Origin: a virus
Length of the DNA: 64,000 nt
Reading direction: 5' to 3' (one strand)
IMG/VR virus record: IMGVR_UViG_3300028581_000028
Span: 1 to 64,000 of that record
In this document: positions 1 to 64,000 of the stretch, in pieces
How the letters are laid out: every line of letters starts with the position of its first letter
Position numbering within the stretch: position 1 is the stretch's first letter
Made by a program: the position numbers and the translations under genes
The notes under the pieces: generated by a model
The model's database searches: none
What the model was told of the DNA's origin: nothing
What the model saw: the letters and a program-made list of their open reading frames with translations, nothing else

Positions 1-103
1 ATTTATAACCAGTACCATCGGCATCGTAAAAAATATGCCCTTTATATTTATCGGAGGCTCTTTCTACCGTTACTCCATCTTTAGTTACTGCAGTTTTTTT
101 CAT
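1..103 (-). CDS. Partial ORF running off the window start (MKKTAVTKDG...FYDADG...), putative virion protein
   Basis: Hand-translated; ATG at 103 after an AT-rich leader; carries the FYDADG motif shared by neighbouring proteins. Confidence 0.6.
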   Translation of the reverse strand, partial: MKKTAVTKDGVTVERASDKYKGHIFYDADGTGYK

Positions 104-116
104 TTATTTTAATTTT

Positions 117-437
117 TTATAATCCAAATGCTACTGCTGGTACAACTCCGCAATCAACGAGAGTATATTGTCCCAGCCAATTTTTTTCATAACAGAGTCC
201 GTTTGCGTCTACCCAGTACGCACCATTCCAGTAAAAGCCACCGCCACCAATTACAAATGGTCTTCTTCCTCCACGATGACCACCAAAGTGTCCACCGCCA
301 CCGTGTCCGCCACGACCTCCACCGCCTCTATGTCCGCCTCCGCCTCTTACGTTGGATACAGTATCATCGCCATTAGATAACACTTCATTGGTTGTGTTTG
401 TTATCCGTATTATTGGGTAAGCTGTTATTATTTTCAT
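117..437 (-). CDS. Gly/Arg/His-rich small protein, putative virion core protein
   Basis: RGG/GGH-rich centre after VSNVRG; N-terminus MKIITAYPII nearly identical to that of 7958..8584. Confidence 0.7.
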   Translation of the reverse strand: MKIITAYPIIRITNTTNEVLSNGDDTVSNVRGGGGHRGGGGRGGHGGGGHFGGHRGGRRPFVIGGGGFYWNGAYWVDANGLCYEKNWLGQYTLVDCGVVPAVAFGL

Positions 438-447
438 AATTAATTTA

Positions 448-609
448 TTATTTTGAATGCTTGGTTATATGCGAAAATAGGGCAGTTATACCCAATACGG
501 ATACAATAAGAGCAAGAGTTTGAATACGGTTGTGCCATAACATTTCCGTGCTTTTCTTTTCAAGACTTACGAGTCTTTCTTGTGTACTAATATCGGAATT
601 ATTTTCCAC
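448..609 (-). CDS. 53-aa membrane protein (coiled coil plus one TM helix), not in ORF track
   Basis: Hand translation from GTG: MENNSDISTQERLVSLEKKSTEMLWHNRIQTLALIVSVLGITALFSHITKHSK; fills the gap between neighbouring genes. Confidence 0.55.
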   Translation of the reverse strand: MENNSDISTQERLVSLEKKSTEMLWHNRIQTLALIVSVLGITALFSHITKHSK

Positions 610-1168
610 CTTTTTTCATTTTTTTATAAACTACAAAACCGATGATTCCGAGTACTACTACAACACCGACTGCTATGCCGATTTTTGCTCCAGTACTCAT
701 TCCCTTTTCAGATCCTCCGCTTGGAGTGTCTTTTGCGAGTGCGTTTGCCAAAGCAATATCTCCAGCAACACCTTTCTCACTTGCCTTTGCAGACATCTGC
801 TGGGCTTTTGCCTGATCACGTTTCGAGAGATTTTTCTGCAGTTGACCTTGTGCTTTTAAGCCTCTGGCTTCTGCTTTTGACTTAGCTCTTAAGTCTCTTC
901 TTGCGTTTCGTCTTGCCCTACTTTTTGCATCCAGCCCAAAGAGGTTATAATAATCCTCTTCGTTTCCCTCGCCATCGAGGTGCGAAAACACCCTTTGACC
1001 AATAAAGGCTCTGGTTGTTTTGTCTTTGAAGCCACCCTCTGCACAAAAGAATTCATTTAAGTCTCTGCCATTATAACTCTGTAATCCCTTTGTATATACA
1101 TAGTCAAGACGTGTCCCATCAATGCCTTGAGTAAACTCGTCCTTTAGGTTTGAATTGCTATAATTCAT
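599..1168 (-). CDS. Membrane-anchored virion protein with Arg-rich segment
   Basis: C-terminal KGMSTGAKIGIAVGVVVVLGIIGFVVYKK anchor; acidic N-half followed by RARRNARR. Confidence 0.75.
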   Translation of the reverse strand: MNYSNSNLKDEFTQGIDGTRLDYVYTKGLQSYNGRDLNEFFCAEGGFKDKTTRAFIGQRVFSHLDGEGNEEDYYNLFGLDAKSRARRNARRDLRAKSKAEARGLKAQGQLQKNLSKRDQAKAQQMSAKASEKGVAGDIALANALAKDTPSGGSEKGMSTGAKIGIAVGVVVVLGIIGFVVYKKMKKGGK

Positions 1169-1174
1169 AATCGG

Positions 1175-1792
1175 TTATTTTTTCTTAATTAATGTTTTGT
1201 AAATTATAAATAAAGCAACCATCACCGCTACCGTAATACCGATTGTGATCGCTGGATGTTCTTTGATAGTATCAACTCCTTTTTGTACTCCCTCGTTAAT
1301 AGCTTCCGTTACTTGCGTAAAAGTAGACTTGGCATAATCTGCCTCTTCTTTCCGCCTTCCCCGTAATAGTTCTTGTTGTTTTGGAGGTAATTTTTTGTTA
1401 TCGTTATAAGTACTGGTTACGATTGCGTCTGCCAGTTTATTTACATCCCCAGTTTTTGCAGATTCCCTAATCGCTGGTTTTGTAATACTACCGTAATTAT
1501 ACGCAATAGATAATAGGGCAGTACGAGCTGGTTCTGGAAGCTTGTTATAAGCATCACCTATTTGTCTTTTTACTACTGGCTCGAAATCTTGTTTAATTCT
1601 TCTGGCAATGTCTTTCTCTGCCATTTCTCGTGTTGTAACATCTGTTTTTACAACTTTTCGAAACGTACCATCTGGCAGAGTTATAGTATCGCTACCGTAT
1701 CCGAGTCTGTATGCGTTTACGTCCCAATAAGGCTTACTGCTATAACCCTCGAATTTTTTTATAAAATTTGCTACGTTATCGTAAAATGCCAT
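1175..1792 (-). CDS. Phage-type lysozyme (GH24-like) with C-terminal TM anchor
   Basis: IKKFEG...YWD...LGYG, ALLSIAYNYG and RRKEE motifs; hydrophobic C-terminus plus KKK. Confidence 0.8.
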   Translation of the reverse strand: MAFYDNVANFIKKFEGYSSKPYWDVNAYRLGYGSDTITLPDGTFRKVVKTDVTTREMAEKDIARRIKQDFEPVVKRQIGDAYNKLPEPARTALLSIAYNYGSITKPAIRESAKTGDVNKLADAIVTSTYNDNKKLPPKQQELLRGRRKEEADYAKSTFTQVTEAINEGVQKGVDTIKEHPAITIGITVAVMVALFIIYKTLIKKK

Positions 1793-1801
1793 AATATTTT
1801 T

Positions 1802-2404
1802 TTATTCTATATCATTTATAAACAATGCTATTTTCTCTCCACCTTGTTTTATTAATGAATTTGGAGGACTCCCAGCCCGTAAGCCTTCCTTTGTCCTCGA
1901 TTCAATAGCCACTTGCACAAGTTGATTGGGATCAGTTATTCCTTTTGCAACTGCAGATGAGAAGTCGGAAGCAAATTTTTGAAACCACCCCGATCCGTTC
2001 CACGTTGCATAAATAAAATTAAACAACAACCGCTTGTCGCTGTTTACAATATCTCTCGCATTGGGAGATAAATAACGCTTTGCTAAAGCCTCATATTCTG
2101 GCAACATTATATTGCCAACATAGACCTTTAACTGTTTTGCTAAAGCACCTCCTTTGTAATTCCATTTCCAGAGTGTCTTTGCATTAGCGTCATCGATTGC
2201 CTTCCAAAATAAAACTCCAGATGGGGTTAAGTTGATCCGCCCCCCAGCTTTGCGATCTATTCCGAACATAGTTTCGCCACTATTAGCATAACGCTGGTCT
2301 TTTACACGACCATCTGCTAACATTAAAGGATGATAATAACCGCCCTCAAGTTTATCAATAACTAAAGCGGTTATTCCCTTAAATATGTTTACGTCTACTG
2401 CCAT
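1802..2404 (-). CDS. Glycoside hydrolase family 108-like muramidase
   Basis: EGGY...GETMFGI signature near the N-terminus. Confidence 0.65.
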   Translation of the reverse strand: MAVDVNIFKGITALVIDKLEGGYYHPLMLADGRVKDQRYANSGETMFGIDRKAGGRINLTPSGVLFWKAIDDANAKTLWKWNYKGGALAKQLKVYVGNIMLPEYEALAKRYLSPNARDIVNSDKRLLFNFIYATWNGSGWFQKFASDFSSAVAKGITDPNQLVQVAIESRTKEGLRAGSPPNSLIKQGGEKIALFINDIE

Positions 2405-2484
2405 CGTTAATCTTGCTAACTAATTGATACACTCCGAGAATTACCGCAATGTGATTGCGTAATAAGAAGTACTTAAAGCGGACA

Positions 2485-3195
2485 CTACGGAGCAATGTTG
2501 GTGTAATTCTTACTTTGTAAATAAACGTCTTTCAACGCTTTGCCATAAGAATTAGTCTCATTATTCCAAGTATAGTCCGTTACGATTGCCTTTGCCTTAA
2601 TCCAGCCTTGTTTACTGGTATTTCCAACGAATTTAGCAACTGGTTTAGCCCCATCCATAACGATCTTTCCGATAACGAATTTTTTATCTACTGCTGGGTA
2701 GTTAAAAGCGTTATCTGTAGACTGCTTTGGATAAAGGTTATCGCCATTCTTAAAGTTATTGCTTTTCGCTGGGGTTGTTAGCTTAAGGTATTCAGCACCG
2801 TAAACCGCCCAAGCCTTTTGTGTAGACGTTCCGAAGTTACCGTAACCGCTTCCTTTTAAAAGGAAATTGCCATTAGTTAATGCTGGATTTTTAGCACCAA
2901 CCCATTTTAAACCTTTTTTATCAAGCCAGTCTTGGAACTTCATTACTTCGGAAGGACTCGAAGGCATACCATCACCTTGTGTCACTACTGGTAGGGGTGT
3001 ATTTACGATAACCTCTGGTGTAGTATTCACATTTGTCTGGTTTTGGTCTACCTTCGGCAGTTCCGATGTTAATAAGGCATCGGCTTTTTCTTTTTCCTTT
3101 GCCTTTTTACGTTTCCACAAAAGATAACCGCCTATTGCTCCCAGTACCAAAAAACTTGCGATAACGAGTATCGTCTTTTTTGTGTTTGGTTGCAT
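2485..3195 (-). CDS. N-terminally membrane-anchored protein with peptidoglycan-binding-like domain
   Basis: TM at about aa 8-27 followed by a KRKK stretch; VMKFQDWL...GNFGTSTQKAW resembles PG_binding_1. Confidence 0.6.
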   Translation of the reverse strand: MQPNTKKTILVIASFLVLGAIGGYLLWKRKKAKEKEKADALLTSELPKVDQNQTNVNTTPEVIVNTPLPVVTQGDGMPSSPSEVMKFQDWLDKKGLKWVGAKNPALTNGNFLLKGSGYGNFGTSTQKAWAVYGAEYLKLTTPAKSNNFKNGDNLYPKQSTDNAFNYPAVDKKFVIGKIVMDGAKPVAKFVGNTSKQGWIKAKAIVTDYTWNNETNSYGKALKDVYLQSKNYTNIAP

Positions 3196-3200
3196 AGTTC

Positions 3201-3428
3201 TTATTTCTTAGTAACGGTTTCTTTGGTTGGTTGGCTTTTTTTAGCTTTGATACTTGCAGAAATGATTGCACCAGCAACTGCTCCAACAAGAGTACCAACA
3301 ACTAATTTCCAAGTTTTGTCAGCTTTGATAACTTTTTTAGTTACAAGGAATCCAGCAACTGCTCCAATTCCAGTACCAATAAGGTTGTGTTGACCTTTTG
3401 CGATGATTTCTCTTACTTTGTTTGCCAT
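3201..3428 (-). CDS. Small two-TM glycine-zipper membrane protein
   Basis: GTGIGAVAG and GTLVGAVAGA helices with a basic tail. Confidence 0.7.
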   Translation of the reverse strand: MANKVREIIAKGQHNLIGTGIGAVAGFLVTKKVIKADKTWKLVVGTLVGAVAGAIISASIKAKKSQPTKETVTKK

Positions 3429-3472
3429 TTTCGTTTGATTTTAATTAAACACTATTTATTTATTACAGAATT

Positions 3473-3979
3473 TTAAAATTTATAAGGTATTTTCCTTGCG
3501 GTCAATATTTGATTTATTTTTTGCACATACACTGCATCCATATCATCAACAATTGCGGATGACATAGTACCCTTAAAATCTGGAGCTGGATTCCCTTTGC
3601 CAGAAGCTACTGTACGGACACCATAACTTTGCATAACTCCCAAGAGATCAAGATAAGTTGGGATAGACATAAACGCTTGTAAGATTGCTAAGTTATCCGT
3701 TCCCCAGCCATCCATTGCAGTATGAATTTTATTCGCCAACCCCAGCCATTGAGCTTTTGTTAATTTGGGCTTCTCGCCTTTTGACATTAACTGTACCAAC
3801 TCGTTATTAATTTGTTGGTCTTGTTGTCTTTCGCCTTGTTCTTTAACTAAATCGGTACTCTTTTTATAAATTTTATATGCGACTATTAGTACAGCACCAA
3901 CAACTACAACACCAATTAAACCCTTCGCCCAAGTTGGCATCCCAGTAAAACTCTCCTTTGCGAAATTTTGCTTTGCCAT
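3473..3979 (-). CDS. Membrane-anchored protein with annexin-like repeat
   Basis: N-terminal TM; ANKIHTAMDGWGTDNLAILQAF matches the annexin endonexin motif A-M-x-G-x-G-T-D. Confidence 0.6.
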   Translation of the reverse strand: MAKQNFAKESFTGMPTWAKGLIGVVVVGAVLIVAYKIYKKSTDLVKEQGERQQDQQINNELVQLMSKGEKPKLTKAQWLGLANKIHTAMDGWGTDNLAILQAFMSIPTYLDLLGVMQSYGVRTVASGKGNPAPDFKGTMSSAIVDDMDAVYVQKINQILTARKIPYKF

Positions 3980-3991
3980 ATTTTTATTTTT

Positions 3992-5938
3992 TTATTGCCA
4001 TACGTTTTTATCTGTAGCCTCGTTATTTACCCCAGTAGCACCCTTCCAAATAGTCATATTATCAGAAGTGTTCAAGTAAGCGGTTAATAGGGTTGAACCC
4101 ACATTAGCAACCGAGTGATTGGCGATAATATCACCAGCCAATGCCACTGCTACGGGAGTAAATACAAACTGAAGCGTATTTCCGACTACTGTATTATCTG
4201 GCATAAATATGTGGGGAATTACTCCACCCAATCCTACGATATTGTTTATGTTTTTACCCGTTGAATTAAGGCATTTAAACTCCCCAATAAAAGATGTATC
4301 GGCTGGGAGTGTTAAAACACCCAAAGCATAAATTAAAGGATCGTTTAAATCTAAAGTATATTGCCAGTTGCTATAACTATGCCTTACGCATCTTTTTGTA
4401 TATACTACCGATACGATTTTAATATATACAAAAAAGTCTGATATATCACAATTCTCAACCTCTCCAGTTAGCGTTATACTATCCGACTCAAAGATAGCTT
4501 TGTGTTTTAATCGGTTCATTATAAAATTTCCGTTAACCGATACGTTTATCTGTACCTTAGACTGCCCGATTAAATTATTATAAGTAACATCTCCGCCACC
4601 AGCAATAGAACCTACCGTTAAAATAGAAGACTCTACAATCGTATTGTTTTCTACAAATCTTCCGTTTGAGGTTGTTGTATTTATTAAAAGTGAACTTCCA
4701 TTCCCAGCCACGTAATTGAATCTTACGCTACCCCTTGTATCGTTTAATCGTATTGCACCACCAGAATTTATTAAATTAAACGATACAATTCCAGCTCCTA
4801 TCGCCCCACCGCTATATGTATCGTCTTCAAGTAGTCCATCGTGTATAATATTAGAATCAAAATTCACGACACTATTTCTGCAATTCATAATACAACTACC
4901 AACCAGCTTATTTTTTGTAACAACATCTCTACCCCATTGAAAAAATAAAAGGGAGTTGAGTAATCCACGAATAAATAAGTCGACCTCATTCAACCGTTTA
5001 TCTGCCCGATAAATTATTGTATTGGTAAATACGTTGTATTTAACGAAATCTGTTTCGAGAATATATCCAGTAGTATCGCTTTTTGCCAATACAGACCAGT
5101 TTACTAAGTCGGTATGTGGGGCTGTTCCCCAAGCACCAGTTAAATTAACGTAATGGAGGTTATTCCAGATAACCACATTTCCGATTACTACAGGCTGAAC
5201 ATTAGCCGACCATAAGCCCAGTTGACCAGCAAAGCCAACAACTCCCGTATAAACTCCTACTCCTTGAAAATCGGGGTTCAAAAACAATCCAGCACCTTGT
5301 ATAGATACGGAGTTGTTTGTTACACCTTGAATAACGACACCCAAGTCTGCAAATGAGTTATCGGTTATTTTATAAAATTGTCCTTTAACTACAGTAAAGC
5401 CAGATATCAATGCCAACATTTGTGCATTTGTTAGCGTTACAATAGAAGCACCATCAATAGTTATTACGGTTGCATTATTTATCGCATCATCCGAAGCAAC
5501 AACTCCAGCACCAACAAAATTTAATCTTAACCGTTGCGGTAATGCCAAGCCCTCGTCTTGTATAACGTGTCCAGCTACACCGCCACCGCCACCAGCAGTT
5601 ACACTATACTGCCCAATATAATTAGTATCGCTTGTAACACGCACCACAAAACTTGATGCGTTTGCGGTCATTACATAACTCGATACCCCGTTAATTAAAA
5701 AGCCAAGAGGGGCATCAATAGTGATGTTGTTTATAGAAGCATTATTGCTTTTGTCTACAATATATAATTTCCATTGGGTACTCCATTTTCCTTGAGGTAT
5801 TCCAAGCAATTGAATACCAACCGCACCAGCAGAAGTATCACATAAAAGAACACTATCGTCTTGGCGAACAAGGTTAACCAGCCCGATAATCGTTCTTATG
5901 TTATTCCCGTATTTTTGTTCAAATAAGTTGGTAGCCAT
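3992..5938 (-). CDS. Spike / receptor-binding-like protein with probable beta-helix
   Basis: 648 aa, rich in N/V/G/I; periodic Asn-ladder repeats in the C-half; fibre-type LNFVGAGV motif. Confidence 0.55.
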   Translation of the reverse strand: MATNLFEQKYGNNIRTIIGLVNLVRQDDSVLLCDTSAGAVGIQLLGIPQGKWSTQWKLYIVDKSNNASINNITIDAPLGFLINGVSSYVMTANASSFVVRVTSDTNYIGQYSVTAGGGGGVAGHVIQDEGLALPQRLRLNFVGAGVVASDDAINNATVITIDGASIVTLTNAQMLALISGFTVVKGQFYKITDNSFADLGVVIQGVTNNSVSIQGAGLFLNPDFQGVGVYTGVVGFAGQLGLWSANVQPVVIGNVVIWNNLHYVNLTGAWGTAPHTDLVNWSVLAKSDTTGYILETDFVKYNVFTNTIIYRADKRLNEVDLFIRGLLNSLLFFQWGRDVVTKNKLVGSCIMNCRNSVVNFDSNIIHDGLLEDDTYSGGAIGAGIVSFNLINSGGAIRLNDTRGSVRFNYVAGNGSSLLINTTTSNGRFVENNTIVESSILTVGSIAGGGDVTYNNLIGQSKVQINVSVNGNFIMNRLKHKAIFESDSITLTGEVENCDISDFFVYIKIVSVVYTKRCVRHSYSNWQYTLDLNDPLIYALGVLTLPADTSFIGEFKCLNSTGKNINNIVGLGGVIPHIFMPDNTVVGNTLQFVFTPVAVALAGDIIANHSVANVGSTLLTAYLNTSDNMTIWKGATGVNNEATDKNVWQ

Positions 5939-5940
5939 TC

Positions 5941-7146
5941 TTATAATAATTTTTTGCTTGTCCTTGCTTCGTTAAAAAACAACTTTCTTAAATCTCTCTG
6001 CTCGTAGAAAAACGCAAATGTCACCGTATTCCCAGCGAGTACCTTATATTCGAGTACATCCATCCCATTAGGAATAAATGGTCGGTTTAGGTTACAGTCG
6101 ATATTAAAAAATACAATATCGTTTGCAACCTGCATATTATCCACTTGTAATTGCAACTGGATTGGATCGATTTTTTGTTTACCCTCAGAGTTTTTATTTT
6201 TAAAAATCAAGGGTTGGTTTATTTGTTGTTGAAGCGTTGCTCCAGCAAAAGTAAACTTAGCATTCGGGATGTGCATTGGGTTACCGAGTATGTTAAACAT
6301 AACATCAGAATAACTCACCAACCCCCCAGCTACTTGTATTTTGTTGTTTAAATTTCCAGATGTAGAGTATAAATAATCAAGAGGCATAGATGGGTTAAAT
6401 AACTCAACTACAAAGTCTAATGCCGAGTTGTTATTCATTGTAAAGATTAACTCTTTTAGCTTTTTACCTTTGTAGTACCCAACATTTTTTACGTTCAAAG
6501 AACATTTATCGCCCTTTAATATCATATCGTCCAGTCCTTGAACGATCACGGTTTGATCTCTTGGTACAAGAACCCTCTGAAGAGTTTTTGAGTTTTTGCC
6601 CTTGCCAACTAATTTTGCACGTCCCCCAACCAATCGTCCACTATCATCCACCATCCCAACTCCAACCTTTTTTGTCAAAGGCTTTCTTGTTTTTGGGCGA
6701 ACTTGCATTGGTCTGCTTAAGGCTGGGTTTTTTTTGCGAAGTATCGGCTGGTTACCAACGGGTACTCCTCTGCGGACTGTTTTTATGGCTACATTGCCAG
6801 TTTTCCTTCGAACCTTGCCCTTCTTTGCAGTCCGATTAACACGTCTTAGCGAAGTTTTAAAGTCGCCTTTAAACTGGCTAAAATCGATATCTAAAATATA
6901 ATCATCAGGGTTTTCGTCCTCGCTACCATCGTAAACCTCTTCGTTATCATCATCGGCTACTTGTTGGTCGCCCCCTGCATCGTAATATTCTTCATCGCCC
7001 TCTGCCTCAAAATACCTTTCTCCGCCTTGTTCTATGACAAAAGCATCATCCCCACTCTCTACTTCGCTTTGAGAGGCGATGCCATCATTAAGAAAATCAT
7101 CAAAAATGTCTTCTTGGTAAGGGTTATATGTATTTGTATCTGCCAT
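5941..7146 (-). CDS. Capsid-like protein 2 (acidic and basic N-terminal extension plus beta-rich domain paralogous to 13304..14056)
   Basis: C-terminal ~160 aa align by eye with 13304..14056. Confidence 0.55.
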   Translation of the reverse strand: MADTNTYNPYQEDIFDDFLNDGIASQSEVESGDDAFVIEQGGERYFEAEGDEEYYDAGGDQQVADDDNEEVYDGSEDENPDDYILDIDFSQFKGDFKTSLRRVNRTAKKGKVRRKTGNVAIKTVRRGVPVGNQPILRKKNPALSRPMQVRPKTRKPLTKKVGVGMVDDSGRLVGGRAKLVGKGKNSKTLQRVLVPRDQTVIVQGLDDMILKGDKCSLNVKNVGYYKGKKLKELIFTMNNNSALDFVVELFNPSMPLDYLYSTSGNLNNKIQVAGGLVSYSDVMFNILGNPMHIPNAKFTFAGATLQQQINQPLIFKNKNSEGKQKIDPIQLQLQVDNMQVANDIVFFNIDCNLNRPFIPNGMDVLEYKVLAGNTVTFAFFYEQRDLRKLFFNEARTSKKLL

Positions 7147-7149
7147 ATT

Positions 7150-7935
7150 TTACATTAATTGAGCATATTCTTGATTTTCAAACCGTTTAATGTAGTCATT
7201 AATTTTTCGCATCCTTGCTATATTTTCGTCTGTTTGTGCCTTTAAAAACACATTTGCAAAAACACATATAGCATCTATTTTTGAAAAACCGCTTCCTAAA
7301 TATAGATATAAAGCATTAATGTCTGCACCCGTCTCGTGTCCTATTTGTAAGCCGATCTTCGGGTTTTTCCATTTGTGACAATACTCGTGAAGTACGATGA
7401 TAAACCTCATCGGGATTGTGTAGGGTACAAAACGATAAGCACTCGCTTCGATAAGACCAGTAGAATGCCCAATTCTTGCTGGGGTGCTTAACGGAGCTTT
7501 AGACATAAAGTCTCTTATGACGGGGAAGTATTTTATATTAAATCTCGCATCGGGACTCTGGTAAATAGTGCCATTTTGTTTTGGCTTTTCAAATCCACAT
7601 TTTTGCGAAAAGCTAATATCTAACTGCATAAACTCTTTTGTACCCTCGTCCAGCCAGATATTAAATTTCCTTAATGGTACTTCTTCGACTTTCATTTCGA
7701 AGCTTTCATCTCTCGTATCAACCGCATTAAAACAACCGATAAGTATTCTTTTTGGAGTGACTGGGAGTGAAAAATAAATCATCCTCGATCCATCAACAAC
7801 TATCTCCCTATCCGCATATTTACTATTATTACGAGCAACCTCTTGTACCCAGACACGAAACTTTTTCTTGCCACTACAGTTAATAGTGACATTCAACCTC
7901 ATCTCTCTGTTATTGCTTTCGTGTATTGCAAACAT
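7150..7935 (-). CDS. Zincin-like metalloprotease, candidate virion maturation protease
   Basis: IVLHEYCH (HExxH) followed by ETGAD (ExxAD third-ligand motif). Confidence 0.7.
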   Translation of the reverse strand: MFAIHESNNREMRLNVTINCSGKKKFRVWVQEVARNNSKYADREIVVDGSRMIYFSLPVTPKRILIGCFNAVDTRDESFEMKVEEVPLRKFNIWLDEGTKEFMQLDISFSQKCGFEKPKQNGTIYQSPDARFNIKYFPVIRDFMSKAPLSTPARIGHSTGLIEASAYRFVPYTIPMRFIIVLHEYCHKWKNPKIGLQIGHETGADINALYLYLGSGFSKIDAICVFANVFLKAQTDENIARMRKINDYIKRFENQEYAQLM

Positions 7936-7957
7936 TACTGTTTATTTTTTTTTGTTA

Positions 7958-8584
7958 TTATTTTGCTACTGCTGGGGCTGGTGTGCTTGGCTTTTTAGTT
8001 GCAAAGTAGATAATTGCACCTACTACTACAACGATCCCAACTCCTATTGCGATTTTAACTCCAGTACTCATTCCTTTTTTAGCAGTTGGATCTTCTGCTG
8101 GGGCATTTGTTGATACAAGGTCTGCCTCAGATGATTGTCCTCCACCACCGCCTCCGCCCATATTTAAGCCGAGTAATTCGCCCAGTTTATCAATTAAACC
8201 AGATTCCTTTGCTTTACCCCATACACCTTTGGCTTTATCCCAGTAATATCCTTTAGCTTTTTTCTCCTTAATTTCTTTTTCAGAAGGGGTGCTGGAACTT
8301 GTTCCGCTTTCAAATGCTGGTTTACCAGTTATATTGCCACCAGAGGAGGCTACTCCGCCAAGAGCAGTCCAAAATTTCTCAAAGTCTGCTCCGTAAGTTT
8401 TATAAGCCTTTTTAGATTTTGCTCCGTATTTACCATCGACCTTAAGGTTTGCACCTTTAGAGTTTGCAAAAATATGAAATTGTTTTACTTGTGCAGAATT
8501 CTCGCCATCAATATTTAAGTAGAAATCTTGGTAGTTCTCTCTTTTCTTATTGATAATAACTGGATATGCGGTTGTTATTTTCAT
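7958..8584 (-). CDS. Membrane-anchored protein with peptidoglycan-binding-like domain
   Basis: LKVDGKYGAKSKKA motif; KKGMSTGVKIAIG TM anchor. Confidence 0.7.
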   Translation of the reverse strand: MKITTAYPVIINKKRENYQDFYLNIDGENSAQVKQFHIFANSKGANLKVDGKYGAKSKKAYKTYGADFEKFWTALGGVASSGGNITGKPAFESGTSSSTPSEKEIKEKKAKGYYWDKAKGVWGKAKESGLIDKLGELLGLNMGGGGGGGQSSEADLVSTNAPAEDPTAKKGMSTGVKIAIGVGIVVVVGAIIYFATKKPSTPAPAVAK

Positions 8585-8612
8585 TGTATTTTTGTTTTTT
8601 TAGATTTCATTT

Positions 8613-9485
8613 TTATAAACCACCAACTGAATATTTAAAGCCAGTTTTATTTATATTTCCGCCCATTTTAAACTGTACCTCATCTCTTGAGTTTTCGACC
8701 ACCTCGCCAGTATTTACATAATTAAAATCAACATCGGCTTTTTTCCCAATTTTAGCAATGCCTCGTTTTTTTGCTACTGCAAGGTTTGGTGCGTAAACGT
8801 AAGTATATAGCTGGTCTGGTTTGTTTTTTCCAAAGACATTAAAAATCGTTTGTCCTACATAAGATTTGGGTACAAGACTTTGAGTTGTTTTATCTATAAT
8901 AAGCTCCTCGCCCTTTAATATTTCCAGTACAGCGTTTATGTCGTTGCGATCAACTCTGTTTTCGTGAATAAACTTCATTATACTGTATGCCTTCCGAAAT
9001 TTATCAGCCTTGTGATATGCCTCAACCTCAACTGTAAACCTTGTAAAAGAATAACTATTATCAACTCCAGTATAATATTGAATTTCGCCAAGTTGTTCGA
9101 AATAATTAGCATTCGGTCTCTCCTCTAAAAAGAACCGTATGGTTGCGTAAGGGTTATTGCTTCCAGATGGGCTAAATAGTAAATAAAAGAGTTTTTTACC
9201 GCCTAAAACACCGCCTCTGACATATTTATCGTAATGTCCCTCAACGTAAGTGTCAATAGTCCAGCCCTTCTCCTCAAATTTATTAATTAAAGCAGTTTCC
9301 ATATCGGTATCGTTCTCGAAAGATGTTTCTAACTGGCTTAACGATAACTCGGTGTAAGCATTCCACAAGTCTTTAATATTAGCACTCTTATCGTCAAAAA
9401 CAAACCCAAACATATCGACCATTTTGCTAACAATTGCAAAAAACTCGTTATCGGTCAATGTTAATATTTTGGTTTTTACTCCCAT
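8613..9485 (-). CDS. Hypothetical protein with C-terminal FKMGG...YSVGGL tail
   Basis: 290-aa ORF in operon context. Confidence 0.7.
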   Translation of the reverse strand: MGVKTKILTLTDNEFFAIVSKMVDMFGFVFDDKSANIKDLWNAYTELSLSQLETSFENDTDMETALINKFEEKGWTIDTYVEGHYDKYVRGGVLGGKKLFYLLFSPSGSNNPYATIRFFLEERPNANYFEQLGEIQYYTGVDNSYSFTRFTVEVEAYHKADKFRKAYSIMKFIHENRVDRNDINAVLEILKGEELIIDKTTQSLVPKSYVGQTIFNVFGKNKPDQLYTYVYAPNLAVAKKRGIAKIGKKADVDFNYVNTGEVVENSRDEVQFKMGGNINKTGFKYSVGGL

Positions 9486-9486
9486 T

Positions 9487-9978
9487 TTATTTTTTACTAA
9501 ATCTGAATACTAAATAAGCACCCAGTAAAGCCCCAGCAACTGCTCCAATGATTTTATTTTTTTGGGTAGGCAATGCGATCCAACCTTTCTTTTCGGCAAA
9601 GTACACGCCAGCGAAGCCAACTATTCCGCCAACGATAACTGCGTCCAAGTATTTTACATTGTCTTTGGATGTTTTAGACGATTTTGTTTTGTCTACAGTA
9701 ACCTTAACTTTACTCTCAGACTGACTATCACCCTCCGCATTGCTGATACCAGTACCAGCGTTAATGTCCTTTGTAATGATTTGTTTTACGCAAGATAAAG
9801 GCACTACAACCACCCCTTTGTATAACACAAAGGCTGGTTTACCTTTTGAATCTTTAAGCTCACCGCTAATAATTTCTCCTTTTTTAAAGACCTTTGCTTT
9901 AATTTGCGTTGGTCTATGAGGCATCCCAGTAGATACAACATAGGGAGATTTAAAGTCTTTTGTTGCTACAAAGTCCAT
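9487..9978 (-). CDS. Membrane protein with two C-terminal TM helices
   Basis: Two glycine-rich hydrophobic helices; ISNAEG motif. Confidence 0.7.
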   Translation of the reverse strand: MDFVATKDFKSPYVVSTGMPHRPTQIKAKVFKKGEIISGELKDSKGKPAFVLYKGVVVVPLSCVKQIITKDINAGTGISNAEGDSQSESKVKVTVDKTKSSKTSKDNVKYLDAVIVGGIVGFAGVYFAEKKGWIALPTQKNKIIGAVAGALLGAYLVFRFSKK

Positions 9979-10085
9979 TATTTCTTAATTTTTACTTTTT
10001 TTATTTCTTTTTTCGACTTCTTGTATTGGCTATAAACCAATATTCCGATGCCGATAATCACAAGTACTCCAAGAACCTTTTTCAT
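9978..10085 (-). CDS. 35-aa TM plus poly-Lys micro-protein, not in ORF track
   Basis: Hand translation MKKVLGVLVIIGIGILVYSQYKKSKKEIKKVKIKK; stop overlaps the next start (TAATG). Confidence 0.7.
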   Translation of the reverse strand: MKKVLGVLVIIGIGILVYSQYKKSKKEIKKVKIKK

Positions 10086-10087
10086 AG

Positions 10088-10813
10088 CTACTTTTTCTTT
10101 TTAATAGCATAAACAACACCAACAATAAGTGCTATTGCGACCAGACTCCCTACAACTATTAACACGGTTTTGGTTGTTTTGGCTTTACGTTCATTGGCTT
10201 TAGCAATCTCTTCTTGTTTGGCTTTTTTCTGTTCCATTATTTGCTGGATCATCTGCCTCTTTGCCTCTTGTTGTTTTGCCAGAGTTTCGCTACTCCCAAA
10301 CTTTTTCATTTTTTGGGTGTCCATTATTTTGTTGGCGATACCACCACCAACTTCTAATAAACTGCCAATCAGTCCTCCACCAGCATAATAAAACTCGTCA
10401 TCTGATTCGCCATCGGCATCTAAGTAGTCCTCGTTCACAGTATCACTCGTATCATCGTATTGATTTGCATCAAAATATTCGTACATTACCTTATAGGTAG
10501 CCTTCATCCCCGAATCGTTAATTGCGGATTCTCCATCAGCTCCAACGACTTGATTTTTATGGCTGATAAGAAAAGATGCCCCCAGCAATAAGTTACGATT
10601 GCTGGGTGCATTATCTATAAAGGCATTAACAAGCTGGATATCGGATGCGTTATCGGGTACTGGGATATTTGCATTTCTCAATACTTCGATAAAGTCCGAT
10701 TTATCTTTAATAAGATAAATCGCCAATTCACGCATAATAACCCTATTGGCTTTCTGCGTATCTCGGCTTTTTATATATTTGGCGAGTTCGCCAAAAAACT
10801 TGCTATTATCCAC
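10088..10813 (-). CDS. Membrane-anchored coiled-coil virion protein
   Basis: C-terminal TM plus KKKK; GADG and YLDADG motifs. Confidence 0.75.
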   Translation of the reverse strand: MDNSKFFGELAKYIKSRDTQKANRVIMRELAIYLIKDKSDFIEVLRNANIPVPDNASDIQLVNAFIDNAPSNRNLLLGASFLISHKNQVVGADGESAINDSGMKATYKVMYEYFDANQYDDTSDTVNEDYLDADGESDDEFYYAGGGLIGSLLEVGGGIANKIMDTQKMKKFGSSETLAKQQEAKRQMIQQIMEQKKAKQEEIAKANERKAKTTKTVLIVVGSLVAIALIVGVVYAIKKKK

Positions 10814-10817
10814 CTTA

Positions 10818-12068
10818 TTATTTTTTCTTTAGTACATACTTATTAATCAACACAATTGCTACTACACCAATTGCTACACCAATGGCTATTTTAACACCAG
10901 TCGACATACCCTTCTTTTTGCCTTCGGCATTCGAGAAGTTTAAGTCAAATTTGCGACTTGCTGGTGCATCGTAATCGTCTTTATCATCGATCCCTATATA
11001 TCCAGTATCTCCGTTTACACCATTAGATTCCTCTGCTGGTATAACGATTGAGTCTTGTGCAATATCTGGGTTTAATTCTGCATCAACTGGAGTTTCTGAT
11101 CCGCCTTCGGAACGCTTTTGTGCCAATTTTCTTGCTGGTGCGTTTGCTAAAGCTACCTTCATACGATCACGTTTAGCCAAGCGTTTAGCTTTTCTAATTT
11201 CACGTCTGCTGTTTCTTTCTGCTTTGCCACGACCTCTTGCACTTGAATAACCCTGCAGTTTTTCTTCCAACATCTTAACACGGGCATTGCGAGTTGCAAT
11301 CTGCTTTCTAAGGCTTTCTTTCATTGGTTCGCTTTTAGCGTTTGCCAATTTAAGAGTAAGGCGTTGGATATATTCTTTTTGCCATTCGATCTTTTTAGTT
11401 ATTTCTTTTACCGTAGGATGTATTTTTTGTTTCACGCCATCCACGTTCAAGAAATAATCTTCAGCACCGCCAAGTTCAGATGTGAAGGAGTCTTCAGCAC
11501 CATTAAATTCGTTGGTCGGATCAAATACTGCCCCGCCATCAAATCCAGATTCCTCTTCGTATCCGCCTTCATCAGCGTAACCTTCTTCTCCGCCTTTTTC
11601 TTCATAGCCTTCTTCTTCAGCGTAGCCTTCTTCTCCGCCTTGATCCTCAACATATCCGCCACCCTGATCTTCAGCATAACCACCGCCCTGATCTTCAGCA
11701 TAACCGCCCTGATCTTCAGCATAACCGCCCTGTTCTTCCATTAACGGTTCTTCTTCTTCCCCCATAGCTTTACGAGCTAATTTGCGAGTTTTTCTTGTAT
11801 CTTTTTGGGTTTGTTTTGCTTCGAGACGATTTGCTCTCATCCCTTGTCGTGTGGCTTGTTTATCGGCTCTACGAGAAAGCCGATTCGATGCCCTTGTCCT
11901 TTTTCTTTCATCACGTCTTTGGATTCGTTCCATTCTGCGTTTTTGCCTTCTGGCACGTCCACGTCCCCTCGCTTGTGAGAACTCACCAAATGCTTCCTCG
12001 AAAGTAGCAACTTGGATCGAGTTATCGCCAGTATTACGGGGAGATAGTGTAATAATTGTTGGCTTCAT
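10818..12068 (-). CDS. Membrane-anchored protein with alternating Arg-rich and acidic blocks
   Basis: RGRGRARRQKRR block, acidic EDQGGY repeats, KKGMSTGVKIAIG anchor. Confidence 0.8.
   Translation of the reverse strand: MKPTIITLSPRNTGDNSIQVATFEEAFGEFSQARGRGRARRQKRRMERIQRRDERKRTRASNRLSRRADKQATRQGMRANRLEAKQTQKDTRKTRKLARKAMGEEEEPLMEEQGGYAEDQGGYAEDQGGGYAEDQGGGYVEDQGGEEGYAEEEGYEEKGGEEGYADEGGYEEESGFDGGAVFDPTNEFNGAEDSFTSELGGAEDYFLNVDGVKQKIHPTVKEITKKIEWQKEYIQRLTLKLANAKSEPMKESLRKQIATRNARVKMLEEKLQGYSSARGRGKAERNSRREIRKAKRLAKRDRMKVALANAPARKLAQKRSEGGSETPVDAELNPDIAQDSIVIPAEESNGVNGDTGYIGIDDKDDYDAPASRKFDLNFSNAEGKKKGMSTGVKIAIGVAIGVVAIVLINKYVLKKK
11635..11740 (-). repeat. Coding tandem repeat of 21-24 nt (E-D-Q-G-G-(G)-Y-A, about 5 copies)
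   Basis: ccgccctgatcttcagcataa units repeated. Confidence 0.85.
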
Positions 12069-12089
12069 ATTTTAATATTTAAGGTTAAA

Positions 12090-12563
12090 TTATTTGCTTG
12101 GAGCTATTTTAACACTTTGGTGTTTGTCTACATAAGTGCCAAACAAAAATCCTGCAACTGCAACAACTGATGTCACCATTGCGGTCTTGCCACCTTTGTA
12201 TTTTTTGTATTTAGAAAATCCGAAACCGATACCAGCTCCGATTAATCCATAAATTACAGCATTTTTAGTAAATATTCTCTTGTGCATTGGGATATTTACT
12301 ACCGTTGCAGACTGCTGGGCATCTGCTCCTAAAGTTACTTCAGTTACTTCCATTGGTTTGATTTTTTTAAAATATATTAATTGTTTATCCTTCGTTGCAA
12401 ATAGTTTGTAAGTAAATTTTAGACCTCTTCTTTTGCCCTCTACCAGTTTTATATCGCCATCTAATTGAGTACCCTTCTTAATGATTTTATCACTCTCGGT
12501 AAAATTATGATGTTCTAAATTTGGTATAAGAACTTCAGCGTCCTCGATCAATTCTACTTTCAT
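12090..12563 (-). CDS. Membrane protein with two C-terminal TM helices
   Basis: Same architecture as 9487..9978; LGADA motif. Confidence 0.7.
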   Translation of the reverse strand: MKVELIEDAEVLIPNLEHHNFTESDKIIKKGTQLDGDIKLVEGKRRGLKFTYKLFATKDKQLIYFKKIKPMEVTEVTLGADAQQSATVVNIPMHKRIFTKNAVIYGLIGAGIGFGFSKYKKYKGGKTAMVTSVVAVAGFLFGTYVDKHQSVKIAPSK

Positions 12564-12569
12564 ATCTTG

Positions 12570-13220
12570 TTATCTGTTTGTTTTTAAATACAACACCATC
12601 CCAAATATTGCGACTACGCTAACAATTCCAAGTACTACAACTGTTTCCGTTGCAATTCTTTGTACTGGGATACTTTGTTCGCTACCTCCCTCTGCATTAG
12701 AGTATGTAGCATTTTTTGAACATCCGCCACAATTTGAACATCCGCCACTACAGTTTGACATTGTTTGTTTTCTGTAAGGGCAATTTGGACGTTTTTGGTA
12801 ATTTGGGTTACCATCCATATTTATATATCTTTTACAATAAGGGCAATTGGGATTTCCGCAAGGGGGATGTCCTTCGAATTCTGCCCAGCCTTCGTGTAAA
12901 ACAGTTTCCTTTAAAACCTTGTTTTGCTCATCCGTTTTTATTGGTTCTGGATTAGACTGTAGCGGTTCAACCTTAACTTTAGGATTGTTGTATTTTAATA
13001 TAAATTCCTTATGCGGATGAATCTCCGCAAATTCTTTTTCCAAGTCGATCTTGGCTGGGGACGAAGCATAAAGTTTGGCTAACTTAATCTCCAAATCCTT
13101 AACATCCGTTGCGTTAAGCCCCGTATGTTTTTTTAATAAACCCTTTGCTTTATCGGTTGAGGCATTTGCCAGTACCGAGAGAAGCGTTGAATATTCAGAC
13201 TTTTTCCTTTTATCATTCAT
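12570..13220 (-). CDS. Membrane-anchored Cys-rich protein
   Basis: CGNPNCPYC, NCPY and CSGGCSNCGGC; YSNAEG; C-terminal TM. Confidence 0.7.
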   Translation of the reverse strand: MNDKRKKSEYSTLLSVLANASTDKAKGLLKKHTGLNATDVKDLEIKLAKLYASSPAKIDLEKEFAEIHPHKEFILKYNNPKVKVEPLQSNPEPIKTDEQNKVLKETVLHEGWAEFEGHPPCGNPNCPYCKRYINMDGNPNYQKRPNCPYRKQTMSNCSGGCSNCGGCSKNATYSNAEGGSEQSIPVQRIATETVVVLGIVSVVAIFGMVLYLKTNR

Positions 13221-13245
13221 TACGTTTATCCTTTAAAAGTTTTTT

Positions 13246-13278
13246 AAAAAAGGGATAAGGCATAACCCTATCCCTTTT
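13246..13278 (-). terminator. Rho-independent terminator after the putative major capsid gene
   Basis: Minus-strand AAAAGGGATAGGG-TTATG-CCTTATCCCTTTTTT hairpin ending in a U-tract. Confidence 0.75.
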
Positions 13279-13303
13279 ATTTATAGGAAAATCCAGTAAT
13301 GAA

Positions 13304-14056
13304 TTAGCTCCTCGAGATGCCTTTTACATCCTGAGTTGTCTGGATAATAACTGGAGCTACGTTTTTACCGCTTAAGCGTGGGGCTCTTGCGGAGTTAATC
13401 GATGATCCTCCGTTCAGTTTAGCTTTTCCGCTAATAACTGAGATTGGGAACATAGAGATTGTAAGTAATGCACCAGCTAAGAGGTTAAAGGTTAAATAAG
13501 TGTTTCCATCAACTGTAACAGGCTTGGTAACATCGATGATGTCTGGCTGTTGTTGATAAGCGTCACGCATAATACTTAAATTCAACGGGGTTGAATAAGT
13601 TTTACCGTTTGCATCAACGTGGTTGATATTAACAGTTACTTGTAACTGGGCAGGGGTTGTACATTGAAATCTCCATTTGCCAATTTTGAAGAATTTGTTA
13701 TTTGACTGGGCGAGTAAACGACCATAAGTACCGCCTTGTAAGTTGGTCAATACGATACCAACGGGGTTTCCGTACTGGGGTCCAGCTCCAAACCAATCGT
13801 TGTAGCCAAATAATACTGCGATTAAAGCACCTACGGTTGTGTTTTCGTAAGAAACAACATAAGGATCGGATACGACTTGAGGTCTTCCACTTGCAAATGA
13901 CATATCGTCACCATCGATTAAAGACATATCGTCTCCATCAAAGTTGTCCATATCATCAAAATAAGCGAAATCACCCTCGTTATCGTATGAATCGATACCA
14001 GACATTCTTTCTGTACCGTTAATTGCTAATAGCAATTCTTTTTCTTTTGCTTTCAT
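13304..14056 (-). CDS. Putative major capsid protein (single jelly-roll-like), with acidic N-terminal extension
   Basis: Beta-strand-like ~150-aa core; near the front of the structural operon, with a structured leader and its own terminator; paralog at 5941..7146. Confidence 0.5.
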   Translation of the reverse strand: MKAKEKELLLAINGTERMSGIDSYDNEGDFAYFDDMDNFDGDDMSLIDGDDMSFASGRPQVVSDPYVVSYENTTVGALIAVLFGYNDWFGAGPQYGNPVGIVLTNLQGGTYGRLLAQSNNKFFKIGKWRFQCTTPAQLQVTVNINHVDANGKTYSTPLNLSIMRDAYQQQPDIIDVTKPVTVDGNTYLTFNLLAGALLTISMFPISVISGKAKLNGGSSINSARAPRLSGKNVAPVIIQTTQDVKGISRS

Positions 14057-14112
14057 TTAGATAAAGTGAGTTTAAAAATGATTAATAAATTAAATTCTTT
14101 TTTCAGTTTTTC

Positions 14113-14198
14113 GGTCTTACAATTTCCGTGATTTTCGCAAATCTCAAAATGCAACATCACCATAAAGGCGATAGCATCGGTTAGGAAATAACACGACC
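14113..14198 (-). ncRNA. Putative structured cis-regulatory RNA in the capsid gene leader
   Basis: Closing stem GGUCgUGUuAUUUCC/GGAAAUuGUAaGACC enclosing two hairpins, one with a GCGA (GNRA) tetraloop. Confidence 0.45.
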
Positions 14199-14208
14199 TT
14201 TAAACCTA

Positions 14209-14331
14209 CTACTTTTTTACTTCGGCTTTTTTAACAAGCATCGGAGCAACAAATTTCTGATGAACTGCTAATGCTACCATTACGATAACCAGCGTAGTTG
14301 CCATCTTTTTTAAATTGTCTGTTGAGAACAT
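14209..14331 (-). CDS. 40-aa single-TM micro-protein, first gene of the structural operon, not in ORF track
   Basis: Hand translation MFSTDNLKKMATTLVIVMVALAVHQKFVAPMLVKKAEVKK. Confidence 0.7.
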   Translation of the reverse strand: MFSTDNLKKMATTLVIVMVALAVHQKFVAPMLVKKAEVKK

Positions 14332-14371
14332 AGGTTTAAGTTTTAATTGTTAGACATAAAAATTATAGATA

Positions 14372-14401
14372 CAAACTTAAACCAGTTATGCCCGAAACAA
14401 A
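14372..14401 (-). promoter_or_regulatory. Bacteroidota sigma-A-type promoter for the structural operon
   Basis: Minus strand TTTG-18 nt-TAAGTTTG, matching the TTTG/TAnnTTTG consensus. Confidence 0.6.
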
Positions 14402-14539
14402 AGTCTATAATTTAGTACACTAATATTAATAAATACCATATATTGCTGTATATGTGATATATATTATGTACAAAATCTGTACATAACATTGATGTCGTGT
14501 ACAGATATATAAGGCTATTTGTTATTGGATATAATGCAA

Positions 14540-15316
14540 CTACCTAATATCCAAAGGGAGATAATAGGTTCTTGCCTTACGCATTTCGTCTAAGCTCTTT
14601 TGTATAGCAATGCGTCCAGACTCTTTACTGGCATCGGCTGTTTTATCATCATCTTGTACAATAATACAAGTATCTGAAGCAATATAATAATTATAATAAC
14701 TCATTGCAGTACATCGTAAGGCAAACTGGTCAATCACATTACCAGTTAATTCTGGGCTTTCATCAAATGCACCGACTAAATACAATAACTCTCTTTTAAA
14801 AAACACCAGCCCCTTAATTAAATTATCGGCTGGAGCAACAACGGTTATCAAATTCTCCCCATCCGTTGACAGTAATGACGAGATCTCGTCATTTTTAAAT
14901 TCCGATACGATCCCAGACACCCCACTGCTTGTAATATTAGCACAATTATAAATGAGTTCTATTAGCCAGTTGGGTTGTAACACGACTCCCGTTGGAATAA
15001 TGCAAATATACTCGCTTGTCGCCATCCTAAATACACTATTTAACACACCAGCAAGTTCGGTGTTTTTCTTTGTTACGTTATTGGCTAAACTATTAAAATA
15101 CTCGTTTATCCTTTCGTCCTCCGTGTTATCTATTATAAAGAGTTCTACGATAATACCTCCAACCGTTTTTAAATATTCTACTGGGGCATCGGGAATTATA
15201 AACTCGTCCTTTCGTATCTTAAGCTCAAAGCCAATACTATCAAAGCAATGTTTTACAAGCCAGTAATTGCCTTTGGCTAAAAATATAATAGAAACGACTG
15301 GTTTTAAAAGACTCAT
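14540..15316 (-). CDS. Glycosyltransferase family 2-like protein (degenerate DxD)
   Basis: VSII..., IIDN, LN...ATSEYI, FKRELL..VGAFDE pattern of the GT-A fold. Confidence 0.6.
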   Translation of the reverse strand: MSLLKPVVSIIFLAKGNYWLVKHCFDSIGFELKIRKDEFIIPDAPVEYLKTVGGIIVELFIIDNTEDERINEYFNSLANNVTKKNTELAGVLNSVFRMATSEYICIIPTGVVLQPNWLIELIYNCANITSSGVSGIVSEFKNDEISSLLSTDGENLITVVAPADNLIKGLVFFKRELLYLVGAFDESPELTGNVIDQFALRCTAMSYYNYYIASDTCIIVQDDDKTADASKESGRIAIQKSLDEMRKARTYYLPLDIR

Positions 15317-15317
15317 A

Positions 15318-15707
15318 TCAACCGTTATTTTGATTTTTCTGGGTTTCTATTTCTATTCCTTTGCCCATAAGCTCTTTAACCTCTGCCATTAATTTTATCA
15401 TTGGGTTTATAGAGCTTTCTTTTATAAATTCATCCATCCCACGAGATAAGTTGCTTTGCCTTGCCTCCAGACGTTTAGCTTTTTTCTTTGCCCTCTTTAA
15501 GCCATTAAAAAGCACATCTATTTGTGTTTCGTAAACATCAACTTTACCCTCCAGTTCGTATATCTTTTCTAAGCACTCCGTTAAAAGCACCCTTGTTTTT
15601 CTGTATGAAAACAATTTATCCAATCGGATATTTAACATTTTGAATATTACGATTATCATACCGATACCGATGATAATTGTACAAATAAATTCTAATTGTT
15701 CTTTCAT
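15318..15707 (-). CDS. TM plus coiled-coil protein
   Basis: N-terminal hydrophobic helix. Confidence 0.6.
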   Translation of the reverse strand: MKEQLEFICTIIIGIGMIIVIFKMLNIRLDKLFSYRKTRVLLTECLEKIYELEGKVDVYETQIDVLFNGLKRAKKKAKRLEARQSNLSRGMDEFIKESSINPMIKLMAEVKELMGKGIEIETQKNQNNG

Positions 15708-15708
15708 T

Positions 15709-15999
15709 TTAATTTGTTTTATTTTGTATATTGTTATCTAACATTTCCATATAAATACTTAACTCGCCATCGTAATAGAATTGCATTTGTGCCACTATGC
15801 TACTGGTTTTAATAATAGTATTTTTTGTCACCAGCTCCATTATTTCGACCTCGTTTTTTTCGTATTCAGATTTTAGGCAATAATCCTTTCGGATAAGATA
15901 TAGCCGTTTGTAAAGGGCTAAAATGTATTTTTTTTTGATATAAATTTCCAGCCCATAACTACGCAACCAATCTGCCCATTCTGATAGATTTTTACTCAT
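15709..15999 (-). CDS. Hypothetical protein
   Basis: ORF; ATG at 15999 preferred because a CCCCAGC/GCTGGGG hairpin (16012-16033) overlaps the longer start. Confidence 0.55.
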   Translation of the reverse strand: MSKNLSEWADWLRSYGLEIYIKKKYILALYKRLYLIRKDYCLKSEYEKNEVEIMELVTKNTIIKTSSIVAQMQFYYDGELSIYMEMLDNNIQNKTN

Positions 16000-16047
16000 A
16001 TAATAAATAGTCCCCAGCAACAAATGGCTGGGGCTTTTGATTATAAG

Positions 16048-16533
16048 TTAAGTCCTTTTTAAATGACTGGCTGGGGTTTGCATATAGTTTTTAATTGCAA
16101 TAAAGAAATTAAATTTATGTTCCCAGTTGTCCTCAAATAATTCAAACTTTGTATCAGCAATGGCTTGTGCCATAACTTTATCCTTTTTCGCAAGGATTTT
16201 AGCGTTATTATATAGCCGATCATAGTCTTTATCGATCACATTCAGGGTTGGGGTAATTACTTTTTCGATATAGTCCTTAATATCCTTTTCCTTGTTGATA
16301 ATAGATGTATGAACCTTTGCCAATTCTATATCGGTTTTAATGAGGATAATCTTTTTCTCATTGACATCATAATCGGTCAAGTTATCAACCTTTGCATCCT
16401 TAATTTGTTTAGCAACCAGTTTTTTTCTTACGTTTAAGCAATCCACAAGCTCTTTTAACTGGACTACAGATTCCGATACCGATTGTATTCTTGGAAACTT
16501 CTCTACTGGAAAATCATACGTTGTTTTTTTCAT
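16048..16533 (-). CDS. Hypothetical protein
   Basis: ORF in operon. Confidence 0.7.
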   Translation of the reverse strand: MKKTTYDFPVEKFPRIQSVSESVVQLKELVDCLNVRKKLVAKQIKDAKVDNLTDYDVNEKKIILIKTDIELAKVHTSIINKEKDIKDYIEKVITPTLNVIDKDYDRLYNNAKILAKKDKVMAQAIADTKFELFEDNWEHKFNFFIAIKNYMQTPASHLKRT

Positions 16534-16545
16534 ACTTATTTTTAT

Positions 16546-16731
16546 TTAATTATTAAACTCTTGCTGATTATTATCGCTTGGATCACCAATAGCTCCACCG
16601 TCCATTTCGTTTGTCACCTCTTCTGTTTCCAGTTCAACCCCACCAAAATGTGTTGGTAGTTTTTCGCCATCCTCAAATTTGGGCTGGTCGGCATCTTTAA
16701 TCTCTGGGGATTTTTGTTGTTCCTCCTGCAT
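16546..16731 (-). CDS. Small acidic hypothetical protein
   Basis: ORF in operon. Confidence 0.55.
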   Translation of the reverse strand: MQEEQQKSPEIKDADQPKFEDGEKLPTHFGGVELETEEVTNEMDGGAIGDPSDNNQQEFNN

Positions 16732-16733
16732 AA

Positions 16734-17213
16734 TTATTTTTTGCTTTTCTTTTGCTCTGTTTGCTCTCCTTTTTGCTCTTCCTTTTTTTCTGGCTCGACT
16801 ACTATCACAGTTTTCGTAACCTCAACAACCGTAACCTCATCGTTTTTTTTATCGGCTTCGGGATCGGTTTTAATATTATCCGTGCCTAATTCTTGTTCTT
16901 TTGCCACGTCTTCAATAGTTTCGGTTTTAATATCGCCTACCGTAGCAACATCTCCTACTGTTAAATCAGAACCACCTTTTGCCAGTATTTTATTTAAAAA
17001 CTCTTGCGTTTTTAAAATCTCATCATCAACATCTTTAATGTCTTGGTTGATTTCGTTTTTCTCTTCGATAAGAGCTTTGCGGTTATCTGCTATTTTACAT
17101 ATTTTGATCCCTTCACAGCAATTAATAAGTTCCTCTCGAAGTAGTTCTCTCTCTTTTTTGAGATCTGCGAGTATCTTTTCTATTTCTTGGGTGTTTGGTT
17201 CTTTTGTTTCCAT
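16734..17213 (-). CDS. Coiled-coil, charged hypothetical protein
   Basis: ORF in operon. Confidence 0.65.
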   Translation of the reverse strand: METKEPNTQEIEKILADLKKERELLREELINCCEGIKICKIADNRKALIEEKNEINQDIKDVDDEILKTQEFLNKILAKGGSDLTVGDVATVGDIKTETIEDVAKEQELGTDNIKTDPEADKKNDEVTVVEVTKTVIVVEPEKKEEQKGEQTEQKKSKK

Positions 17214-17226
17214 AAAATATAATTTT

Positions 17227-17502
17227 TTAATTCAATGTTCCATCATTGGGTAATATATCAGTAGCCTTCACTATTTCGAGGCTACCGCCTTGTTGGGCTT
17301 CTTTTATAAATGCTTCTGCTTTATCTTTATGCCAAAGACAAGCCCCCACCGATCCTTGCTTGATCCTATAAACAACCTCTTTATCTGGGTTGCTGGGATT
17401 ATCTCCCTCAAAATGTACAAAGGCTTCTTTATCGTTTATAAGCCTAATAAAATATGCCTCTCCAATAAGATTTAATCCTTTTATAATATGCCCTTTACTC
17501 AT
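17227..17502 (-). CDS. Hypothetical protein
   Basis: ORF in operon. Confidence 0.6.
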   Translation of the reverse strand: MSKGHIIKGLNLIGEAYFIRLINDKEAFVHFEGDNPSNPDKEVVYRIKQGSVGACLWHKDKAEAFIKEAQQGGSLEIVKATDILPNDGTLN

Positions 17503-17503
17503 T

Positions 17504-17740
17504 TTACAGATTATTTATAATATTTTTGATACTAAACGGAATTGATATCGGTAAACTAATCCACAATGCAATTATACCGCAAATAAACAAAAAAATATTT
17601 TTATCGGATACTACCCTTGTTGTATCTTCCAGTACTTGCTTCCGATCCGCCCTAAAAAATATAAGAATACTGGCAACTACAAAAGCTACACTCCAAATCT
17701 CGGTACCCAGCAATAATAATATCCAAAAATTCCATTCCAT
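17504..17740 (-). CDS. Two-TM membrane protein next to the packaging ATPase
   Basis: Two hydrophobic helices. Confidence 0.65.
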   Translation of the reverse strand: MEWNFWILLLLGTEIWSVAFVVASILIFFRADRKQVLEDTTRVVSDKNIFLFICGIIALWISLPISIPFSIKNIINNL

Positions 17741-17743
17741 CGG

Positions 17744-18607
17744 CTAAACTTTATTTCCGTAATATTGTTGTGCATATTGTTTTGTCAGACCTTGCATAGC
17801 ATCCTCAATCGGACAACCGTGCATATCTTTGTACTCACGCAAATACTTTTTATTGGTATTTAGATACTGTTTACACGCATCATCAAATTCCTTTCGGGTA
17901 AATTTGCCCTCGATTTTATTTGCAAAATTGTGTATGTAAACAAAAAACCGCTTGTCGCCACCGAAGTATCTGTTATTAACGATTAACTGGGCTATTTTAA
18001 ATAATGTAGGGTTACTTACTTTGCCCTTAATATCGTTTACGTTATCTGCTTGGTAATGCATCCTTACCCAGCGACTATTTTGCCAAATTCTCGGTTCTAC
18101 TGGTCTTAAAGACTGGTACGAAATCAAAACATCAACTGCACGATGCCTTAAGTTTACAATACCACCAACGATCTCTTCCATGAAGGTAACTGATAGGATG
18201 TAGGTGTTTATATCCTCCAGTACAAGCATACCGTTTTTGTAAATCTTTAACAAGTACTCTACCGCCTCTTTCTTTTCTTTAATACCCAAGTTTTTAGCAT
18301 CAATCCTTCGGCATTCTATAATATCCGAGTGACACCATTTTTCCACATCTGACAAAGCGATCCTTCGTACCTCGAAATTCTCGATATCGTTTTTCGCAAA
18401 TTGTTCTTTTGTGTACTCCCCATTGGTGTCGAAAATTAAACATTTTCTACCCTTTACTTTATTATAAAACTTATCCTTAACGTACTCTCGGATAACGTAC
18501 ATATTAAGATAGGTTTTTCCGACTCCTTGTATCCCCGTACAAGTCATCATACCAGCCTCTCTTGTGCCGACTGGCTTTATTTTATTCATTACTTCTTTCG
18601 ACTGCAT
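17744..18607 (-). CDS. A32/P9-like genome packaging ATPase (FtsK-HerA superfamily)
   Basis: Walker A GIQGVGKT, LIFD, Walker B MLVLED, and LRHRAVDVLISYQ (Arg finger RH plus strand-ending Q) in a 287-aa standalone protein. Confidence 0.75.
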   Translation of the reverse strand: MQSKEVMNKIKPVGTREAGMMTCTGIQGVGKTYLNMYVIREYVKDKFYNKVKGRKCLIFDTNGEYTKEQFAKNDIENFEVRRIALSDVEKWCHSDIIECRRIDAKNLGIKEKKEAVEYLLKIYKNGMLVLEDINTYILSVTFMEEIVGGIVNLRHRAVDVLISYQSLRPVEPRIWQNSRWVRMHYQADNVNDIKGKVSNPTLFKIAQLIVNNRYFGGDKRFFVYIHNFANKIEGKFTRKEFDDACKQYLNTNKKYLREYKDMHGCPIEDAMQGLTKQYAQQYYGNKV

Positions 18608-18611
18608 AATT

Positions 18612-19805
18612 TTAAGATGTTGTCGCTAAAGATGTTGTATCCGCATTATTGTTTTCGCCTCCCCCAGCTTCGCCCTCTCCCCCAGCTTCATCGGTTTTAG
18701 TTGCTGGATTCTCGTGATCGGTCTGTTCCTCTTCGTGATATTCTTGGGATTGCGTATTCCGTTGCTCCATTTTCATCTCTTTGAGCTGGGTAATTACGTT
18801 TTGAATTTGTTGTCCCATTGCGTAAGCCTTAACTCCCAGCCCGATTACGATTGTAGTCACTGCGTTGATTATAAGCTCTTGCATTGGCGTTGGTGCAATG
18901 CCCTTTTCAAGCATTACTTCATATAAGCTATCAGCCAAGTCATCCTCATCCATTTGGCTTATCTTAAACGATTCGTCTGCCAGTCTAACTTGACTTTTAA
19001 ACCATTGTTTAACTGTAGCGGTTTGGTTGTCCTCAAGAGTTAAAAGGATTTTTAAATCGATTGTATCCTGTAGTTCGTATTCGATTAATTTATCATCCGT
19101 GATATCTTTGGTAACCCACCAAATACAGCCCATCTCGGATAATTTACAGACCGCCCTTACAATAGTCTTGGCAAACTTTTTGGTGCTTTTGCGTTTTTTC
19201 TTTTCGTCCATACTATCGAATTCTGGATTAACTGGATCGGGCTTAGAGTCCTTCTCTTTTTTATCCTTGTTATTCCCCGATCCCGATCCGCCTCCGCCCT
19301 TCTTTCCGCCATCGCTTTTGCCCTCGTCCTTTGGCATTTCGAAGCTCTCCCCAAATGTTGTTGGCTCGTTAAAATTGGTTTGACCAGTATTGCTTGACTT
19401 TTCGCCCTCCCGTTGCATTCCAGTATCCATCACGTAATCTCGTACTATTGGAGCTTCACGGTTTAAAGGATCAATATCAGACGAATAAGTATCATCGTGT
19501 TCGGTTTCTTCACCACCGCCACCGTTGTCTGTATTGTGTTCTTTCTCGCTGGATGATTCGCTGGTTTTCTCTTCCGTGTTTTGTTCTGTTTTAGTACCCT
19601 CTGCCTTTGATCCAACTTCCTCGAAATGTGTTTCATCAATAGTATATTCATCATACAATTTTTGCAACTCTCCAAAATTGGTCGCTGGATGAAATTTATC
19701 GAGATTTATACCCTTTTTTTCAAGTGCATCTTGTATCGCCTTAATGTACTTTCTCTCCTTGTAGTTAAGGTTTCCTTTTTTAACATAAATCCTTGAGTTC
19801 GACAT
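18612..19805 (-). CDS. Acidic protein with a hydrophobic helix, directly upstream of the ATPase
   Basis: Low-complexity linkers; LIINAVTTIVIGLGV helix; N-terminal domain repeated in 23448..24548. Confidence 0.7.
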   Translation of the reverse strand: MSNSRIYVKKGNLNYKERKYIKAIQDALEKKGINLDKFHPATNFGELQKLYDEYTIDETHFEEVGSKAEGTKTEQNTEEKTSESSSEKEHNTDNGGGGEETEHDDTYSSDIDPLNREAPIVRDYVMDTGMQREGEKSSNTGQTNFNEPTTFGESFEMPKDEGKSDGGKKGGGGSGSGNNKDKKEKDSKPDPVNPEFDSMDEKKKRKSTKKFAKTIVRAVCKLSEMGCIWWVTKDITDDKLIEYELQDTIDLKILLTLEDNQTATVKQWFKSQVRLADESFKISQMDEDDLADSLYEVMLEKGIAPTPMQELIINAVTTIVIGLGVKAYAMGQQIQNVITQLKEMKMEQRNTQSQEYHEEEQTDHENPATKTDEAGGEGEAGGGENNNADTTSLATTS

Positions 19806-19819
19806 ATATTGTTTTTTAA

Positions 19820-20281
19820 TTATTCTTTATTTTGTAGTTTTTTCATAACTCTCTCCCTTAACATTTCGATTGATTCGATCAACTCCCTATCGGGCTTGAT
19901 GTTGTTGTCAAGGTTTTTATACATCTTAATTGCCGATCCCACCGTATTGTGATATTTAAAATGGAATATCGTTTTGGCTATGTATCTCGTGGATAGCCCC
20001 AGCGTATAATGTAATAAACAGAAAGCTACTTGTCTGGGCTTGGTTACATTTGGGTTTGACTTGCTATACACAAGTGCGTTAAAACTGATTTTATATGTTT
20101 CGCATACCAGCTCTAAAATATACTTCTCCGCATAATGCGTATCCTCTTTTTTGTTTATTGCGGTAACCAGAAAGTTGTTAAACTCTGGTACGGTGTAATG
20201 TTTAAGAACCTCAACTATATTTTTTAATAGTTGCTGGATTTCGGAATCTTGTAACTTTTTCGCATCCATCGTTATCTCCAT
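19820..20281 (-). CDS. DnaA C-terminal (domain IV) HTH-like protein
   Basis: ILELVCETYKIS...VTKPRQVAFCLL...LSTRYIA...HNTV pattern. Confidence 0.7.
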   Translation of the reverse strand: MEITMDAKKLQDSEIQQLLKNIVEVLKHYTVPEFNNFLVTAINKKEDTHYAEKYILELVCETYKISFNALVYSKSNPNVTKPRQVAFCLLHYTLGLSTRYIAKTIFHFKYHNTVGSAIKMYKNLDNNIKPDRELIESIEMLRERVMKKLQNKE

Positions 20282-20345
20282 AAACTATTTTGATGTTTTT
20301 ACTGATCGCAACCTATACTTACCATAATTTTGCCTTGTATTTTTA

Positions 20346-20411
20346 CAAATATATACAATTTAGGTGTACATAACTCTAATGTTGATAAATCTTAAAAACA
20401 ACCTAACTTTG
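20346..20411. promoter_or_regulatory. Divergent Bacteroidota-type promoters
   Basis: TATATTTG on minus (20346-20353) and TAACTTTG on plus (20404-20411). Confidence 0.55.
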
Positions 20412-20436
20412 TTTTTGTTAATAAATATGTGAATAT

Positions 20437-20754
20437 ATGGAAGGTATTACAAAGACAGATACGAAACAGTCAGAGGATTTCAACAAAAACGAAAAACAAC
20501 TAAACTTCAATCGGATCAAGGGTACAATTACCGAACTTAACGATGGCGAGAAGTTTTGCTCTATCACCCTCAATATCGGACACGAAAATATCCGCCAAGT
20601 AAACTTGGTTATAAAGAAAAATGGCTTTGATGCCATTACCAGTAAATTCAAAATTGGGCAGAAGGTGTTTGCGACTTTTTATCTCACCAGCCGATTTAAA
20701 AATGGTCGCTGGTACACAATGGCAAACGTATTATCGATTGAGGATACTGCTTAA
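20437..20754 (+). CDS. OB-fold, SSB-like protein (DUF3127-like)
   Basis: IKGTITEL...F.LTSR...GRWYT motif; only credible plus-strand gene; has its own promoter box. Confidence 0.6.
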   Translation: MEGITKTDTKQSEDFNKNEKQLNFNRIKGTITELNDGEKFCSITLNIGHENIRQVNLVIKKNGFDAITSKFKIGQKVFATFYLTSRFKNGRWYTMANVLSIEDTA

Positions 20755-21119
20755 GGTGATATCACAAAAAATGCCAATCCCTCTGCACACTTTTTAATTG
20801 AACTTGCCCTCTCGTTGAGACTTTTTATCTGGGCTTCAATAACATCTCGGCTATTTGATACATAGTACCCCTTTGATGTTGCTATTAATGGCAATAAAGA
20901 GTTGCTCCTAATATGATTAACGCATTTGCGTAATCTGGGTTCGGTCATCTTTATTTTTTTACCCTTTTTTACAAGGTACAAGTTCATATTACTTACGATC
21001 TGGGGAGCTTTGATCGGATTAGCCTCCGTGTGCGTTTTAAAGCCCTCAACCAGTATAGGTATTAACTCAAGCTCTAATTCGTTTAATTCGGCTGTAATAT
21101 CCTCGAAATTAGTTATCAT
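20751..21119 (-). CDS. Winged-HTH DNA-binding protein
   Basis: EPRLRKCVNHIR...LIATSKGYY. Confidence 0.6.
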   Translation of the reverse strand: MITNFEDITAELNELELELIPILVEGFKTHTEANPIKAPQIVSNMNLYLVKKGKKIKMTEPRLRKCVNHIRSNSLLPLIATSKGYYVSNSRDVIEAQIKSLNERASSIKKCAEGLAFFVISP

Positions 21120-21891
21120 TTGTCAACTGTATTTATCACCTTTATTTCGTAATCGATATGTCTGCCTTTGTGTATCCCAGTATTAATTAAGTTGCAGATA
21201 TCCTCGTAAAGTAATGGCATATCCCCAAATTCTGTATCGTAAATAACGAGATCGTATCTACCAACGTGCATCCGAGTAGCCTTATAATGTTTTTTTATTG
21301 ATAATAATTCAAGCTCGACTGGGTTTACGCTTCGATCCTCGCATCGAAACCAAATCTTTTTGCCGATTAACTTTTCTGGGCAGAAGGTATCTTCCATAAT
21401 CACTCGGTTCTTGTTTCTATAAAATGCACCCCAGATACCGAGCTATCAAAAGCACCGTTTAATAGCTTGTATAGTTTTGTAAGGGCTGGGTACTCGTCTG
21501 TAAAAAACATCTTACCATCCGTTGCCTTGTTGATTTCGTTTTTCAACTGGAGTGCGTAGTCTTTCGATATGCCCTCAATGTCGGCTTTCGTTACTCTTAA
21601 TTGCATTTTGCTTATTGTTAATTATTTAATGGTAATTTTATCTAACTGAAAACTATATGTAATAGTCTTAATTGTATTATGTGGGATTGCAAGGCTAAAT
21701 GGCTTTAGTGTTTTATCCATTGGCAATCCGCAAAAGGTAGAATTAATATAATCATAAAATATCCTCATTAACAAAGAGGCATCTTTTTTTTCTTCTATTT
21801 TAAACTTTATAGATACATATCCACCCTTAGGTAGCATACAGTTAAGCCTTGTATCTGGAGTTTGTGTTTTAATACTGATTATACTTAACAT
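21116..21891 (-). CDS. Three small hypothetical proteins (21116..21403, 21400..21606, 21622..21891)
   Basis: Abutting ORFs. Confidence 0.5.
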
Positions 21892-21902
21892 ACTATTTAT
21901 TT

Positions 21903-22394
21903 TTAGTTTAACTTATTTATTTTTGCCTTATTCCCAAAACATTTTATTGCGTACTCGTTATATGCTTTTACTGCATCTATTTCGTTTTCAAAATACCCTA
22001 TATGAATAAGTTTGCCATCAAACTTTATTCTGGCTAAATAACGGGCTGGGCGAAAGGATACCCCAATATACTTAGAGGTCTTTTCCCTACCGATTTGTGT
22101 TTTTGAGTTTTTTTGAGTGTTGTCTGATCTTCTGATGTATATTAAATTTTCCTTTAGGCAGTTTAATGTATTGCCATCTTTAAAACATATTTGCCAATGT
22201 CTGCTAACTGGCAAACCAATTACCAACTGGTGTAAATATGTTCTAATACTATGCCCCATTAATGTTCTGGATGTTCTGGCATAAAACTTCTTTTTAACTC
22301 TGGAAGCGTGAAACGGAACATCGTGATACTTTTCATAAATATCATCATCTATTAACGCTTTTTGGTTTTGAGTTAAGGGTAAATATTTTGCCAT
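21903..22394 (-). CDS. HNH-AP2 homing-endonuclease-like protein
   Basis: LHQLV...DGNTLN...ENL, then SKYIGV...IHIGYF...AVKAYN (AP2 domain). Confidence 0.75.
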   Translation of the reverse strand: MAKYLPLTQNQKALIDDDIYEKYHDVPFHASRVKKKFYARTSRTLMGHSIRTYLHQLVIGLPVSRHWQICFKDGNTLNCLKENLIYIRRSDNTQKNSKTQIGREKTSKYIGVSFRPARYLARIKFDGKLIHIGYFENEIDAVKAYNEYAIKCFGNKAKINKLN

Positions 22395-22400
22395 TGCAAA

Positions 22401-23439
22401 TTATCTTTTTTCAGTTGGTTTTGGTTGTTTTTCAGATATGGACTTTAGCCAGTACATAATAACCCCATCAAACTTTACTCTTTCTGTTAAAGAGTGTATC
22501 GGGAGGTTTATATCCATCTGTTTAAAGATATTCCAAAGAGTATCCATATTGGCTGGGGTTACCGCAACATTAATTGTTTCGGTGTATCTTTTGTCTGTAT
22601 TTACGTTAAAATCCATACCGTTAAATATTGCGGATATTATCCCAGTTTTTTAGAAAGGCGATCATCAAAGCATAATCACAATGACCACCACCGTTTTCGT
22701 TTTCTATCTGAATGTATGTTCCAATCGTGTGTTGGATTACAAGCGTGTACTCACGGTTTGTTTCGTACCCACAAGAACCGTTTTGTCCCCTAAAAATTGC
22801 TTTTACTTTTTTCATTTTGCTTATTGTTAATTATATTATTAATTATTTACAGAATTTGATCCCTCCTATGTTCAAAACAGTTTTGCATATCCACTTGGCA
22901 AGTATTTGGGATAAAGGTTACTGGCTTGTTTAACTTACTGCAGACTCCGTACTGGATCATAACCTCTGATTTATCGAACTGAAACTTCATTTTATCGGCT
23001 TCGGTCAATAGGGCATCCCAGCGTTCCAGATCGTAGTATCGATCCTTGTACCATTTTGCCTTTTGGATGAGTTTATTTTTAATGGTCGTAAAGTAGTCAA
23101 ATTGCCATTTATGGTGTGCCTCTTGCGATGCCTTAAACTTTTCGATATCACGTTGTAAATGTTTACAGTCGTTGCAATTGCAATCAATTTTCTGGAGCAG
23201 TATAAGACTCTCTTTATCCACGATTAAAAATCTTTAAATTGTTGCTTTGCTTTATCTAATTTATTTAGCCATTCGTTGAGTTTTTTCTTTGACCATTCTT
23301 GGCGATTAGATAACTCCTCTGATGCCTCGCTGTATCTGGTATAAAGGATTACGTTATCCTTGCATTTTTTCAAGTAAGCGAGTAGCCGATTGCCTTCTGA
23401 TACCCGTGTTTTTAACACCTCTAATTCTTGCTCCGTCAT
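22401..23439 (-). CDS. Four small hypothetical proteins (22401..22616, 22621..22815, 22847..23221, 23224..23439)
   Basis: Abutting ORFs; 22847..23221 is Cys-rich. Confidence 0.55.
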
Positions 23440-23447
23440 ATCGCTGG

Positions 23448-24548
23448 TTATTCAAAATCGGTTGCTTGAACATCTACCTTTGCGGATACCTTTGCGACTA
23501 TCTTGGCTATATAAACACCATCGGATGGGAATACGCATTGTCTGGCAAATTCCTTCGCTTTATCTATGTCTAAGCAAGTCATTAATATTACCCCCTTTTC
23601 AAGTACAACATACTGGTGACCATCTTTGCCAAGTGTTTCTGGCTTACTTAATCCATTTTTAACCTCATCTGTAAAACTGGGTTCTTTTTCAAACTTTACT
23701 TTTTTAGTTCTACTCCGTGCAATAGATTTACTGTTTTGCTGGGCTTCGGCTACAAATTCCATCGAGTCTTGCTTTATTAAGGCTTCGACACAATTAATCT
23801 GCTTATCCTCAGTTTCGTAAATACGTTTAACGGTAATCTTATCGTGTAGCTCGACTAATTCTTTAAAGTTATTTGCTGGTTTTAAACGATGAAGGTTATA
23901 ATTATTCTTTGCGAGTGCATATTTTATGTCTTTAATATACTGCCTTTCTTTATAATTAAAATTGCCCTTTTTAGTATAAATCTGGGAGTTTGTAGTCATC
24001 TTTTTATTAGTTGAAGCCTCCCTTATGTTATCAAATATTTTTTTTGCCCTAATGGTGCTAATCGAGTCAACCCGTGATTTGTACGTTGCTTGTGCAATTC
24101 TTTTAATGTACCCCAGCCTTATTGCGTAAGTAAGCACCGCCTTGTTTACTTTGTATTTTGCGATAATAGAGTCTTGTACAGATGAGGCAATGTATCCACC
24201 GTTATCCAGCATTAAAATAATAAAATCGTTGAGGCATTCTTTAATATCATCAACCCTTTTCCCGTAGGTTTCTTTGTTGTGTGTACGCTTCGGCTTCATT
24301 GCGTATGCCTTTTGGCTCTCCTCGAAGTTATCTGCGATTGGGGGTGCAAAATCTTCGCCCTCTGGAGTTATTACATAAAGCCCGATTTTTTCTCTGCGTA
24401 GCAACCCCTTGTTTTTCATCTCAAATAGTAGGGTGTTTGCATAACTACTGCTTGATTTGAGTACTTTTTGGACTACGGTTGCGTTAATAGTCTTTTTTGG
24501 CTGACTACGAATGTAGAGGACTACTTTTTCTGCGTTTTCTTTGTTCAT
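23448..24548 (-). CDS. Multi-domain DNA-binding-like protein (N-terminal wHTH) carrying a copy of the 18612..19805 N-terminal domain
   Basis: wHTH-like N-terminus; aa ~184-239 similar to aa 1-55 of 18612..19805. Confidence 0.65.
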   Translation of the reverse strand: MNKENAEKVVLYIRSQPKKTINATVVQKVLKSSSSYANTLLFEMKNKGLLRREKIGLYVITPEGEDFAPPIADNFEESQKAYAMKPKRTHNKETYGKRVDDIKECLNDFIILMLDNGGYIASSVQDSIIAKYKVNKAVLTYAIRLGYIKRIAQATYKSRVDSISTIRAKKIFDNIREASTNKKMTTNSQIYTKKGNFNYKERQYIKDIKYALAKNNYNLHRLKPANNFKELVELHDKITVKRIYETEDKQINCVEALIKQDSMEFVAEAQQNSKSIARSRTKKVKFEKEPSFTDEVKNGLSKPETLGKDGHQYVVLEKGVILMTCLDIDKAKEFARQCVFPSDGVYIAKIVAKVSAKVDVQATDFE

Positions 24549-24573
24549 ACTTATTCATGTTGGTTATACTTAT

Positions 24574-24798
24574 TTATGTTATTTTTTTAGGCTTTAAAAT
24601 AGTAACTTTTGTTTTTCCATCAGAAAAGTCGTGATTTTCCACCGTGTATCCCAGCGATAAATAGTGTTCTTTAAAATATTCGATTGATGCGTATTTATCA
24701 TTTTCCTTGTGAACATTAAACACAATACCAACACCATCGACCACCAGCGTCCCCATATTGCTATCGTTTAATATTTTACATAGTTTTTTATCCGACAT
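24574..24798 (-). CDS. Hypothetical protein
   Basis: ATG at 24798 lies just downstream of a promoter box. Confidence 0.55.
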   Translation of the reverse strand: MSDKKLCKILNDSNMGTLVVDGVGIVFNVHKENDKYASIEYFKEHYLSLGYTVENHDFSDGKTKVTILKPKKIT

Positions 24799-24807
24799 AC
24801 GCTTTAT

Positions 24808-24847
24808 TATGTTGCACAAATATACAACATATTTATCAGATTGCAAG
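24808..24847 (-). promoter_or_regulatory. Promoter with the -7 box inside an inverted repeat
   Basis: CTTG-19 nt-TATATTTG; TATGTTG...CAACATA flanks the box. Confidence 0.65.
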
Positions 24848-24885
24848 TCTTTCGAACAATATTTTGTTGATAAAGTTGGATATTG

Positions 24886-25497
24886 CTATGCTATTGCGTT
24901 ATCTATTGCACTTCCTATTTGTTTATAAATAGGAAGATTTGAGTGTGGATCGGCTACCTTGCCTATTGCTGGATCAAGTACCGTTGCTCCATTTTGCTTA
25001 AACTTGTCGTAATACTTATTGACCGTAGCCTCTGTAATGTTTTTATTATTACCCCATCCCCACGATCCTTTTACGACATAATACTTAGCTTCTGGGAATG
25101 CTGTTTTTAATGCTGAAAATAGCCCTTTAATATCCTCATTGGGATTAAACCCACCATTAGTACCAATATTAATAACTACACTCCCTACATCGCTACTTGG
25201 GGGATATTTTGCAACTGCGTTTTTAAGCCAACTAAGGCTTTGACCAGCCTTCCAAAGATTTGCCTCCGATCCAGTTTCTCCCAGCTTTACAATTTTTTTA
25301 GAGTTTTTGGCAATAAACGGAGTCTGGGAGTCTCCAATTATAATATTCTTTTTAGTTTTATTAATTACGGGTTGAGATTCATCAGCTTTACCCTTTTGCT
25401 TTGTTTTTTCGTAATAAACAAGCCCAGCAACTGCCAGTACCAATATAGCACCAGATATATAGTAAGCGTTTTTAGTAAACCAGTTCTCTTTACCCAT
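24886..25497 (-). CDS. Membrane-anchored SGNH/GDSL-like esterase
   Basis: N-terminal TM; IIGDSQ, IGTNG and DPH blocks. Confidence 0.7.
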   Translation of the reverse strand: MGKENWFTKNAYYISGAILVLAVAGLVYYEKTKQKGKADESQPVINKTKKNIIIGDSQTPFIAKNSKKIVKLGETGSEANLWKAGQSLSWLKNAVAKYPPSSDVGSVVINIGTNGGFNPNEDIKGLFSALKTAFPEAKYYVVKGSWGWGNNKNITEATVNKYYDKFKQNGATVLDPAIGKVADPHSNLPIYKQIGSAIDNAIA

Positions 25498-25582
25498 AAT
25501 AAACAGTTTTAATTAAACCTTTTATTGAATAAACAATTGCGGTAGTAAATTATTAATACCGCATTATTTAATGTTTTCAAAG

Positions 25583-25768
25583 CTATACTTTAGCTTCTTC
25601 GTGTACTACTTTATTGGCTTCTTCTTTTTGCTTATCTAAGTAAGGCTTTACGACATATCTCCAGCCTAAGTACCCAGCAACTAAAATAACGCCAATCCAA
25701 AGCAGTGTATAATCACCGCCTTTTGTCTGGGTTGCCCCAGCACCACCAGTATCAAATTTTGCAACCAT
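25583..25768 (-). CDS. Small single-TM protein
   Basis: LLWIGVILVAGYLGW. Confidence 0.65.
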   Translation of the reverse strand: MVAKFDTGGAGATQTKGGDYTLLWIGVILVAGYLGWRYVVKPYLDKQKEEANKVVHEEAKV

Positions 25769-25771
25769 AAT

Positions 25772-26365
25772 TTATTTTTTAGAGAGTGTATAAATTTCTT
25801 CACCCGTTTCGAGTAATTTATAATTGGTAGTTTCAACCCCATTCTCCTCGCCATCTTTATAGTGTTCAAATAGGGTATTATAGGTGTTTTTAGCCCTAAC
25901 TTTAATCTCATCGGCAGACCATTTAACCTTGCCAGTCTTAAACATCTCATCGAGTTCTGCTTCGATTTTAATGCCTAATTCTTTATTGGCTTCGGAATTG
26001 TCCCCAGCATTGTTATCGTCCCCAGCATTATCATCAGCTCCAGTATCGTCACCCTGATTGCCCTCGTTATCGTTTAAATCCTCTTTAATTTCATCGGCAT
26101 CGTGAGGAATCTTATCATCGTTTTCGTCTTTTTCGTCCACGAAGTCAAGGATTTCGTTCACAACCCATTTGTCGTTTGCTTTTACTTTAGCAAGGGTGTC
26201 TTTACTGGCTTTTTTGCCTTTAGATTCTGCAGTCGTGATAATTGTTTCGATTTTTTTAATCGTAGCAATACCAATTCTGGCATCCTCTGGGAGATCCGAT
26301 AACTTAAGCTCGTGTTCAGCCATCAGTTTCTCATACGCATACTTATAAACTTTCTCGTCACTCAT
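25772..26365 (-). CDS. Acidic hypothetical protein
   Basis: ORF with a D/N/G-rich linker. Confidence 0.7.
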   Translation of the reverse strand: MSDEKVYKYAYEKLMAEHELKLSDLPEDARIGIATIKKIETIITTAESKGKKASKDTLAKVKANDKWVVNEILDFVDEKDENDDKIPHDADEIKEDLNDNEGNQGDDTGADDNAGDDNNAGDNSEANKELGIKIEAELDEMFKTGKVKWSADEIKVRAKNTYNTLFEHYKDGEENGVETTNYKLLETGEEIYTLSKK

Positions 26366-26409
26366 AATTATTTGTTTTTAAAATATATAAATTGTGTTAC
26401 CTTATTTTT

Positions 26410-27054
26410 TTATGCTTTACCGCCCTTACGGTATCCGTAGTCACCCTCTTCGAACTGGGTGCGAACCATTTTAGGCTTTATGTTTTTCTTTTTTGTGTTT
26501 CCGCCACGTTTTTTCTTTTCCTTTAACGATTCTAAAACCTTTTCCAGTTTTTTAATGGCGAGTTTATACTCGTTAATAAGGGTTTGGATTTCCGATTCTG
26601 TTACTTCGCCTTTTTTAGCACGATTTTCTACGTTTGTAGTTACCTTTTCTGAGGTGCGTTCAACCGCCTCGTGATTTTTTGTTGCTGGACGTTTTTTAGG
26701 TTCGTTCTTACGAGCTTCTGCTCTGGCTTTAGCCTTTGCCTTTTGTGTTCTGGCTTTAGTTAAAAGCTCATCAATGTCGTACCCAGATTTTTTGGCTGAT
26801 TCCTCACGTTTTTCAAGCTCGGCACAATCTGCCTCGCCCTCTTTACGTTTTGGGGCAGAAGCCTTTTCCTTTTTAGCTTTAGGCTCGGATTTGGCTTTAA
26901 CTTTGGTTTCTTTTTTTTCGAGTTCGGCTAATGTTTTTTCCAGTTCATCGATCTCGCCTTTAGCAAAATCCTTTTCATCTTGGGGAACATTGGCATCTGC
27001 GATGAGTTCCTTGTACTCCGCAATTTCTTTTTTAATATCATCAATTTTTGCCAT
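26410..27054 (-). CDS. Lys/Glu-rich protein ending in YRKGGKA
   Basis: Highly charged ORF. Confidence 0.7.
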   Translation of the reverse strand: MAKIDDIKKEIAEYKELIADANVPQDEKDFAKGEIDELEKTLAELEKKETKVKAKSEPKAKKEKASAPKRKEGEADCAELEKREESAKKSGYDIDELLTKARTQKAKAKARAEARKNEPKKRPATKNHEAVERTSEKVTTNVENRAKKGEVTESEIQTLINEYKLAIKKLEKVLESLKEKKKRGGNTKKKNIKPKMVRTQFEEGDYGYRKGGKA

Positions 27055-27058
27055 ATTA

Positions 27059-27478
27059 CTAATTGTTTTTAGATTTTATATTTTCGATCTGTTTTGTAAC
27101 AATTTTAAGACGAGTCTTTAATATTGTATTTTTGGCATCCTTTTTAAGCATACCAGAAATAATTTTAAGCCTTGTTTCAAGTACTTTCAGCGTTGGTGCT
27201 GGTTTATCTTCTGCAGATGCCTCTGCTGGTTTTGTGCCTTCTTTTGCACCAGATTTTAAATAAATAGAGTAAATGTGTTTATCTATATCAAGTGCCAAAG
27301 GGATTTGCTCCGCACCGTTATTTGTCTGTTTACGCAAAAAGTTTACAATCTGGGGGAGGCTGAAATCCATACCAGTCATTTCTTTTACAATTACCTGCTT
27401 TTCTGGGAAGATTAAACTAAAATCTACCCCTTTGTCAGCCAGTTCGAGTGTTTTATAATTATTAGATTGCATTTTCAA
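27059..27478 (-). CDS. Hypothetical protein with duplicated LxTRLKI motif
   Basis: LETRLKII and LKTRLKIV. Confidence 0.6.
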   Translation of the reverse strand: MKMQSNNYKTLELADKGVDFSLIFPEKQVIVKEMTGMDFSLPQIVNFLRKQTNNGAEQIPLALDIDKHIYSIYLKSGAKEGTKPAEASAEDKPAPTLKVLETRLKIISGMLKKDAKNTILKTRLKIVTKQIENIKSKNN

Positions 27479-29471
27479 GAGCTTTTAATTGTGAATAATA
27501 TAATTGTCCAATAATATCATTAAAATCGGGATGTTTTACAATTTCGGGTTCGCCTTGTTTTGTTCTTTCTACCGCAGTCAGTAAAAAGCCCAGCAATGCG
27601 TAAAAATATTTTATGTACTCTGACCTTTTCTCTTCCCATAACGCAAACTTACTAATTTTTGATTCATCATCAAAATTAATAAACATCGTTAAGTTATTCT
27701 CCGTGTAAATGATTTGTTTATCAACAACCAAGCATACATTATGATTATCGTTAAAAATAGATACCCCCAGCCAGTTAGCACCCTCTTCAGCGTAGGATAT
27801 TTGTGTGTTTAGTAAATTAAGCACCCCTAATTCTTTTAAACAGTCCGCTAATATTGACTTGTAAGCTATTTCTGGATCAAAATAATCTGGGTTTATATAC
27901 TGTACATAACGCAATAAACTCTTGGCTACTTCCCGATCTAAATCTTGCAATTCCTTTACGGTAATATCTGGGATTTCGCTTTGGGTTCTTCCACTATATT
28001 CGTTAAGATACAATAACGATCTTTTTAACGCTGGAGTTAAATGACTACGCATAAAAGCACCCGTGTCGGCTGGATATACGTTATAATTTCTAAACTCTTC
28101 TGCAATTTTAATAAATACTTTAAATGCAAGAGATTCAAATAATTCCCCAGTATCTGCTCTGGGTTCGACCAATATTAAATCCTTAGTATTTACCCATCCA
28201 GAGTTAATTTTTAAGTTTGGATCATTAATTTTTGTAATATTATCCAGCCAAACAAAATTGCCACCGATCCCGTTTTGTAGACCGTTGTATGGATTACCCC
28301 AAGATATGTACTTAGTGCCAATTATTCCAGAATACCCCTCTTGTTTATCATTAAGATACTCTACTTTATCGCCATAAGTTGCAATTTCGCCTCTTAGAAA
28401 TTGTTCTTGATCATCCCAGCCATTATAAGATAATACATAATATTTGTTTATATCCGAATCAATATCGTAAGCGTACCCAATAGCACCGTTGTTTTTATGA
28501 TTATGCTTTACAACAACATAATTCGGAGCTTTAAAATAAATATCATCCTCAAACCAAAAATCGCCTTTGGGCTTATCGTTTGGATCGGCATATATTACAG
28601 TAACATTTGCCCTTTGTTTTTCTGTTTTTTGATTTACAAAATTAACAAGTGCGTAATGTTTTTGATCCCTACTAAGAACGGAATCCCCAATGGTTACAAA
28701 CGCATCTGGTCTAATATAAACATCCTCGCCATCAATGTTTACAAGAAAATTAGCCTTTTGTTGACCAATTTTTTGTTTATCTAATATGCAAGTTTTACCA
28801 GCATATTGCCCGTGAATTATATAGCCAGTAATCTCGTTTTCTTTTTCATCTTCTCCTTCGCCTTGACCTTCTCCCTCGCCCTCTCCTTCACCTTGACCTT
28901 CTCCCTCGCCCTCACCTTCACCCTCACCTTCTCCCTCTCCTTCACCCTCACCTTCTCCTTCGCCATTGCCTTTTCTTTTACCCTTTCCTTTTCCTTTGCC
29001 AGAACCACCACCTTCACTTTCGCCATCATCTTCTCCAGAGTCTTGACCTTCGTCATCGCCCTCGCCTTGATCTTCGCCTTCTCCTTTGCCCTTTCCTTTT
29101 CCTTTACTTTTTCCTTTACCAGTACCTTTACTTTCGCCATTATCTTCGCCAGAGTCTTGACCTTCTTGATCGCCTTCTCCCTCGCCTTGACCTTGACCTT
29201 CTTGATCGCCTTCTCCCTCACCTTGACCTTGACCTTCTTGATCGCCTTCTCCCTCACCTTGACCTTGACCTTCTTGTTCTCCCTCGCCTTGACCTTGACC
29301 TTCTCCATCGCCATCTTGACCGCCTTGACCTTCTTCGCCACCCTCAGAACCACCACCACCACCCGTACCGCCTTCGGTCTTGGGGGCTTGACCTTGTTCT
29401 GTAGTTTTCTCTTCTGGATCGAGTCCGACTGTTACAATTTCGGGATCGTTATTTTCATCATTCTCTGCCAT
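27462..29471 (-). CDS. Protein with long Gly-Glu/Gly-Gln/Gly-Lys low-complexity N-terminus
   Basis: 669-aa ORF. Confidence 0.75.
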   Translation of the reverse strand: MAENDENNDPEIVTVGLDPEEKTTEQGQAPKTEGGTGGGGGSEGGEEGQGGQDGDGEGQGQGEGEQEGQGQGEGEGDQEGQGQGEGEGDQEGQGQGEGEGDQEGQDSGEDNGESKGTGKGKSKGKGKGKGEGEDQGEGDDEGQDSGEDDGESEGGGSGKGKGKGKRKGNGEGEGEGEGEGEGEGEGEGEGEGQGEGEGEGEGQGEGEDEKENEITGYIIHGQYAGKTCILDKQKIGQQKANFLVNIDGEDVYIRPDAFVTIGDSVLSRDQKHYALVNFVNQKTEKQRANVTVIYADPNDKPKGDFWFEDDIYFKAPNYVVVKHNHKNNGAIGYAYDIDSDINKYYVLSYNGWDDQEQFLRGEIATYGDKVEYLNDKQEGYSGIIGTKYISWGNPYNGLQNGIGGNFVWLDNITKINDPNLKINSGWVNTKDLILVEPRADTGELFESLAFKVFIKIAEEFRNYNVYPADTGAFMRSHLTPALKRSLLYLNEYSGRTQSEIPDITVKELQDLDREVAKSLLRYVQYINPDYFDPEIAYKSILADCLKELGVLNLLNTQISYAEEGANWLGVSIFNDNHNVCLVVDKQIIYTENNLTMFINFDDESKISKFALWEEKRSEYIKYFYALLGFLLTAVERTKQGEPEIVKHPDFNDIIGQLYYSQLKALENAI
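28850..29345 (-). repeat. Coding tandem repeats: (GE)n, 36-nt GQGQGEGEGDQE units, (GK)n
   Basis: ccttgaccttgaccttcttgatcgccttctccctc units visible. Confidence 0.85.
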
Positions 29472-29480
29472 ATCAATATT

Positions 29481-32400
29481 TTATTTTTTAGATTCCATTT
29501 TTTCACGAATCAACTTAAACGTATTATAATAAGGTTCAACCGAATTTATGGTAAAATTGGTATAATCGCCACCGCTTAATTCTCCGATTATGTTTTTACC
29601 TTCTTTTATTTTAACCGTATAATTATTAAACGAACTCATCGTATATTCTCTTTCTCCATTACGAGATGCCCTATCATCATCGGACATATAATCACGAATA
29701 TACTCATTCTTTGTGCTGGTCTTTAATTTGCGATATATTTGAGTAAACACCCATAATCTGCGTAACCTCTCGCCCAGCCTTTTATCATCGGTCATTGCCT
29801 CTCGATCTGTAGCAAATACAGTACTCCGTTTAGCTTGTTTGTAAACGGAATCCCGATTATCTATGCCAAATTGCTTTAACAAATCGGCTATACTTATTTT
29901 ACTGGCTTTTTTAATCAGCTTTTCGATATGTTCGGGGCTATCTTTTGTTGGCTTTGGCTTATCGCTGGGAGTTGCTTTTTTGCGAACAACCTCAGTTGGA
30001 GGAAGCCCGTTTTTAGCCCGTAATTTATTGACCGCCCTACGAACATCCTCGTAGTATTCTTTAGATACAAATTTATTACCCTCTCTGCCAGTAGCCAAAA
30101 CAACCTCTAATTCAGCAATTCTGGTTAATGCCTTTTCCTTATTTTTATCTGTAGAAGCACCGCTTGTTTCTGGTTTTGTTTCGGCTGGTTTATCCGTACC
30201 CTTTACTCCTTTTTTAAGAATTGGCACTTCGGTTTTTAAGGCTATTTTATGTGCCTCTTCATAGCTCATATTTTCGTAAACCATTAACTCGAACTCAGTA
30301 AGCTCGTGCTTAATAGTAGCCTCTCTGCCAACCGCATCCAAGTCTTGATCGATCCAAATTTCGTTTTTGGGAATAAATTCGTAATCGCTTGATACAAAAT
30401 GGTGACCGCCCATCGTAAAGTCTGGGTAGTGTTTTAAATTAACATAGTTTCTGTTTACAGAATAAATGTAAACCTTTTTATTTCTGATTGGAACTACTTT
30501 AATAAGTACGGTATTTAGTCCATCTTCGGGCTTTGGGGTTTTCGTTTTTAAAACCTCAACAAACCATTTATTTTTATCGGGAATATATTCAAACCCTACT
30601 TGTTCGGCTAATTCTTTTAAATTACTGTAAGTTTTTCCACCGTAAGTAAATCCGCCATCGGCTTGTGTAACAACCCCATAATATTCTTTTAAATAATTAC
30701 GCAATTGGTTGGCGGTATACCATTTGCCTTCCGCATTTTCTTCTGGTTCGCCATCCTTTTCGCTTTGGGCTGATGCCTCGCTGGGCTTTTGCTCTGGCTT
30801 TTTAGTTGGCTTTTCTGGAGTTGGAGGAACTGCATCTGTAAGGTCGTTCAGTTTTTTAACAAATATCAGCATATTTAAAAACTGGGTGTCCTCCTCCTTG
30901 TTTTCTTTAGGGAAGAATATTTTATCAAGTGCAGTATTTACGATCTCGATGTTTTTATCCATCAATTTACGGTCTACAGTTATATCATAGTTTAAATCTT
31001 CTGAGAATTTTTGTTTTACTAAATAGCATAAAAATAATTTACAAAAGACTTCTTCGACTCCGCCAAGTTCCTTAATTGTATTTGGATCGATTCCTACCGC
31101 AATGGCATCGTTTATGGCTGGTCTTCCAATAAGGTCTGCTATAATATGCCCAAGCTCGTGCAATAACGGTTCTGGTGTTGTAGATTCGAATAAGTGAATT
31201 GTGTACTTGCCATCTTCCGCCAACTCGATTGCACCATCTGGCTTATTGGTAGGGATGCCATCAAGCTCAAAATCATCAAAAATAACTGATACTTTATCGT
31301 CATCGATTGACTCGGATGTCATTGGCAATAAGTACCCAGCAAGTTCAACTTCCGACTTTGAGCTTTTTTGAACCTCCCTTGATTCTACCTCGCCAAGAAG
31401 TGCCTCGTATGTATTAAAAAATATATTTGATACTTGTTGCTCCGTATAGCCTTGTCCCAGCATCCTATTGGCAATAACTCCAGCGTCCCTCATATATCCA
31501 AAAACCGTATCCATTTGTTTTAACATAACATCACCGAAGTACTTGTTAAGGCTATCGAGTTTTGCATTATCCAGCTTTTTTAACACCACCATCATATTAG
31601 CGTTCAAGTGCAACTCCATTAAGCCATCAACGACCATTTTAGTATTTTCGTAATATGCTTTATCGTTATCGGGCTTGTACATTAACTCAACCGCCATTTG
31701 TCCGAACTTGGCAAAACAGTCTTCCAGTATTACATTGTATTTTTCAGCACTATAAAGCCCTCCGCTTTTAGCATTTCTGGTATATATGTCTATGATATTT
31801 TTTAAAACGTAGAAGTATTTTTTAATATTCTCGCCACCGATTGCTTGGATCATTTTTGCGAGAAATTGATTGCCACCAGTACCAAATCCCTCAATGCGTT
31901 GGATTGCGTGTTGTACCTCGTGAAGTAATACCGTTTTTAAATCATATAATTTGGGATTGCCAAATATCATTATATAATTTAACTCTGGGTTGTAATAAAA
32001 CGAGTACATCTTGCTATCTGTAGTCGCAAAAAATATTGGCAAATTAAATAATTTGGGATAATGCTTGTAAAGTGTTGGGTGTTGAAGAATATCGCTTAAA
32101 TATGTATCCCAGCCCAATTTTAAATACTCCTCCATTAGCTTTGTAGCCAATTTCCCAGCGTCTTTTGTGGGTACTAATTTTAGTATATTATAAATTTTCG
32201 TTGGGTTGTCATTAACATCAAATCGGCTTCCGTGTTTAAAATAAACATTTGGGGTGTCGTAACTTGGAATAGTCATATCTGCATCCAAAATCGGCTTCCG
32301 CCATTTATAATCAAAGCGATTAAAGTACCAGCCAGTCTTTGCATAAATATCGCTGATAGATAACTTATTTCTATACATATCCTTTGCCTCTTGTAGTTGG

Positions 32401-33068
32401 GAATCGGCTGATAATAACGCTGATTTTTCGCCAACGTAAAAGTATCTTAACTTATTAATGGAATCGGGGATAAGCCCTCCATCTGGATTCCTTACCGCCA
32501 TTAATATTTTACTTACACACTCGCCATAAAACGATTTTCCAGTTTTTGTTTTGTGAAAATGGTCAAGGTTATCGGCAATTGCAATAACTGGAGTCATTAC
32601 ATATTCGGGGATATAAAGAAAGCGGTTTAACGCATCTATGTAGTTATCCCGACTATAAATATTGAATATATTATTGAATGTAGTTTCTTGAAGTTTGCGG
32701 TTTATGTTTTGTAAGTCGGTTTTTTTAGCCTCCAAAAAAAATTCGATCAGTTTCTTTTTATGTGCCTCACTTGTTTTGCCATAATAGTAATCCAGTAACC
32801 GATAAAACAATGTGTTTTGAGTGTCAAATGTCGATTGAAAATAGCCTAATGAATAATAAACCCCGTCTTTGTTATAAGGGTTGTTTTTATAAATACTCAT
32901 CAATATTCTTGGTACGATTGCGATGTTTTTAATATCGGTAATTCTGCTTGTTGTATCATCGTACCAGTAAAAAAATGAAATATAATTGCCTTCTTCCAAA
33001 TTCTTAAATTCGGCTGGTAAAAACGCACCTATTTCTGTATTTAAAAGGTCTTGTATGGTGATTTTCAT
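29481..33068 (-). CDS. Large polyvalent-type protein: LPD23-like domain plus several zincin-like motifs
   Basis: GEKS...TGWY...KWR (LPD23-like); LLHEVQHAIQRIEGF...GEVESR; LLHELGH; IKHELTE. Confidence 0.7.
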   Translation of the reverse strand: MKITIQDLLNTEIGAFLPAEFKNLEEGNYISFFYWYDDTTSRITDIKNIAIVPRILMSIYKNNPYNKDGVYYSLGYFQSTFDTQNTLFYRLLDYYYGKTSEAHKKKLIEFFLEAKKTDLQNINRKLQETTFNNIFNIYSRDNYIDALNRFLYIPEYVMTPVIAIADNLDHFHKTKTGKSFYGECVSKILMAVRNPDGGLIPDSINKLRYFYVGEKSALLSADSQLQEAKDMYRNKLSISDIYAKTGWYFNRFDYKWRKPILDADMTIPSYDTPNVYFKHGSRFDVNDNPTKIYNILKLVPTKDAGKLATKLMEEYLKLGWDTYLSDILQHPTLYKHYPKLFNLPIFFATTDSKMYSFYYNPELNYIMIFGNPKLYDLKTVLLHEVQHAIQRIEGFGTGGNQFLAKMIQAIGGENIKKYFYVLKNIIDIYTRNAKSGGLYSAEKYNVILEDCFAKFGQMAVELMYKPDNDKAYYENTKMVVDGLMELHLNANMMVVLKKLDNAKLDSLNKYFGDVMLKQMDTVFGYMRDAGVIANRMLGQGYTEQQVSNIFFNTYEALLGEVESREVQKSSKSEVELAGYLLPMTSESIDDDKVSVIFDDFELDGIPTNKPDGAIELAEDGKYTIHLFESTTPEPLLHELGHIIADLIGRPAINDAIAVGIDPNTIKELGGVEEVFCKLFLCYLVKQKFSEDLNYDITVDRKLMDKNIEIVNTALDKIFFPKENKEEDTQFLNMLIFVKKLNDLTDAVPPTPEKPTKKPEQKPSEASAQSEKDGEPEENAEGKWYTANQLRNYLKEYYGVVTQADGGFTYGGKTYSNLKELAEQVGFEYIPDKNKWFVEVLKTKTPKPEDGLNTVLIKVVPIRNKKVYIYSVNRNYVNLKHYPDFTMGGHHFVSSDYEFIPKNEIWIDQDLDAVGREATIKHELTEFELMVYENMSYEEAHKIALKTEVPILKKGVKGTDKPAETKPETSGASTDKNKEKALTRIAELEVVLATGREGNKFVSKEYYEDVRRAVNKLRAKNGLPPTEVVRKKATPSDKPKPTKDSPEHIEKLIKKASKISIADLLKQFGIDNRDSVYKQAKRSTVFATDREAMTDDKRLGERLRRLWVFTQIYRKLKTSTKNEYIRDYMSDDDRASRNGEREYTMSSFNNYTVKIKEGKNIIGELSGGDYTNFTINSVEPYYNTFKLIREKMESKK

Positions 33069-33069
33069 A

Positions 33070-33393
33070 TTATACTATACTTGCCAATATTTGTAAATCG
33101 TTAAAAAACCCAACGTAGCACCCTTGCTTTGATTCAAAGTCTGGGGATAATTCACCAGTATTTACATCAAAAGCATAAAGTCCGTATCGTTTATCCGATA
33201 TTGAATAATTATGATAAGTCAATACTTGTGATACAACAAAAACATAATTTTTTATCTTATCGTTCACCCCTAATTCGTAATTACTTTCGACCTTATACGT
33301 TCCCTTCTCTGGAAGAGGTTTCAAGGATTCTTGTAAGTTTTTATCAAGGATATAATCGATAATTTTGTCCCTTATTTCTTTTTTAATTTCCAT
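33070..33393 (-). CDS. Hypothetical protein
   Basis: ORF in operon. Confidence 0.6.
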   Translation of the reverse strand: MEIKKEIRDKIIDYILDKNLQESLKPLPEKGTYKVESNYELGVNDKIKNYVFVVSQVLTYHNYSISDKRYGLYAFDVNTGELSPDFESKQGCYVGFFNDLQILASIV

Positions 33394-33399
33394 ATTTTT

Positions 33400-34656
33400 T
33401 TATCTGTATTTGGAACAATCAATATCTTGTCTTTTTGGTTCTTCGCTTGGATCGGGAGGTAAAAACTCGTAGCCCATTTTAGCCAAGATCTCTTTATTTT
33501 TAGTTTCGGCATTACAGATGATCCTTTTGAGTTCGTTTTTAGAGTCCTCAATAGATTTGATCTCCGCACCTCCTAAGAAATAATAAAGCGTATCTTTTTC
33601 TGTTTCAAGATTCCCTTTTTTCTGCTCTCGATATAATGTTTTTTCAAAAGTCTGTTTACTTGGCATACTTCCTAAACTGGTATCATACTCATCATCGAAT
33701 AAGTATTGTTGTGCCATATAGTAACTAAATTGCCTTATTCTGAAAAAACTCGGATCGGCTAAAACGTAAAGCAGACTCAAACTATCCATTGTTTCTGTAT
33801 AGTCTTTTACGTCCATAATATTAAAACGATGTCCGTATTGGCGACTGCCATCGAATTTTAAATTAGAGTTGCTTAATCCAATACAAGCAGTTAAGCGTAC
33901 CGAATACCCTACCGACTCCAAAAAGTTAGCACATATTACTGCAGTAACCCCAGCCCAATAGGTTTTTTCTCCCCAGTTTTGCCCGACTAAAATAAATAGC
34001 CTTACTGCCCGATTCGGTCTTGGAAGTTTTTCTTTAAACAAAAACGACTTTTTATTGCTACTGTTAAACTGTTTAACCCCATCCTCTTCCAGTATGGTTA
34101 AGACCGCCTCACTGCCATCAAGATTTAACTTAAATAACAACTGCCCTTCTTTATTTGTCTTTTGTTTTTTATCAGCATCAAATACCTCAACACCCTCACC
34201 CAGACCAAAATATCTATCGTGTTTTTTACTATACAATGCTGGAGTTTCATCCACTTGCATCATTGCACGTTCAAAACTAAACACTCCGATCTCTTTATCC
34301 GTTGGCTTAATAACTTCCTTTGGGATAATACCTTGCGATACCTTTTCCAGCATATTTAAGTAAGGAGATAATTCTAAATAAGCCATATTGTACAAAGGCA
34401 TATTCATAAAATATTTCCTTGCCATTGCTTCTTCGTAGTCTGTTGGCAAAGGCTCTCCGTATGCTATAATATTGGAAGCGGTAGCACCAGCCCTTAAACT
34501 GTTATTAACAGAATTAGGACGACTTTTGATATACGATCCATAACTGGAACGCTGGGTGTCGGCTTTTGCTTTTTCGCAAATCTTATCCCAGTAGTTACAG
34601 TAATCGTGTACTCCCTTAAATTTGATTATCGTTCCTTTTACACTATAGGATGCCAT
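33400..34656 (-). CDS. Probable vWA-like partner of the MoxR-type ATPase
   Basis: Adjacent to the AAA gene; LESVGYSV and ADPSFFR pattern; no clear MIDAS motif. Confidence 0.45.
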   Translation of the reverse strand: MASYSVKGTIIKFKGVHDYCNYWDKICEKAKADTQRSSYGSYIKSRPNSVNNSLRAGATASNIIAYGEPLPTDYEEAMARKYFMNMPLYNMAYLELSPYLNMLEKVSQGIIPKEVIKPTDKEIGVFSFERAMMQVDETPALYSKKHDRYFGLGEGVEVFDADKKQKTNKEGQLLFKLNLDGSEAVLTILEEDGVKQFNSSNKKSFLFKEKLPRPNRAVRLFILVGQNWGEKTYWAGVTAVICANFLESVGYSVRLTACIGLSNSNLKFDGSRQYGHRFNIMDVKDYTETMDSLSLLYVLADPSFFRIRQFSYYMAQQYLFDDEYDTSLGSMPSKQTFEKTLYREQKKGNLETEKDTLYYFLGGAEIKSIEDSKNELKRIICNAETKNKEILAKMGYEFLPPDPSEEPKRQDIDCSKYR

Positions 34657-34687
34657 TTTTTCGAGTATTTATTTTGTAAACCGTAGC

Positions 34688-35992
34688 TTACGATTGAGCT
34701 TCTGCTTTAGTTTCTTTTTTCACTTTAACACCCTTGTAGTCGATTCCTCTAAGCCTTACAATATCGGCATTAAATTGCGACACGGATGTTTTTTCAGCCT
34801 CGCCCAATATAGTAGCTAAATTAACCATATTATCGCCCTCAAGCGATTTAAACTGGGCTGTATTTTTAAGGTTTGTAGCTCGATCTTTTGCTAAATCATC
34901 AACAAAAGACATAATGCTATCTTTTAATGTTTTACCACCAACAAAGCCTTGTCTTGGATCGGGATCAGTTCCTACTGGAGCAAAAGCCAATGGGCTTCTT
35001 AGTTTACGAAGCATTTGCATTTCGTAAACACGGTTAAAGTTTAACATTGATCGGATAGTGATTGCCTCAACGCTATCTTCCGTTTTCTGTAAAAAGTCTC
35101 TCAACCCTTGACTGATGTTATAAACTGCCTTGTATGTAAGCGAGTATTCGAGTACTCTATCTTCCTTAATTTCGTAAAAGCTTCCAACAAAACGGTCAAC
35201 CAGCGAGTAGTCTTGTCTGTTATTTCCAGAGAAGTTACCGCTTGTTGTTTTCATATTGGTATTCCCAGCACCTATAACCATAAAGTCTGGATGTTTTGGG
35301 ATCGCCTCACCTCTTCCAGAGGTTAAAATAGCACCCTCATCTGCCGACATTGATAAGGCATCGTTTAAAAGACCAGCAGTATTTGGATCAAGTTTTGGCA
35401 ATTCATCGATAATAAATACTGCACCGTATTTCCACGCCAACTCCATCTGCCCCTCTGTATAACCTCGTATGCTAAAACCACCAACGATTTGCATCGGAGA
35501 TGTCCATTGGCTACAGTTCAAAATATAGTACGGAGGAATTGGCTGGTTTGGATTTGGCGATTTGGAATCGGTTTTTTTATTGGCTTGATATGATCTATTA
35601 CAATCCTTTGGATCGCCCAGTAAATATTTTGCGACATTTTTTGCCATTACTGTTTTACCAGTTCCAGCCTTGCCCCAGAGGTAAACATTATTTTTAAGTA
35701 GCAAGTCATCGCATATTTGCTTAAACACTCCTTGATTAGTGTTTATTTTACTATCGCAACTGCCTTGTTCCCCTTGTTTCATTGGGTTTTTTGGGATATT
35801 GGAACTTTGCGTTGTCCCAGTTGCAGAAGTCTCTCCTTTTGCCATAATTAAAGTTTTAAGATTTGTATCTAAATTTTCATATTTTACTTCTTTGTTGGCT
35901 AATTCTTTTTGAATAGCCTTGCTGATTAATTCTTGTTGAGTGATGTGTTCACTTTTCAACTCATCCAACAATTCTTTTACTGCGTCTGCCAT
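34688..35992 (-). CDS. MoxR/CbbQ/CobS-type AAA+ ATPase
   Basis: GKAGTGKT, FIIDE, HPDF.VIGAGNT, QDYSLVDRF. Confidence 0.85.
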   Translation of the reverse strand: MADAVKELLDELKSEHITQQELISKAIQKELANKEVKYENLDTNLKTLIMAKGETSATGTTQSSNIPKNPMKQGEQGSCDSKINTNQGVFKQICDDLLLKNNVYLWGKAGTGKTVMAKNVAKYLLGDPKDCNRSYQANKKTDSKSPNPNQPIPPYYILNCSQWTSPMQIVGGFSIRGYTEGQMELAWKYGAVFIIDELPKLDPNTAGLLNDALSMSADEGAILTSGRGEAIPKHPDFMVIGAGNTNMKTTSGNFSGNNRQDYSLVDRFVGSFYEIKEDRVLEYSLTYKAVYNISQGLRDFLQKTEDSVEAITIRSMLNFNRVYEMQMLRKLRSPLAFAPVGTDPDPRQGFVGGKTLKDSIMSFVDDLAKDRATNLKNTAQFKSLEGDNMVNLATILGEAEKTSVSQFNADIVRLRGIDYKGVKVKKETKAEAQS

Positions 35993-36002
35993 ATTACTGT
36001 TT

Positions 36003-39000
36003 TTATAATGATTTTAATTTAATTATAAAGTCTTGTGCGGTGTCCCAATTTAAAGGAATTTTCACTTTTTCCCGTTCCTCTTTGCTGGATGTTTTTACTT
36101 GCTTATCATCGCCATTATCATCGCCATCTTCATCGCTTGGTTTAGAGGCTTTATCAATGTTTTCGGCAATAACTTGACCAGCATAATAGGAGTCAACCAG
36201 TCCGATTGCATAACTTGGCGACACCCCAATGGTTTCTTGGGCTAAAGATTCGATGCCAATATAATCATCACCCAGCTCTTTAACCTTATTTATAAAATCA
36301 ATTTTAACCGCTTCGTCCCCAATAGTATTAAGGATGTTTACTACCGCTTTCCTTTCGGTAATATTTGCTGGTACTAAATTAAATAAGCTACATTGTATAA
36401 CAGATAAAGCGAACCTTAACGATATCATCCCATATTCGTTTTCTGGCACTTCTCTAAAGCTGTTATCGATATAATCTGGGGGAGTATTTTCTCCAAATGG
36501 TAATAATGGGTAGTAGTCGTAAATTCCCTCTTCTGATTTTTGTTCATCCTTAAACTCGTACATATCCCTACCCTTGTAGATAATATAGTCGTTATCGCCA
36601 TCTTTTGATTTAATTTCCATTAACACCTTAAACTCAGCATTAAAATAGTTTAGCAAAGACTTAAGTTGTTGTGTTGATGTGGAATCTATATTAAAGGTCA
36701 AAAATTTCATTTTAAAGAAATATTTTGGCGATCCAGCAGATAACATATCAACGGTGCGGTAAATTAACTTACCCTTTTTACCGATTATATTTTCAATTGC
36801 CTCAGATATTTCGGTTGTGAGATAATCAGACAAGTATAATTTATTGGGCTTTTTTAATTCTTTGTCTTTTCCTACTGTATAAATCCCAGTACAGAGGTTA
36901 AAACTTATTGCACCATTTTCATCTCTTAAAAAGCCTTCGTTTTTAGATGGCAACCATATCCATTTTAGTTTTTCAATCGCCATTAACTGCTCTATAAATC
37001 TTTCGCTGTTTATAGCCCCGAAAACTGGAGTAAATCCATCGGACACCTCAATATATTTACCCATCCATAACTTGATCCCAGTTTCAACCGTACCAGCAAT
37101 GGTCGAGTATTTAATTAGCCTCTTTTTACGTTTATAATTTGCGTTACCGCTAAACATATCTCCAGTAACCTCAAATGCTTTAAATAGCTCCCCAGTAAGT
37201 ACTCGCATCCTATCTCTTTCGTCTGACTTCTGGATTTCCCAAGCCTTTGCCATTGCATCTTCCTTCTGCGATATGCTTCCGCCCATTATCCAGTCGATAA
37301 TATTTTGGTACTGGGAAGTTAGAGTCATTTTTAAATGAGGTCGTATTTTAGACAAGGATGCGATTTCAATCTCAAGGTTCATTGGCGAAAACTTGTTATC
37401 ACTTTTACTTAGCGATTTAATACCAACAACAACTCCAACCCCGTACTGAATACTTTTTCGTTTAGTGTCCGACTCCCAAGCCCCATCCTCAAGAATATCA
37501 ATATCAAAAGGCACTTGTACTGGTCTGTTTGGGTAGAACCAGATCAGCGTATTTTTTATTTTCGCAAATTTCAATGTTGCTTTACTTACCGCATCGGCAA
37601 TTAATTGGCGATGATTGGCGATAATCTCTTGTTTTTCATCATCTGATTCTGCGTTGGATGTATCAGCCTCTCCAAAAGATTTGGCTATACTAATCAACCT
37701 TTCGTCAACGTATTTGCCAAAATCGTAAATTAAATTATTATGATTTGCCCTATGATCTTTCGATCCAGCGATCAAATCTTTTGCGTCACTAAGCTCCTCT
37801 TTACTGTATGGTTTGCCTTTAGGGGTTACCCATTTATCCTCAATAAATACAGACTTAGTAAATTGATTTTCGTTATTGCCTCTGAATAAAACTTTTTTGT
37901 TTCTGGTCGATGCGTTAATATCTTCCATCGATGTTTCCAAATCCCAATCATCCGCCTCAATAAAGCGTTTTTTAAGTTTTACATAATAAGCGTTCATCCT
38001 ATCGTAAAAACTCTCTTGATTGGCTATTTTCTTTGTTTCATCTTTTTCGTTAAGATCTCCGCAAGGCAATTTCTCCAGTTCACGCAAGTAATTTTCAAAC
38101 TTTTTATCTTTACTTCCGCCCTTTTCATACCAGTCGTTATTTTCATCCAGTATAGCTTTATAGCCCTCGTTACCAGCTTCCTCTAAAAACTCGATTAATG
38201 CTATGTAACCGTATTTATTTGCCATATCCTCAATCTCGTTGCCCTCAATATCGAGTATTTGAGATGCCTTCTCGGATTGTCTTACGTTCCCAGTAGTATT
38301 TGCGTCCAATGACCGCAGTTTTCTACGCAACATCATCAGCTTTCTAATCTCGCTTGGGATCGTTGATACAACGTACATATAGGATGGGTTGTTTACTTGA
38401 CCAGTTCTATTGATCCTACCCCATTTTTGCACTTCGGTAGCTACATCAAGCTCAACTTGATGAATTACCATTACTCTTGGTCTTTTATCGATATAATCAA
38501 GCTTCGAGTGAAGTGATATCCCAGTACTTCCAGCAGTATTTAAAATAATAACATCGGATTTTCCAGCGTTAAACCTTGCGGTTTTATCTGTAGCCGATTC
38601 CTTTTTAATCGAAACTATCTCAAAACGTCCATCTGGATCGGGTATTGTTTTATTACCATCAGCATCAACGAGCTTTAATGGGATTATCGCCATACTTCGT
38701 TTTGTCACCTCCTCAACGATAAACTTCTTTTCTTTGGTGTATTTATCGTCCCAGCTTTCACGGTAGGCATTTTCTATTTTTTGCACCATCGCATCAAGCG
38801 GTGATAACGGTAAACCAGATGTTGCCCTTTTCATTTGTGCTACCTTTTCGGCATACAAAACTCCGTTATCAGCGTAGTCTTCATCTTTAATGATTGCCCG
38901 TGCTATAACGATCTCTTTTCGTGCAGTGTTTACTGGCTTAAATGTAAGTTTACCGCCATTTAAACTCTCAATAATATTGATAAGTGTTTTTGCGTAGTCG

Positions 39001-40607
39001 TTATCTTGTTTTGATATAATATCCCCGATTTTATATCCCAGAGTTTTAAGCCCAGCCTCTGCAGTATTTCTTACCGCAACTACTGGCTTGTAGTTTGTGT
39101 GCATCTGGTACTTGCGATTCCCCTCTTGGCAATCGATCATTATCGGGTTGCCCTTTTCGTCTTCACGCTTTCTCATAACATCAATAACAGTATCGGCAAC
39201 AAACTCCGTTTTGATCGCAAACAATAAGTTTTCAATCCATTGGAATCTGTTTTTAAGGATGTTGGTCGTGTTAAACGTGAAAGTATAGTTGTTTTTATTT
39301 CTTTCGTACCATTTTGCCTTTTGATCCTCTTTGGTTGGCTTTGTATCCCATTTTTTTACAAGCTCTACCTTGTGTTCTAAGCAATATCTTTCTAAGGCAT
39401 TGCTTACCGCTTTTTTGTATAGTTTGCTATTGGCAAAGCTATCGATTACGTTATACAATGCCATAATATCATCGTACATCGCAAAGTCTTTTGGCTTATC
39501 GGATAAAGGCATATAACGATAATCGACCTTTAACGTAGATAAATCCCTTCCTCTTCTGATCATCTGCCCAGATTTAACAAGCAAGGATGCGATATATTCT
39601 TGTATAGCCTCACCATTTTCGGCAACCGCATCAGTAATTGTTTGAGGTCTGATTTTACTATCTGCGATATCGGTCTTTGGGATATATAACATCATTGATT
39701 TCGGCACTTTCGCATAAGTAGCCGATGCGAACATAACTCCGCTTGATAATGCTATAAGTTCAGATAAGTTAATGGCAATATTTCCATCCCCAGCACCTTT
39801 GTGACTTTCGTCCAGTACAAAAATACTGTTAGGGGCGAGTGCCTTTAACATTTCATATTTTGCAATTGCGTTGGTGTTTTTTGGGTTGTCAACGTCTTGC
39901 GATAACTGGCTATAAGTAAGTAAAATGATATCGAAATCTTTTGGCATCTCGTTCTTTTTACAAAACTCAACCGTTTTTTTGGTGTCGAAAGGTTCAAATA
40001 AGGTTATTGTTTGCTCCCCTATTGTTTTTTGTACGATGCCATCATCGTTAAAAATAAACGGGTTTGGTAACTCGTTATCGCTTTCTGCTGGTGCGATTCC
40101 GCTAAAGCCTCCAATATCCCAAAAGTCTCTATAAATATCAGAAAATAAATGCGATCCAATAGTCATAAATATTGGGTTTTTTTTGATATGGTACGCATAT
40201 CTAAGGATTCCAGCGACCACTCTTCCCTTGCCAATTCCAGCCATATCACCTAAGATAAAGCCTTTTCCGTTCTCGATCTGGGTTATTGCCAGAGCTATTG
40301 CGTCCACTTGTTCAGATGAAAAGGCTTGGCACACCATAATACGTGAGTTATAGCCTAATTTAACCCTCACAAATTCTGCAGTATCAATACCGTTGCCTCT
40401 GAATTTATTTAATGCTTCTACGGTCTCGTAGGATAATTTTGCTGGGATAACCGCACCAATTGGGATACAAGATGATGCCGATTGATAAGGCATATAGTTA
40501 CGGTCTTCTTTTACCGCCTTCAGAATATCTTTGGCTTGGTTTTGATCGCCTTCCATTATTTCTGTTCCCTCTTTAGAGGTTGTCATAGTTCCTTTAATGT
40601 CTGCCAT
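36003..40607 (-). CDS. Strawberry-notch family SF2 helicase-like protein
   Basis: GFILGDMAGIGKGR, LTYSQ, LDESH, ASAT, GISLH, QKWGRINRTGQ. Confidence 0.85.
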   Translation of the reverse strand: MADIKGTMTTSKEGTEIMEGDQNQAKDILKAVKEDRNYMPYQSASSCIPIGAVIPAKLSYETVEALNKFRGNGIDTAEFVRVKLGYNSRIMVCQAFSSEQVDAIALAITQIENGKGFILGDMAGIGKGRVVAGILRYAYHIKKNPIFMTIGSHLFSDIYRDFWDIGGFSGIAPAESDNELPNPFIFNDDGIVQKTIGEQTITLFEPFDTKKTVEFCKKNEMPKDFDIILLTYSQLSQDVDNPKNTNAIAKYEMLKALAPNSIFVLDESHKGAGDGNIAINLSELIALSSGVMFASATYAKVPKSMMLYIPKTDIADSKIRPQTITDAVAENGEAIQEYIASLLVKSGQMIRRGRDLSTLKVDYRYMPLSDKPKDFAMYDDIMALYNVIDSFANSKLYKKAVSNALERYCLEHKVELVKKWDTKPTKEDQKAKWYERNKNNYTFTFNTTNILKNRFQWIENLLFAIKTEFVADTVIDVMRKREDEKGNPIMIDCQEGNRKYQMHTNYKPVVAVRNTAEAGLKTLGYKIGDIISKQDNDYAKTLINIIESLNGGKLTFKPVNTARKEIVIARAIIKDEDYADNGVLYAEKVAQMKRATSGLPLSPLDAMVQKIENAYRESWDDKYTKEKKFIVEEVTKRSMAIIPLKLVDADGNKTIPDPDGRFEIVSIKKESATDKTARFNAGKSDVIILNTAGSTGISLHSKLDYIDKRPRVMVIHQVELDVATEVQKWGRINRTGQVNNPSYMYVVSTIPSEIRKLMMLRRKLRSLDANTTGNVRQSEKASQILDIEGNEIEDMANKYGYIALIEFLEEAGNEGYKAILDENNDWYEKGGSKDKKFENYLRELEKLPCGDLNEKDETKKIANQESFYDRMNAYYVKLKKRFIEADDWDLETSMEDINASTRNKKVLFRGNNENQFTKSVFIEDKWVTPKGKPYSKEELSDAKDLIAGSKDHRANHNNLIYDFGKYVDERLISIAKSFGEADTSNAESDDEKQEIIANHRQLIADAVSKATLKFAKIKNTLIWFYPNRPVQVPFDIDILEDGAWESDTKRKSIQYGVGVVVGIKSLSKSDNKFSPMNLEIEIASLSKIRPHLKMTLTSQYQNIIDWIMGGSISQKEDAMAKAWEIQKSDERDRMRVLTGELFKAFEVTGDMFSGNANYKRKKRLIKYSTIAGTVETGIKLWMGKYIEVSDGFTPVFGAINSERFIEQLMAIEKLKWIWLPSKNEGFLRDENGAISFNLCTGIYTVGKDKELKKPNKLYLSDYLTTEISEAIENIIGKKGKLIYRTVDMLSAGSPKYFFKMKFLTFNIDSTSTQQLKSLLNYFNAEFKVLMEIKSKDGDNDYIIYKGRDMYEFKDEQKSEEGIYDYYPLLPFGENTPPDYIDNSFREVPENEYGMISLRFALSVIQCSLFNLVPANITERKAVVNILNTIGDEAVKIDFINKVKELGDDYIGIESLAQETIGVSPSYAIGLVDSYYAGQVIAENIDKASKPSDEDGDDNGDDKQVKTSSKEEREKVKIPLNWDTAQDFIIKLKSL

Positions 40608-40608
40608 T

Positions 40609-42477
40609 TTATAATGTGTTATCTTCGACTATGTTAAATAATTGTTCAAGTATCTCCTCCAGCGTACTACAGTAAGTTAAATTTACCGCATCGGATACAG
40701 ATACTTTTGATGTTTTTGGATCATTTACTTTTGATGCGTCTTGAGTTATTTTATCCCTAAACGCAGTAACCCTTTTTTCAATTCTTGCAGACCAAGTTTG
40801 GTATGCTGAATGATTAACAATAAAATCTTTTATCTTTTCCGTGCTGGTGCTTGTTATTGTTTCGCCAAGATACGTTTCTGTTAAGTTATTAAACTCATCA
40901 TAAAACTCTTGCTCAAAATCAACATCCTCCACGTTGCGTCCACTTTTTATAATATTAGCACGGATTTCGTTTTTGAAGTTTTCTATTGCCCTCTCAATCC
41001 TTTTCTCGAAAATGTTTTCGAGTTTTGGGAAGCTAAGTGCAAAATCATCCCCAGCAACGATAATTCCGTTTAACTCTTCAGCGTTAAAACCGCCAAGTAT
41101 ATAATCACCGCCACTTTTGAATATATCGGGGTTAAAAAAGATTTCAGTCTTATTCATATCTTCGACTTTTTCAATATTTACATAATGTTTATTATCAATG
41201 AGGTCAAGACGTTTTTCGTTATCGTGATTACATACTTTGCAAGTATGTGTATCCTCGTTTGCCTTAAGCCATTTATGACCGCATTTAGCACAAGTAACTC
41301 TGCCACCAAGCTCCATTTTTTGCTCCGCCCTACGTTGTTCGCTAATGGCTATTGCAAGGGCTTGTTTGCGATCAGTTACCAGTTGTCCGCTTGAGCTTCT
41401 TAATCTGCCTTCCTTAAACTCGTGCATAACGGTAGCTATTTTGCCACCATCTTTAAAACCTTCAACTTCTGCCAGTTTTGTGTAATAATGTTCATCCTTT
41501 TCCAGATGTTCAACCGCAACGTGTTTAGGTGCTTCCTTTGGGGTTATTTCGTGGCTATATAGTTTACGGAATGTTTTATCGTGTTCGTGTTCCTCGTTGA
41601 TGCCCATTGCCAGTTCTTTCTTTGGGTAAGATTTAACGGGTACTTTGCCACCTTTTTTTAGTGTATTTAAAGGATCGTGGATATACTCATCCATTTCCCA
41701 TAAATCCCAGTTATCGCCATTTTTAATTGCAAAATAATGTCCAAGTCCATCATCGTACTCAAGTTGGAGTACAATATCTTGATATTTACCAGCACTATCA
41801 CCCAACCCTACAATTTTATATTTCTCGCCATCAATTTTTATAAGACCACCCTTTTTCATCTCCGTGATATTATTATCGCCAATGTGTTTATCGATAACAT
41901 CTTTCATATATCCGAAGCCATTTTCAACTTTGTTAAGCCATTTAAGATCGGCAATAATGCGTTCAATTTTATCGTCCTCTTTATGCCTCAACCCAAATGT
42001 TTGCCATTTTACATAGAACCAGTTTTCTTTAGGTAGCCAGTACCCTCTTTTAATAACCCTTTCAAGATTTTCAAAAGCCTCGTTATTATAAGCGTTACTG
42101 CCCAATGCCCATACATCTGGGTGTTGATCTTTAATTTTTTTTGCGTAGTTGTAAATTAACTTTGATGGGACATTATTGGGATTAAACTGTATTGTACGAC
42201 CACCTTTTTTGTACTCATCGGCATCCGCCATAACTTCGTCTGGGGGCAGTATAGGAACTCCGTTACCAGCCGATTGATTTATTTTAGATAATTCTTTCCA
42301 ATGTTTTTTACTGGCTTCTCTATTTATAATAACCTCACCGCCCTCCAGTTCTACTATTTGCTTGGTATCGGTTACGATTGCTTTTATTCCACCGAGATGC
42401 TTACCATCTTTATCGTAATGGCGTTTGCCTTTCAGAGTGCCACCTTTTTTTCCGTTGCTTGTTTGTTTGACCGCCAT
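40609..42477 (-). CDS. Mosaic protein of small domains (DUF5661-like, DUF6496-like, Zn ribbon) separated by Phi-x-x-GG linkers
   Basis: GG..KG..H...GGI...EGGEVIIN; ELAMGINEEHEH...HL...HYYTKL; KIATVMHEFKEG.L.SSSG..VT.RKQALAIA; CAKC...CKVC. Confidence 0.7.
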   Translation of the reverse strand: MAVKQTSNGKKGGTLKGKRHYDKDGKHLGGIKAIVTDTKQIVELEGGEVIINREASKKHWKELSKINQSAGNGVPILPPDEVMADADEYKKGGRTIQFNPNNVPSKLIYNYAKKIKDQHPDVWALGSNAYNNEAFENLERVIKRGYWLPKENWFYVKWQTFGLRHKEDDKIERIIADLKWLNKVENGFGYMKDVIDKHIGDNNITEMKKGGLIKIDGEKYKIVGLGDSAGKYQDIVLQLEYDDGLGHYFAIKNGDNWDLWEMDEYIHDPLNTLKKGGKVPVKSYPKKELAMGINEEHEHDKTFRKLYSHEITPKEAPKHVAVEHLEKDEHYYTKLAEVEGFKDGGKIATVMHEFKEGRLRSSSGQLVTDRKQALAIAISEQRRAEQKMELGGRVTCAKCGHKWLKANEDTHTCKVCNHDNEKRLDLIDNKHYVNIEKVEDMNKTEIFFNPDIFKSGGDYILGGFNAEELNGIIVAGDDFALSFPKLENIFEKRIERAIENFKNEIRANIIKSGRNVEDVDFEQEFYDEFNNLTETYLGETITSTSTEKIKDFIVNHSAYQTWSARIEKRVTAFRDKITQDASKVNDPKTSKVSVSDAVNLTYCSTLEEILEQLFNIVEDNTL

Positions 42478-42505
42478 CTAATCCGATTTTAAGTTCGGTA
42501 AGGAA

Positions 42506-42585
42506 CAAAAATAATTACAAAGAACAACGAAAGCAACTGAATTGCAATATTTATTCAATCGCTTATATGTTTGTGCAATTGCACA
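42506..42585. promoter_or_regulatory. Promoter region of the large-protein operon, with palindrome and possible divergent promoter
   Basis: TATTTTTG on minus (42506-42513); TATGTTTG on plus (42566-42573); perfect palindrome TGTGCAATTGCACA (42572-42585). Confidence 0.5.
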
Positions 42586-42659
42586 TTAATATAATTTATA
42601 GGGCTACAATATCAGTATAAGTAACGGTTTAAACTTGTTTTTTATTTTCATTAAAAAGT

Positions 42660-44606
42660 TTAATTGTAAATATTAAATAATACTTTCCACCAGACAACTC
42701 GTTCAATCGAATATGATTTACAATTACATTTATCACACTCTTGGGGTGCGTGAGTGATTGGTTTAATATGATAAAACCAATCGCAGTGACATCTTCCGCA
42801 CCCGTGTTTTATCCCTTTTTGCCATCTTCTGAAAAGTTTTCTCATTGTTTAAATCTCCATTGGTTCACTCCATAATTTACGCAGTTCCTCGTACTCGCTT
42901 TCAGATAAATCGATTTCTATTGAAGACTGTTTTTCATTCCATTTAACATCTGGATGTACACTACGATAAAGCCTTATTTTACCATTTGTAATTGCAACCA
43001 TCCCATCTCTAATTATACAGTTAAAATTACTTTGATTAAACTGAAACTTGTAAGTATAACGTGAATTGCGGTTAATTGGGATGTTATAATTTTCCTTAAA
43101 TTGTTTAATTAATTCTGTTTTTAAATACTCCTCATTATCGATATCTTTAACAAACGTGCCATCGCAAACCCTATCCAGCGAATAACACCCAGAGATCTCC
43201 TCAAACCAGCCCACTGCTGAATGAGTCGATAATATACTCGCTTTATTGGATACGGTCACCGCTTTAATTTCACCGTTATCTAATTTAATATCAACTTTAC
43301 ACCCGATCCCATAAGTACCATTAAACACCCTAACTTGTTCCTCAAGTTCCGCTAATGTTTTTTGCACGATTCCGTTATTTGTATTTTGCATATTGTTAAG
43401 ATGTTTTAGGTGACTTGACCATATCTTGAGCTACTTTATTTTGCCAAAATGCTTTATCCTTAAATTTTCCGTTTCTTGTACACGATATAAACTCGTTGCC
43501 AAATTTATAAAAACGCAAGTATTTTAACTCCCAGCAACCCGTTGGAGTTTCGAACTCCAGTATCCGCCATTTTCTTTCTCCCCCCGACTCCGTAAAAAGC
43601 CTTTCTATAATTGCCTTAACCTCCTCCAGCGTAAAAAAGTATTTTTTATCCTCTGGGTTAAACTCAAGTAATTCTTTGGGCATCTCGATATCGTGTGGGG
43701 TTGTTTCAGCCAAGCAATGAAAATCCCTTGTATCAACGTGAATTTGTGTTATTTTATCGCTGGTGTAGTCAACCTCATTGTGATTGATCCACTCTGGTTC
43801 TTTTTCTACCATAACTACTTTTTATCTATCTTTTTATTAAACGATTCTTTAAACTCTTTAAACGCAAGTAAGGGTACTTCAACCCAGCGATCTAATCGGG
43901 TATCAAGATCTTTTTCTATTGCCTCTAATATTGTTTGTTTTTGGGCATTTAGAGTTTTATCAATCACCTCCGCAATTTTAAAACATTGTACAATATTAAC
44001 CCCCATTAATGCCTCTTGAAGTTCTTTGATTTGGATAATCTTTATCCGTTGGGCTTTTTGCACTTCATCCACCTCTATTACGTTTTTATTTTGCCAGAAG
44101 TCGCATACTATACAGTTGCCATTATGAATAACACAAGCATCAGAATGGTTGAAATTTGGGCTTGTACAACATTTATCTCTGCCTAAAAAAGCATTACAAA
44201 AAAGAGAGTCTTTGTCGCCTTGCCAAGTAGTGCAGTCATTCAGACAATTATTACAAATAAATGTTTTATCGTTATCAGTTGTTTCCATATTATAGTTATT
44301 TTAAATTTTTTTCGCCCAGTACCCATCCCCTATTACATATATAATTTTGTCTGGGAAATGAATAACTTCTTCAATTAAAAAATATTTGCGAGTAAAAAAT
44401 ATAGAGTCATCATCATTAAGCATTTCTTTTATTTTATCCCAAATCGGATAAGGGTTTATCGAATTAATTTTTTTTCTCAGTTTATTTATGGCTGTTTTTG
44501 TTACAAAAAGATGTTCTCTTTTACTTGGATTTGTAACGACTTCGTAATCGATGGCGATTGCTTCTATTAATTGCCAATCGGGATTTATACTTATTTGGGT
44601 TCTCAT
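42660..44606 (-). CDS. Five accessory hypothetical proteins (42660..42845, 42849..43391, 43396..43812, 43815..44288, 44301..44606)
   Basis: Abutting ORFs, two of them Cys-rich. Confidence 0.55.
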
Positions 44607-44612
44607 ATCGTT

Positions 44613-45191
44613 TTATTTACTAAATTCTTTAATTTTCAAAGCCTTGAAATGTGCAAGATAACCCTCTTCTTCTTTTAACCTTTCAGTCGCCTTTTTAAGC
44701 TCGGCTTCAACTTCCGCCACCCTTCTTTTTAGGTGTTTAACCCCAGCCTCCATATTCTCCAGCCCCTCTTATATTGCCTTTGCTCTGGTTTTAAAATATG
44801 TGTTATCGTACATAAGATTACCATCGATATCCGTATTGGGATATCCGTATTTATCTGTAAACGTTTCAACAACTCCGTTATCGTTATAAGTATATACTGG
44901 CAATCGCTTTTCGATCTCGTCTTGACCGTTGATAATATCGTGTATCTGCCCATTATCAATAAGCTCTTGGAGTTTATCCCAGATAAATAATAACTCCTCT
45001 GGCTTGTGTTCCGTAGCTAAACATTTTCTGCCTTGATTAAATGTATCCAAAGCGTATTTTAACCGAAGTGTTTTTTTGTCTACGCTAATTAATTTATGAC
45101 ACATCGGGCTTCCGACTGCAATGTAATCCTCGTTATTATTTACAGTATAGCCAGTATTATTGAGTAGTTTTTTTAATAGTCTTGCTTTCAT
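44613..45191 (-). pseudogene. Hypothetical gene interrupted by an in-frame TAA at 44769-44771
   Basis: The frame stays open for 51 more codons (EGLENMEAGVKHLKRR...) and fills the gap to the next gene. Confidence 0.45.
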
Positions 45192-45202
45192 TTCTATTTG
45201 TT

Positions 45203-45754
45203 TTAATTTAGGGATGCCAACCAGACTGCGTGTTCGCTTACTTGCTTACTCAAGTCCAACTTATCATTGGTTAAACAAGCAACATAATATTTTCTGTATA
45301 AACTCAAAAACTCAAGTGCCGAATCAAACACTTTTTCGTCTTTTGTATGTAAGATAATGTACGCACATAGCCCAAGATAATATGGCTTCATATACGAAAA
45401 AACATAATACAAGTCTGGTGATTTTACATACTGCCCCATTGCCGATAACACTTTTTCGTCATTGTTATCTACACTCTTTTTATGGTCTGCTTGAATAAAA
45501 TCCGCCATCCACTCCAACGGGTAAAAAACTGGCATCCCCCCAATCTGCTCCAAAAACTCATCGGGGAATCTGCTTCCATTTTCTCCGTAGTTATCGCTTG
45601 GGTTGTGATTCTTTTTTGCTATTTCTATTTTTTGCAAAAAATCGTTTTTAGCATCCCCATCTGGCATTTTATCAATATCTTTCAATGACATAAAGCCACC
45701 AGCGAATAGAAGTTTAGCCTTTCTGCTTTTTTTCGACATATATTCTTTTAACAT
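45203..45754 (-). CDS. Hypothetical protein
   Basis: ORF. Confidence 0.6.
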   Translation of the reverse strand: MLKEYMSKKSRKAKLLFAGGFMSLKDIDKMPDGDAKNDFLQKIEIAKKNHNPSDNYGENGSRFPDEFLEQIGGMPVFYPLEWMADFIQADHKKSVDNNDEKVLSAMGQYVKSPDLYYVFSYMKPYYLGLCAYIILHTKDEKVFDSALEFLSLYRKYYVACLTNDKLDLSKQVSEHAVWLASLN

Positions 45755-45760
45755 ACTTAT

Positions 45761-46135
45761 TTATTTTAAAATTAATTCCTCTTGAGTCAATGCAAAATAT
45801 AAGTTTTGTAGCTCGTGAACGTATTTAATAGACTTAGATGTTTCGTTGCGTATTATCTCGTCCAGAGTCCAGCCAAAGCCACCGCCATACCATAAGCAAA
45901 ACCTTGTTTTTGGGAATTCTACATATTCCGATAATTCTCTTCCCAAATTTAAGGAATAATGTTTTCGTTTAAGCTCAAGCCCAAACTTCGCCAACCATTC
46001 TTTTGTTAATGGGATTCCCTCTGCACCCTCTGGATTCCCATCTATTTCTTCGATATCGTGGGCAGACACCTCCCATACTTTTTTTTTGTCGGTAAGCCAA
46101 ACAAGATTCCCGATCCTTAATTCTCTTGCTACCAT
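45761..46135 (-). CDS. Phage protein of the ELRIGN.../YVHELQNL type
   Basis: ELRIGNLV, IPLT.EWL..FG, YVHELQNLYFAL. Confidence 0.65.
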   Translation of the reverse strand: MVARELRIGNLVWLTDKKKVWEVSAHDIEEIDGNPEGAEGIPLTKEWLAKFGLELKRKHYSLNLGRELSEYVEFPKTRFCLWYGGGFGWTLDEIIRNETSKSIKYVHELQNLYFALTQEELILK

Positions 46136-46435
46136 AATTATTTTATATTAGCTGGAGGAATGTTATTCTGCCTAAGTGTATCGACTGCTATTTTAGATAA
46201 CGTACACAAAGACCTCAATTTAAAGCCAATGGATACCTCCCAGTAATTCCAGTTTTTAAACTTACGCAATAAACGAAAACCTTGACACTCAAAATGTCCC
46301 TCGCTTTGATCCGCCAATATCCTCTGCTTAACTAATGTTACGCCATCATCATAAACCCCAAAGTGTGTTTTTGATAGGTTGTTGTTTATCGTTGTAGTTC
46401 TGAAAAATCCAGTATTTATTAATTTTCCATCCATT

Positions 46436-46804
46436 TTATTTGTTTGCTAATTCGATTAATATATCTGCGTGACATTTACTTTTTAAAGAACAAAAACAAG
46501 CAAGGTCTTTGCCTCGTAGCTCGTTAATATCGTTTTGCTTAAATTTATCCGACCAGTACTGCAGATCTTGGTCTGCAAACTGCGTACCCGTTGCGATATG
46601 CCTAAACAAATGTATAACATCATCAAGATCTCCGATTCGTAAATAAACCCATTTATCGAGTATCTTTCTCCGATACCCAGCATCGATGTATATCACCCCA
46701 GCCAATAATTTTAACGGGTTGCCCCATTTCGTTGGTCGTCCAACGTAAATACAATTATCTGGCATAGTCCACCCTTTTGTCCTTTTGCGTTGAATACGTT
46801 GCAT
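46436..46804 (-). CDS. DUF4326 family protein
   Basis: YVGRPTKWGNP...LRGKDLACFC...CHADIL. Confidence 0.8.
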   Translation of the reverse strand: MQRIQRKRTKGWTMPDNCIYVGRPTKWGNPLKLLAGVIYIDAGYRRKILDKWVYLRIGDLDDVIHLFRHIATGTQFADQDLQYWSDKFKQNDINELRGKDLACFCSLKSKCHADILIELANK

Positions 46805-46813
46805 TATACTGGC

Positions 46814-47441
46814 TTATTTAAGAGATAATTCGTGGATCAAATCCTTTTGTGTTCCGTAAACATCATATTCGTACAATAAGTGCGGTGAAGATTCAAAATT
46901 GCCCTCTTTGGATACCAAGTCCAGCGAGTACCTTGCGATAACTCTTTCAAATGGATATTCCTCGTCAAAAATTCTCTTAACGTGATTAACTATCTGTTTT
47001 ATTAGCCCAGCCTCCAGCGTTTTAGTTTGGATGTTAAAGTCTATTTTTGCAACAACACCTTTTCGGATCTCGTTTTTGTACATAAAAAAAACGACTTGCC
47101 CGACTCTATACTTGTAGTTTATTATTAACTGATTCATTTTTTTGCTTTTTATTTAATCGAAGTTTTTTAACTACATCCGTATTTTCGTAAACATATCCGT
47201 AGTGTTTACAGATTCCGCTTTTGTTATTTCTGGGCTGGTAATCCTCGCACATTTTACCGCAAGTTCCATTTTTCTCGCCAACTTCCATTACCTCTTTGCA
47301 GAAAAAGAATTCGGAATCGTTTTCCATTTTAGCCTCAAATACATCCATCTTTTCGATACCGTTTTCTCGCATATACTCTAAATGATATTCGAGAGGATAA
47401 CAATATTCGGAGTCACCGTCTTTGTAATAATACTTAGCCAT
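46814..47441 (-). CDS. Two hypothetical proteins (46814..47137, 47106..47441)
   Basis: ORFs; the second is Cys-rich. Confidence 0.55.
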
Positions 47442-47442
47442 A

Positions 47443-47886
47443 TCAATTATCGATATACGGTTTAAACTCTCTCGGTAGCGGTTTTTCAGCTCCTTGAGGC
47501 ATATCCCCTACGTTGCAAAAAGCGTAATTAAACTTAGACATCGCAGAGTTGTACTCAGAGGCGAGTTGGTTGTACGAAGCCTTTATTCCAGATAGTTCAG
47601 ACTGCCAGATTGACAACTGTTCCCGATCATCCCTCGCCCAGTCTTTTCGTGCCACCCCTTTATACTGGTCTTTTAAATCTTTGATCCTTGTATCGTACAC
47701 TCCCATATCCGCAATCTTTTTATCTAAGGCAGAGGACATATCCTTGTAGTATTCGTACTTCTTTAGCAATTCTGATGGCTTAAACTCTTTATAAGCAGTA
47801 TCAAGCCCATCGTTTGCGTACCTACACGAAGCAAGTGCAACTACCATAAAGATAATTGCACTTATTTTTAAAAGGTTACTTTTCAT
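47443..47886 (-). CDS. Putative lipoprotein, coiled coil
   Basis: Signal peptide ending LASC. Confidence 0.65.
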   Translation of the reverse strand: MKSNLLKISAIIFMVVALASCRYANDGLDTAYKEFKPSELLKKYEYYKDMSSALDKKIADMGVYDTRIKDLKDQYKGVARKDWARDDREQLSIWQSELSGIKASYNQLASEYNSAMSKFNYAFCNVGDMPQGAEKPLPREFKPYIDN

Positions 47887-48445
47887 TTGTTAGTTCCATA
47901 TTAAGAACAATGTTTTTAACCGCTAAAGGCTGGTCGGATATATGAACAAGCATCCCCCCAGTAACATACTGCTGGTGATAAATGCCTCTTGTATCAAACC
48001 AAAAAATATATTCTATTGAGTTTCCGTAAGTACCATCGTCTTGTAAAACTTCCGTAGTTCTGCATTTTTGTCCACCTATATTTACATCAAAGCCATAAGT
48101 GTCCCAAGATACATTAGTCCCGTTATTATCAACAACACTCGTAGGGGTTAATCTTTTACCGCTTGATGTTACTTTTCCTTTTACCGTAGAATAAATCAGT
48201 ACTTGTCCCGAATATGCCGATATAATATACAGATGTTTAATCGATCCAACCGTGTTATCAACTTTATATCTTGCTAAGATATTGACTTGCTCGGTTGTAT
48301 GACCATTTACATCTGTTTGAACTTCGACATTAGCTTTTTGTACTCCGCTTGAAGATACTGGCTCGGCTGGAGTTGTTGTTTGACCGCAACGTGTTGTAAA
48401 TAAAACAACACACAATAAACACATAATTAAATTTAACTTTCTCAT
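47876..48445 (-). CDS. Putative lipoprotein
   Basis: Signal peptide with Cys (FTTRC). Confidence 0.6.
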   Translation of the reverse strand: MRKLNLIMCLLCVVLFTTRCGQTTTPAEPVSSSGVQKANVEVQTDVNGHTTEQVNILARYKVDNTVGSIKHLYIISAYSGQVLIYSTVKGKVTSSGKRLTPTSVVDNNGTNVSWDTYGFDVNIGGQKCRTTEVLQDDGTYGNSIEYIFWFDTRGIYHQQYVTGGMLVHISDQPLAVKNIVLNMELTNEK

Positions 48446-48470
48446 ATTGATTTTTGTTTTAAATTATTAA

Positions 48471-48809
48471 TTAACAAACCTTATTTTTTATTTTTTTGAT
48501 GTTTAAATCCCAAGTTTGAGTGTACGGTTGACCATTCTCGATATCTATCCAAAGGGCATTTAAAAACTCGTCCCGTTCCTCTGGTGATAATGTTATATAT
48601 AAAGCCCTATATTGTAATGGGATACTTAAATTATTAACATCCATTATTGACTCCCTTATTCTTTCTTTTTCTTTTTTTGGAGCTTTAAATATGCTAAACC
48701 CCCATACACATAGCACGAGAAAAGCAATAAATATAAACATCACTATAATTAACACCGAAACAAGCTCTTGCGTTTCCTTTCCCATATTATTATAAACTAA
48801 CAATTCCAT
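48471..48809 (-). CDS. Single-TM hypothetical protein
   Basis: Hydrophobic helix. Confidence 0.5.
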   Translation of the reverse strand: MELLVYNNMGKETQELVSVLIIVMFIFIAFLVLCVWGFSIFKAPKKEKERIRESIMDVNNLSIPLQYRALYITLSPEERDEFLNALWIDIENGQPYTQTWDLNIKKIKNKVC

Positions 48810-48827
48810 TTTATACTTTTAAAATAA

Positions 48828-49289
48828 TTAATACTCTTGATGATCTTGTGACTCGTAAATTCTGGGATCGATAACCCCAGTTTGAATAAGTATCTCTCGC
48901 ACCTTTACCCAGTCAACGTATGGTCGCAAAAAGCTATCTGCTGGGTGTACCAAAGGGCATCCCAGCGAGGCATCATCGATATACAGCTCCGCATAAGCCT
49001 TCGGGCTATCCGTCCAGTTCTTTTGCTCTGGGTTGGTGTTTATACCGTAAAGCGTGACATCCCTCTCTTTAAACCAGTTTATTGCATCAGTTAAAAAAGT
49101 ACCGCCCTTTTTAGTAATATTATAATCCGTTGAGGTTGGGTTTTCTATATCTGATCTCATTGTATAAAGTATTAACTGATGCCCGTTGGCAATCAGCTCT
49201 TTTAATACTTCGGTTGCACCAATCTCCTCCCCTATTGCTGGGAATTCGTGAGTGACAACAGTACCATCAAAATCTACTGCGATAATCAT
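48828..49289 (-). CDS. HAD-family phosphatase
   Basis: IIAVDFDGT...LYTMR...K.YAELYIDD. Confidence 0.85.
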   Translation of the reverse strand: MIIAVDFDGTVVTHEFPAIGEEIGATEVLKELIANGHQLILYTMRSDIENPTSTDYNITKKGGTFLTDAINWFKERDVTLYGINTNPEQKNWTDSPKAYAELYIDDASLGCPLVHPADSFLRPYVDWVKVREILIQTGVIDPRIYESQDHQEY

Positions 49290-49606
49290 ACTTTAATTTG
49301 TTTTAGATGTTCACGACACTCGTTTTGAGTTCCAATAAAATCAATATAATCTCCGTTATCTCCGCCAAGAAAATCCAATCTATCGTGGAACTCTTTTTCT
49401 TTTGGGTTACTGCCGTGTCGGTATGTTTTAAATCCCTCCATTTCGAAATCTGTTTCGCTTAATGTCTTAATTCGTTTTACCGCATCATCGCACAGATAAA
49501 CGATTTTAACACCATCGCCACCGCCCATATATTTAACCGCATCTTGCTCGTTATCAAAGACTCCGTAGTATAGGGTTTTCACTTTATCTACTACTAAAAA
49601 TATCAT
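49286..49606 (-). CDS. Hypothetical protein
   Basis: Directly downstream of a promoter box. Confidence 0.55.
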   Translation of the reverse strand: MIFLVVDKVKTLYYGVFDNEQDAVKYMGGGDGVKIVYLCDDAVKRIKTLSETDFEMEGFKTYRHGSNPKEKEFHDRLDFLGGDNGDYIDFIGTQNECREHLKQIKV

Positions 49607-49627
49607 ACTTATTCGTTTTTGTTAGTA

Positions 49628-49669
49628 TTATGTTGCACAAACGTACAACATAAATAATCCGAAAGCAAG
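49628..49669 (-). promoter_or_regulatory. Promoter with the -7 box inside an inverted repeat (second copy)
   Basis: CTTG-20 nt-TACGTTTG; TTATGTTG...CAACATAA flanks the box. Confidence 0.65.
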
Positions 49670-49699
49670 TCTTTTTTAATTTATTTTTTAACTTATTCT

Positions 49700-50275
49700 T
49701 CAAACAATATATCTTACTTCTTTTGGGTATAATATTATTTCTGTTTCTGGGAATAAAAATGGGAATAGTAAACAAGTTTTGACTGTTAGTTTAAATTCTT
49801 GCTTAAACATATAATTATAAACATTTGTAAATATATTATTATAAACTACTTCATCTGCAAATATAGGAGTACAAACGTCTGGTTTAAATATGTTTTTTGT
49901 TAAATGTTTAAAGTGTGTTTTTTGTTTATATTCAGATTTAATTGCGTCATCAACCATACTGGAATCGGGAAGTATATTTTTGTTATAATATTCGAGTAAA
50001 TCATATTTAGAAGATACTCGCATATTGCCAATTATGTATGTGGAAGAATTTAAGTCTATTAATACCTCCTTGTATGATTTAAACGGGTTTTCGCAAACAA
50101 ACAAAATGTTATCTGTAAACAAATCACCAAAATTAAGCAGTTTTACATCTTTAGATGCCTCCGTTTGTTCTATAATTATCCCAGTACCTCTTGGGGTTGT
50201 TTTTGGGTATCCTTTATTTGTCCCTTTGTATGTTAATACTAATGGGATACTTGCATTGTTTTCGTTATATTCCAT
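49700..50275 (-). CDS. Hypothetical protein, possibly a diverged capsid-like paralog
   Basis: SYKEVLIDLNSSTYIIGNMRV resembles the capsid-like core. Confidence 0.5.
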   Translation of the reverse strand: MEYNENNASIPLVLTYKGTNKGYPKTTPRGTGIIIEQTEASKDVKLLNFGDLFTDNILFVCENPFKSYKEVLIDLNSSTYIIGNMRVSSKYDLLEYYNKNILPDSSMVDDAIKSEYKQKTHFKHLTKNIFKPDVCTPIFADEVVYNNIFTNVYNYMFKQEFKLTVKTCLLFPFLFPETEIILYPKEVRYIV

Positions 50276-50473
50276 AATTTAATTTACTTTATATTTCCAT
50301 TATTAGTTTAGTTATTCTCCCAACGTAAGATTTTCTATGTAACCCAGTACCGTTATAGTGTAATGTTGTTTTTTTGCCAGTTAAACAACATATATAATAA
50401 AGAAAAGTCTTGCCATTTTTTTCTATAACCTTGTAGCACTTTGCCTCTTCCGACCATACTTCCGTTGCCATAC

Positions 50474-51145
50474 TTATTTGTTTTTAAGGATACGTTCTAA
50501 ATTGCTTTTTTTGTGGATAGTCGTAAACCTTTGGATTTCGGCTATCAACTCCAGCAACTTCTCTTTGCTGGGTTCTGGAAGATTATTACGACCAGAGTCT
50601 GCCCCTATGTTCACTTGGATGGGCTGACAAGCCCTTAATGTATCAACCAACTCGTCCAAATCAAAATCCATTATGGGTTCTATTGTAACGTATTTGTCAA
50701 AACAGTCCAGATTTGCCATTGCACTTGCTCTGGTATTTGAAAACGGGCTATTACCCATTATCTCTGGGTAAAATCTATTTGTTTCAATAGTTGTACAAAT
50801 AACGGATTCGCTGGGAAATAAGCATCTGTTATTGGCAATAAAGGTTGGGTTTTTAGTTTGAAAAAAGTATCGGTTGTTGGGGTACGCTTTACAATGGTTT
50901 AACGTCTGAATAATCCAGTCCATATTTATATCTTTTGCAAACATATCGCAACTGCTTCCTATAAAAATAAAGTTACCGCTACCCAAGTCGGTCTTTAACT
51001 CTTTGGCATCAAAACGTACTGGCTTTTGACTGCCAAAACGCTTCATATAACAGTAACTACAGTTATGAAAACACTTGCCCTTTGTGGTGTTGAAAGTATG
51101 GCTTATAAAGTCATACATATTGCCTTTTGATACATTTAATCCCAT
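50474..51145 (-). CDS. Radical SAM-like protein (DUF5131 / Gp37-Gp68-like)
   Basis: CFHNCSYCY (CxxxCxxC), CDMF, FQTKNP, TIEP. Confidence 0.75.
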   Translation of the reverse strand: MGLNVSKGNMYDFISHTFNTTKGKCFHNCSYCYMKRFGSQKPVRFDAKELKTDLGSGNFIFIGSSCDMFAKDINMDWIIQTLNHCKAYPNNRYFFQTKNPTFIANNRCLFPSESVICTTIETNRFYPEIMGNSPFSNTRASAMANLDCFDKYVTIEPIMDFDLDELVDTLRACQPIQVNIGADSGRNNLPEPSKEKLLELIAEIQRFTTIHKKSNLERILKNK

Positions 51146-51147
51146 AC

Positions 51148-51441
51148 TTATTTGTTTTTTTGTTTAAATTTTCTGTAAGCGGTAAATAATACTTTAAAAA
51201 ACTTATAAACCATATACACATCGCAGAGGCAGTAAAATAAGCAAAACAGATATGTTATTAAAAAAATGATCCATAGCCATAATGTTGGAGTATGCCAGTT
51301 TTTATACCACCAAAAACTCTGGGTTGGCACTGCTATAACGATAAGCCATTTGCCAAAAATAAACATAAACTTTTCAAAGCCTTTTCGGTGCTTGTAATCT
51401 ACTTGTTCGTAAGCCTTTTTTACAAAGTTGTCTAAATTCAT
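51148..51441 (-). CDS. Two-TM membrane protein
   Basis: Hydrophobic helices. Confidence 0.55.
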   Translation of the reverse strand: MNLDNFVKKAYEQVDYKHRKGFEKFMFIFGKWLIVIAVPTQSFWWYKNWHTPTLWLWIIFLITYLFCLFYCLCDVYMVYKFFKVLFTAYRKFKQKNK

Positions 51442-51448
51442 ATCCCTA

Positions 51449-51967
51449 TTATTGTTTTGTTTTTAATTCTGCGTTTTCTCGCCTTAAGCTCTCGTTTTCC
51501 AGCGTTAAACTCTTGATTCGGGAGTTTGACTTGACCGCCACATTCTCTTCACGGTTATTGCGTTGTTTTAGGTTGTTGATCTCCTTTTCGAGTTCCCCGA
51601 TCCGTTGCTTTAATTCCTCTGGGGAGTCGTGATGGGCAGATGCCTTGCTTGTAAGATGCCAAAACCCACATTTGCACAAGTAAGCTCGTACTGGGATAAC
51701 TTTCTTTTTAGATGTTTTTTTGATCTTTTCTAAGCTATAAAGGGCATCTTGTTCGCATCTGAAGTGTACTTTTTTACAAGTACTTGGTTGGTTATCTTTT
51801 ATAATATCCATCCGCCCATCCGCCCAATGCTTTACGATTTGCCCATCTTTGTTCATATAGACCATCGGAAGCCCTCGCCCCCAAGTGTCTTTAATGACTT
51901 CTTGCTGGAGCAGTTCTTTAAACTTAGGGGAGTTTAAATATTTAAGATGTTCCTCGTCTGCACCCAT
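51449..51967 (-). CDS. Zn-finger plus coiled-coil protein
   Basis: C..K...RAYLCKCGFWHLTS. Confidence 0.6.
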   Translation of the reverse strand: MGADEEHLKYLNSPKFKELLQQEVIKDTWGRGLPMVYMNKDGQIVKHWADGRMDIIKDNQPSTCKKVHFRCEQDALYSLEKIKKTSKKKVIPVRAYLCKCGFWHLTSKASAHHDSPEELKQRIGELEKEINNLKQRNNREENVAVKSNSRIKSLTLENESLRRENAELKTKQ

Positions 51968-52746
51968 TATATTGTGCTTATAAAATCAAATAACTGTTTA
52001 GTCCAACGGGCATCTCCCAATGCGTTATGTACGTTTACTTCTTTGGGATATGTGCTGGAGCTTTTTAATTCTTTTAAAACTTGATCTGGGTTACAATGTT
52101 TAGCCTTTGCAAAACCTTCTGCCTTTTCATCGATCATTTGTTTTAAATCTCTGCAATACATTGGGTAATAACTCGGAAGGTTGTTCATTTTGCCAAATAA
52201 CCAGCAAAAAACAACCCAGTCATAATCGGCATAATAACCATAAAATGTCGGCATTATTAAAGACTCCAGTAAAGGCTTGTCTAATAAAGCATCGTGATAT
52301 CGTTTTTCAATCGCCTCCGATGTAGTAAACCTCAAGATATCATCTGCTATCTGTTTATTTGTTTTGCCATATAACTCCAGCAGAGTCCGTAAACTACTTG
52401 GGTTAAATAACTCAGACTGAAGTCGTGAATATATTTTACTATCTGCAACTGGCTCTGTTTCGACCATATAACGATTAGATAATTCGTTGAATATTGGTCG
52501 CAATACGTTTTCTCTTAGCCAGTAGTATTTATAAGTCTTACCGCCATCTTTTAGCGATTTATCTTGCCTTAAGTCGTATCTATTCCAAGCCTCACGGACA
52601 TTGAATTCTTTAGATATCGCATAATATTCACGACCATCATCAGCCACGATCCCGATTGAAATAAGATCAATGGTTGGCTTTGTTATTTTGCCAAATAATT
52701 TTTTTTGAGTTCCTTCAACAAACTCCGTGTCTATAAAATAGTTCAT
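51967..52746 (-). CDS. DEDDh 3'-5' exonuclease
   Basis: IDTEF, LISIG, ADYDWV, HNALGDARW. Confidence 0.8.
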   Translation of the reverse strand: MNYFIDTEFVEGTQKKLFGKITKPTIDLISIGIVADDGREYYAISKEFNVREAWNRYDLRQDKSLKDGGKTYKYYWLRENVLRPIFNELSNRYMVETEPVADSKIYSRLQSELFNPSSLRTLLELYGKTNKQIADDILRFTTSEAIEKRYHDALLDKPLLESLIMPTFYGYYADYDWVVFCWLFGKMNNLPSYYPMYCRDLKQMIDEKAEGFAKAKHCNPDQVLKELKSSSTYPKEVNVHNALGDARWTKQLFDFISTI

Positions 52747-52748
52747 AG

Positions 52749-53535
52749 TTAAATCGTATAAGGTTTTTTAATTTCTCGAAAATGGGTTATACTGCCATCG
52801 TTGTTTGATGCCCAGCCAGTACCGTTCCAAGTCTCGTAATGTTGTTTATTGCATTTCTCTCGATAAACCTCATAACGACCATACTTTTCTGGTTTTTGGT
52901 TGCTGGTCGATATCCACCCAGCGTTATCGTTTTCTTGTCGAACTTCTTTTCCGTATTCTAAGAACATTAAAATCAGCGTATCCTCTGATACGTTTTTGTC
53001 TGCACAGATAACCTCAATGCAACGAAACATATAATCGTTACTTTTACTCATAGCCTTTATTTTTTCAAGATTATTCACTTTTTTATTGGCTTATACTCCA
53101 CGACTTTAACATCTCTGTATCCGTCCTTGTCCTTGCGTTGTCGCATAAAGGATAACATAGTATCTCTTTCTTTAGCGGAGCTTACAATTACGCTTTTTGT
53201 TTTACCACCAGTATTGTAACTGATTTTAAATTGTTTTTTTGGCATAACGATTAATTTAGATGCTTCCGCCCCATAAATGAGAGGCGATGGCGAGGTTTAC
53301 AAACTTGAATTATTTTTGGTATTTTTTCTGTTTTTTGGTTATACATTTTCCAAGATGCGTACATCTTCTCTCTGGCAATGCGGAGTACCTTTTGTTCTTT
53401 CGTTTCGGCTTCTATATTACTTACATAAGTAAACGATCCAGAATAAGATAGCCCACTTTGTGTTGATATACAATACCCAAACCCATAGTCCGTTGGGGTT
53501 GTATCTCCGTATCCGTATGGCTGATTGCTTACCAT
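52749..53535 (-). CDS. Small hypothetical proteins (52749..53078 with DUF551-like C-terminus, 53075..53245, 53251..53535)
   Basis: WIS...KPE motif; middle ORF translated by hand. Confidence 0.5.
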
Positions 53536-53716
53536 AATTAGCCCAGTACCTCTTTTTGTTTGCCTTCCGCTTGTTTTAACTTATTTGCCTTCCGCATCTT
53601 TTTAACCTCAATGTAATAGATGTTTCTCTCTGCAAAGGTAGTCTTTTCTCCGTTCTTTATCCTACGACCAATTTCATACAATTTCTTTTGCATATTCTTG
53701 TTTTTTTGAAAGTTGA

Positions 53717-54085
53717 TTAATTAGTTTTGATTGGCTTAACGAAATCCTCACTACATCGTGGGCAGTGATACCCGATTGGTTTTTCGACTATGTTTTTACA
53801 ATACGGACATTCGCAACTTTGATCTTCTCCGTGTCGCAATTCTTTGGCTATTGGCTCGATTTTATTGCCAGTACTTGCATCTTTGCTATCTGGATAAGGA
53901 TTTGTATCTCTCAGCCTTCCAAGATCAGCACCAAGCCACATAACCCCCTCTTGAAGTTTAGTTATGGCTAAACTTCTCTCCCGTGAGGTCGGTAATTCTT
54001 TAATACGCTGAATAATTTCGTCTGTTTCTTTGCGGAGTTGTTTGTTTGCTACAATTTCTTGCTCCCTTTTTTCTTGGTCTTCCAT
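53717..54085 (-). CDS. Acb2/Tad1-like helical hairpin protein with C-terminal Zn ribbon
   Basis: SRERSLAITKLQEGVMW; CPYC...CPRC. Confidence 0.45.
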   Translation of the reverse strand: MEDQEKREQEIVANKQLRKETDEIIQRIKELPTSRERSLAITKLQEGVMWLGADLGRLRDTNPYPDSKDASTGNKIEPIAKELRHGEDQSCECPYCKNIVEKPIGYHCPRCSEDFVKPIKTN

Positions 54086-54096
54086 CTTACTGTTTT

Positions 54097-54883
54097 TTAA
54101 TTATTAATATCTGATATACTTATTTCTTTGTTGAAAATTTTGTCTGTATTTATATCCATCAGATCGGCAAATTCTACCTCGCAGAAAGTCCCGCAGTCTG
54201 GAAGTATTGGTTGCTCGTATCTGCCATCGGCATCCGTTAATTCGTCCAGATATCTGCCCTTTACACAAGTAGCACCAATTTTACGTTCCAGTTTAGCCAT
54301 TCTATCGTATTCTGCTGGGAAGTATTTGCGTACAAGCCTAAAGTATCCCACCCTTTACGCAACAAATACAGTTATTGTTTTGAAATCCCAATCTGTACAT
54401 TTCGGGCATCTTGATATCGTTTTTTAAGATGAGGTAGGCACATTGTTCTTTATTTAATCCTTTCTCAATAAGCGGATACACGGGCTTTGTTTTTGGATAC
54501 TGCTGGGAGAATCTAATGGCACGATTGATCTCCTTTTTTACAAACTCAAATCCAAAGACTTGATGGCTAAATGGGATCTCCTTTTCGACTTGTTCCCTTA
54601 CCTTCTTTTTTAACCAAAGGGTACACGGTGATCCACTCGCACCGTTAATGAATTTTCTTTTTTCGCATACTTCAAACTGGTCGTCATAAACAAGGCTTCT
54701 TCTCCGATGAATTTCTACCCCGATCCACTTCTCGCAATTCTCTATAAATCTATCGTTATCTGGGTGTGCGGTAGCTATATCAATATAAATTAAAATACAG
54801 TTTTCCTTACCATACTTTTCGACTGCCAGTTTACAAGCAACCGCAGATGTCAAACCGCAACTAAACCAACAAATAACCTTCAT
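54097..54883 (-). pseudogene. PAPS-reductase-like (PP-loop) protein split by a frameshift near 54350
   Basis: WFSCGLTS...NNNCICCVKGG continues as GYFRLVRKYFP...MAKLERKIG in another frame. Confidence 0.7.
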
Positions 54884-54919
54884 CTTATTCTCCTATTTAT
54901 TTCTGCGTTTATTATATGC

Positions 54920-56696
54920 TTAAATAATTTGCCCATAAGTCATCGCTGGGTTTATATTATACCTCTGGACGATTAAATCGGTATACTTAAATACATAGTC
55001 GTTGATTTTACCAAAAAGCTCAAGTGATTGGGAGAAGTCTGCATTAATTATCCCCCTCACACTCGATGTACTAAAGTTATGGTCGTAATCTATCTCCAAC
55101 TGCTCCAGCCGTGAGGTCGGGATCGTCTGGAGATAGTTACTCGCCAATGCATCTTTAATAATGTTATACTTTATGATTAAATCAGTATCCATCGGCTATA
55201 ATTCATCCATTAACACGAGTTCTTTATCCCAAGCACCCAATATCTGCCAGTAAATACCAAAAGGCGACTGCACCAGCAAAATAGGATCGTTACGCTTCTC
55301 CTCATCTTTAAACATTTTCTTTTCTGCAATCACATAAAATATCGGGCTTTTTTTACATAACTTTTTCACGTTATCCTTGTAAGCCTTCATAATTTCCATC
55401 GCCTCTTTTGGAAATTTTGGTATAAACAAATCAGATGTTTTAAGCACCAGCTCGTACTTGTTTACCAACGCATTAATTTTATCGGTAGTTGTACAGTCGT
55501 ACTGCTCGAAAAAGTCTTTAAACTCAGCGTATTGCTTTCTGTTTTCCAAGCGTGTAACCATATCAATAACCTCTTTTTTGGCATAACGGTTTTGCTTGAT
55601 AAATTCCTTTTTCATTTTTAAAACAAGGATTTTTTCGTCCAGATTTTCGAGTGTAACTGGTACTGGGATCGTTTCCAGTTCTTTCCAAACATCAATCGGT
55701 TTTAGCTTAAGTTTTGGCTCTACCTCTTCCATTTTATCGCTTACCCCCAATACCATTCTTGGTTGACCTTGCATTGCTATTGGCTCTGCGGTCGCCATCA
55801 TATCGCCACCTTGAAAACTACCATTAGCACCATATTCGTTTAGAAAGTCATACAAGTAAATTTCTTCTTGCTCATCTCCACCGTATTCGGCAATGTTATC
55901 GCTTACACTATATTGAATTTTACGTTGCATCTCCATCACCGCCTCAATCATAATTTTAGCCTCGCCCTTTTTACGTTCAAGGTGTCTTTTAGCCTTTGCC
56001 TTACTGCTAAAAAATACTGGAGTCTTAAAAAGCTTCAAAAAGCCTTTCTTTTCTGGTTTTGAATCTTTCTTTTTTGCCATACTGATTTAATTTATTTTAT
56101 TGATTATTACTTGGATATAACGCTTTAAATACTTGCCAACCCCTACCCATAAAGTCAAACATTCCTTGAATATCAACGGGTGCATAATGAATAAATATCA
56201 TCTCGCAACCCCATTTATCTTTGTACTTTACAGATAATTTACCGCCATCAGACTCCTCATCCCAGTCGATGATCAAAGCCTTGTGTAATGAAACATTATT
56301 GCCAGTTTCCTTGTCTATATAACGAATACTGTTCATATAATACTCCATATCTTTATTTTTAAAAATCTCAACATTATACTTATCGCAATCGATTATCATT
56401 CCCTCACTTCCGTTTGATGTAATAAACCTTTGCTTTTTGTTAAGTTTTTCGAGTTCTTTGATACCAGTAAAACAGTAATTGCATTGTTTTAACTGTTCTA
56501 TTATTTCTTGTGCAGTGCCTTTTAACCCTCTGATCCATTCAATATTGCTGGTGTCTTTTCGAGTCATACACATTGCCACACTTTTTACTGCTTCAACCTC
56601 GTCATACACATTGATAACTTGTTTGCGTGTATAATCCTCTGGATCATCGCTTACAACATCAATTAAATAAGTAACCTCAAAATATTTTCGTTCCAT
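54920..56696 (-). CDS. Hypothetical proteins (54920..55192, 55196..56080, 56097..56696)
   Basis: Abutting ORFs. Confidence 0.6.
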
Positions 56697-56700
56697 AATG

Positions 56701-56961
56701 CTAATATTTTGCTATTAATATTTTTAAGCTCATAAAGACATATCCCTTTTCGATCCCAAATTGACCGCCTTTTAAAATATACGTCACCTCTGCAAGTACA
56801 TATCCGTATTTATACTGATTGTTTTGCCCATCATAGTTTTCCAAACATAAAATATCAAACTGCTGAAAGTTCCGATCATCCTTGCGAACCTCAAATGTTT
56901 TATATCCGTGTGCTACTTGGTTAAAGTAGTCTGTATGAGTTTTTAAATGATGTATTTCCAT
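56701..56961 (-). CDS. ASCH/DUF3850 domain protein
   Basis: HHLK...YF..V..G.KTFEVRKDDRNFQ..D.L.L. Confidence 0.8.
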   Translation of the reverse strand: MEIHHLKTHTDYFNQVAHGYKTFEVRKDDRNFQQFDILCLENYDGQNNQYKYGYVLAEVTYILKGGQFGIEKGYVFMSLKILIAKY

Positions 56962-57344
56962 ACTTATTTTTTATTTTTGGAACTGTAACGAATCTACTTC
57001 TTTAATGGTTAATTCAGAATAAACCATCTCCTTTGTTTGCGGAGATGATGCCATTGTATCAACCGCCCTTGCAACTGCGGTAACTATATTTACGGATGTA
57101 AAACTGGGTAATGCTACAAAAGCCCCAGTATCTAATTTAAATGTCGCACTATATATTTTCATATTTCTTTATTTTCATCAAACTTTGAATAAATCATTAC
57201 AGAAAAAAATATAAGTTGTATGTAAAAAACCCAGTACAACTTCATATTTACATAACTCCAGCCCAGCAACATCGATGTTGGTTCTGATTGAATTCTGGCA
57301 AAAACATCCTTTTTTAATCTTATTTGTTTTGTCCGTTTACGCAT

Positions 57345-57842
57345 TTACACAAATATTAAAATTGATCCCTTATAAGCCCAGCGTTTTTGTACTTTAACCC
57401 ACCAGATATCGCTATCGTTTTTACGCAAACTATCTTTTATTGCCTTCGTAATGTTGTCTTCGTCTGGGGTGCTTTCGTGTGGCATCCCATTGTACTTTGC
57501 TTTTTTCTTTTCCGACCACCCATCTGGCATCGGAATAAAATAAACCGCCTCAAATACTTTAGGGAGTACAAAGCCCATAAGGTTCGCTTGGGCTATCATA
57601 TTTTTTTTAAAATAGAAGTACTCGGTGACAACTGGTCTCTGCCTCTTTTTCGGATCTTTATGATCGGGGTTTGTAAAAATGCGATCCCGATTTGTCATCC
57701 TTATCGCCCCCATCGGCACTATATCGAAAAGATAAAACTCTCTGCTCTGGTCAAGCACATATCTGGTTGCCAAAACCTCCAGACGTTTGCCCTTTTGGTG
57801 ATGACACTTGCCGAAACTATGTTTTATCCTTTTAACGACCAT
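57345..57842 (-). CDS. RusA-like Holliday junction resolvase
   Basis: PDEDNITKAIKDSL...DSDIW....K. Confidence 0.75.
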   Translation of the reverse strand: MVVKRIKHSFGKCHHQKGKRLEVLATRYVLDQSREFYLFDIVPMGAIRMTNRDRIFTNPDHKDPKKRQRPVVTEYFYFKKNMIAQANLMGFVLPKVFEAVYFIPMPDGWSEKKKAKYNGMPHESTPDEDNITKAIKDSLRKNDSDIWWVKVQKRWAYKGSILIFV

Positions 57843-57851
57843 TTTAACTCT

Positions 57852-58894
57852 TTATTTTTTTCTCCAAACACAAAAAGCAGTATCCCAAATCCAACCCATT
57901 TCTTCGGCTTTCTTTAACATATTATTGTAGCGATTTAGACAAACCATTTCGTTCTTTTCGTTGAATTGTTTTATAAACTCATCTTGGCTTATATTATCAC
58001 ATTTGATTGGCTCTTCTATCTGAAGACCATTTTGATATCTTGTAATTTTGTTTACATAATCCTTATTTTTTGATTTTTCAACATAAACAATATGGGCATT
58101 TGCCATAACCCGTATTGGTCGACCATCGATTTTTATAAAATCTGTTTTAATGTTTTCGTCAAACATATCTACATCAAGCATATCAGTAGTTTTCATATTA
58201 TCCTTTATAATTTACATTTCTACCGCTTAAGTTTTTTCCGTTTGCCTCTTCCCAAGCCCAGTACGATTGATTAGTAAACTCCCTAACAAATTCATCTGGG
58301 GTTTTTCCATATCTCTCTACCGTGTTTAAAAACTCCCCAGTCGTCCCATCTGACTGCGATATTTTCTCAATTGCAACGATATCCTCGCTGGTCTTTTTTG
58401 CGTTAATAACGATTGCATCTTTATCGGAGTGTATTAAAAAATCAAAGAACTTCAAATCTTTTTGGTTGACTTTTATGATATTTTTAAAGCCCACGATAAA
58501 TTCGTCTACGGGTATGCTATATTGCTCCATCGGGAATATAGGATGCGAGTACTGGCTGCCACTTTGCGATATGCCTTTTTGATAAACAAGGTCGCTATGA
58601 TTTTCTGCTTTTTCCAAAACCACAACCCAAGCATTAGGTTGAATTTCGATCTCGAAACCAAATACGTTTATTTTTTTTGTAAGCATTTTATTCAACTTTT
58701 AAAGGGATTTTAGCAATCTTTATTATACTGGCAACTATTTTACTCATACAGTCTTTACAAATATCATCGAGGTGTACAGATAAGTTTTTATCGCTGGAGT
58801 TGGTCATCCCTTGCATTTTCAAATAACCCTTGCCCTTTTTATTCTTGGTTATGTCCGCCCCACAAAGATCGCAATATGTGAATTCCTTTACCAT
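57852..58894 (-). CDS. Hypothetical proteins (57852..58196, 58198..58695, 58688..58894)
   Basis: Abutting ORFs. Confidence 0.55.
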
Positions 58895-59076
58895 TATTTG
58901 CTATTTAATTCTTTTTTGATCAGCCTTTTTGATATAGCTCTTCTCTTGCCAGAAGTATATTGTTTCATCCAGCGTCTTACGTGTCCAGCCCACTCACCGT
59001 TAATAAAGGAATTTTGTTTATGTCCGACTCTTAATTTGCCCATAACTTAACACATACTTATTTATTTACAGTAAAT

Positions 59077-60345
59077 TTAAAACAATTTTCCTTGACTCAA
59101 AAATGTTTCGAGTCTTTTTTCTGCGATTTTACAATATTCTGCACTCATCTCGCTTCCGATGAATTTTCTATTTGACCGCAGTGCAACCTCTCCCGTGCTT
59201 CCAGTCCCCATAAATGGATCGTAAACAACACCGCCCTCGAATTCTGCTACACAACCGCAATCCGATAACTCAGTAATATACTCAGTTTCTCCCTTCTCGC
59301 TTGGCTTGTATTTTATGGTCGTCATCTGGGCATCGAAAGTATCATCAAATCCCAGTATCTCTTTAATAACAATCCAGTCCTCTGCAGTCGGGTAGCTCTC
59401 GCCACTAAACCAATGATGTGTGGCTTGGGATTGCATAGTAAACTCGATCTGCTCAACTGTTTGGCTACCCTTCCATTTTTTAAGGTACGCAACGATATCT
59501 TTTATTGCTGGAAGATCTCTTGCCTCGACCAGCCCAGACCTTTCTTGCACGGAATAAGGCTTCGATCTATCCCAAACTACGGTACCACGATCAGCATTAT
59601 CAAATAAGACTGGTTTTGATATTTTAAATCTCGGTTGTTTGCACTTAGAACATACAAATTCGGGACAACTGGATAACATTGGTTTGACCAGCAACGAGTC
59701 GTTATAACTGGCATAATGTTTATTCGGGCTGGGCTTTGTTGGGATATCCCAAAAGTCTGCTACATCACCGCAGTTTTTACCCTTTTCGCTTTGCCCTAAC
59801 CAGTCAACATCTCCGCTAAAATTATTTACGTTGCCCTTGCCATTGTATTTTATCCTATTAGCTCCACGATTATCAGCGTTTTTATGTCTATCCCTCACGG
59901 CATCTAAATCGAAAAAGTAATTTTCGCTTTTAACCATAAAGAAAAAGTACTCGTGTTTTTTCGAAAAGCGATCCGTTACGCTTTCTGGCATCGCATTGCG
60001 TTTTGCCCATACTACATCATTGCGAACTATCCAGCCACGATCCATACACCCGATTGCAAATCGATGAGGCAATAACAATAATCTTTTATCGCCATCGTAG
60101 GAATCCCCCATATTGATCCATACACTCCCAGTTGGCTTTAGTTTATCATAAAGCACATACATCATTTGCCAAAGATTTTCCAGATAAACGATAAAGCTAT
60201 GTTCTTGTCCCCATTGACCAGCGTACCCATAATCTCGTAGTTTCCAGTACGGAGGCGAGGTGATAACACAATCTAAAAAGTTATCGGGCATCCTACGAAG
60301 AGTTGCCAGACAAGGCTCATTATATATTTTGTTTAACTCCATCAC
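59077..60345 (-). CDS. Beta-class N4/N6 DNA methyltransferase with inserted segment
   Basis: TSPPY near the N-terminus and DPFMGTGST near the C-terminus. Confidence 0.85.
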   Translation of the reverse strand: MMELNKIYNEPCLATLRRMPDNFLDCVITSPPYWKLRDYGYAGQWGQEHSFIVYLENLWQMMYVLYDKLKPTGSVWINMGDSYDGDKRLLLLPHRFAIGCMDRGWIVRNDVVWAKRNAMPESVTDRFSKKHEYFFFMVKSENYFFDLDAVRDRHKNADNRGANRIKYNGKGNVNNFSGDVDWLGQSEKGKNCGDVADFWDIPTKPSPNKHYASYNDSLLVKPMLSSCPEFVCSKCKQPRFKISKPVLFDNADRGTVVWDRSKPYSVQERSGLVEARDLPAIKDIVAYLKKWKGSQTVEQIEFTMQSQATHHWFSGESYPTAEDWIVIKEILGFDDTFDAQMTTIKYKPSEKGETEYITELSDCGCVAEFEGGVVYDPFMGTGSTGEVALRSNRKFIGSEMSAEYCKIAEKRLETFLSQGKLF

Positions 60346-60584
60346 CAGATCACGTTATTAGGTAATATTTCGCTACCGCTTTTTACATTTTGCTGAACCC
60401 CATTATTCCAAAATATTGCCTCGCAAGGAGTAACCATCTGGAAAGAGTCGCATCTAATAGCAGTACTTCGCTGGTTCATCCCAGTACCGTTAAGGATATT
60501 TAGGGTGTACCGCTTATCCTCTCTGGCACTCTCACACCCAAGTAACGTAAGAGATAATGCGAGTAAAAAGATTAATTTTTTCAT
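60342..60584 (-). CDS. Putative lipoprotein
   Basis: MKKLIFLLALSLTLLGC lipobox. Confidence 0.65.
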   Translation of the reverse strand: MKKLIFLLALSLTLLGCESAREDKRYTLNILNGTGMNQRSTAIRCDSFQMVTPCEAIFWNNGVQQNVKSGSEILPNNVIW

Positions 60585-60586
60585 AC

Positions 60587-62220
60587 TTATTTTAGTTGGT
60601 TTGATAATACTTTATCGACCTCGTCATCTGTAAGTTGGCTGGTTGTTTTATAGCCTTTTTTAATGCCATACTGGAGAACCTTTCTGACCTCCTCTTTTGT
60701 CATTGGCATCCCTTTGTGTTCAAATGCCTTCCAACTTTTGTTTATTTGCTGTAAAGCTCCTAAAATGTCCGCATCCATACTTTATTTTTTTTTAAATAAA
60801 ACACCCCAAATTACAAAGGTTAAAATCAAAACTATTTTCAGAGTATTGCTCATATCCTTTAATCCTTTTTATACTCATAAGTCCAATCGTCTGTATCGCC
60901 TTTCAAATACTTAAAGGCTTTCTTTTTCCAGATTTCTTTTTGCTTTGTCAACTCAACGGTCAAAGGAACATCTTTCCCAGCTCCAAACATCCCCTCTTTA
61001 TATCCGCAGTACGGACACCACCATTCGTAACCATCGTGTCTAAAAGTCCAAATTAATGGCACTTGCTTTTCGTGGCAATCGCAGATCTTGATTATTGGTT
61101 CGTTCATAATTTATCTTTGTTTTTGATTAGGTAAAAGCAATATACGATAACCCCTCTTTTCTCAATTCATCGTGTAATATTTTACGCACACTGGTGTATT
61201 TAAAAACATTTATTAATTCGTAAAATAATTGTAGCGGAGGCATATCGAATATTTTGCCATCGTACTCGTAGTCATAACTTGCATATAAGTCAATGTTTTT
61301 GCCAGATATGAGAGGTCTTAACTTATTTGCAAAGGTTAAAACCCCAATCGTTAAACTTTCATCTCTATTATTGGCACTATCAAGTATAATAACCGCCATA
61401 TTTTGATAGTCCATTTCAAAGAATTCATCTTGAAACAAGTACGCTGACTGGTTGTTCCAAAAATACGAAACAAAATAATTCCAAGCCTTTGTTATTTTAT
61501 CAAAGTGTTCGCATTTAGTACCCTTAATATCCAAAGCTGAAGATTGAAAATAATAATCATTCTCTTTGTTATAATCTTTACTGTTTATTGGTCGTGATCT
61601 ATCCATATTCGTTTTATTATCTTTTGTAATTGCGAGAATAAGACCAGCTAAATTCTTTCTGGTTTTGGAATTCTTTTTTATAATCGGTCTTCGGCACAAA
61701 TGCTTTCCCTATTTCTGTTTTTGTAACCCGTCCTAATCTAAAATTTTTAACTATTCTTTTTAATTCGGATACTGCTTTATCTAAACCAGTTTCTAAAACG
61801 TACCAGTAATTTGTCCTTACGAGATCATCAAAGGGCTTCCCAAATGCTGTTTCACGACCACCCCAAGTGCCAATTCCTTGCTGGAAAACAGAGTTACCAA
61901 AAGCGATTAACACCGCTTCGTACCTTTCCCAGTCATCGCTTGTACCATTTGACTTCATCGAGATTTCGATGTTAAATATTTTCTCGTATTGCTTTTTATT
62001 CTTCGCCATTTTGCCCGTTTTTGTTTTCATTATCTGCCAGTTTTTTTAATATTTTATTGCATTTTTTACAACTACAACGACTCTCTATAATCGTTGAATT
62101 TATGTATGGGTGCTTTTTGGAATATAACCCACAAGCAGTTACAAATCGGTGATGCCCGCTTTTTGTCCAGTCGTAGTCTGTATGATAATGTATTATTCCA
62201 AAAGGTAGTCTTCCACGCAT
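60587..62220 (-). CDS. Small hypothetical proteins (60587..60778, 60859..61107, 61127..~61606, 61617..~62009, 61996..62220)
   Basis: Abutting ORFs; exact starts uncertain. Confidence 0.5.
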
Positions 62221-62235
62221 ATACTTATTTTTTTA

Positions 62236-62919
62236 TTATCCGAATAACGTTCCTTGACTTTGCATCCCAGCGAGTCGCTTTGCTCCAGCATTAAACCACT
62301 TGGGATCAAGTTCAGTCCCGATAAACTTTCTGCCCTCTTTATGACAAGCGACTGCAGTACTAAAGCTCCCCAAAAAACCATCAAATACCATATCGCCTTT
62401 ATTACTGCTATGTAGAATAATCCTACGGATTACATTATAATCTTTTTCGTGTGGATGGCTATTGACATCGTGTTGAACGTGATTCATTTTCCAGACGTTG
62501 CTTACATCATTGGAGTTGTACTTTGCCTTGCCCTTTTCGAGTACTAAACAGACCTCGTATTGATTTCTGAAACCATATCCCATCCCGATATTGTTTTTTA
62601 CTAAAATGCAAAGCATACGGTAATTAAATCCGTGTGCAATAGCATACTCTTTTATTTGGAAACAAAACTTGTGATTGCTGAATAAATAAAGACTGGTATC
62701 GTTTTTCATTTTCGGAAGTATTGCGTCCAAAAAACGATAATTGATACTCTCATCCTCGTTATTTAAAATCTCTTTAGAGTCCCTTCCATACCCGATTCCA
62801 TCCCCGTAAGGAGGATCAACGATTACGAGGTCAAGGCACTCGTTTGGCATTACCGCAATTAAGTCAAAGCAATCTGCTTGGAATACGGTGTTTTCTTTAA
62901 ATTCTATTTTATTTTCCAT
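62236..62919 (-). CDS. Beta-class DNA methyltransferase (DPPY)
   Basis: VDPPY, HPHEK, DGFLGSFST. Confidence 0.85.
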   Translation of the reverse strand: MENKIEFKENTVFQADCFDLIAVMPNECLDLVIVDPPYGDGIGYGRDSKEILNNEDESINYRFLDAILPKMKNDTSLYLFSNHKFCFQIKEYAIAHGFNYRMLCILVKNNIGMGYGFRNQYEVCLVLEKGKAKYNSNDVSNVWKMNHVQHDVNSHPHEKDYNVIRRIILHSSNKGDMVFDGFLGSFSTAVACHKEGRKFIGTELDPKWFNAGAKRLAGMQSQGTLFG

Positions 62920-63438
62920 AAATAATTATCAATAAATTCTTCATCCGTTTCTCTGATGTTTAACTTACATCCGCAATAATTCGCAAAGTCTAATAATAGC
63001 ACCTTACGACCAGCGTGATCGCCACGTTCAATTCTGTTTTTATCGATCTCCACGATCCTATCAACAAAAGAACGACTACCAACCCACCAGCTATGACCAT
63101 CCCATCGCATAATCTCCCAATCCGATGTGGATGGCTTCACCCAGTAGTATCCATTTTCTAAAACCATATCTTTAAGTTTAAATAGACACATCTTTTGAAA
63201 ATGCTTCATATAAATACCTTTTGCCGAGCTTTGTTAAAGTCCACTTTGTAGTCACCAGTCCCAGTTCCGCCACAATACATTTGGCAGTATTCCCAGTATG
63301 GTATCCAGAGGCACATTTGAGCAAAGCGTTTTTAACTACGTCACGCTTCGAGGTATCTCCGAAGTTTGCATTACCCCAAGCAGTGTTTAATTCCTCGTCT
63401 GATATTAACTTCTCTAATTCGCTGATATTGTTTTCCAT
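62904..63438 (-). CDS. Two hypothetical proteins (62904..~63167, 63178..63438)
   Basis: ORFs. Confidence 0.5.
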
Positions 63439-63485
63439 ACTTATTTGTTTTATATGCTATTTGAGTGCTATAATTAAATAGCACA

Positions 63486-63683
63486 TTAAAGATATTTACT
63501 TACACTATTTGCGGTCACCCCCCTTTTGACCAGCCCATCCTCAATCAGCTTGGTAAAAACACGGTAAGCGGAATTATATCCGCAACAACATTTTCTTTGA
63601 ATTAGCGAGATCGATATATCGTCCCCACTTTTAAATCGCAACAAAACTTCTTTTCTGTTTTTGGTATCTTGTTCTTGTTGCAT
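63486..63683 (-). CDS. Standalone FtsK-gamma-like wHTH protein
   Basis: ISISLIQRK...GYNSAYRVF..L...GLV matches the FtsK gamma pattern SxSxxQRxxxxGYNxA. Confidence 0.6.
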   Translation of the reverse strand: MQQEQDTKNRKEVLLRFKSGDDISISLIQRKCCCGYNSAYRVFTKLIEDGLVKRGVTANSVSKYL

Positions 63684-63730
63684 TGCGGTAATACTATCGT
63701 GTTCTATACTGTTTTTTTTGATTTAAATTA

Positions 63731-63750
63731 GGCTGGGGATCGCCCCAGCC
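63731..63750. terminator. GC-rich intergenic hairpin
   Basis: GGCTGGGG-ATCG-CCCCAGCC; U-tract on the minus strand is weak. Confidence 0.45.
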
Positions 63751-63759
63751 CTCTTTTAA

Positions 63760-64000
63760 TTAAAGTGATTTTAATCTTTTATTGCCATCGTTATCCAATG
63801 CCACTGCAACATTTGGCACAAATGTCAACGCTTCTGCACAAGCGATAACCTCGCCATCTTTATTGCGAAATTCAGTTGTTACTTGTACAACACAACCATT
63901 CCCAGTCACCATTGCTTTAGTCGATTTCATCCAGCCTTGCTCTTTACTGGAGGCTTTGCCGATCAACTGGAATAAATCCCCGTTCCCAAAAACTTTTAAA
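63760..64000 (-). CDS. Hypothetical phage protein, 5' end outside the window
   Basis: KASS...GWMKSTKAM...GCVVQVTT; frame open to the window edge. Confidence 0.6.
   Translation of the reverse strand, partial: LKVFGNGDLFQLIGKASSKEQGWMKSTKAMVTGNGCVVQVTTEFRNKDGEVIACAEALTFVPNVAVALDNDGNKRLKSL

Follow-up and report, generated by a model that had tools for sequence, protein, structure and literature searches.

Motif-bearing genes at positions 1-14056

The DNA analysed is the first 64,000 nucleotides (the window) of IMG/VR virus record IMGVR_UViG_3300028581_000028, which is 61% complete. Positions 1-14056 contain a gene for a candidate metalloprotease and a set of genes whose products carry copies or variants of the pattern Phi-x-x-[A/Phi]-[DE]-G (Table 1). 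A first-pass annotation had drawn attention to this recurrence, and every instance that it listed was found again in the ORF named there.

Table 1. Candidate protease gene and motif-bearing genes in positions 1-14056 (nucleotide positions in the window unless residues are given)
Gene	Strand	Product	Motif copies and variants	Other elements
1..103	(-)	FYDADG gene (gene start, cut by contig end)	FYDADG 14-31	
117..437	(-)	106-aa protein	VSNVRG 342-359 (residues 27-32)	leader MKIITAYPII
599..1168	(-)	189-aa tail-anchored protein	FFCAEG 1034-1051; FSHLDG 971-988	basic middle part; GMSTG anchor
5941..7146	(-)	401-aa tripartite protein	YFEAEG 6997-7014 and YYDAGG 6970-6987 (acidic part); FSQFKG 6865-6882 (in DIDFSQFKG)	acidic N-terminus, basic middle, beta-rich C-terminal domain
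7150..7935	(-)	candidate processing protease, 261 aa, two-domain	none	HEYCH 7375-7389 (residues 183-187); ETGAD 7321-7335 (residues 201-205)
7958..8584	(-)	208-aa protein	YLNIDG 8504-8521 (residues 22-27)	leader MKITTAYPVI (first 12 codons 8549-8584); C-terminal GMSTG anchor
9487..9978	(-)	163-aa protein	ISNAEG 9730-9747 (in linker)	~75-aa N-domain, linker, two TM helices
10088..10813	(-)	241-aa tail-anchored protein	VVGADG 10532-10549; YLDADG 10409-10426; FYYAGG 10376-10393	
10818..12068	(-)	416-aa tail-anchored protein	FSQARG 11964-11981 (abuts basic block 1); SGFDGG 11532-11549; FLNVDG 11436-11453; YSSARG 11232-11249 (abuts basic block 2); FSNAEG 10920-10937	leader MKPTIITLSP; acidic GGYAEDQGG repeats; GMSTG anchor
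12090..12563	(-)	157-aa protein	TLGADA 12318-12335 (in linker)	~75-aa N-domain, linker, TM helices
12570..13220	(-)	216-aa tail-anchored protein	WAEFEG 12870-12887; YINMDG 12810-12827; YSNAEG 12687-12704 (last copy)	Cys-rich stretch (residues 120-167) amid motif copies
13304..14056	(-)	250-aa capsid-like protein	FAYFDD 13952-13969; MDNFDG 13934-13951; MSLIDG 13910-13927; MSFASG 13886-13903 (tandem, in arm)	N-terminal helix, disordered acidic arm, beta-sandwich core from VSDPYV

The carriers had been described as otherwise unrelated, which does not hold for all of them. A C-terminal anchor is common to 599..1168, 7958..8584 and 10818..12068, an N-terminal leader is common to 117..437 and 7958..8584, and 9487..9978 and 12090..12563 are weak paralogues. 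Recurrence of the motif is thus owed in part to paralogy. The beta-rich C-terminal domain of 5941..7146 also weakly resembles the capsid-like protein (BLASTP, E 2e-4, 78 residues). The gene at 1..103 is cut by the contig end, and in a 146-kb relative the motif-rich zone runs about 16 kb further downstream.

The capsid-like protein 13304..14056 has 675 homologues. Its AF2 model has pLDDT below 50 at residues 16-62 and a beta-sandwich at residues 63-208, for which matches to jelly-roll capsid folds are weak (Z 5-6.6, medium-confidence model). In the N-termini inspected, roughly 60 out of 120, the arm carries 3-5 motif units, and the last of these, [MF]S[YF]Ax[G], lies 4-9 residues ahead of an invariant SDPYV. 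Such tandem acidic-aromatic copies would fit multivalent docking as well as processing. Neither a capsid nor a portal or terminase family could be recognised here; we infer that the motif carriers are virion ('structural') proteins.

Enrichment and conservation of the motif

The 19 ORFs of positions 1-14056 (4464 aa) contain 20 matches to the pattern, compared with 5.4 ± 2.2 in within-protein shuffles (n=500, maximum 17). The remaining 86 ORFs of the window (15669 aa), including those at 42-64 kb, contain 18 matches against 17.1 expected, which is the chance level. Shuffling positions 1-14056 in 15-aa blocks gave 5.0 ± 2.1 matches (n=300, maximum 12), and a reverse-order control pattern occurred 7 times. 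Four of the 20 matches are probably unrelated, namely IKKFEG in a lysozyme, IDKLEG and LMLADG in 1802-2404, and VITIDG in a spike-like ORF. The motif instances differ in codons, and the motif is therefore a protein-level signal and not a DNA repeat.

Cross-validation with position weight matrices (PWMs) was performed using related IMG/VR contigs. A PWM derived from these contigs only found 14 sites in positions 1-14056 (1.1 ± 1.1 expected) and 3 in the remainder of the window (2.85 expected). Conversely, a PWM derived from the window only found 40 sites in the homologous modules of 8 relatives, against 4.7 expected, and 5 in the genes upstream of those modules, against 4.6. Over 9 related loci, the module holds 73 sites (29.7 expected) and the upstream genes 15 (19.6 expected). 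In the 146-kb relative, 22 of 31 PWM matches fall at 70-100 kb, a region partly used in training, with 9 of them in the untrained 70-86 kb. In a distant clade, whose zincin is 33-49% identical to the clade member used as query, [SA]NA.G occurs 114 times against 25.9 expected, with residue-swapped controls at 0.6-1.0 times expectation.

The refined consensus is [FYM]-[SA]-[N/x]-[AF]-x-G, which the two copies in 599..1168 fit less well, falling under the PWM threshold. A strict specificity model is loose because position 3 varies, the capsid-arm units reading M-S-Y-F-D-G. In our reading, small residues (S, N, A and G) occupy the conserved positions, as they do in many protease sites. The composition of the motif also brings other chemistry to mind: a metal-binding loop (cf. 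DxDxDG), Asn-dependent self-cleavage (N↓A, N↓F) or a covalent cross-link or modification site. The units are acidic, rich in D, E and N, and end in G. Nodavirus and tetravirus coat proteins have autocleavage sites with an Asn-[Ala/Phe] pair, which the same pair in the motif recalls. However, position 1 is aromatic and not Asp, so that the DxDxDG pattern is unmet, about two-thirds of the sites in the window's clade have G, Y, S or D instead of Asn, and variants with Arg at position 5 occur in basic contexts. We consider such chemistry highly improbable.

Placement of the motif and N-terminal leaders

In seven orthologue groups the position of the motif is constant while the linker varies in length and sequence. 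The site x-S-[NSA]-[ALF]-x-G of 9487..9978 is kept in 9 of 9 orthologues with linkers of varying length, and D-F-S-x-[FLMI]-x-G, at the acidic/basic boundary of 5941..7146, is at a fixed position in 9 of 9 sequences. Two positions are kept in 9 orthologues of 10088..10813 (x[NG]F[DS]G and [FY]SN[AVSF]xG), and two across 8 orthologues of 12570..13220, with unalignable flanks. In 12090..12563, [LM]GAD[AGS] is conserved, and one orthologue (L002) has YSNADAG at the same position. Orthologues of 10818..12068 keep both [FY]S[EQ]xRG followed by RGRARR near residue 30 and the pre-anchor motif; the strict motif core is present in 86% of the 14 members of this cluster, compared with 4% in shuffles.

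These alignments bear on common descent, by which the carriers would all go back to a single tail-anchored gene that was duplicated, with the motif as a functionless, slowly decaying remnant favoured by linker composition. The anchor, the leader or weak overall similarity common to several carriers would agree with this. The motif, however, is kept amid unalignable linker, is present in coat-like proteins that are not membrane proteins, persists in the distant clade despite its divergent zincin, and is not reproduced by the local-shuffle and reverse-order controls. We regard decay from a common ancestor as very improbable.

The first-pass annotation had placed the motif at domain boundaries, which was confirmed and can be extended to leader-plus-motif N-termini and to copies abutting basic blocks. 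FSQARG is directly followed by RGRARR, YSSARG by RGKAER, and VSNVRG by GGGHRGG, the start of a Gly/Arg/His-rich segment. FSNAEG and YSNAEG stand 6-16 residues ahead of membrane anchors, six in 10818..12068 and 16 in 12570..13220. A leader of 10 residues, MKIITxxPII, recurs at the N-terminus of several proteins with the motif after it. About 12 small ORFs, from both the window and its relatives, begin with the same leader of about 10 residues, which is followed by the motif and then by a Lys/Ser/Gly-rich sequence; the minimal forms of leader plus motif are MNIITDKPVIFSNAEG and MISVETSNPVFSNVTG. This placement is that shown by processing sites, and the shared leader-plus-motif N-termini are new here.

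A gluzincin-like protein encoded in the module

The protein encoded by 7150..7935 has an N-terminal beta-sandwich (residues 1-90) and a C-terminal gluzincin-like domain. It carries the HExxH and ExxAD elements reported for it, has a predicted fold consistent with a gluzincin, and has no copy of the motif in its own sequence. It has 606 close homologues. In a 19-sequence alignment, H183, E184, H187, E201, G203, A204 and D205 are invariant. HExxH is present in 131 of 131 full-length divergent representatives examined (from 610 clusters at 50% identity), and the E-x-x-A-D stretch is present in the members aligned and inspected. In the AF2 model (pLDDT 89.7, pTM 0.88), the best structural match of the C-terminal domain is the M48 peptidase BepA, though at only Z 8.0 (rmsd 4.3, 116 aligned), with 3c37 at Z 6.4. 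Language-model feature neighbours in the atlas carry Peptidase_M48 (score 0.93), and Pfam M56 matched 2 of 19 family members weakly (E 0.025, far below the Pfam threshold). No peptidase catalytic domain emerged when PDB sequences were searched with a profile. The predicted fold and language-model features point to M48/M56 peptidases.

Every relative seen, the distant clade included, has the zincin gene within the module, of which it is a core gene; motif and zincin are co-conserved across two distant clades. The viruses with this module form a large group, hitherto undescribed, of big uncultured viruses of bacteria with contigs of up to 146-235 kb. The motif is best explained as a short linear recognition signal that about ten protein families from a single conserved gene module have in common.

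Another enzyme might cleave the motif, either a protease of the host or one that the virus encodes in the ~40% of its genome that the record lacks, and the zincin would then be unrelated to the motif. This would accord with the incompleteness of the record and with an enzyme-motif link made by co-location and co-conservation. The constant presence of the zincin in the module argues against it, as does the search for two other protease families, C48 and S78, neither of which was found in five records (about 434 kb in total), and we regard this explanation as improbable.

Processing or docking

Processing of the motif by the co-encoded gluzincin is its most likely role, although we propose it tentatively, as the zincin could also act elsewhere, for instance in host takeover or lysis. 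In this model the zincin would strip off short N-terminal leaders (MKIITxxPII...motif), cut the acidic arm at the N-terminus of the capsid-like protein into pieces, part acidic pro-regions from basic blocks, and free ectodomains from C-terminal membrane anchors during particle assembly. Of the maturation system suggested by the first-pass annotation, the motif enrichment, the conserved position and the zincin signature and fold have held up; from these we infer cleavage at the motif, 7150..7935 as the enzyme and the position of the bond within the motif.

A serious alternative, though an unlikely one, is a docking or assembly signal without cleavage, with another role for the zincin. The motif would be bound as a peptide, for instance by adding a strand to a beta-sandwich, and would recruit membrane, core and coat proteins to a single hub. 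The coat jelly-roll, the beta-sandwich domain of 7150..7935 or a scaffold could serve as this hub. The 3-5 tandem copies with acidic flanks in the coat-like arm suggest avidity binding, the motif lies within disordered segments, its first and fourth positions are hydrophobic, like those of two-pocket docking motifs, and the extra N-terminal beta-sandwich of the zincin, of CBM, GOLD or jelly-roll type, could bind peptides. Docking, however, leaves unexplained both the frequent exact junctions of motif with basic block or anchor and the leader-motif-mature layout, and the conserved core is dominated by small residues. The two roles are also compatible, as T4 targeting sequences perform both.

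Comparison with known systems

Structures of the M48/M56 type, the best match for residues 115-255 of 7150..7935, share with it a one-helix HExxH followed by a Glu-bearing helix, an arrangement found in M48/M56 peptidases and minigluzincins (BepA 6sar, HtpX, BlaR1 and the putative peptidase 3c37). Unlike these, 7150..7935 is virus-encoded, has an N-terminal beta-sandwich, lacks TM segments and a TPR domain, has no significant sequence similarity to them, and has its Glu helix only 13 residues on. The gluzincin signature HExxH...E-x-x-[AS]-D reads ENIAD in neprilysin and EAISD in thermolysin. E201-T-G-A-D205 has the same E-x-x-x-D spacing and, as in neprilysin, A before D, and is similar to that of thermolysin, whereas its HExxH-E gap is much shorter and its overall fold is not M4/M13. 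Poxvirus G1, which is required for core maturation, is likewise the metalloprotease of a large DNA virus, but it is an inverted-motif (HxxEH), M16-like enzyme of unrelated fold, with substrates and motif not established.

The adenovirus protease (adenain, C5) has the consensus (M/I/L)-x-G-x↓G and (M/I/L)-x-G-G↓x, and its pVI site IVGL↓G releases a peptide (PMC4246237). As in the present motif, a hydrophobic residue stands a few positions ahead of Gly. Adenain acts on the precursors of coat, cement and basic DNA-condensing core proteins (pVI, pVII and others), and the motif here abuts basic blocks. Adenain, however, belongs to the cysteine proteases. The search here turned up no C5/C48-like gene, and the present viruses have bacterial hosts and are unrelated at the sequence level.

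In T4, phiKZ and SPN3US, one virus protease and one very short motif serve many unrelated particle proteins (PMC9026906, PMC7411985), as the candidate zincin may here. The sites are L/I-x-E for T4 gp21 and S/A-x-E for phiKZ gp175 and SPN3US gp245 (PMC9026906, PMC7411985). These enzymes are assemblin/S77-S78 serine proteases of tailed phages with HK97-fold coats, whereas the present candidate is a zinc gluzincin with a six-residue motif ending in Gly and many membrane-anchored putative substrates, and neither HK97 coat, S78 protease nor terminase was detected here. The coat protein has an N-terminal pro-region in those phages (PMC9026906, PMC7411985), as the capsid-like protein would have here, and the tandem motif copies in the disordered arm resemble phiKZ propeptides, which have several redundant cleavage sites (PMC9026906). 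The capsid-targeting sequences (CTS) of T4 internal proteins are removed by the prohead protease gp21 (PMC9026906, PMC7411985), and the leaders described here are like them in being N-terminal, about 10-20 residues long, common to proteins that are otherwise unrelated, and closed by the motif.

Related loci and gene content

The IMG/VR virus record whose first 64 kb form the window is 84,313 bases long, with a CheckV completeness of 61%. All window genes lie on the minus strand, and the G+C content is approximately 37%. Megablast of positions 1-14056 against 50,697 phage records retrieved nothing near-identical. Almost none of the ORFs in 1-20 kb were recognised by PHROGs, Pfam or NCBIfam, the exceptions being a phage lysozyme and a weak HerA/DUF87-like ATPase. 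Within the module, the motif-carrying set of genes at 1-14056, PHROGs recognised the lysozyme alone and left nearly all other ORFs without a match, and the capsid-like proteins and the spike-like ORF had no match in Pfam or NCBIfam. Outside 1-20 kb, the window encodes polyvalent Strawberry-notch-type helicase proteins, AAA proteins, DNA methyltransferases and many small ORFs. A full-text literature search found no paper describing either the virus group or the motif.

With the capsid-like ORF 13304 as query, 11 syntenic IMG/VR loci were retrieved on contigs of 19 to 146 kb. The relatives share the gene order ATPase, 250-aa capsid-like protein, tail-anchored proteins, 261-aa HExxH protein (hereafter the zincin), tripartite acidic/basic/beta protein, spike-like protein and lysis genes. 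ORF 8613 has no counterpart in the 11 loci and appears from gene content to be a lineage-specific insertion. Some members of the group sit on big contigs, including the related locus L003 (146,216 bases, 74% complete) and an NCBI contig of 235,546 bases with P0018/P0127; genomes of the group are very large, perhaps ~200 kb. One relative was binned as the 'giant virus' MAG GVMAG-S-1045057-15, and some members sit in MAGs labelled Chitinophagales.

Features of the window and of the 146-kb relative (G001), with motif placement in each carrier family; ORFs are named by start coordinate
Feature	Coordinates	Strand	Content	Basis
ORF 117	117-437	-	106 aa	
Leader copies	402-437, 8549-8584, 12033-12068	-	shared N-terminal leader	
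ORF 599	599-1168	-	anchor-bearing protein	
Shared anchor	602-703, 7961-8074, 10821-10910	-	three proteins otherwise different	
Lysis-like cluster	1175-3979	-	lysozyme 1175-1792, muramidase-like 1802-2404, three small TM proteins	
Spike-like protein, window	3992-5938	-	spike-like ORF	
Spike-like proteins, G001	69417-70691, 73682-74710, 79767-80318, 84362-84751, 86596-88491		further copies	
5941 family			D-F-S-x-[FLMI]-x-G exactly at acidic/basic boundary	orthologue alignment
Zincin	7150-7935	-	261 aa	
ORF 7958	7958-8584	-	leader- and anchor-bearing protein	
ORF 8613	8613-9485	-	290 aa, within module	
9487 family	9487-9978	-	motif between ~75-residue N-domain and two TM helices	orthologue alignment
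10088 family			two motif sites	orthologue alignment
ORF 10818	10818-12068	-	leader- and anchor-bearing protein	
ORF 11447	11447-11722	-	91 aa, another frame of ORF 10818	
12090 family	12090-12563	-	L-G-A-D-[AGS], layout as in 9487 family; one relative with YSNADAG	orthologue alignment
12570 family	12570-13220	-	two motif sites	orthologue alignment
Capsid-like family (13304)	13304-14056	-	3-5 tandem units (M-S-Y-F-D-G-D-D ...)	alignment
ATPase	17744-18607	-	HerA/DUF87-like	
ATPase gene neighbourhood	17744-20281	-	ATPase, 397-aa ORF, DnaA-type HTH gene	
Paralogue of 397-aa ORF	23448-24548	-	366 aa	

Enrichment of a six-residue motif in the putative structural module

The first-pass annotation had listed copies of a pattern, Phi-x-x-[A/Phi]-[DE]-G, in the structural proteins and proposed a cleavage site or docking signal. 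Every listed instance was found in the window ORFs, and the expected enrichment was confirmed: the 19 ORFs of 1-14056 contain the pattern 20 times, where within-protein shuffles yield 5.4 ± 2.2, and it is at chance level in the remaining 86 window ORFs (18 versus 17.1 expected). In 1-14056, shuffles confined to 15-residue blocks gave 5.0 ± 2.1 matches (maximum 12 of 300), and the pattern read backwards occurs 7 times. Because both controls fall short of the count, the excess is not due to local composition, and a pure composition effect is ruled out. A DNA-level repeat is ruled out as well, since codons vary from copy to copy; the signal is therefore at the protein level. Four of the 20 matches are probably unrelated, namely the FEG/LEG motifs of two lysis enzymes, LMLADG in the muramidase-like ORF and one match in the spike-like ORF. 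The sites give a refined consensus, [DE]-[FYM]-S-[N/G/Y/S]-[A/F]-[D/E/...]-G, and the refined motif has no copy in the lysis-like cluster.

The enrichment is also found in the relatives. Across nine related loci, the module downstream of the capsid-like gene contains 73 pattern matches against 29.7 expected, and the genes upstream contain 15 against 19.6. A weight matrix trained on the relatives only detected 14 sites in 1-14056 (1.1 ± 1.1 expected) and 3 elsewhere in the window (2.85 expected). Conversely, training on the window only gave a matrix that detected 40 sites in the modules of the relatives, where 4.7 are expected, and 5 in the genes upstream (4.6 expected). Of the 31 matrix matches in the 146-kb relative, 22 fall at 70-100 kb; 9 of these lie in the 70-86 kb stretch, which was outside the training set and corresponds to DNA past the left end of the window.

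Placement of the motif in its carriers

The motif keeps its position in orthologue alignments inside otherwise unalignable linkers. In the capsid-like family, the final unit, [MF]-S-[YF]-A-x-G, lies 4-9 residues ahead of the invariant SDPYV that opens the folded core; this arrangement was seen in all 11 relatives and, of 120 database homologues, in the ~60 for which the N-terminus was listed. Both very basic blocks of ORF 10818 are directly preceded by the motif (FSQARG followed by RGRARR, YSSARG followed by RGKAER), and an FSNAEG copy stands six residues ahead of its membrane anchor. An EF-hand (DxDxDG) loop was rejected, as motif position 1 is aromatic, and a C-terminal sorting signal of the sortase/exosortase kind was rejected, as many copies are N-terminal or internal.

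Several further features of the carriers were observed. ORF 10818 has a polyprotein-like layout, in which the leader is followed by a basic block, acidic tandem repeats of GGYAEDQGG, a segment resembling a coiled coil, another basic block and the anchor; ORF 11447 is probably an artefact of the repeats. The module encodes seven tail-anchored proteins, and ORFs 599, 7958 and 10818 share the C-terminal sequence K-K-G-M-S-T-G-[AV]-K-I-[AG]-I-[GA]-V, after which come a TM helix and a basic tail. This anchor is not a recent DNA duplication, because codons differ. ORFs 9487 and 12090 are weak paralogues (blastp, E 9e-4). ORF 12570 carries a Cys-rich stretch (CGNPNCPYC ... CPY ... CSGGCSNCGGC) among its motif copies at residues 120-167, highly variable in length among orthologues. 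In the lysis-like cluster, the lysozyme has a C-terminal TM anchor and the muramidase-like protein an EGGY motif.

A shared N-terminal leader

ORFs 117 and 7958 begin with MKIITAYPII and MKITTAYPVI, respectively, and about a dozen small ORFs of relatives (in loci L001-L004, L006, L010, L011 and L094) open with the same leader, M-[KE]-[IV]-[IT]-T-x-x-P-[IV]-[IVL]. These ORFs continue with 0-30 residues, the motif and then Lys/Ser/Gly-rich sequence, the shortest leader-plus-motif forms being MNIITDKPVIFSNAEG and MISVETSNPVFSNVTG. Proteins of the 10818 family open in a related way, with M-x-x-T-I-I-T-L-x-P ... [FY]S[EQ]xRG. As in T4-type propeptides, a short N-terminal sequence common to unrelated proteins ends at the motif, and the leader resembles a particle-targeting propeptide at the sequence level. 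The middle of the ORF 117 product is nearly pure Gly/Arg/His (GGGHRGGGGRGGHGGGGHFGGHRGGRRP), immediately after VSNVRG, and this protein may be a nucleic-acid or metal binder.

The zincin

The mid-operon HExxH...ExxAD metalloprotease claimed in the annotation was upheld in its signature, which is present and conserved; assignment to M48/M56 fell below the family cut-off. The zincin has 606 close homologues of nearly constant length, and an exhaustive profile search gave 610 clusters at 50% identity. The HExxH of clan MA(E) is present as HEYCH (residues 183-187); the best 150 of the 610 clusters include 131 full-length representatives, and all 131 keep HExxH. In a 19-sequence alignment H183, E184, H187, E201, G203, A204 and D205 are invariant, and the E-x-[EG]-A-D stretch is kept in the divergent representatives listed. 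The AF2 model (pLDDT 89.7, pTM 0.88) comprises a beta-sandwich at residues 1-90 and a helical domain, with HExxH at the end of one helix and E201 at the start of the next; E201-T-G-A-D205 opens helix 201-214. Glu201, within E-x-x-x-D on that following helix, is the candidate third zinc ligand. No motif copy occurs inside the zincin itself.

The best structural match of residues 115-255 is the Escherichia coli M48 peptidase BepA (Z 8.0, rmsd 4.3 over 116 residues), a level at which chance arrangements also occur, followed by the putative zinc peptidase 3c37 (Z 6.4). Language-model neighbours of the C-domain carry Peptidase_M48 (score 0.93). Foldseek of the model against PDB gave nothing at E <= 0.001, and the family profile against PDB sequences gave sub-threshold noise only, none of it the catalytic domain of a peptidase. 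Neither Pfam nor NCBIfam matched the window protein, and Pfam M56 appeared in 2 of 19 homologues (E 0.025). We read the zincin as a genuine gluzincin by signature that is M48/M56-like in its predicted shape; it resembles M48 yet cannot be filed as a member, because no M48/M56 profile (PF01435, PF05569) matched above the curated cut-off.

Other proteases were also searched for. PHROGs gave no protease match in the module. The two family profiles searched, S78 prohead protease (PF04586) and Ulp1-like C48 protease (PF02902), were not found in five records that are 37-74% complete. We consider it quite improbable that another protease cuts the motif. The motif might instead serve docking without cleavage, for which the tandem acidic motif copies and the extra beta-sandwich of the zincin speak; we judge this rather unlikely.

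Conservation in a distant clade

Searching viral contigs with one divergent zincin gave no match; with an alignment of divergent zincins, 80 further loci were retrieved, their zincin being 33-49% identical to a clade member used as query. In this clade the capsid-like N-terminus reads M...ESFSNADG-F-x-D-D-L-S-F-T-G-E-D-F-F-S-A-N-G ahead of SQPYIV, and neighbour proteins carry FFNAGG, FFNMSG, ANAIGR, SNATGC and similar sequences. The 68 non-identical loci together contain 114 copies of [SA]NA.G where 25.9 are expected, a site count that partly reflects orthology, and F or Y precedes the core in 72 of 113 cases. The swapped controls [SA]QA.G, [SA]DA.G, [SA]NA.A and G.AN occur at 0.6-1.0 times expectation. 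Counted by cluster, ~11 of 122 protein clusters have the strict core in 20-86% of their members, a share that does not exceed 7% in shuffles. The motif is thus conserved together with the zincin across a deep split. Conservation across clades and inside unalignable linkers argues against mere paralogy of the carriers, which we regard as a very unlikely origin of the shared motif. The present analysis contributes the leader family, the statistics with cross-validation and the test in the distant clade.

Particle type

The AF2 model of the capsid-like ORF 13304 (mean pLDDT 58.8) has an N-terminal helix, a motif arm at residues 16-62 with pLDDT <50 and an eight-strand sandwich at 63-208. The sandwich of this medium-confidence model matched jelly-roll coats (nepovirus, STIV, FLiP, phiCjT23, PBCV-1 and PRD1 proteins) at only Z 4.8-6.6. 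The C-domain of 5941 is weakly similar to 13304 (E 2e-4). HK97 coat (PF05065) and large terminase (PF03237) were not found in the window's record and four relatives (~434 kb, 37-74% complete). A putative tailless, membrane-containing virion is a reasonable reading.

The ATPase had a DUF87/HerA match close to the cut-off (E 8.9e-5) and a second match to a PHROG with the name terminase (E 2.8e-5), and had no match among PDB sequences. Two genes precede it: a conserved 397-aa ORF of unknown fold, for which an Atlas look-up was uninformative, and the gene of a 153-aa protein that carries the C-terminal HTH of DnaA (PF08299, E 2.7e-9). The ATPase may belong to a DNA-handling unit, instead of or besides packaging. 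The spike-like proteins have a conserved ~60-residue N-terminal module (..CDTS.G.V.I.L..IP..W..) and variable C-termini, and the several copies in the 146-kb relative suggest exchangeable receptor-binding proteins on one adaptor.

Proposed maturation and comparison with known systems

Processing by the zincin at the motif is the reading we favour, with a little under an even chance for the putative cutting, because junction placement, the leader-motif-mature layout, the small-residue core, redundancy in the disordered pro-arm and the core status of the enzyme fit it. Gluzincins generally prefer a hydrophobic residue at P1'. The cut might fall before the A/F of the motif, fitting this preference, or after the Gly, fitting the leader layouts. 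That some other chemistry takes place at the motif is scarcely credible. More broadly, these loci possibly represent a lineage of bacterial viruses that is widespread yet undescribed, its members being very large, membrane-containing and apparently tailless. Their particles would mature through a zinc gluzincin that cuts the six-residue motif in proteins of the coat, the basic core and the membrane (the last tail-anchored), with the short shared leaders as signals for targeting to the particle. We advance this proposal tentatively and with some doubt.

Metagenomes of freshwater, marine and other origin have yielded hundreds of protein clusters of the group. Should the motif be the zincin cutting site, the particle proteome and mature protein ends could be listed from sequence alone for the whole uncultured group, and the leader-plus-motif cassette would be a candidate tag to load foreign proteins into particles. 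Even as a docking signal, it would be a rare short linear motif conserved across ~10 viral protein families and two deep clades.

T4 capsid-targeting sequences, leaders of ~10-20 residues that gp21 removes at L/I-x-E, bring internal proteins into the prohead (PMC9026906, PMC7411985), and phiKZ propeptides carry multiple cleavage sites (PMC9026906). The layout here is alike, with a shared leader, the motif and a 'mature' part of quite different composition. In adenovirus, basic core precursors are cut at a hydrophobic-x-G-x|G motif (PMC4246237); here, basic blocks directly follow motif copies. If zincin processing is correct, it would be the first known proteolytic maturation in prokaryotic viruses with the tailless, membrane-containing architecture proposed above. 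Motif-guided proteolytic maturation with targeting leaders would then have arisen again, here via a metalloprotease and in viruses other than tailed phages and the adenovirus/giant-virus lineages. Its logic would have converged on that of T4/phiKZ and adenovirus with an enzyme of a different class.

Follow-up and report, generated by a model that had tools for sequence, protein, structure and literature searches.

Two paralogous proteins with a shared jelly-roll-type core as candidate coat components of a large, apparently tailless virus from lake water

The analysis described here reveals that two proteins of an uncultured lake-water virus, P0001 (large) and P0002 (small), are true paralogues, the C-terminal domain of the former being homologous to the core of the latter, and identifies them as the best candidates for the coat of this virus. 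The core of P0002 is predicted with high confidence to be an eight-stranded jelly-roll-type β-sandwich, the shell-building fold of tailless viruses. It seems moderately likely that both are single jelly-roll particle proteins of a large tailless, membrane-lined virus, with P0002 as the main coat protein and P0001 as a second component; their presence in the virion, copy numbers, division of roles and the internal membrane are what we infer from gene context and conservation. The window analysed comprises 64,000 nucleotides (positions 1 to 64,000 of the IMG/VR record IMGVR_UViG_3300028581_000028) and belongs to an incomplete contig of 84 kb (61% by CheckV). A 111.6-kb contig carries identical proteins; the genome, which exceeds 84 kb, probably reaches at least 112 kb. 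The host probably belongs to the Bacteroidota. The two proteins are encoded on the minus strand as follows.

5941..7146, minus strand: P0001, open reading frame of 401 aa, candidate second shell or vertex protein
5944..6576, minus strand: conserved C-terminal domain of P0001 (residues 191–401), within which residues 233–383 are homologous to the P0002 jelly roll
6577..6882, minus strand: DIDFSxFKG-DFKSSL helix motif followed by the K/R-rich linker of P0001 (residues 89–190)
6883..7146, minus strand: variable acidic N-terminal extension of P0001 (residues 1–88)
13304..14056, minus strand: P0002, open reading frame of 250 aa, candidate major coat protein
13412..13876, minus strand: predicted jelly-roll core of P0002 (residues 61–215; pLDDT 97–98), the region aligned to P0001
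13877..14056, minus strand: N-terminal extension of P0002 (residues 1–60), with a helix at residues 3–18 and then acidic-aromatic repeats ending in MSFASG

The initial annotation, which gave the same two reading frames, had noticed collinear blocks shared by P0002 and the C-terminus of P0001, and profile alignment bears this out. Using profiles built from families of 33 and 73 sequences, hhalign pairs exactly those blocks, matching residues 233–383 of P0001 with residues 66–206 of P0002 over 137 columns (probability 96.5%, E = 8.2e-10), whereas 21 further families from the same module, run as a control, all scored below 15% against either profile. Single-sequence comparisons give the same pairing: BLASTP returned one HSP between residues 303–380 of P0001 and 136–203 of P0002 (26% identity, E = 3e-4), and the Smith–Waterman score of 63 was reached by 1 of 2000 shuffles (mean 31.5, s.d. 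5.3). When the whole 84-kb contig was searched with the P0002 HMM, the only matches were P0002 itself (2e-91) and the C-terminus of P0001 (1e-9). The extent of their divergence is evident from two of five relatives, where this HMM failed, at an E value of 0.01, to recover the P0001-like gene. Neither protein matched Pfam, PHROGs, PDB sequences, or the proteins of PRD1, P23-77 and SSIP-1.

The acidic N-terminal extensions and the K/R-rich segment described earlier are likewise present. Aspartate and glutamate make up 36% of residues 1–88 of P0001, which contain a single K/R, and 32% of residues 20–60 of P0002, and lysine and arginine account for 29% of residues 89–190 of P0001. The P0001 extension is poorly conserved and modelled at pLDDT below 50; at its end, D88 and the following F89 and S90 do not vary among 33 homologues, a helix spans residues 96–115 of the model, and the K/R-rich linker varies in length. 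The P0002 extension also has low pLDDT, and its relatives keep D-M-S-Y-F-D-x-D-D units and the terminal [MF]S[YF]A[SG]G.

Structures were predicted for these two proteins. The AF2 model of P0002 (mean pLDDT 85.8, core 97–98) has eight main strands together with helices at residues 111–120 and 135–139, in agreement with the eight-stranded jelly roll proposed at the outset; for P0001 this proposal is only partly borne out, the model being poor (mean pLDDT 52.8), although its strands and helices, at that low confidence, fall where hhalign equates them with those of P0002 and follow the same strand order. Foldseek placed comovirus and picornavirus capsid subunits and nucleoplasmin as the best matches of P0002. 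With VIA, P0002 comes closest, among solved structures, to jelly rolls of viral capsids and pentons at Z 5–6.5, within the range of 5–6.6 that the tool calls common for unrelated sandwiches, and no specific structural family is identified: the best is chain O of PR772 (124 aa; Z 6.5, rmsd 3.2, 98 residues aligned), probably the P31 penton protein judging from the 126 aa of PRD1 P31, and the list continues with nepovirus and comovirus coat proteins and, at Z 5.4–6.0, the capsid proteins of FLiP, phiCjT23, EhV-201, Faustovirus and PBCV-1, matched through their second jelly roll. Equally good scores were obtained with carbohydrate-binding modules, nucleoplasmin, TNF/C1q-type proteins and phage tail or decoration proteins. 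The P0001 model matched jelly rolls at Z 4.5–6.6 (PR772 chain O, Z 4.6), its top match being a carbohydrate-binding module (Z 6.6).

P0001 and P0002 are members of a large, as yet unnamed family of proteins. P0002 has 675 homologues, the best 120 at 67% identity or more, and its family falls into 403 clusters when grouped at 50% identity, including rare tandem two-domain members whose halves are 24–34% identical; P0001 has 524 homologues. Relatives of the virus carry two to four paralogues per genome, and in one of 146 kb two more stand next to each other some 1.2 kb downstream of the ATPase gene. Such paralogue numbers and tandem fusions are typical of jelly-roll shell proteins. The genes surrounding the pair are listed below.

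1175..1792, minus strand: lysozyme (Pfam Phage_lysozyme, 2e-10) with a predicted C-terminal membrane helix (hydrophobic segment at residue 178 of 205)
3992..5938, minus strand: acidic variable protein of 648 aa directly downstream of P0001, its start and the P0001 stop abutting
7150..7935, minus strand: HExxH protein of 261 aa, candidate zinc protease, directly upstream of P0001
9487..13220, minus strand: run of membrane proteins between the paralogues (216, 157, 416, 241 and 163 aa; hydropathy scan)
14209..14331, minus strand: conserved single-pass membrane open reading frame of 40 aa (hydrophobic segment) directly upstream of P0002
14372..14401, minus strand: Bacteroidota-type promoter-like site, TTTG-N18-TAAGTTTG, in non-coding sequence upstream of the 40-aa frame and P0002
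17504..17740, minus strand: protein of 78 aa with two membrane segments (hydropathy scan), directly downstream of the ATPase
17744..18607, minus strand: P-loop ATPase of 287 aa, candidate HerA/FtsK-type genome-packaging ATPase

P0002 is the second most conserved protein of this module, with 64–72% identity in 10 of 11 syntenic relatives and 53% in the eleventh; the ATPase alone ranks higher (66–78%), and most module proteins are 25–50% identical. P0002 is the candidate for the main coat protein, a role that context and conservation make probable. P0001 was found in all 10 relatives whose locus extends that far, at 40–52% identity and with 47 invariant columns in its C-terminal domain. In each of them it is flanked by the conserved HExxH protein (47–61% identity; LLHE[YF][SC]H and NExGAD invariant in 10 relatives; no Pfam or PHROG match) and by the most variable large protein, that of 648 aa, which is often partial, reaches only 32–66% identity, matches no Pfam or PHROG family and may be a spike or host-recognition protein. 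The paralogues are separated by 6.2 kb and eight genes in 10 of the 10 relatives covering the region. The membrane-protein run is syntenic in the relatives and matches no Pfam or PHROG family; its 163-aa member has three helices and the other four have one C-terminal membrane helix each, a feature of at least seven proteins including the lysozyme. The 40-aa frame is 50–83% identical at the same position in 9 of 11 relatives. The promoter-like pattern occurs eight times in the window against 4.1 expected, which is weak evidence. A search for RNA runs containing this stretch found none.

The ATPase scored just under the cut-off against Pfam DUF87 (8.9e-5; 23.1 bits against 23.2), DUF87 being slightly below threshold in four of five records, and shows at most Walker A similarity to the PRD1 P9 and P23-77 ATPases and no PDB sequence match. 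It is the only ATPase of the module. Together with the many membrane-anchored proteins and the lack of tailed-phage hallmark genes, this HerA/FtsK-like enzyme suggests that the virus is tailless, apparently with a membrane-lined icosahedral shell. The models Phage_capsid, Gp23, Terminase_6N, Terminase_6C and Phage_portal gave no match in 434 kb (five records, the virus and four relatives), and PHROG capsid, portal and tail families none among 30 large proteins here or 19 of the 146-kb relative. Among these 49 proteins, the sole PHROG head-and-packaging match was a weak one of the ATPase to the terminase family phrog_2666 (2.8e-5), whereas replication genes of the same genomes scored strongly (1e-40 to 1e-103). 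Very divergent HK97-type proteins may escape Pfam and PHROG models, and the missing part of the contig may hold genes for another capsid type; within the module, no candidate shell protein was found besides P0001 and P0002. As structure prediction covered P0001 and P0002, one of the remaining unannotated frames may encode a double jelly roll.

In the predicted arrangement, the P0002 sandwich, lying behind its acidic extension, would form the tiling of the shell, probably in capsomers of six domains, and P0001 would most likely be a second, less abundant component. For P0001, a role as second shell or vertex component is more likely than an equal partnership of the kind seen in sphaerolipoviruses, given that its disordered acidic and basic segments and the adjoining variable 648-aa protein are no less fitting for a vertex or minor shell component than for a second major coat protein. 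We speculate that P0001 is a penton-type vertex protein anchoring its 648-aa neighbour; alternatively, it may be a partner inside the capsomers, and in either position its charged arms may contact the membrane, DNA or neighbouring subunits.

The initial annotation had gone further, likening the pair to the coat proteins of sphaerolipoviruses. The paralogy, the P0002 fold and the tailless membrane-type context uphold its capsid-like pair, and a specific tie to the two-coat-protein system of sphaerolipoviruses and P23-77 finds no support. If P0002 and P0001 were a small and a large major coat protein of similar abundance that together built six-domain capsomers like VP16/VP17 or VP7/VP4, one could explain why a small and a large single jelly-roll paralogue stay together in every relative covering the region, next to a HerA/FtsK-like ATPase and many membrane proteins, and why the P0001 C-terminal domain is so strongly conserved; the placement of two paralogues just past the ATPase in the 146-kb relative also recalls the order ATPase–VP16–VP17. 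However, hhalign gave probabilities below 1% against VP16 and VP17, no P23-77, SH1 or HHIV-2 chain is among the best 50 structural matches listed for P0002 or P0001, an absence that falls short of a negative result, and the wide, constant spacing of the two genes, the lower conservation of P0001, almost half of which is disordered charged sequence, its variable 648-aa neighbour and the P0002 HMM misses in relatives all make such an equal partnership rather unlikely.

We regard as very unlikely the possibility that neither protein is the main coat, P0002 forming a five-fold penton and P0001 a penton-associated protein, with the actual major capsid protein, which might be a double jelly-roll, being an unrecognised reading frame or encoded in the missing part of the genome. 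The pentons of double jelly-roll viruses are indeed single jelly rolls, paralogous to the N-terminal portion of a spike protein, and in PRD1 and PR772 the spike and penton proteins form a mixed penton base (PMC9719478); a penton-like top match for P0002 and the incompleteness of the contig fit as well. That top score nevertheless lies within 1 unit of many unrelated entries, and no frame of the conserved module resembles a double jelly-roll protein: a 397-aa protein is mostly acidic low-complexity sequence, the 416-aa protein is membrane-anchored, and the 648-aa and a 290-aa protein are poorly or not conserved. Double jelly-roll viruses normally keep the capsid gene in one module with the ATPase and penton genes, and P0002 is preceded by non-coding sequence of its own containing a host-type promoter-like site, while its level of conservation suits a many-contact protein. 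A very divergent tailed phage or other element, in which the jelly rolls serve as decoration or cement proteins, fibre tips, carbohydrate-binding modules or outside the virion, is quite unlikely. Jelly rolls of this size are common in such proteins, the structural matches include the KHP40 cement, the HFTV1 turret, tail proteins of Kp7, Pa223, T7 and N4 and carbohydrate-binding modules, the genome is large and incomplete with phage-like replication genes and polyvalent proteins, and the Atlas clusters nearest the ATPase, which carry DUF87 or Zot, are mostly labelled Uroviricota, albeit automatically. Against this stand the hallmark and PHROG searches above, an ATPase of HerA/FtsK/Zot-like type without a nuclease domain, and the rank of P0002, since receptor-binding or decoration proteins seldom come second in conservation among the genes of a lineage.

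The proposed P0002 shell with P0001 as a second component is worth comparing with known systems. P23-77 (VP16/VP17) and SH1 (VP7/VP4), of the Halopanivirales in the kingdom Helvetiavirae, have two single jelly-roll major capsid proteins, and share with the present virus a small and a large protein with one jelly-roll domain each; the P23-77 gene map likewise combines, in one module, a small P-loop ATPase with small membrane proteins and virion-associated lysozymes. In clear contrast, the ATPase, VP16 and VP17 genes lie close together in the 17-kb P23-77 genome, whereas the paralogue genes here are far apart in one of at least 84–112 kb; P0001, unlike the coat proteins of P23-77 and SH1, begins with a charged, disordered stretch of about 190 residues; and both coat proteins are known virion components in the Helvetiavirae, whereas P0001 and P0002 are candidates for such a role. 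A small free-standing jelly roll accompanied by a larger protein with a related domain and extra parts is also found at the PRD1/PR772 vertex, and the PRD1 gene order P2 (receptor-binding), P31 (penton), P5 (spike) resembles the surroundings of P0001; however, the penton-related domain is N-terminal in P5 and C-terminal in P0001, P0002 is twice the size of P31, itself a single jelly roll, and hhalign gave a probability of 0.1% between P31 and the present family. SSIP-1 (Salisaeta icosahedral phage 1), a tailless, membrane-containing phage of a Bacteroidota-related host, likewise has a large genome for its type (43.8 kb, the present one being at least twice as large) and unclassified structural proteins, but HMMs of both jelly-roll families and the ATPase found nothing among all its open reading frames (best E = 0.88). 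Finally, the double jelly-roll capsid proteins of the Bamfordvirae (FLiP, phiCjT23, PM2, PBCV-1, Faustovirus) contain two domains where P0001 and P0002 have one each, and no sequence relationship to them was found, although several of them align structurally, through their second jelly roll, with the P0002 core (Z 5.4–5.6, again a range common among unrelated sandwiches). Tandem fusion of jelly rolls is the proposed origin of double jelly-roll proteins, and the tandem members of the P0002 family are fusions of this very kind.

The two proteins that the initial annotation had named as paralogous single-jelly-roll, capsid-like proteins belong to a conserved and abundant, so far unnamed family, which is encoded beside a small, probably HerA/FtsK-like ATPase in 85–150-kb genomes without detectable tailed-phage genes. 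The genes of the structural module on which the argument turns are the following.

Principal genes of the structural module
1175–1792, minus strand: lysozyme, Pfam-positive, with a C-terminal hydrophobic helix
5941–7146, minus strand: 401-aa ORF (P0001, the larger paralogue)
7150–7935, minus strand: 261-aa HExxH protein, directly upstream of P0001
13304–14056, minus strand: 250-aa ORF (P0002, the smaller paralogue)
17744–18607, minus strand: 287-aa P-loop protein, candidate packaging ATPase

BLASTP aligns residues 303–380 of P0001 with residues 136–203 of P0002 (26% identity, E 3e-4), and the Smith-Waterman score of the pair is 63, as against 31.5 ± 5.3 for shuffled sequences, only one of 2000 shuffles reaching the observed value. 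Homologues were collected for P0001 (524) and for P0002 (675, plus 403 clusters at the 50% level), and the family alignments used below comprise 33 sequences for P0001 (A1) and 73 diverse sequences for P0002 (A2). Pairwise comparison of the two profiles is significant, aligning P0001 233–383 with P0002 66–206 at a probability of 96.5% (E 8.2e-10) over 137 columns that cover all strands, and it pairs exactly those collinear blocks of similarity that the initial annotation had listed. When the A2 model is run over the whole 84,313-bp contig, it matches P0002 (2e-91) and the C-terminus of P0001 (1e-9) only. As a control, a small family alignment was made for each of the 23 module ORFs of at least 100 aa and compared with A1 and A2; P0001 and P0002 alone score, the other 21 staying below 15% probability. 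The acidic N-terminal extensions described for both proteins, and the K/R-rich segment described for the larger, are equally borne out by composition (P0001 1–88, 36% acidic; P0001 89–190, 29% basic; P0002 20–60, 32% acidic). Two candidates for a third paralogue, the 261-aa HExxH protein and an acidic protein of 258 aa encoded upstream of P0002, were rejected, with hhalign probabilities of 0.5% or less.

Modelled with AlphaFold2 on A2, P0002 has a mean pLDDT of 85.8, with residues 61–215 at 97–98, and contains eight main strands together with a helix at 111–120 and a short helix at 135–139, so that the assignment of P0002 as an eight-stranded jelly-roll-type sandwich is well supported by the model. 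The model of P0001 is poor (pLDDT 52.8 overall, 60–86 in parts of residues 220–385); its strands and helices sit where hhalign equates those of P0002, and it again matches jelly-roll sandwiches (Z 4.5–6.6). For the C-terminal domain of P0001, an eight-stranded jelly-roll-type sandwich is supported by homology. The proposal of a single jelly-roll domain in each of two distinct proteins is upheld in this sense, by a high-confidence model for P0002 and by the 137-column homology for P0001, whose own model is of low confidence.

In Foldseek searches of the PDB, the top matches of P0002 are comovirus small subunits, picornavirus capsid proteins and nucleoplasmin cores, with E-values of only about 1e-3, and BFVD yielded only weak and scattered jelly-roll matches. 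The best row of an exhaustive VIA search is the 124-aa chain O of PR772 (Z 6.5, rmsd 3.2, 98 aligned), probably the P31 penton protein; nepovirus and comovirus coat proteins come next, sharing their range of scores (Z 5.4–6.0) with matches to the second jelly roll of the FLiP, phiCjT23, EhV-201, Faustovirus and PBCV-1 capsid proteins. As the asymmetric unit of phiCjT23 holds ten capsid monomers (PMC9719478), the matched chain of that entry would be one of ten capsid-protein copies. Carbohydrate-binding modules, nucleoplasmin, and phage tail or decoration proteins attain VIA scores equal to those of the viral jelly rolls. Because Z values below 8 are, by VIA's own guidance, common among unrelated sandwiches, no specific family was identified for either P0002 or P0001.

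No named or structurally solved relative of the two proteins was found in Pfam, PHROGs or the PDB sequences. For the structural module, Pfam and PHROGs searches with P0001, P0002 and 28 neighbouring or large proteins were fruitless; sequence profiles of both families and of the ATPase had no match in the PDB, and the same was true of megablast and tblastn searches of deposited phage genomes with the region, P0002 and the ATPase; the ESM Atlas held no usable match to P0002. By hhalign, the P0002 family reaches a probability below 1% against P23-77 VP16 and VP17 and PRD1 P31, and HMMs of both families and the ATPase give a best E of only 0.88 against all ORFs of PRD1, P23-77 and SSIP-1, the last of which thus shows no sequence link to the window's proteins in this test. 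A paper describing the lineage was not found in the literature searched.

The family is not confined to a pair of genes, the A2 model finding one to four copies per record among the relatives. A 146-kb relative (G001) contains four members, namely a P0002 orthologue, a P0001-like gene and two further paralogues, which lie next to each other about 1.2 kb downstream of the ATPase.

Extra paralogues in G001 (positions within its locus L003)
L003:2016–2783: 255-aa paralogue, without the acidic N-terminal extension
L003:2795–3523: 242-aa paralogue

In addition, at least three family members (three of the 150 representatives listed), P0280, P0387 and P0378, are tandem two-domain proteins, with domain E-values down to 2.5e-54. 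Since the halves of each are only 24–34% identical, they are taken to be old fusions and not assembly errors; judged by their sequences, they are natural single-to-double domain fusions. Each forms a singleton cluster on one or two contigs of 4–13 kb, and no locus for the tandem forms turned up when viral and metagenome contigs were scanned.

One gene order is common to 11 related IMG/VR loci, on contigs of 19–146 kb.

Shared gene order, from upstream to downstream
397-aa acidic protein
ATPase (66–78% identity, the most conserved)
small ORFs
40-aa membrane ORF
P0002
four proteins with a C-terminal membrane helix
three-helix membrane protein
261-aa protein
P0001
variable 648-aa protein

From the ATPase it is 3.7 kb downstream to P0002, and another 6.2 kb and eight genes to P0001, in the same order in 10 relatives. 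The identity of P0002 is second only to that of the ATPase (64–72% in ten relatives, 53% in an eleventh), that of P0001 is 40–52%, and that of the 648-aa protein adjoining P0001 ranges from 32 to 66%, often with only part of it alignable. The ATPase scores 23.1 bits against HerA-type DUF87, for which the cut-off is 23.2, and a DUF87-type match just under threshold recurs in four of five records; in the Atlas it neighbours viral proteins some 270 aa long that carry DUF87 or Zot, and alignment with PRD1 P9 and the P23-77 ATPase matches Walker A, with no similarity beyond it. Membership of the HerA/FtsK class is probable on these grounds. The neighbouring 397-aa protein was considered as a double jelly-roll capsid protein and rejected, being for the most part acidic and of low complexity, with a C-terminal part that is helical.

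A hydropathy scan predicts membrane helices in at least ten ORFs within 448–17740, in seven of them at the C-terminal end. Single C-terminal helices of this kind make up a tail-anchor pattern, as would be expected for proteins set into a predicted virion membrane. Between 599 and 13220 on the minus strand, seven otherwise unrelated proteins, including the lysozyme, each end in a single hydrophobic helix. The 261-aa protein retains LLHE[YF][SC]H (the HExxH motif) and NExGAD invariantly in all ten relatives, has no Pfam or PHROG match, and at 47–61% identity is among the most conserved products of the module, behind the ATPase and P0002 only. The N-terminus of P0002 (13877–14056, minus strand) contains acidic-aromatic repeats, D-M-S-Y-F-D-x-D-D, which finish with [MF]S[YF]A[SG]G immediately ahead of the first strand; in P0001 (6577–7146, minus strand) D-F-S is invariant inside DIDFSxFKG, and the K/R-rich linker of its relatives contains a repeated (K/R)VIVPxxxKVIVEG unit. 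We speculate that these motifs of P0002 and P0001 may serve in processing or docking, and that the acidic extensions could be substrates of the 261-aa protein acting as a zinc protease.

The IMG/VR record, of whose 84,313 bp the window is the first 64 kb, is linear, with a completeness of 61% as estimated by CheckV, and a 111.6-kb contig also carries proteins identical to two genes of the same genome. Its G+C content is about 37%, and a simple greedy caller places 136 of its 148 ORFs on the minus strand. The replication-type genes of the contig are readily recognised, whereas the structural module is wholly without annotation.

Non-structural features of the contig
29481–42477, minus strand: block of very large multi-domain proteins
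51967–52746: RNase H, within the window
64314–84313 (G000, the present record; L016, the remainder of the contig): DnaB helicase (1e-103), DNA polymerase exonuclease subunit, PAPS reductase and several DNA methyltransferases

The block at 29481–42477 encodes proteins of 1195 aa with LPD23, 1534 aa with a Strawberry-notch-type helicase and 622 aa with DUF5661 and DUF6496, interspersed with a MoxR-like AAA protein and a DUF7192 protein, and is reminiscent of the polyvalent proteins of phages and conjugative elements. The plus-strand arm of G001 (1–65000, loci L028–L031) carries one IS-type transposase three times, a nicotinamide phosphoribosyltransferase and an RNA ligase, and may be either viral or a chimeric join.

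Hallmarks of tailed phages were looked for in this record and four relatives, 434 kb in all. The HK97-type capsid (PF05065), T4 Gp23 (PF07068), the N- and C-terminal domains of the large terminase (PF03237, PF17289) and the portal (PF04860) are absent at E ≤ 1 from these five records, which are fragments and in which such models can miss very divergent proteins. The PHROG capsid, portal and tail families likewise have no match among 30 large proteins of the present genome and 19 other ORFs of at least 300 aa in the 146-kb relative, the sole PHROG head-and-packaging match being that of the ATPase to phrog_2666, a terminase family, which is weak (2.8e-5). The replication and nucleotide-metabolism genes of the genomes searched score 1e-40 to 1e-103; such readily recognisable genes, set against the missing tailed-phage hallmarks, favour a morphogenesis module different from that of tailed phages.

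The window recurs nearly intact in lake-water and freshwater DNA metagenomes, where at least part of it is found in 20 runs from 15 studies, and half or more in ten of these; no RNA runs holding it were listed. The P0001/P0002-type family is present in hundreds of lake, marine and sediment assemblies. Its homologues occur on short contigs binned into three Bacteroidota MAGs, an "archaeon" MAG and a Clostridiaceae MAG (loci L023–L027), and one relative, on a short contig too, has been binned into a giant-virus MAG (L005, IMGVR_UViG_GVMAG-S-1045057-15_000001). Current pipelines evidently misplace the lineage, which in metagenomes goes unrecognised or is labelled a tailed phage or even a giant-virus bin. 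Weak evidence on the host comes from one Bacteroidota-type promoter-like site in the non-coding DNA that precedes the 40-aa ORF and P0002; a scan for sigma-70 promoters and terminators stayed at chance level and is ill-suited to a Bacteroidota host.

As a candidate for the main coat protein P0002 comes first, because it is second to the ATPase in conservation, is a compact jelly roll with its own upstream non-coding region, and is, besides P0001, the only jelly-roll protein recognised in the module. We lean towards the view that both belong to the shell, P0002 as its main component and P0001 in a minor or vertex role. The fixed position of P0001, with the HExxH protein on one side and the variable 648-aa protein on the other, resembles the PRD1 gene order of receptor-binding protein, penton and spike, and in PRD1 and PR772 a spike protein and the penton protein form a mixed penton base (PMC9719478). 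More tentatively, they may be the shell proteins of an undescribed, widespread lineage of freshwater bacterial viruses, tailless and membrane-lined, with genomes of about 85–150 kb and a new single jelly-roll family that would span the range from one domain per gene through two to four diverged paralogues to a fused tandem. Bacterial viruses with jelly-roll shells are central to ideas on the origin of the jelly-roll virus realm; to our knowledge, they have been found only with small genomes of about 10–44 kb, and we know of no described bacterial virus of tailless, membrane-lined, jelly-roll build that comes within severalfold of 85–150 kb. If the lineage is as proposed, it would preserve, within itself, living stages of the route by which double jelly-roll capsids are proposed to have arisen from single ones, and if the two proteins form the coat, jelly-roll capsids would reach a size range and a host group that are new for them. 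Ideas on the evolution of multi-domain capsomers could be tested concretely on the paralogue pair, the extra copies in relatives and the rare tandem fusions, and the A1 and A2 profiles could serve as markers for mining the lineage in metagenomes.

Accessory or non-virion roles of the two proteins, in a divergent tailed phage or another element, seem quite improbable to us; the equal scores of non-capsid sandwiches would accord with such roles, and the result of the hallmark searches speaks against them. Even less credence is given to P0002 and P0001 as a penton protein and its partner beside an unseen major capsid protein, despite the placing of PR772 chain O at the head of the VIA matches. 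Bamfordvirae combine a double jelly-roll capsid protein with a single jelly-roll penton; in the present contig, about 61% complete, A2 finds P0002 and P0001 only, and no module family resembles either profile.

The shell reading with P0002 as main and P0001 as minor or vertex component has its nearest competitor in a strict sphaerolipovirus-type arrangement, with a small and a large coat protein sharing capsomers as in P23-77 and SH1. VP16/VP17 of P23-77 and VP4/VP7 of SH1 are upright single jelly rolls, and these Helvetiavirae build on two single-jelly-roll proteins, as P0001 and P0002 likewise are predicted to be. The coat proteins of P23-77, SH1 and HHIV-2 are not among the 50 best matches listed in three VIA searches (lowest listed Z 4.2–4.5), which does not imply a difference in fold. 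Paralogy and co-conservation of P0001 and P0002 fit shared capsomers, but the constant 6.2-kb gap between the two genes, the lower conservation of P0001, its approximately 190 charged, disordered N-terminal residues and its fixed place, flanked by the HExxH protein and by the large protein that varies most, weigh against them, and on balance we consider this arrangement unlikely. The likeness to sphaerolipoviruses drawn in the initial annotation holds for two paralogous single jelly rolls and fails for the genes, which are not adjacent near the ATPase: in P23-77 the coat genes are neighbours just downstream of the packaging ATPase, in contrast to the spacing found here. The two extra adjacent paralogues of G001 near its ATPase stand in an order that recalls the P23-77 arrangement.
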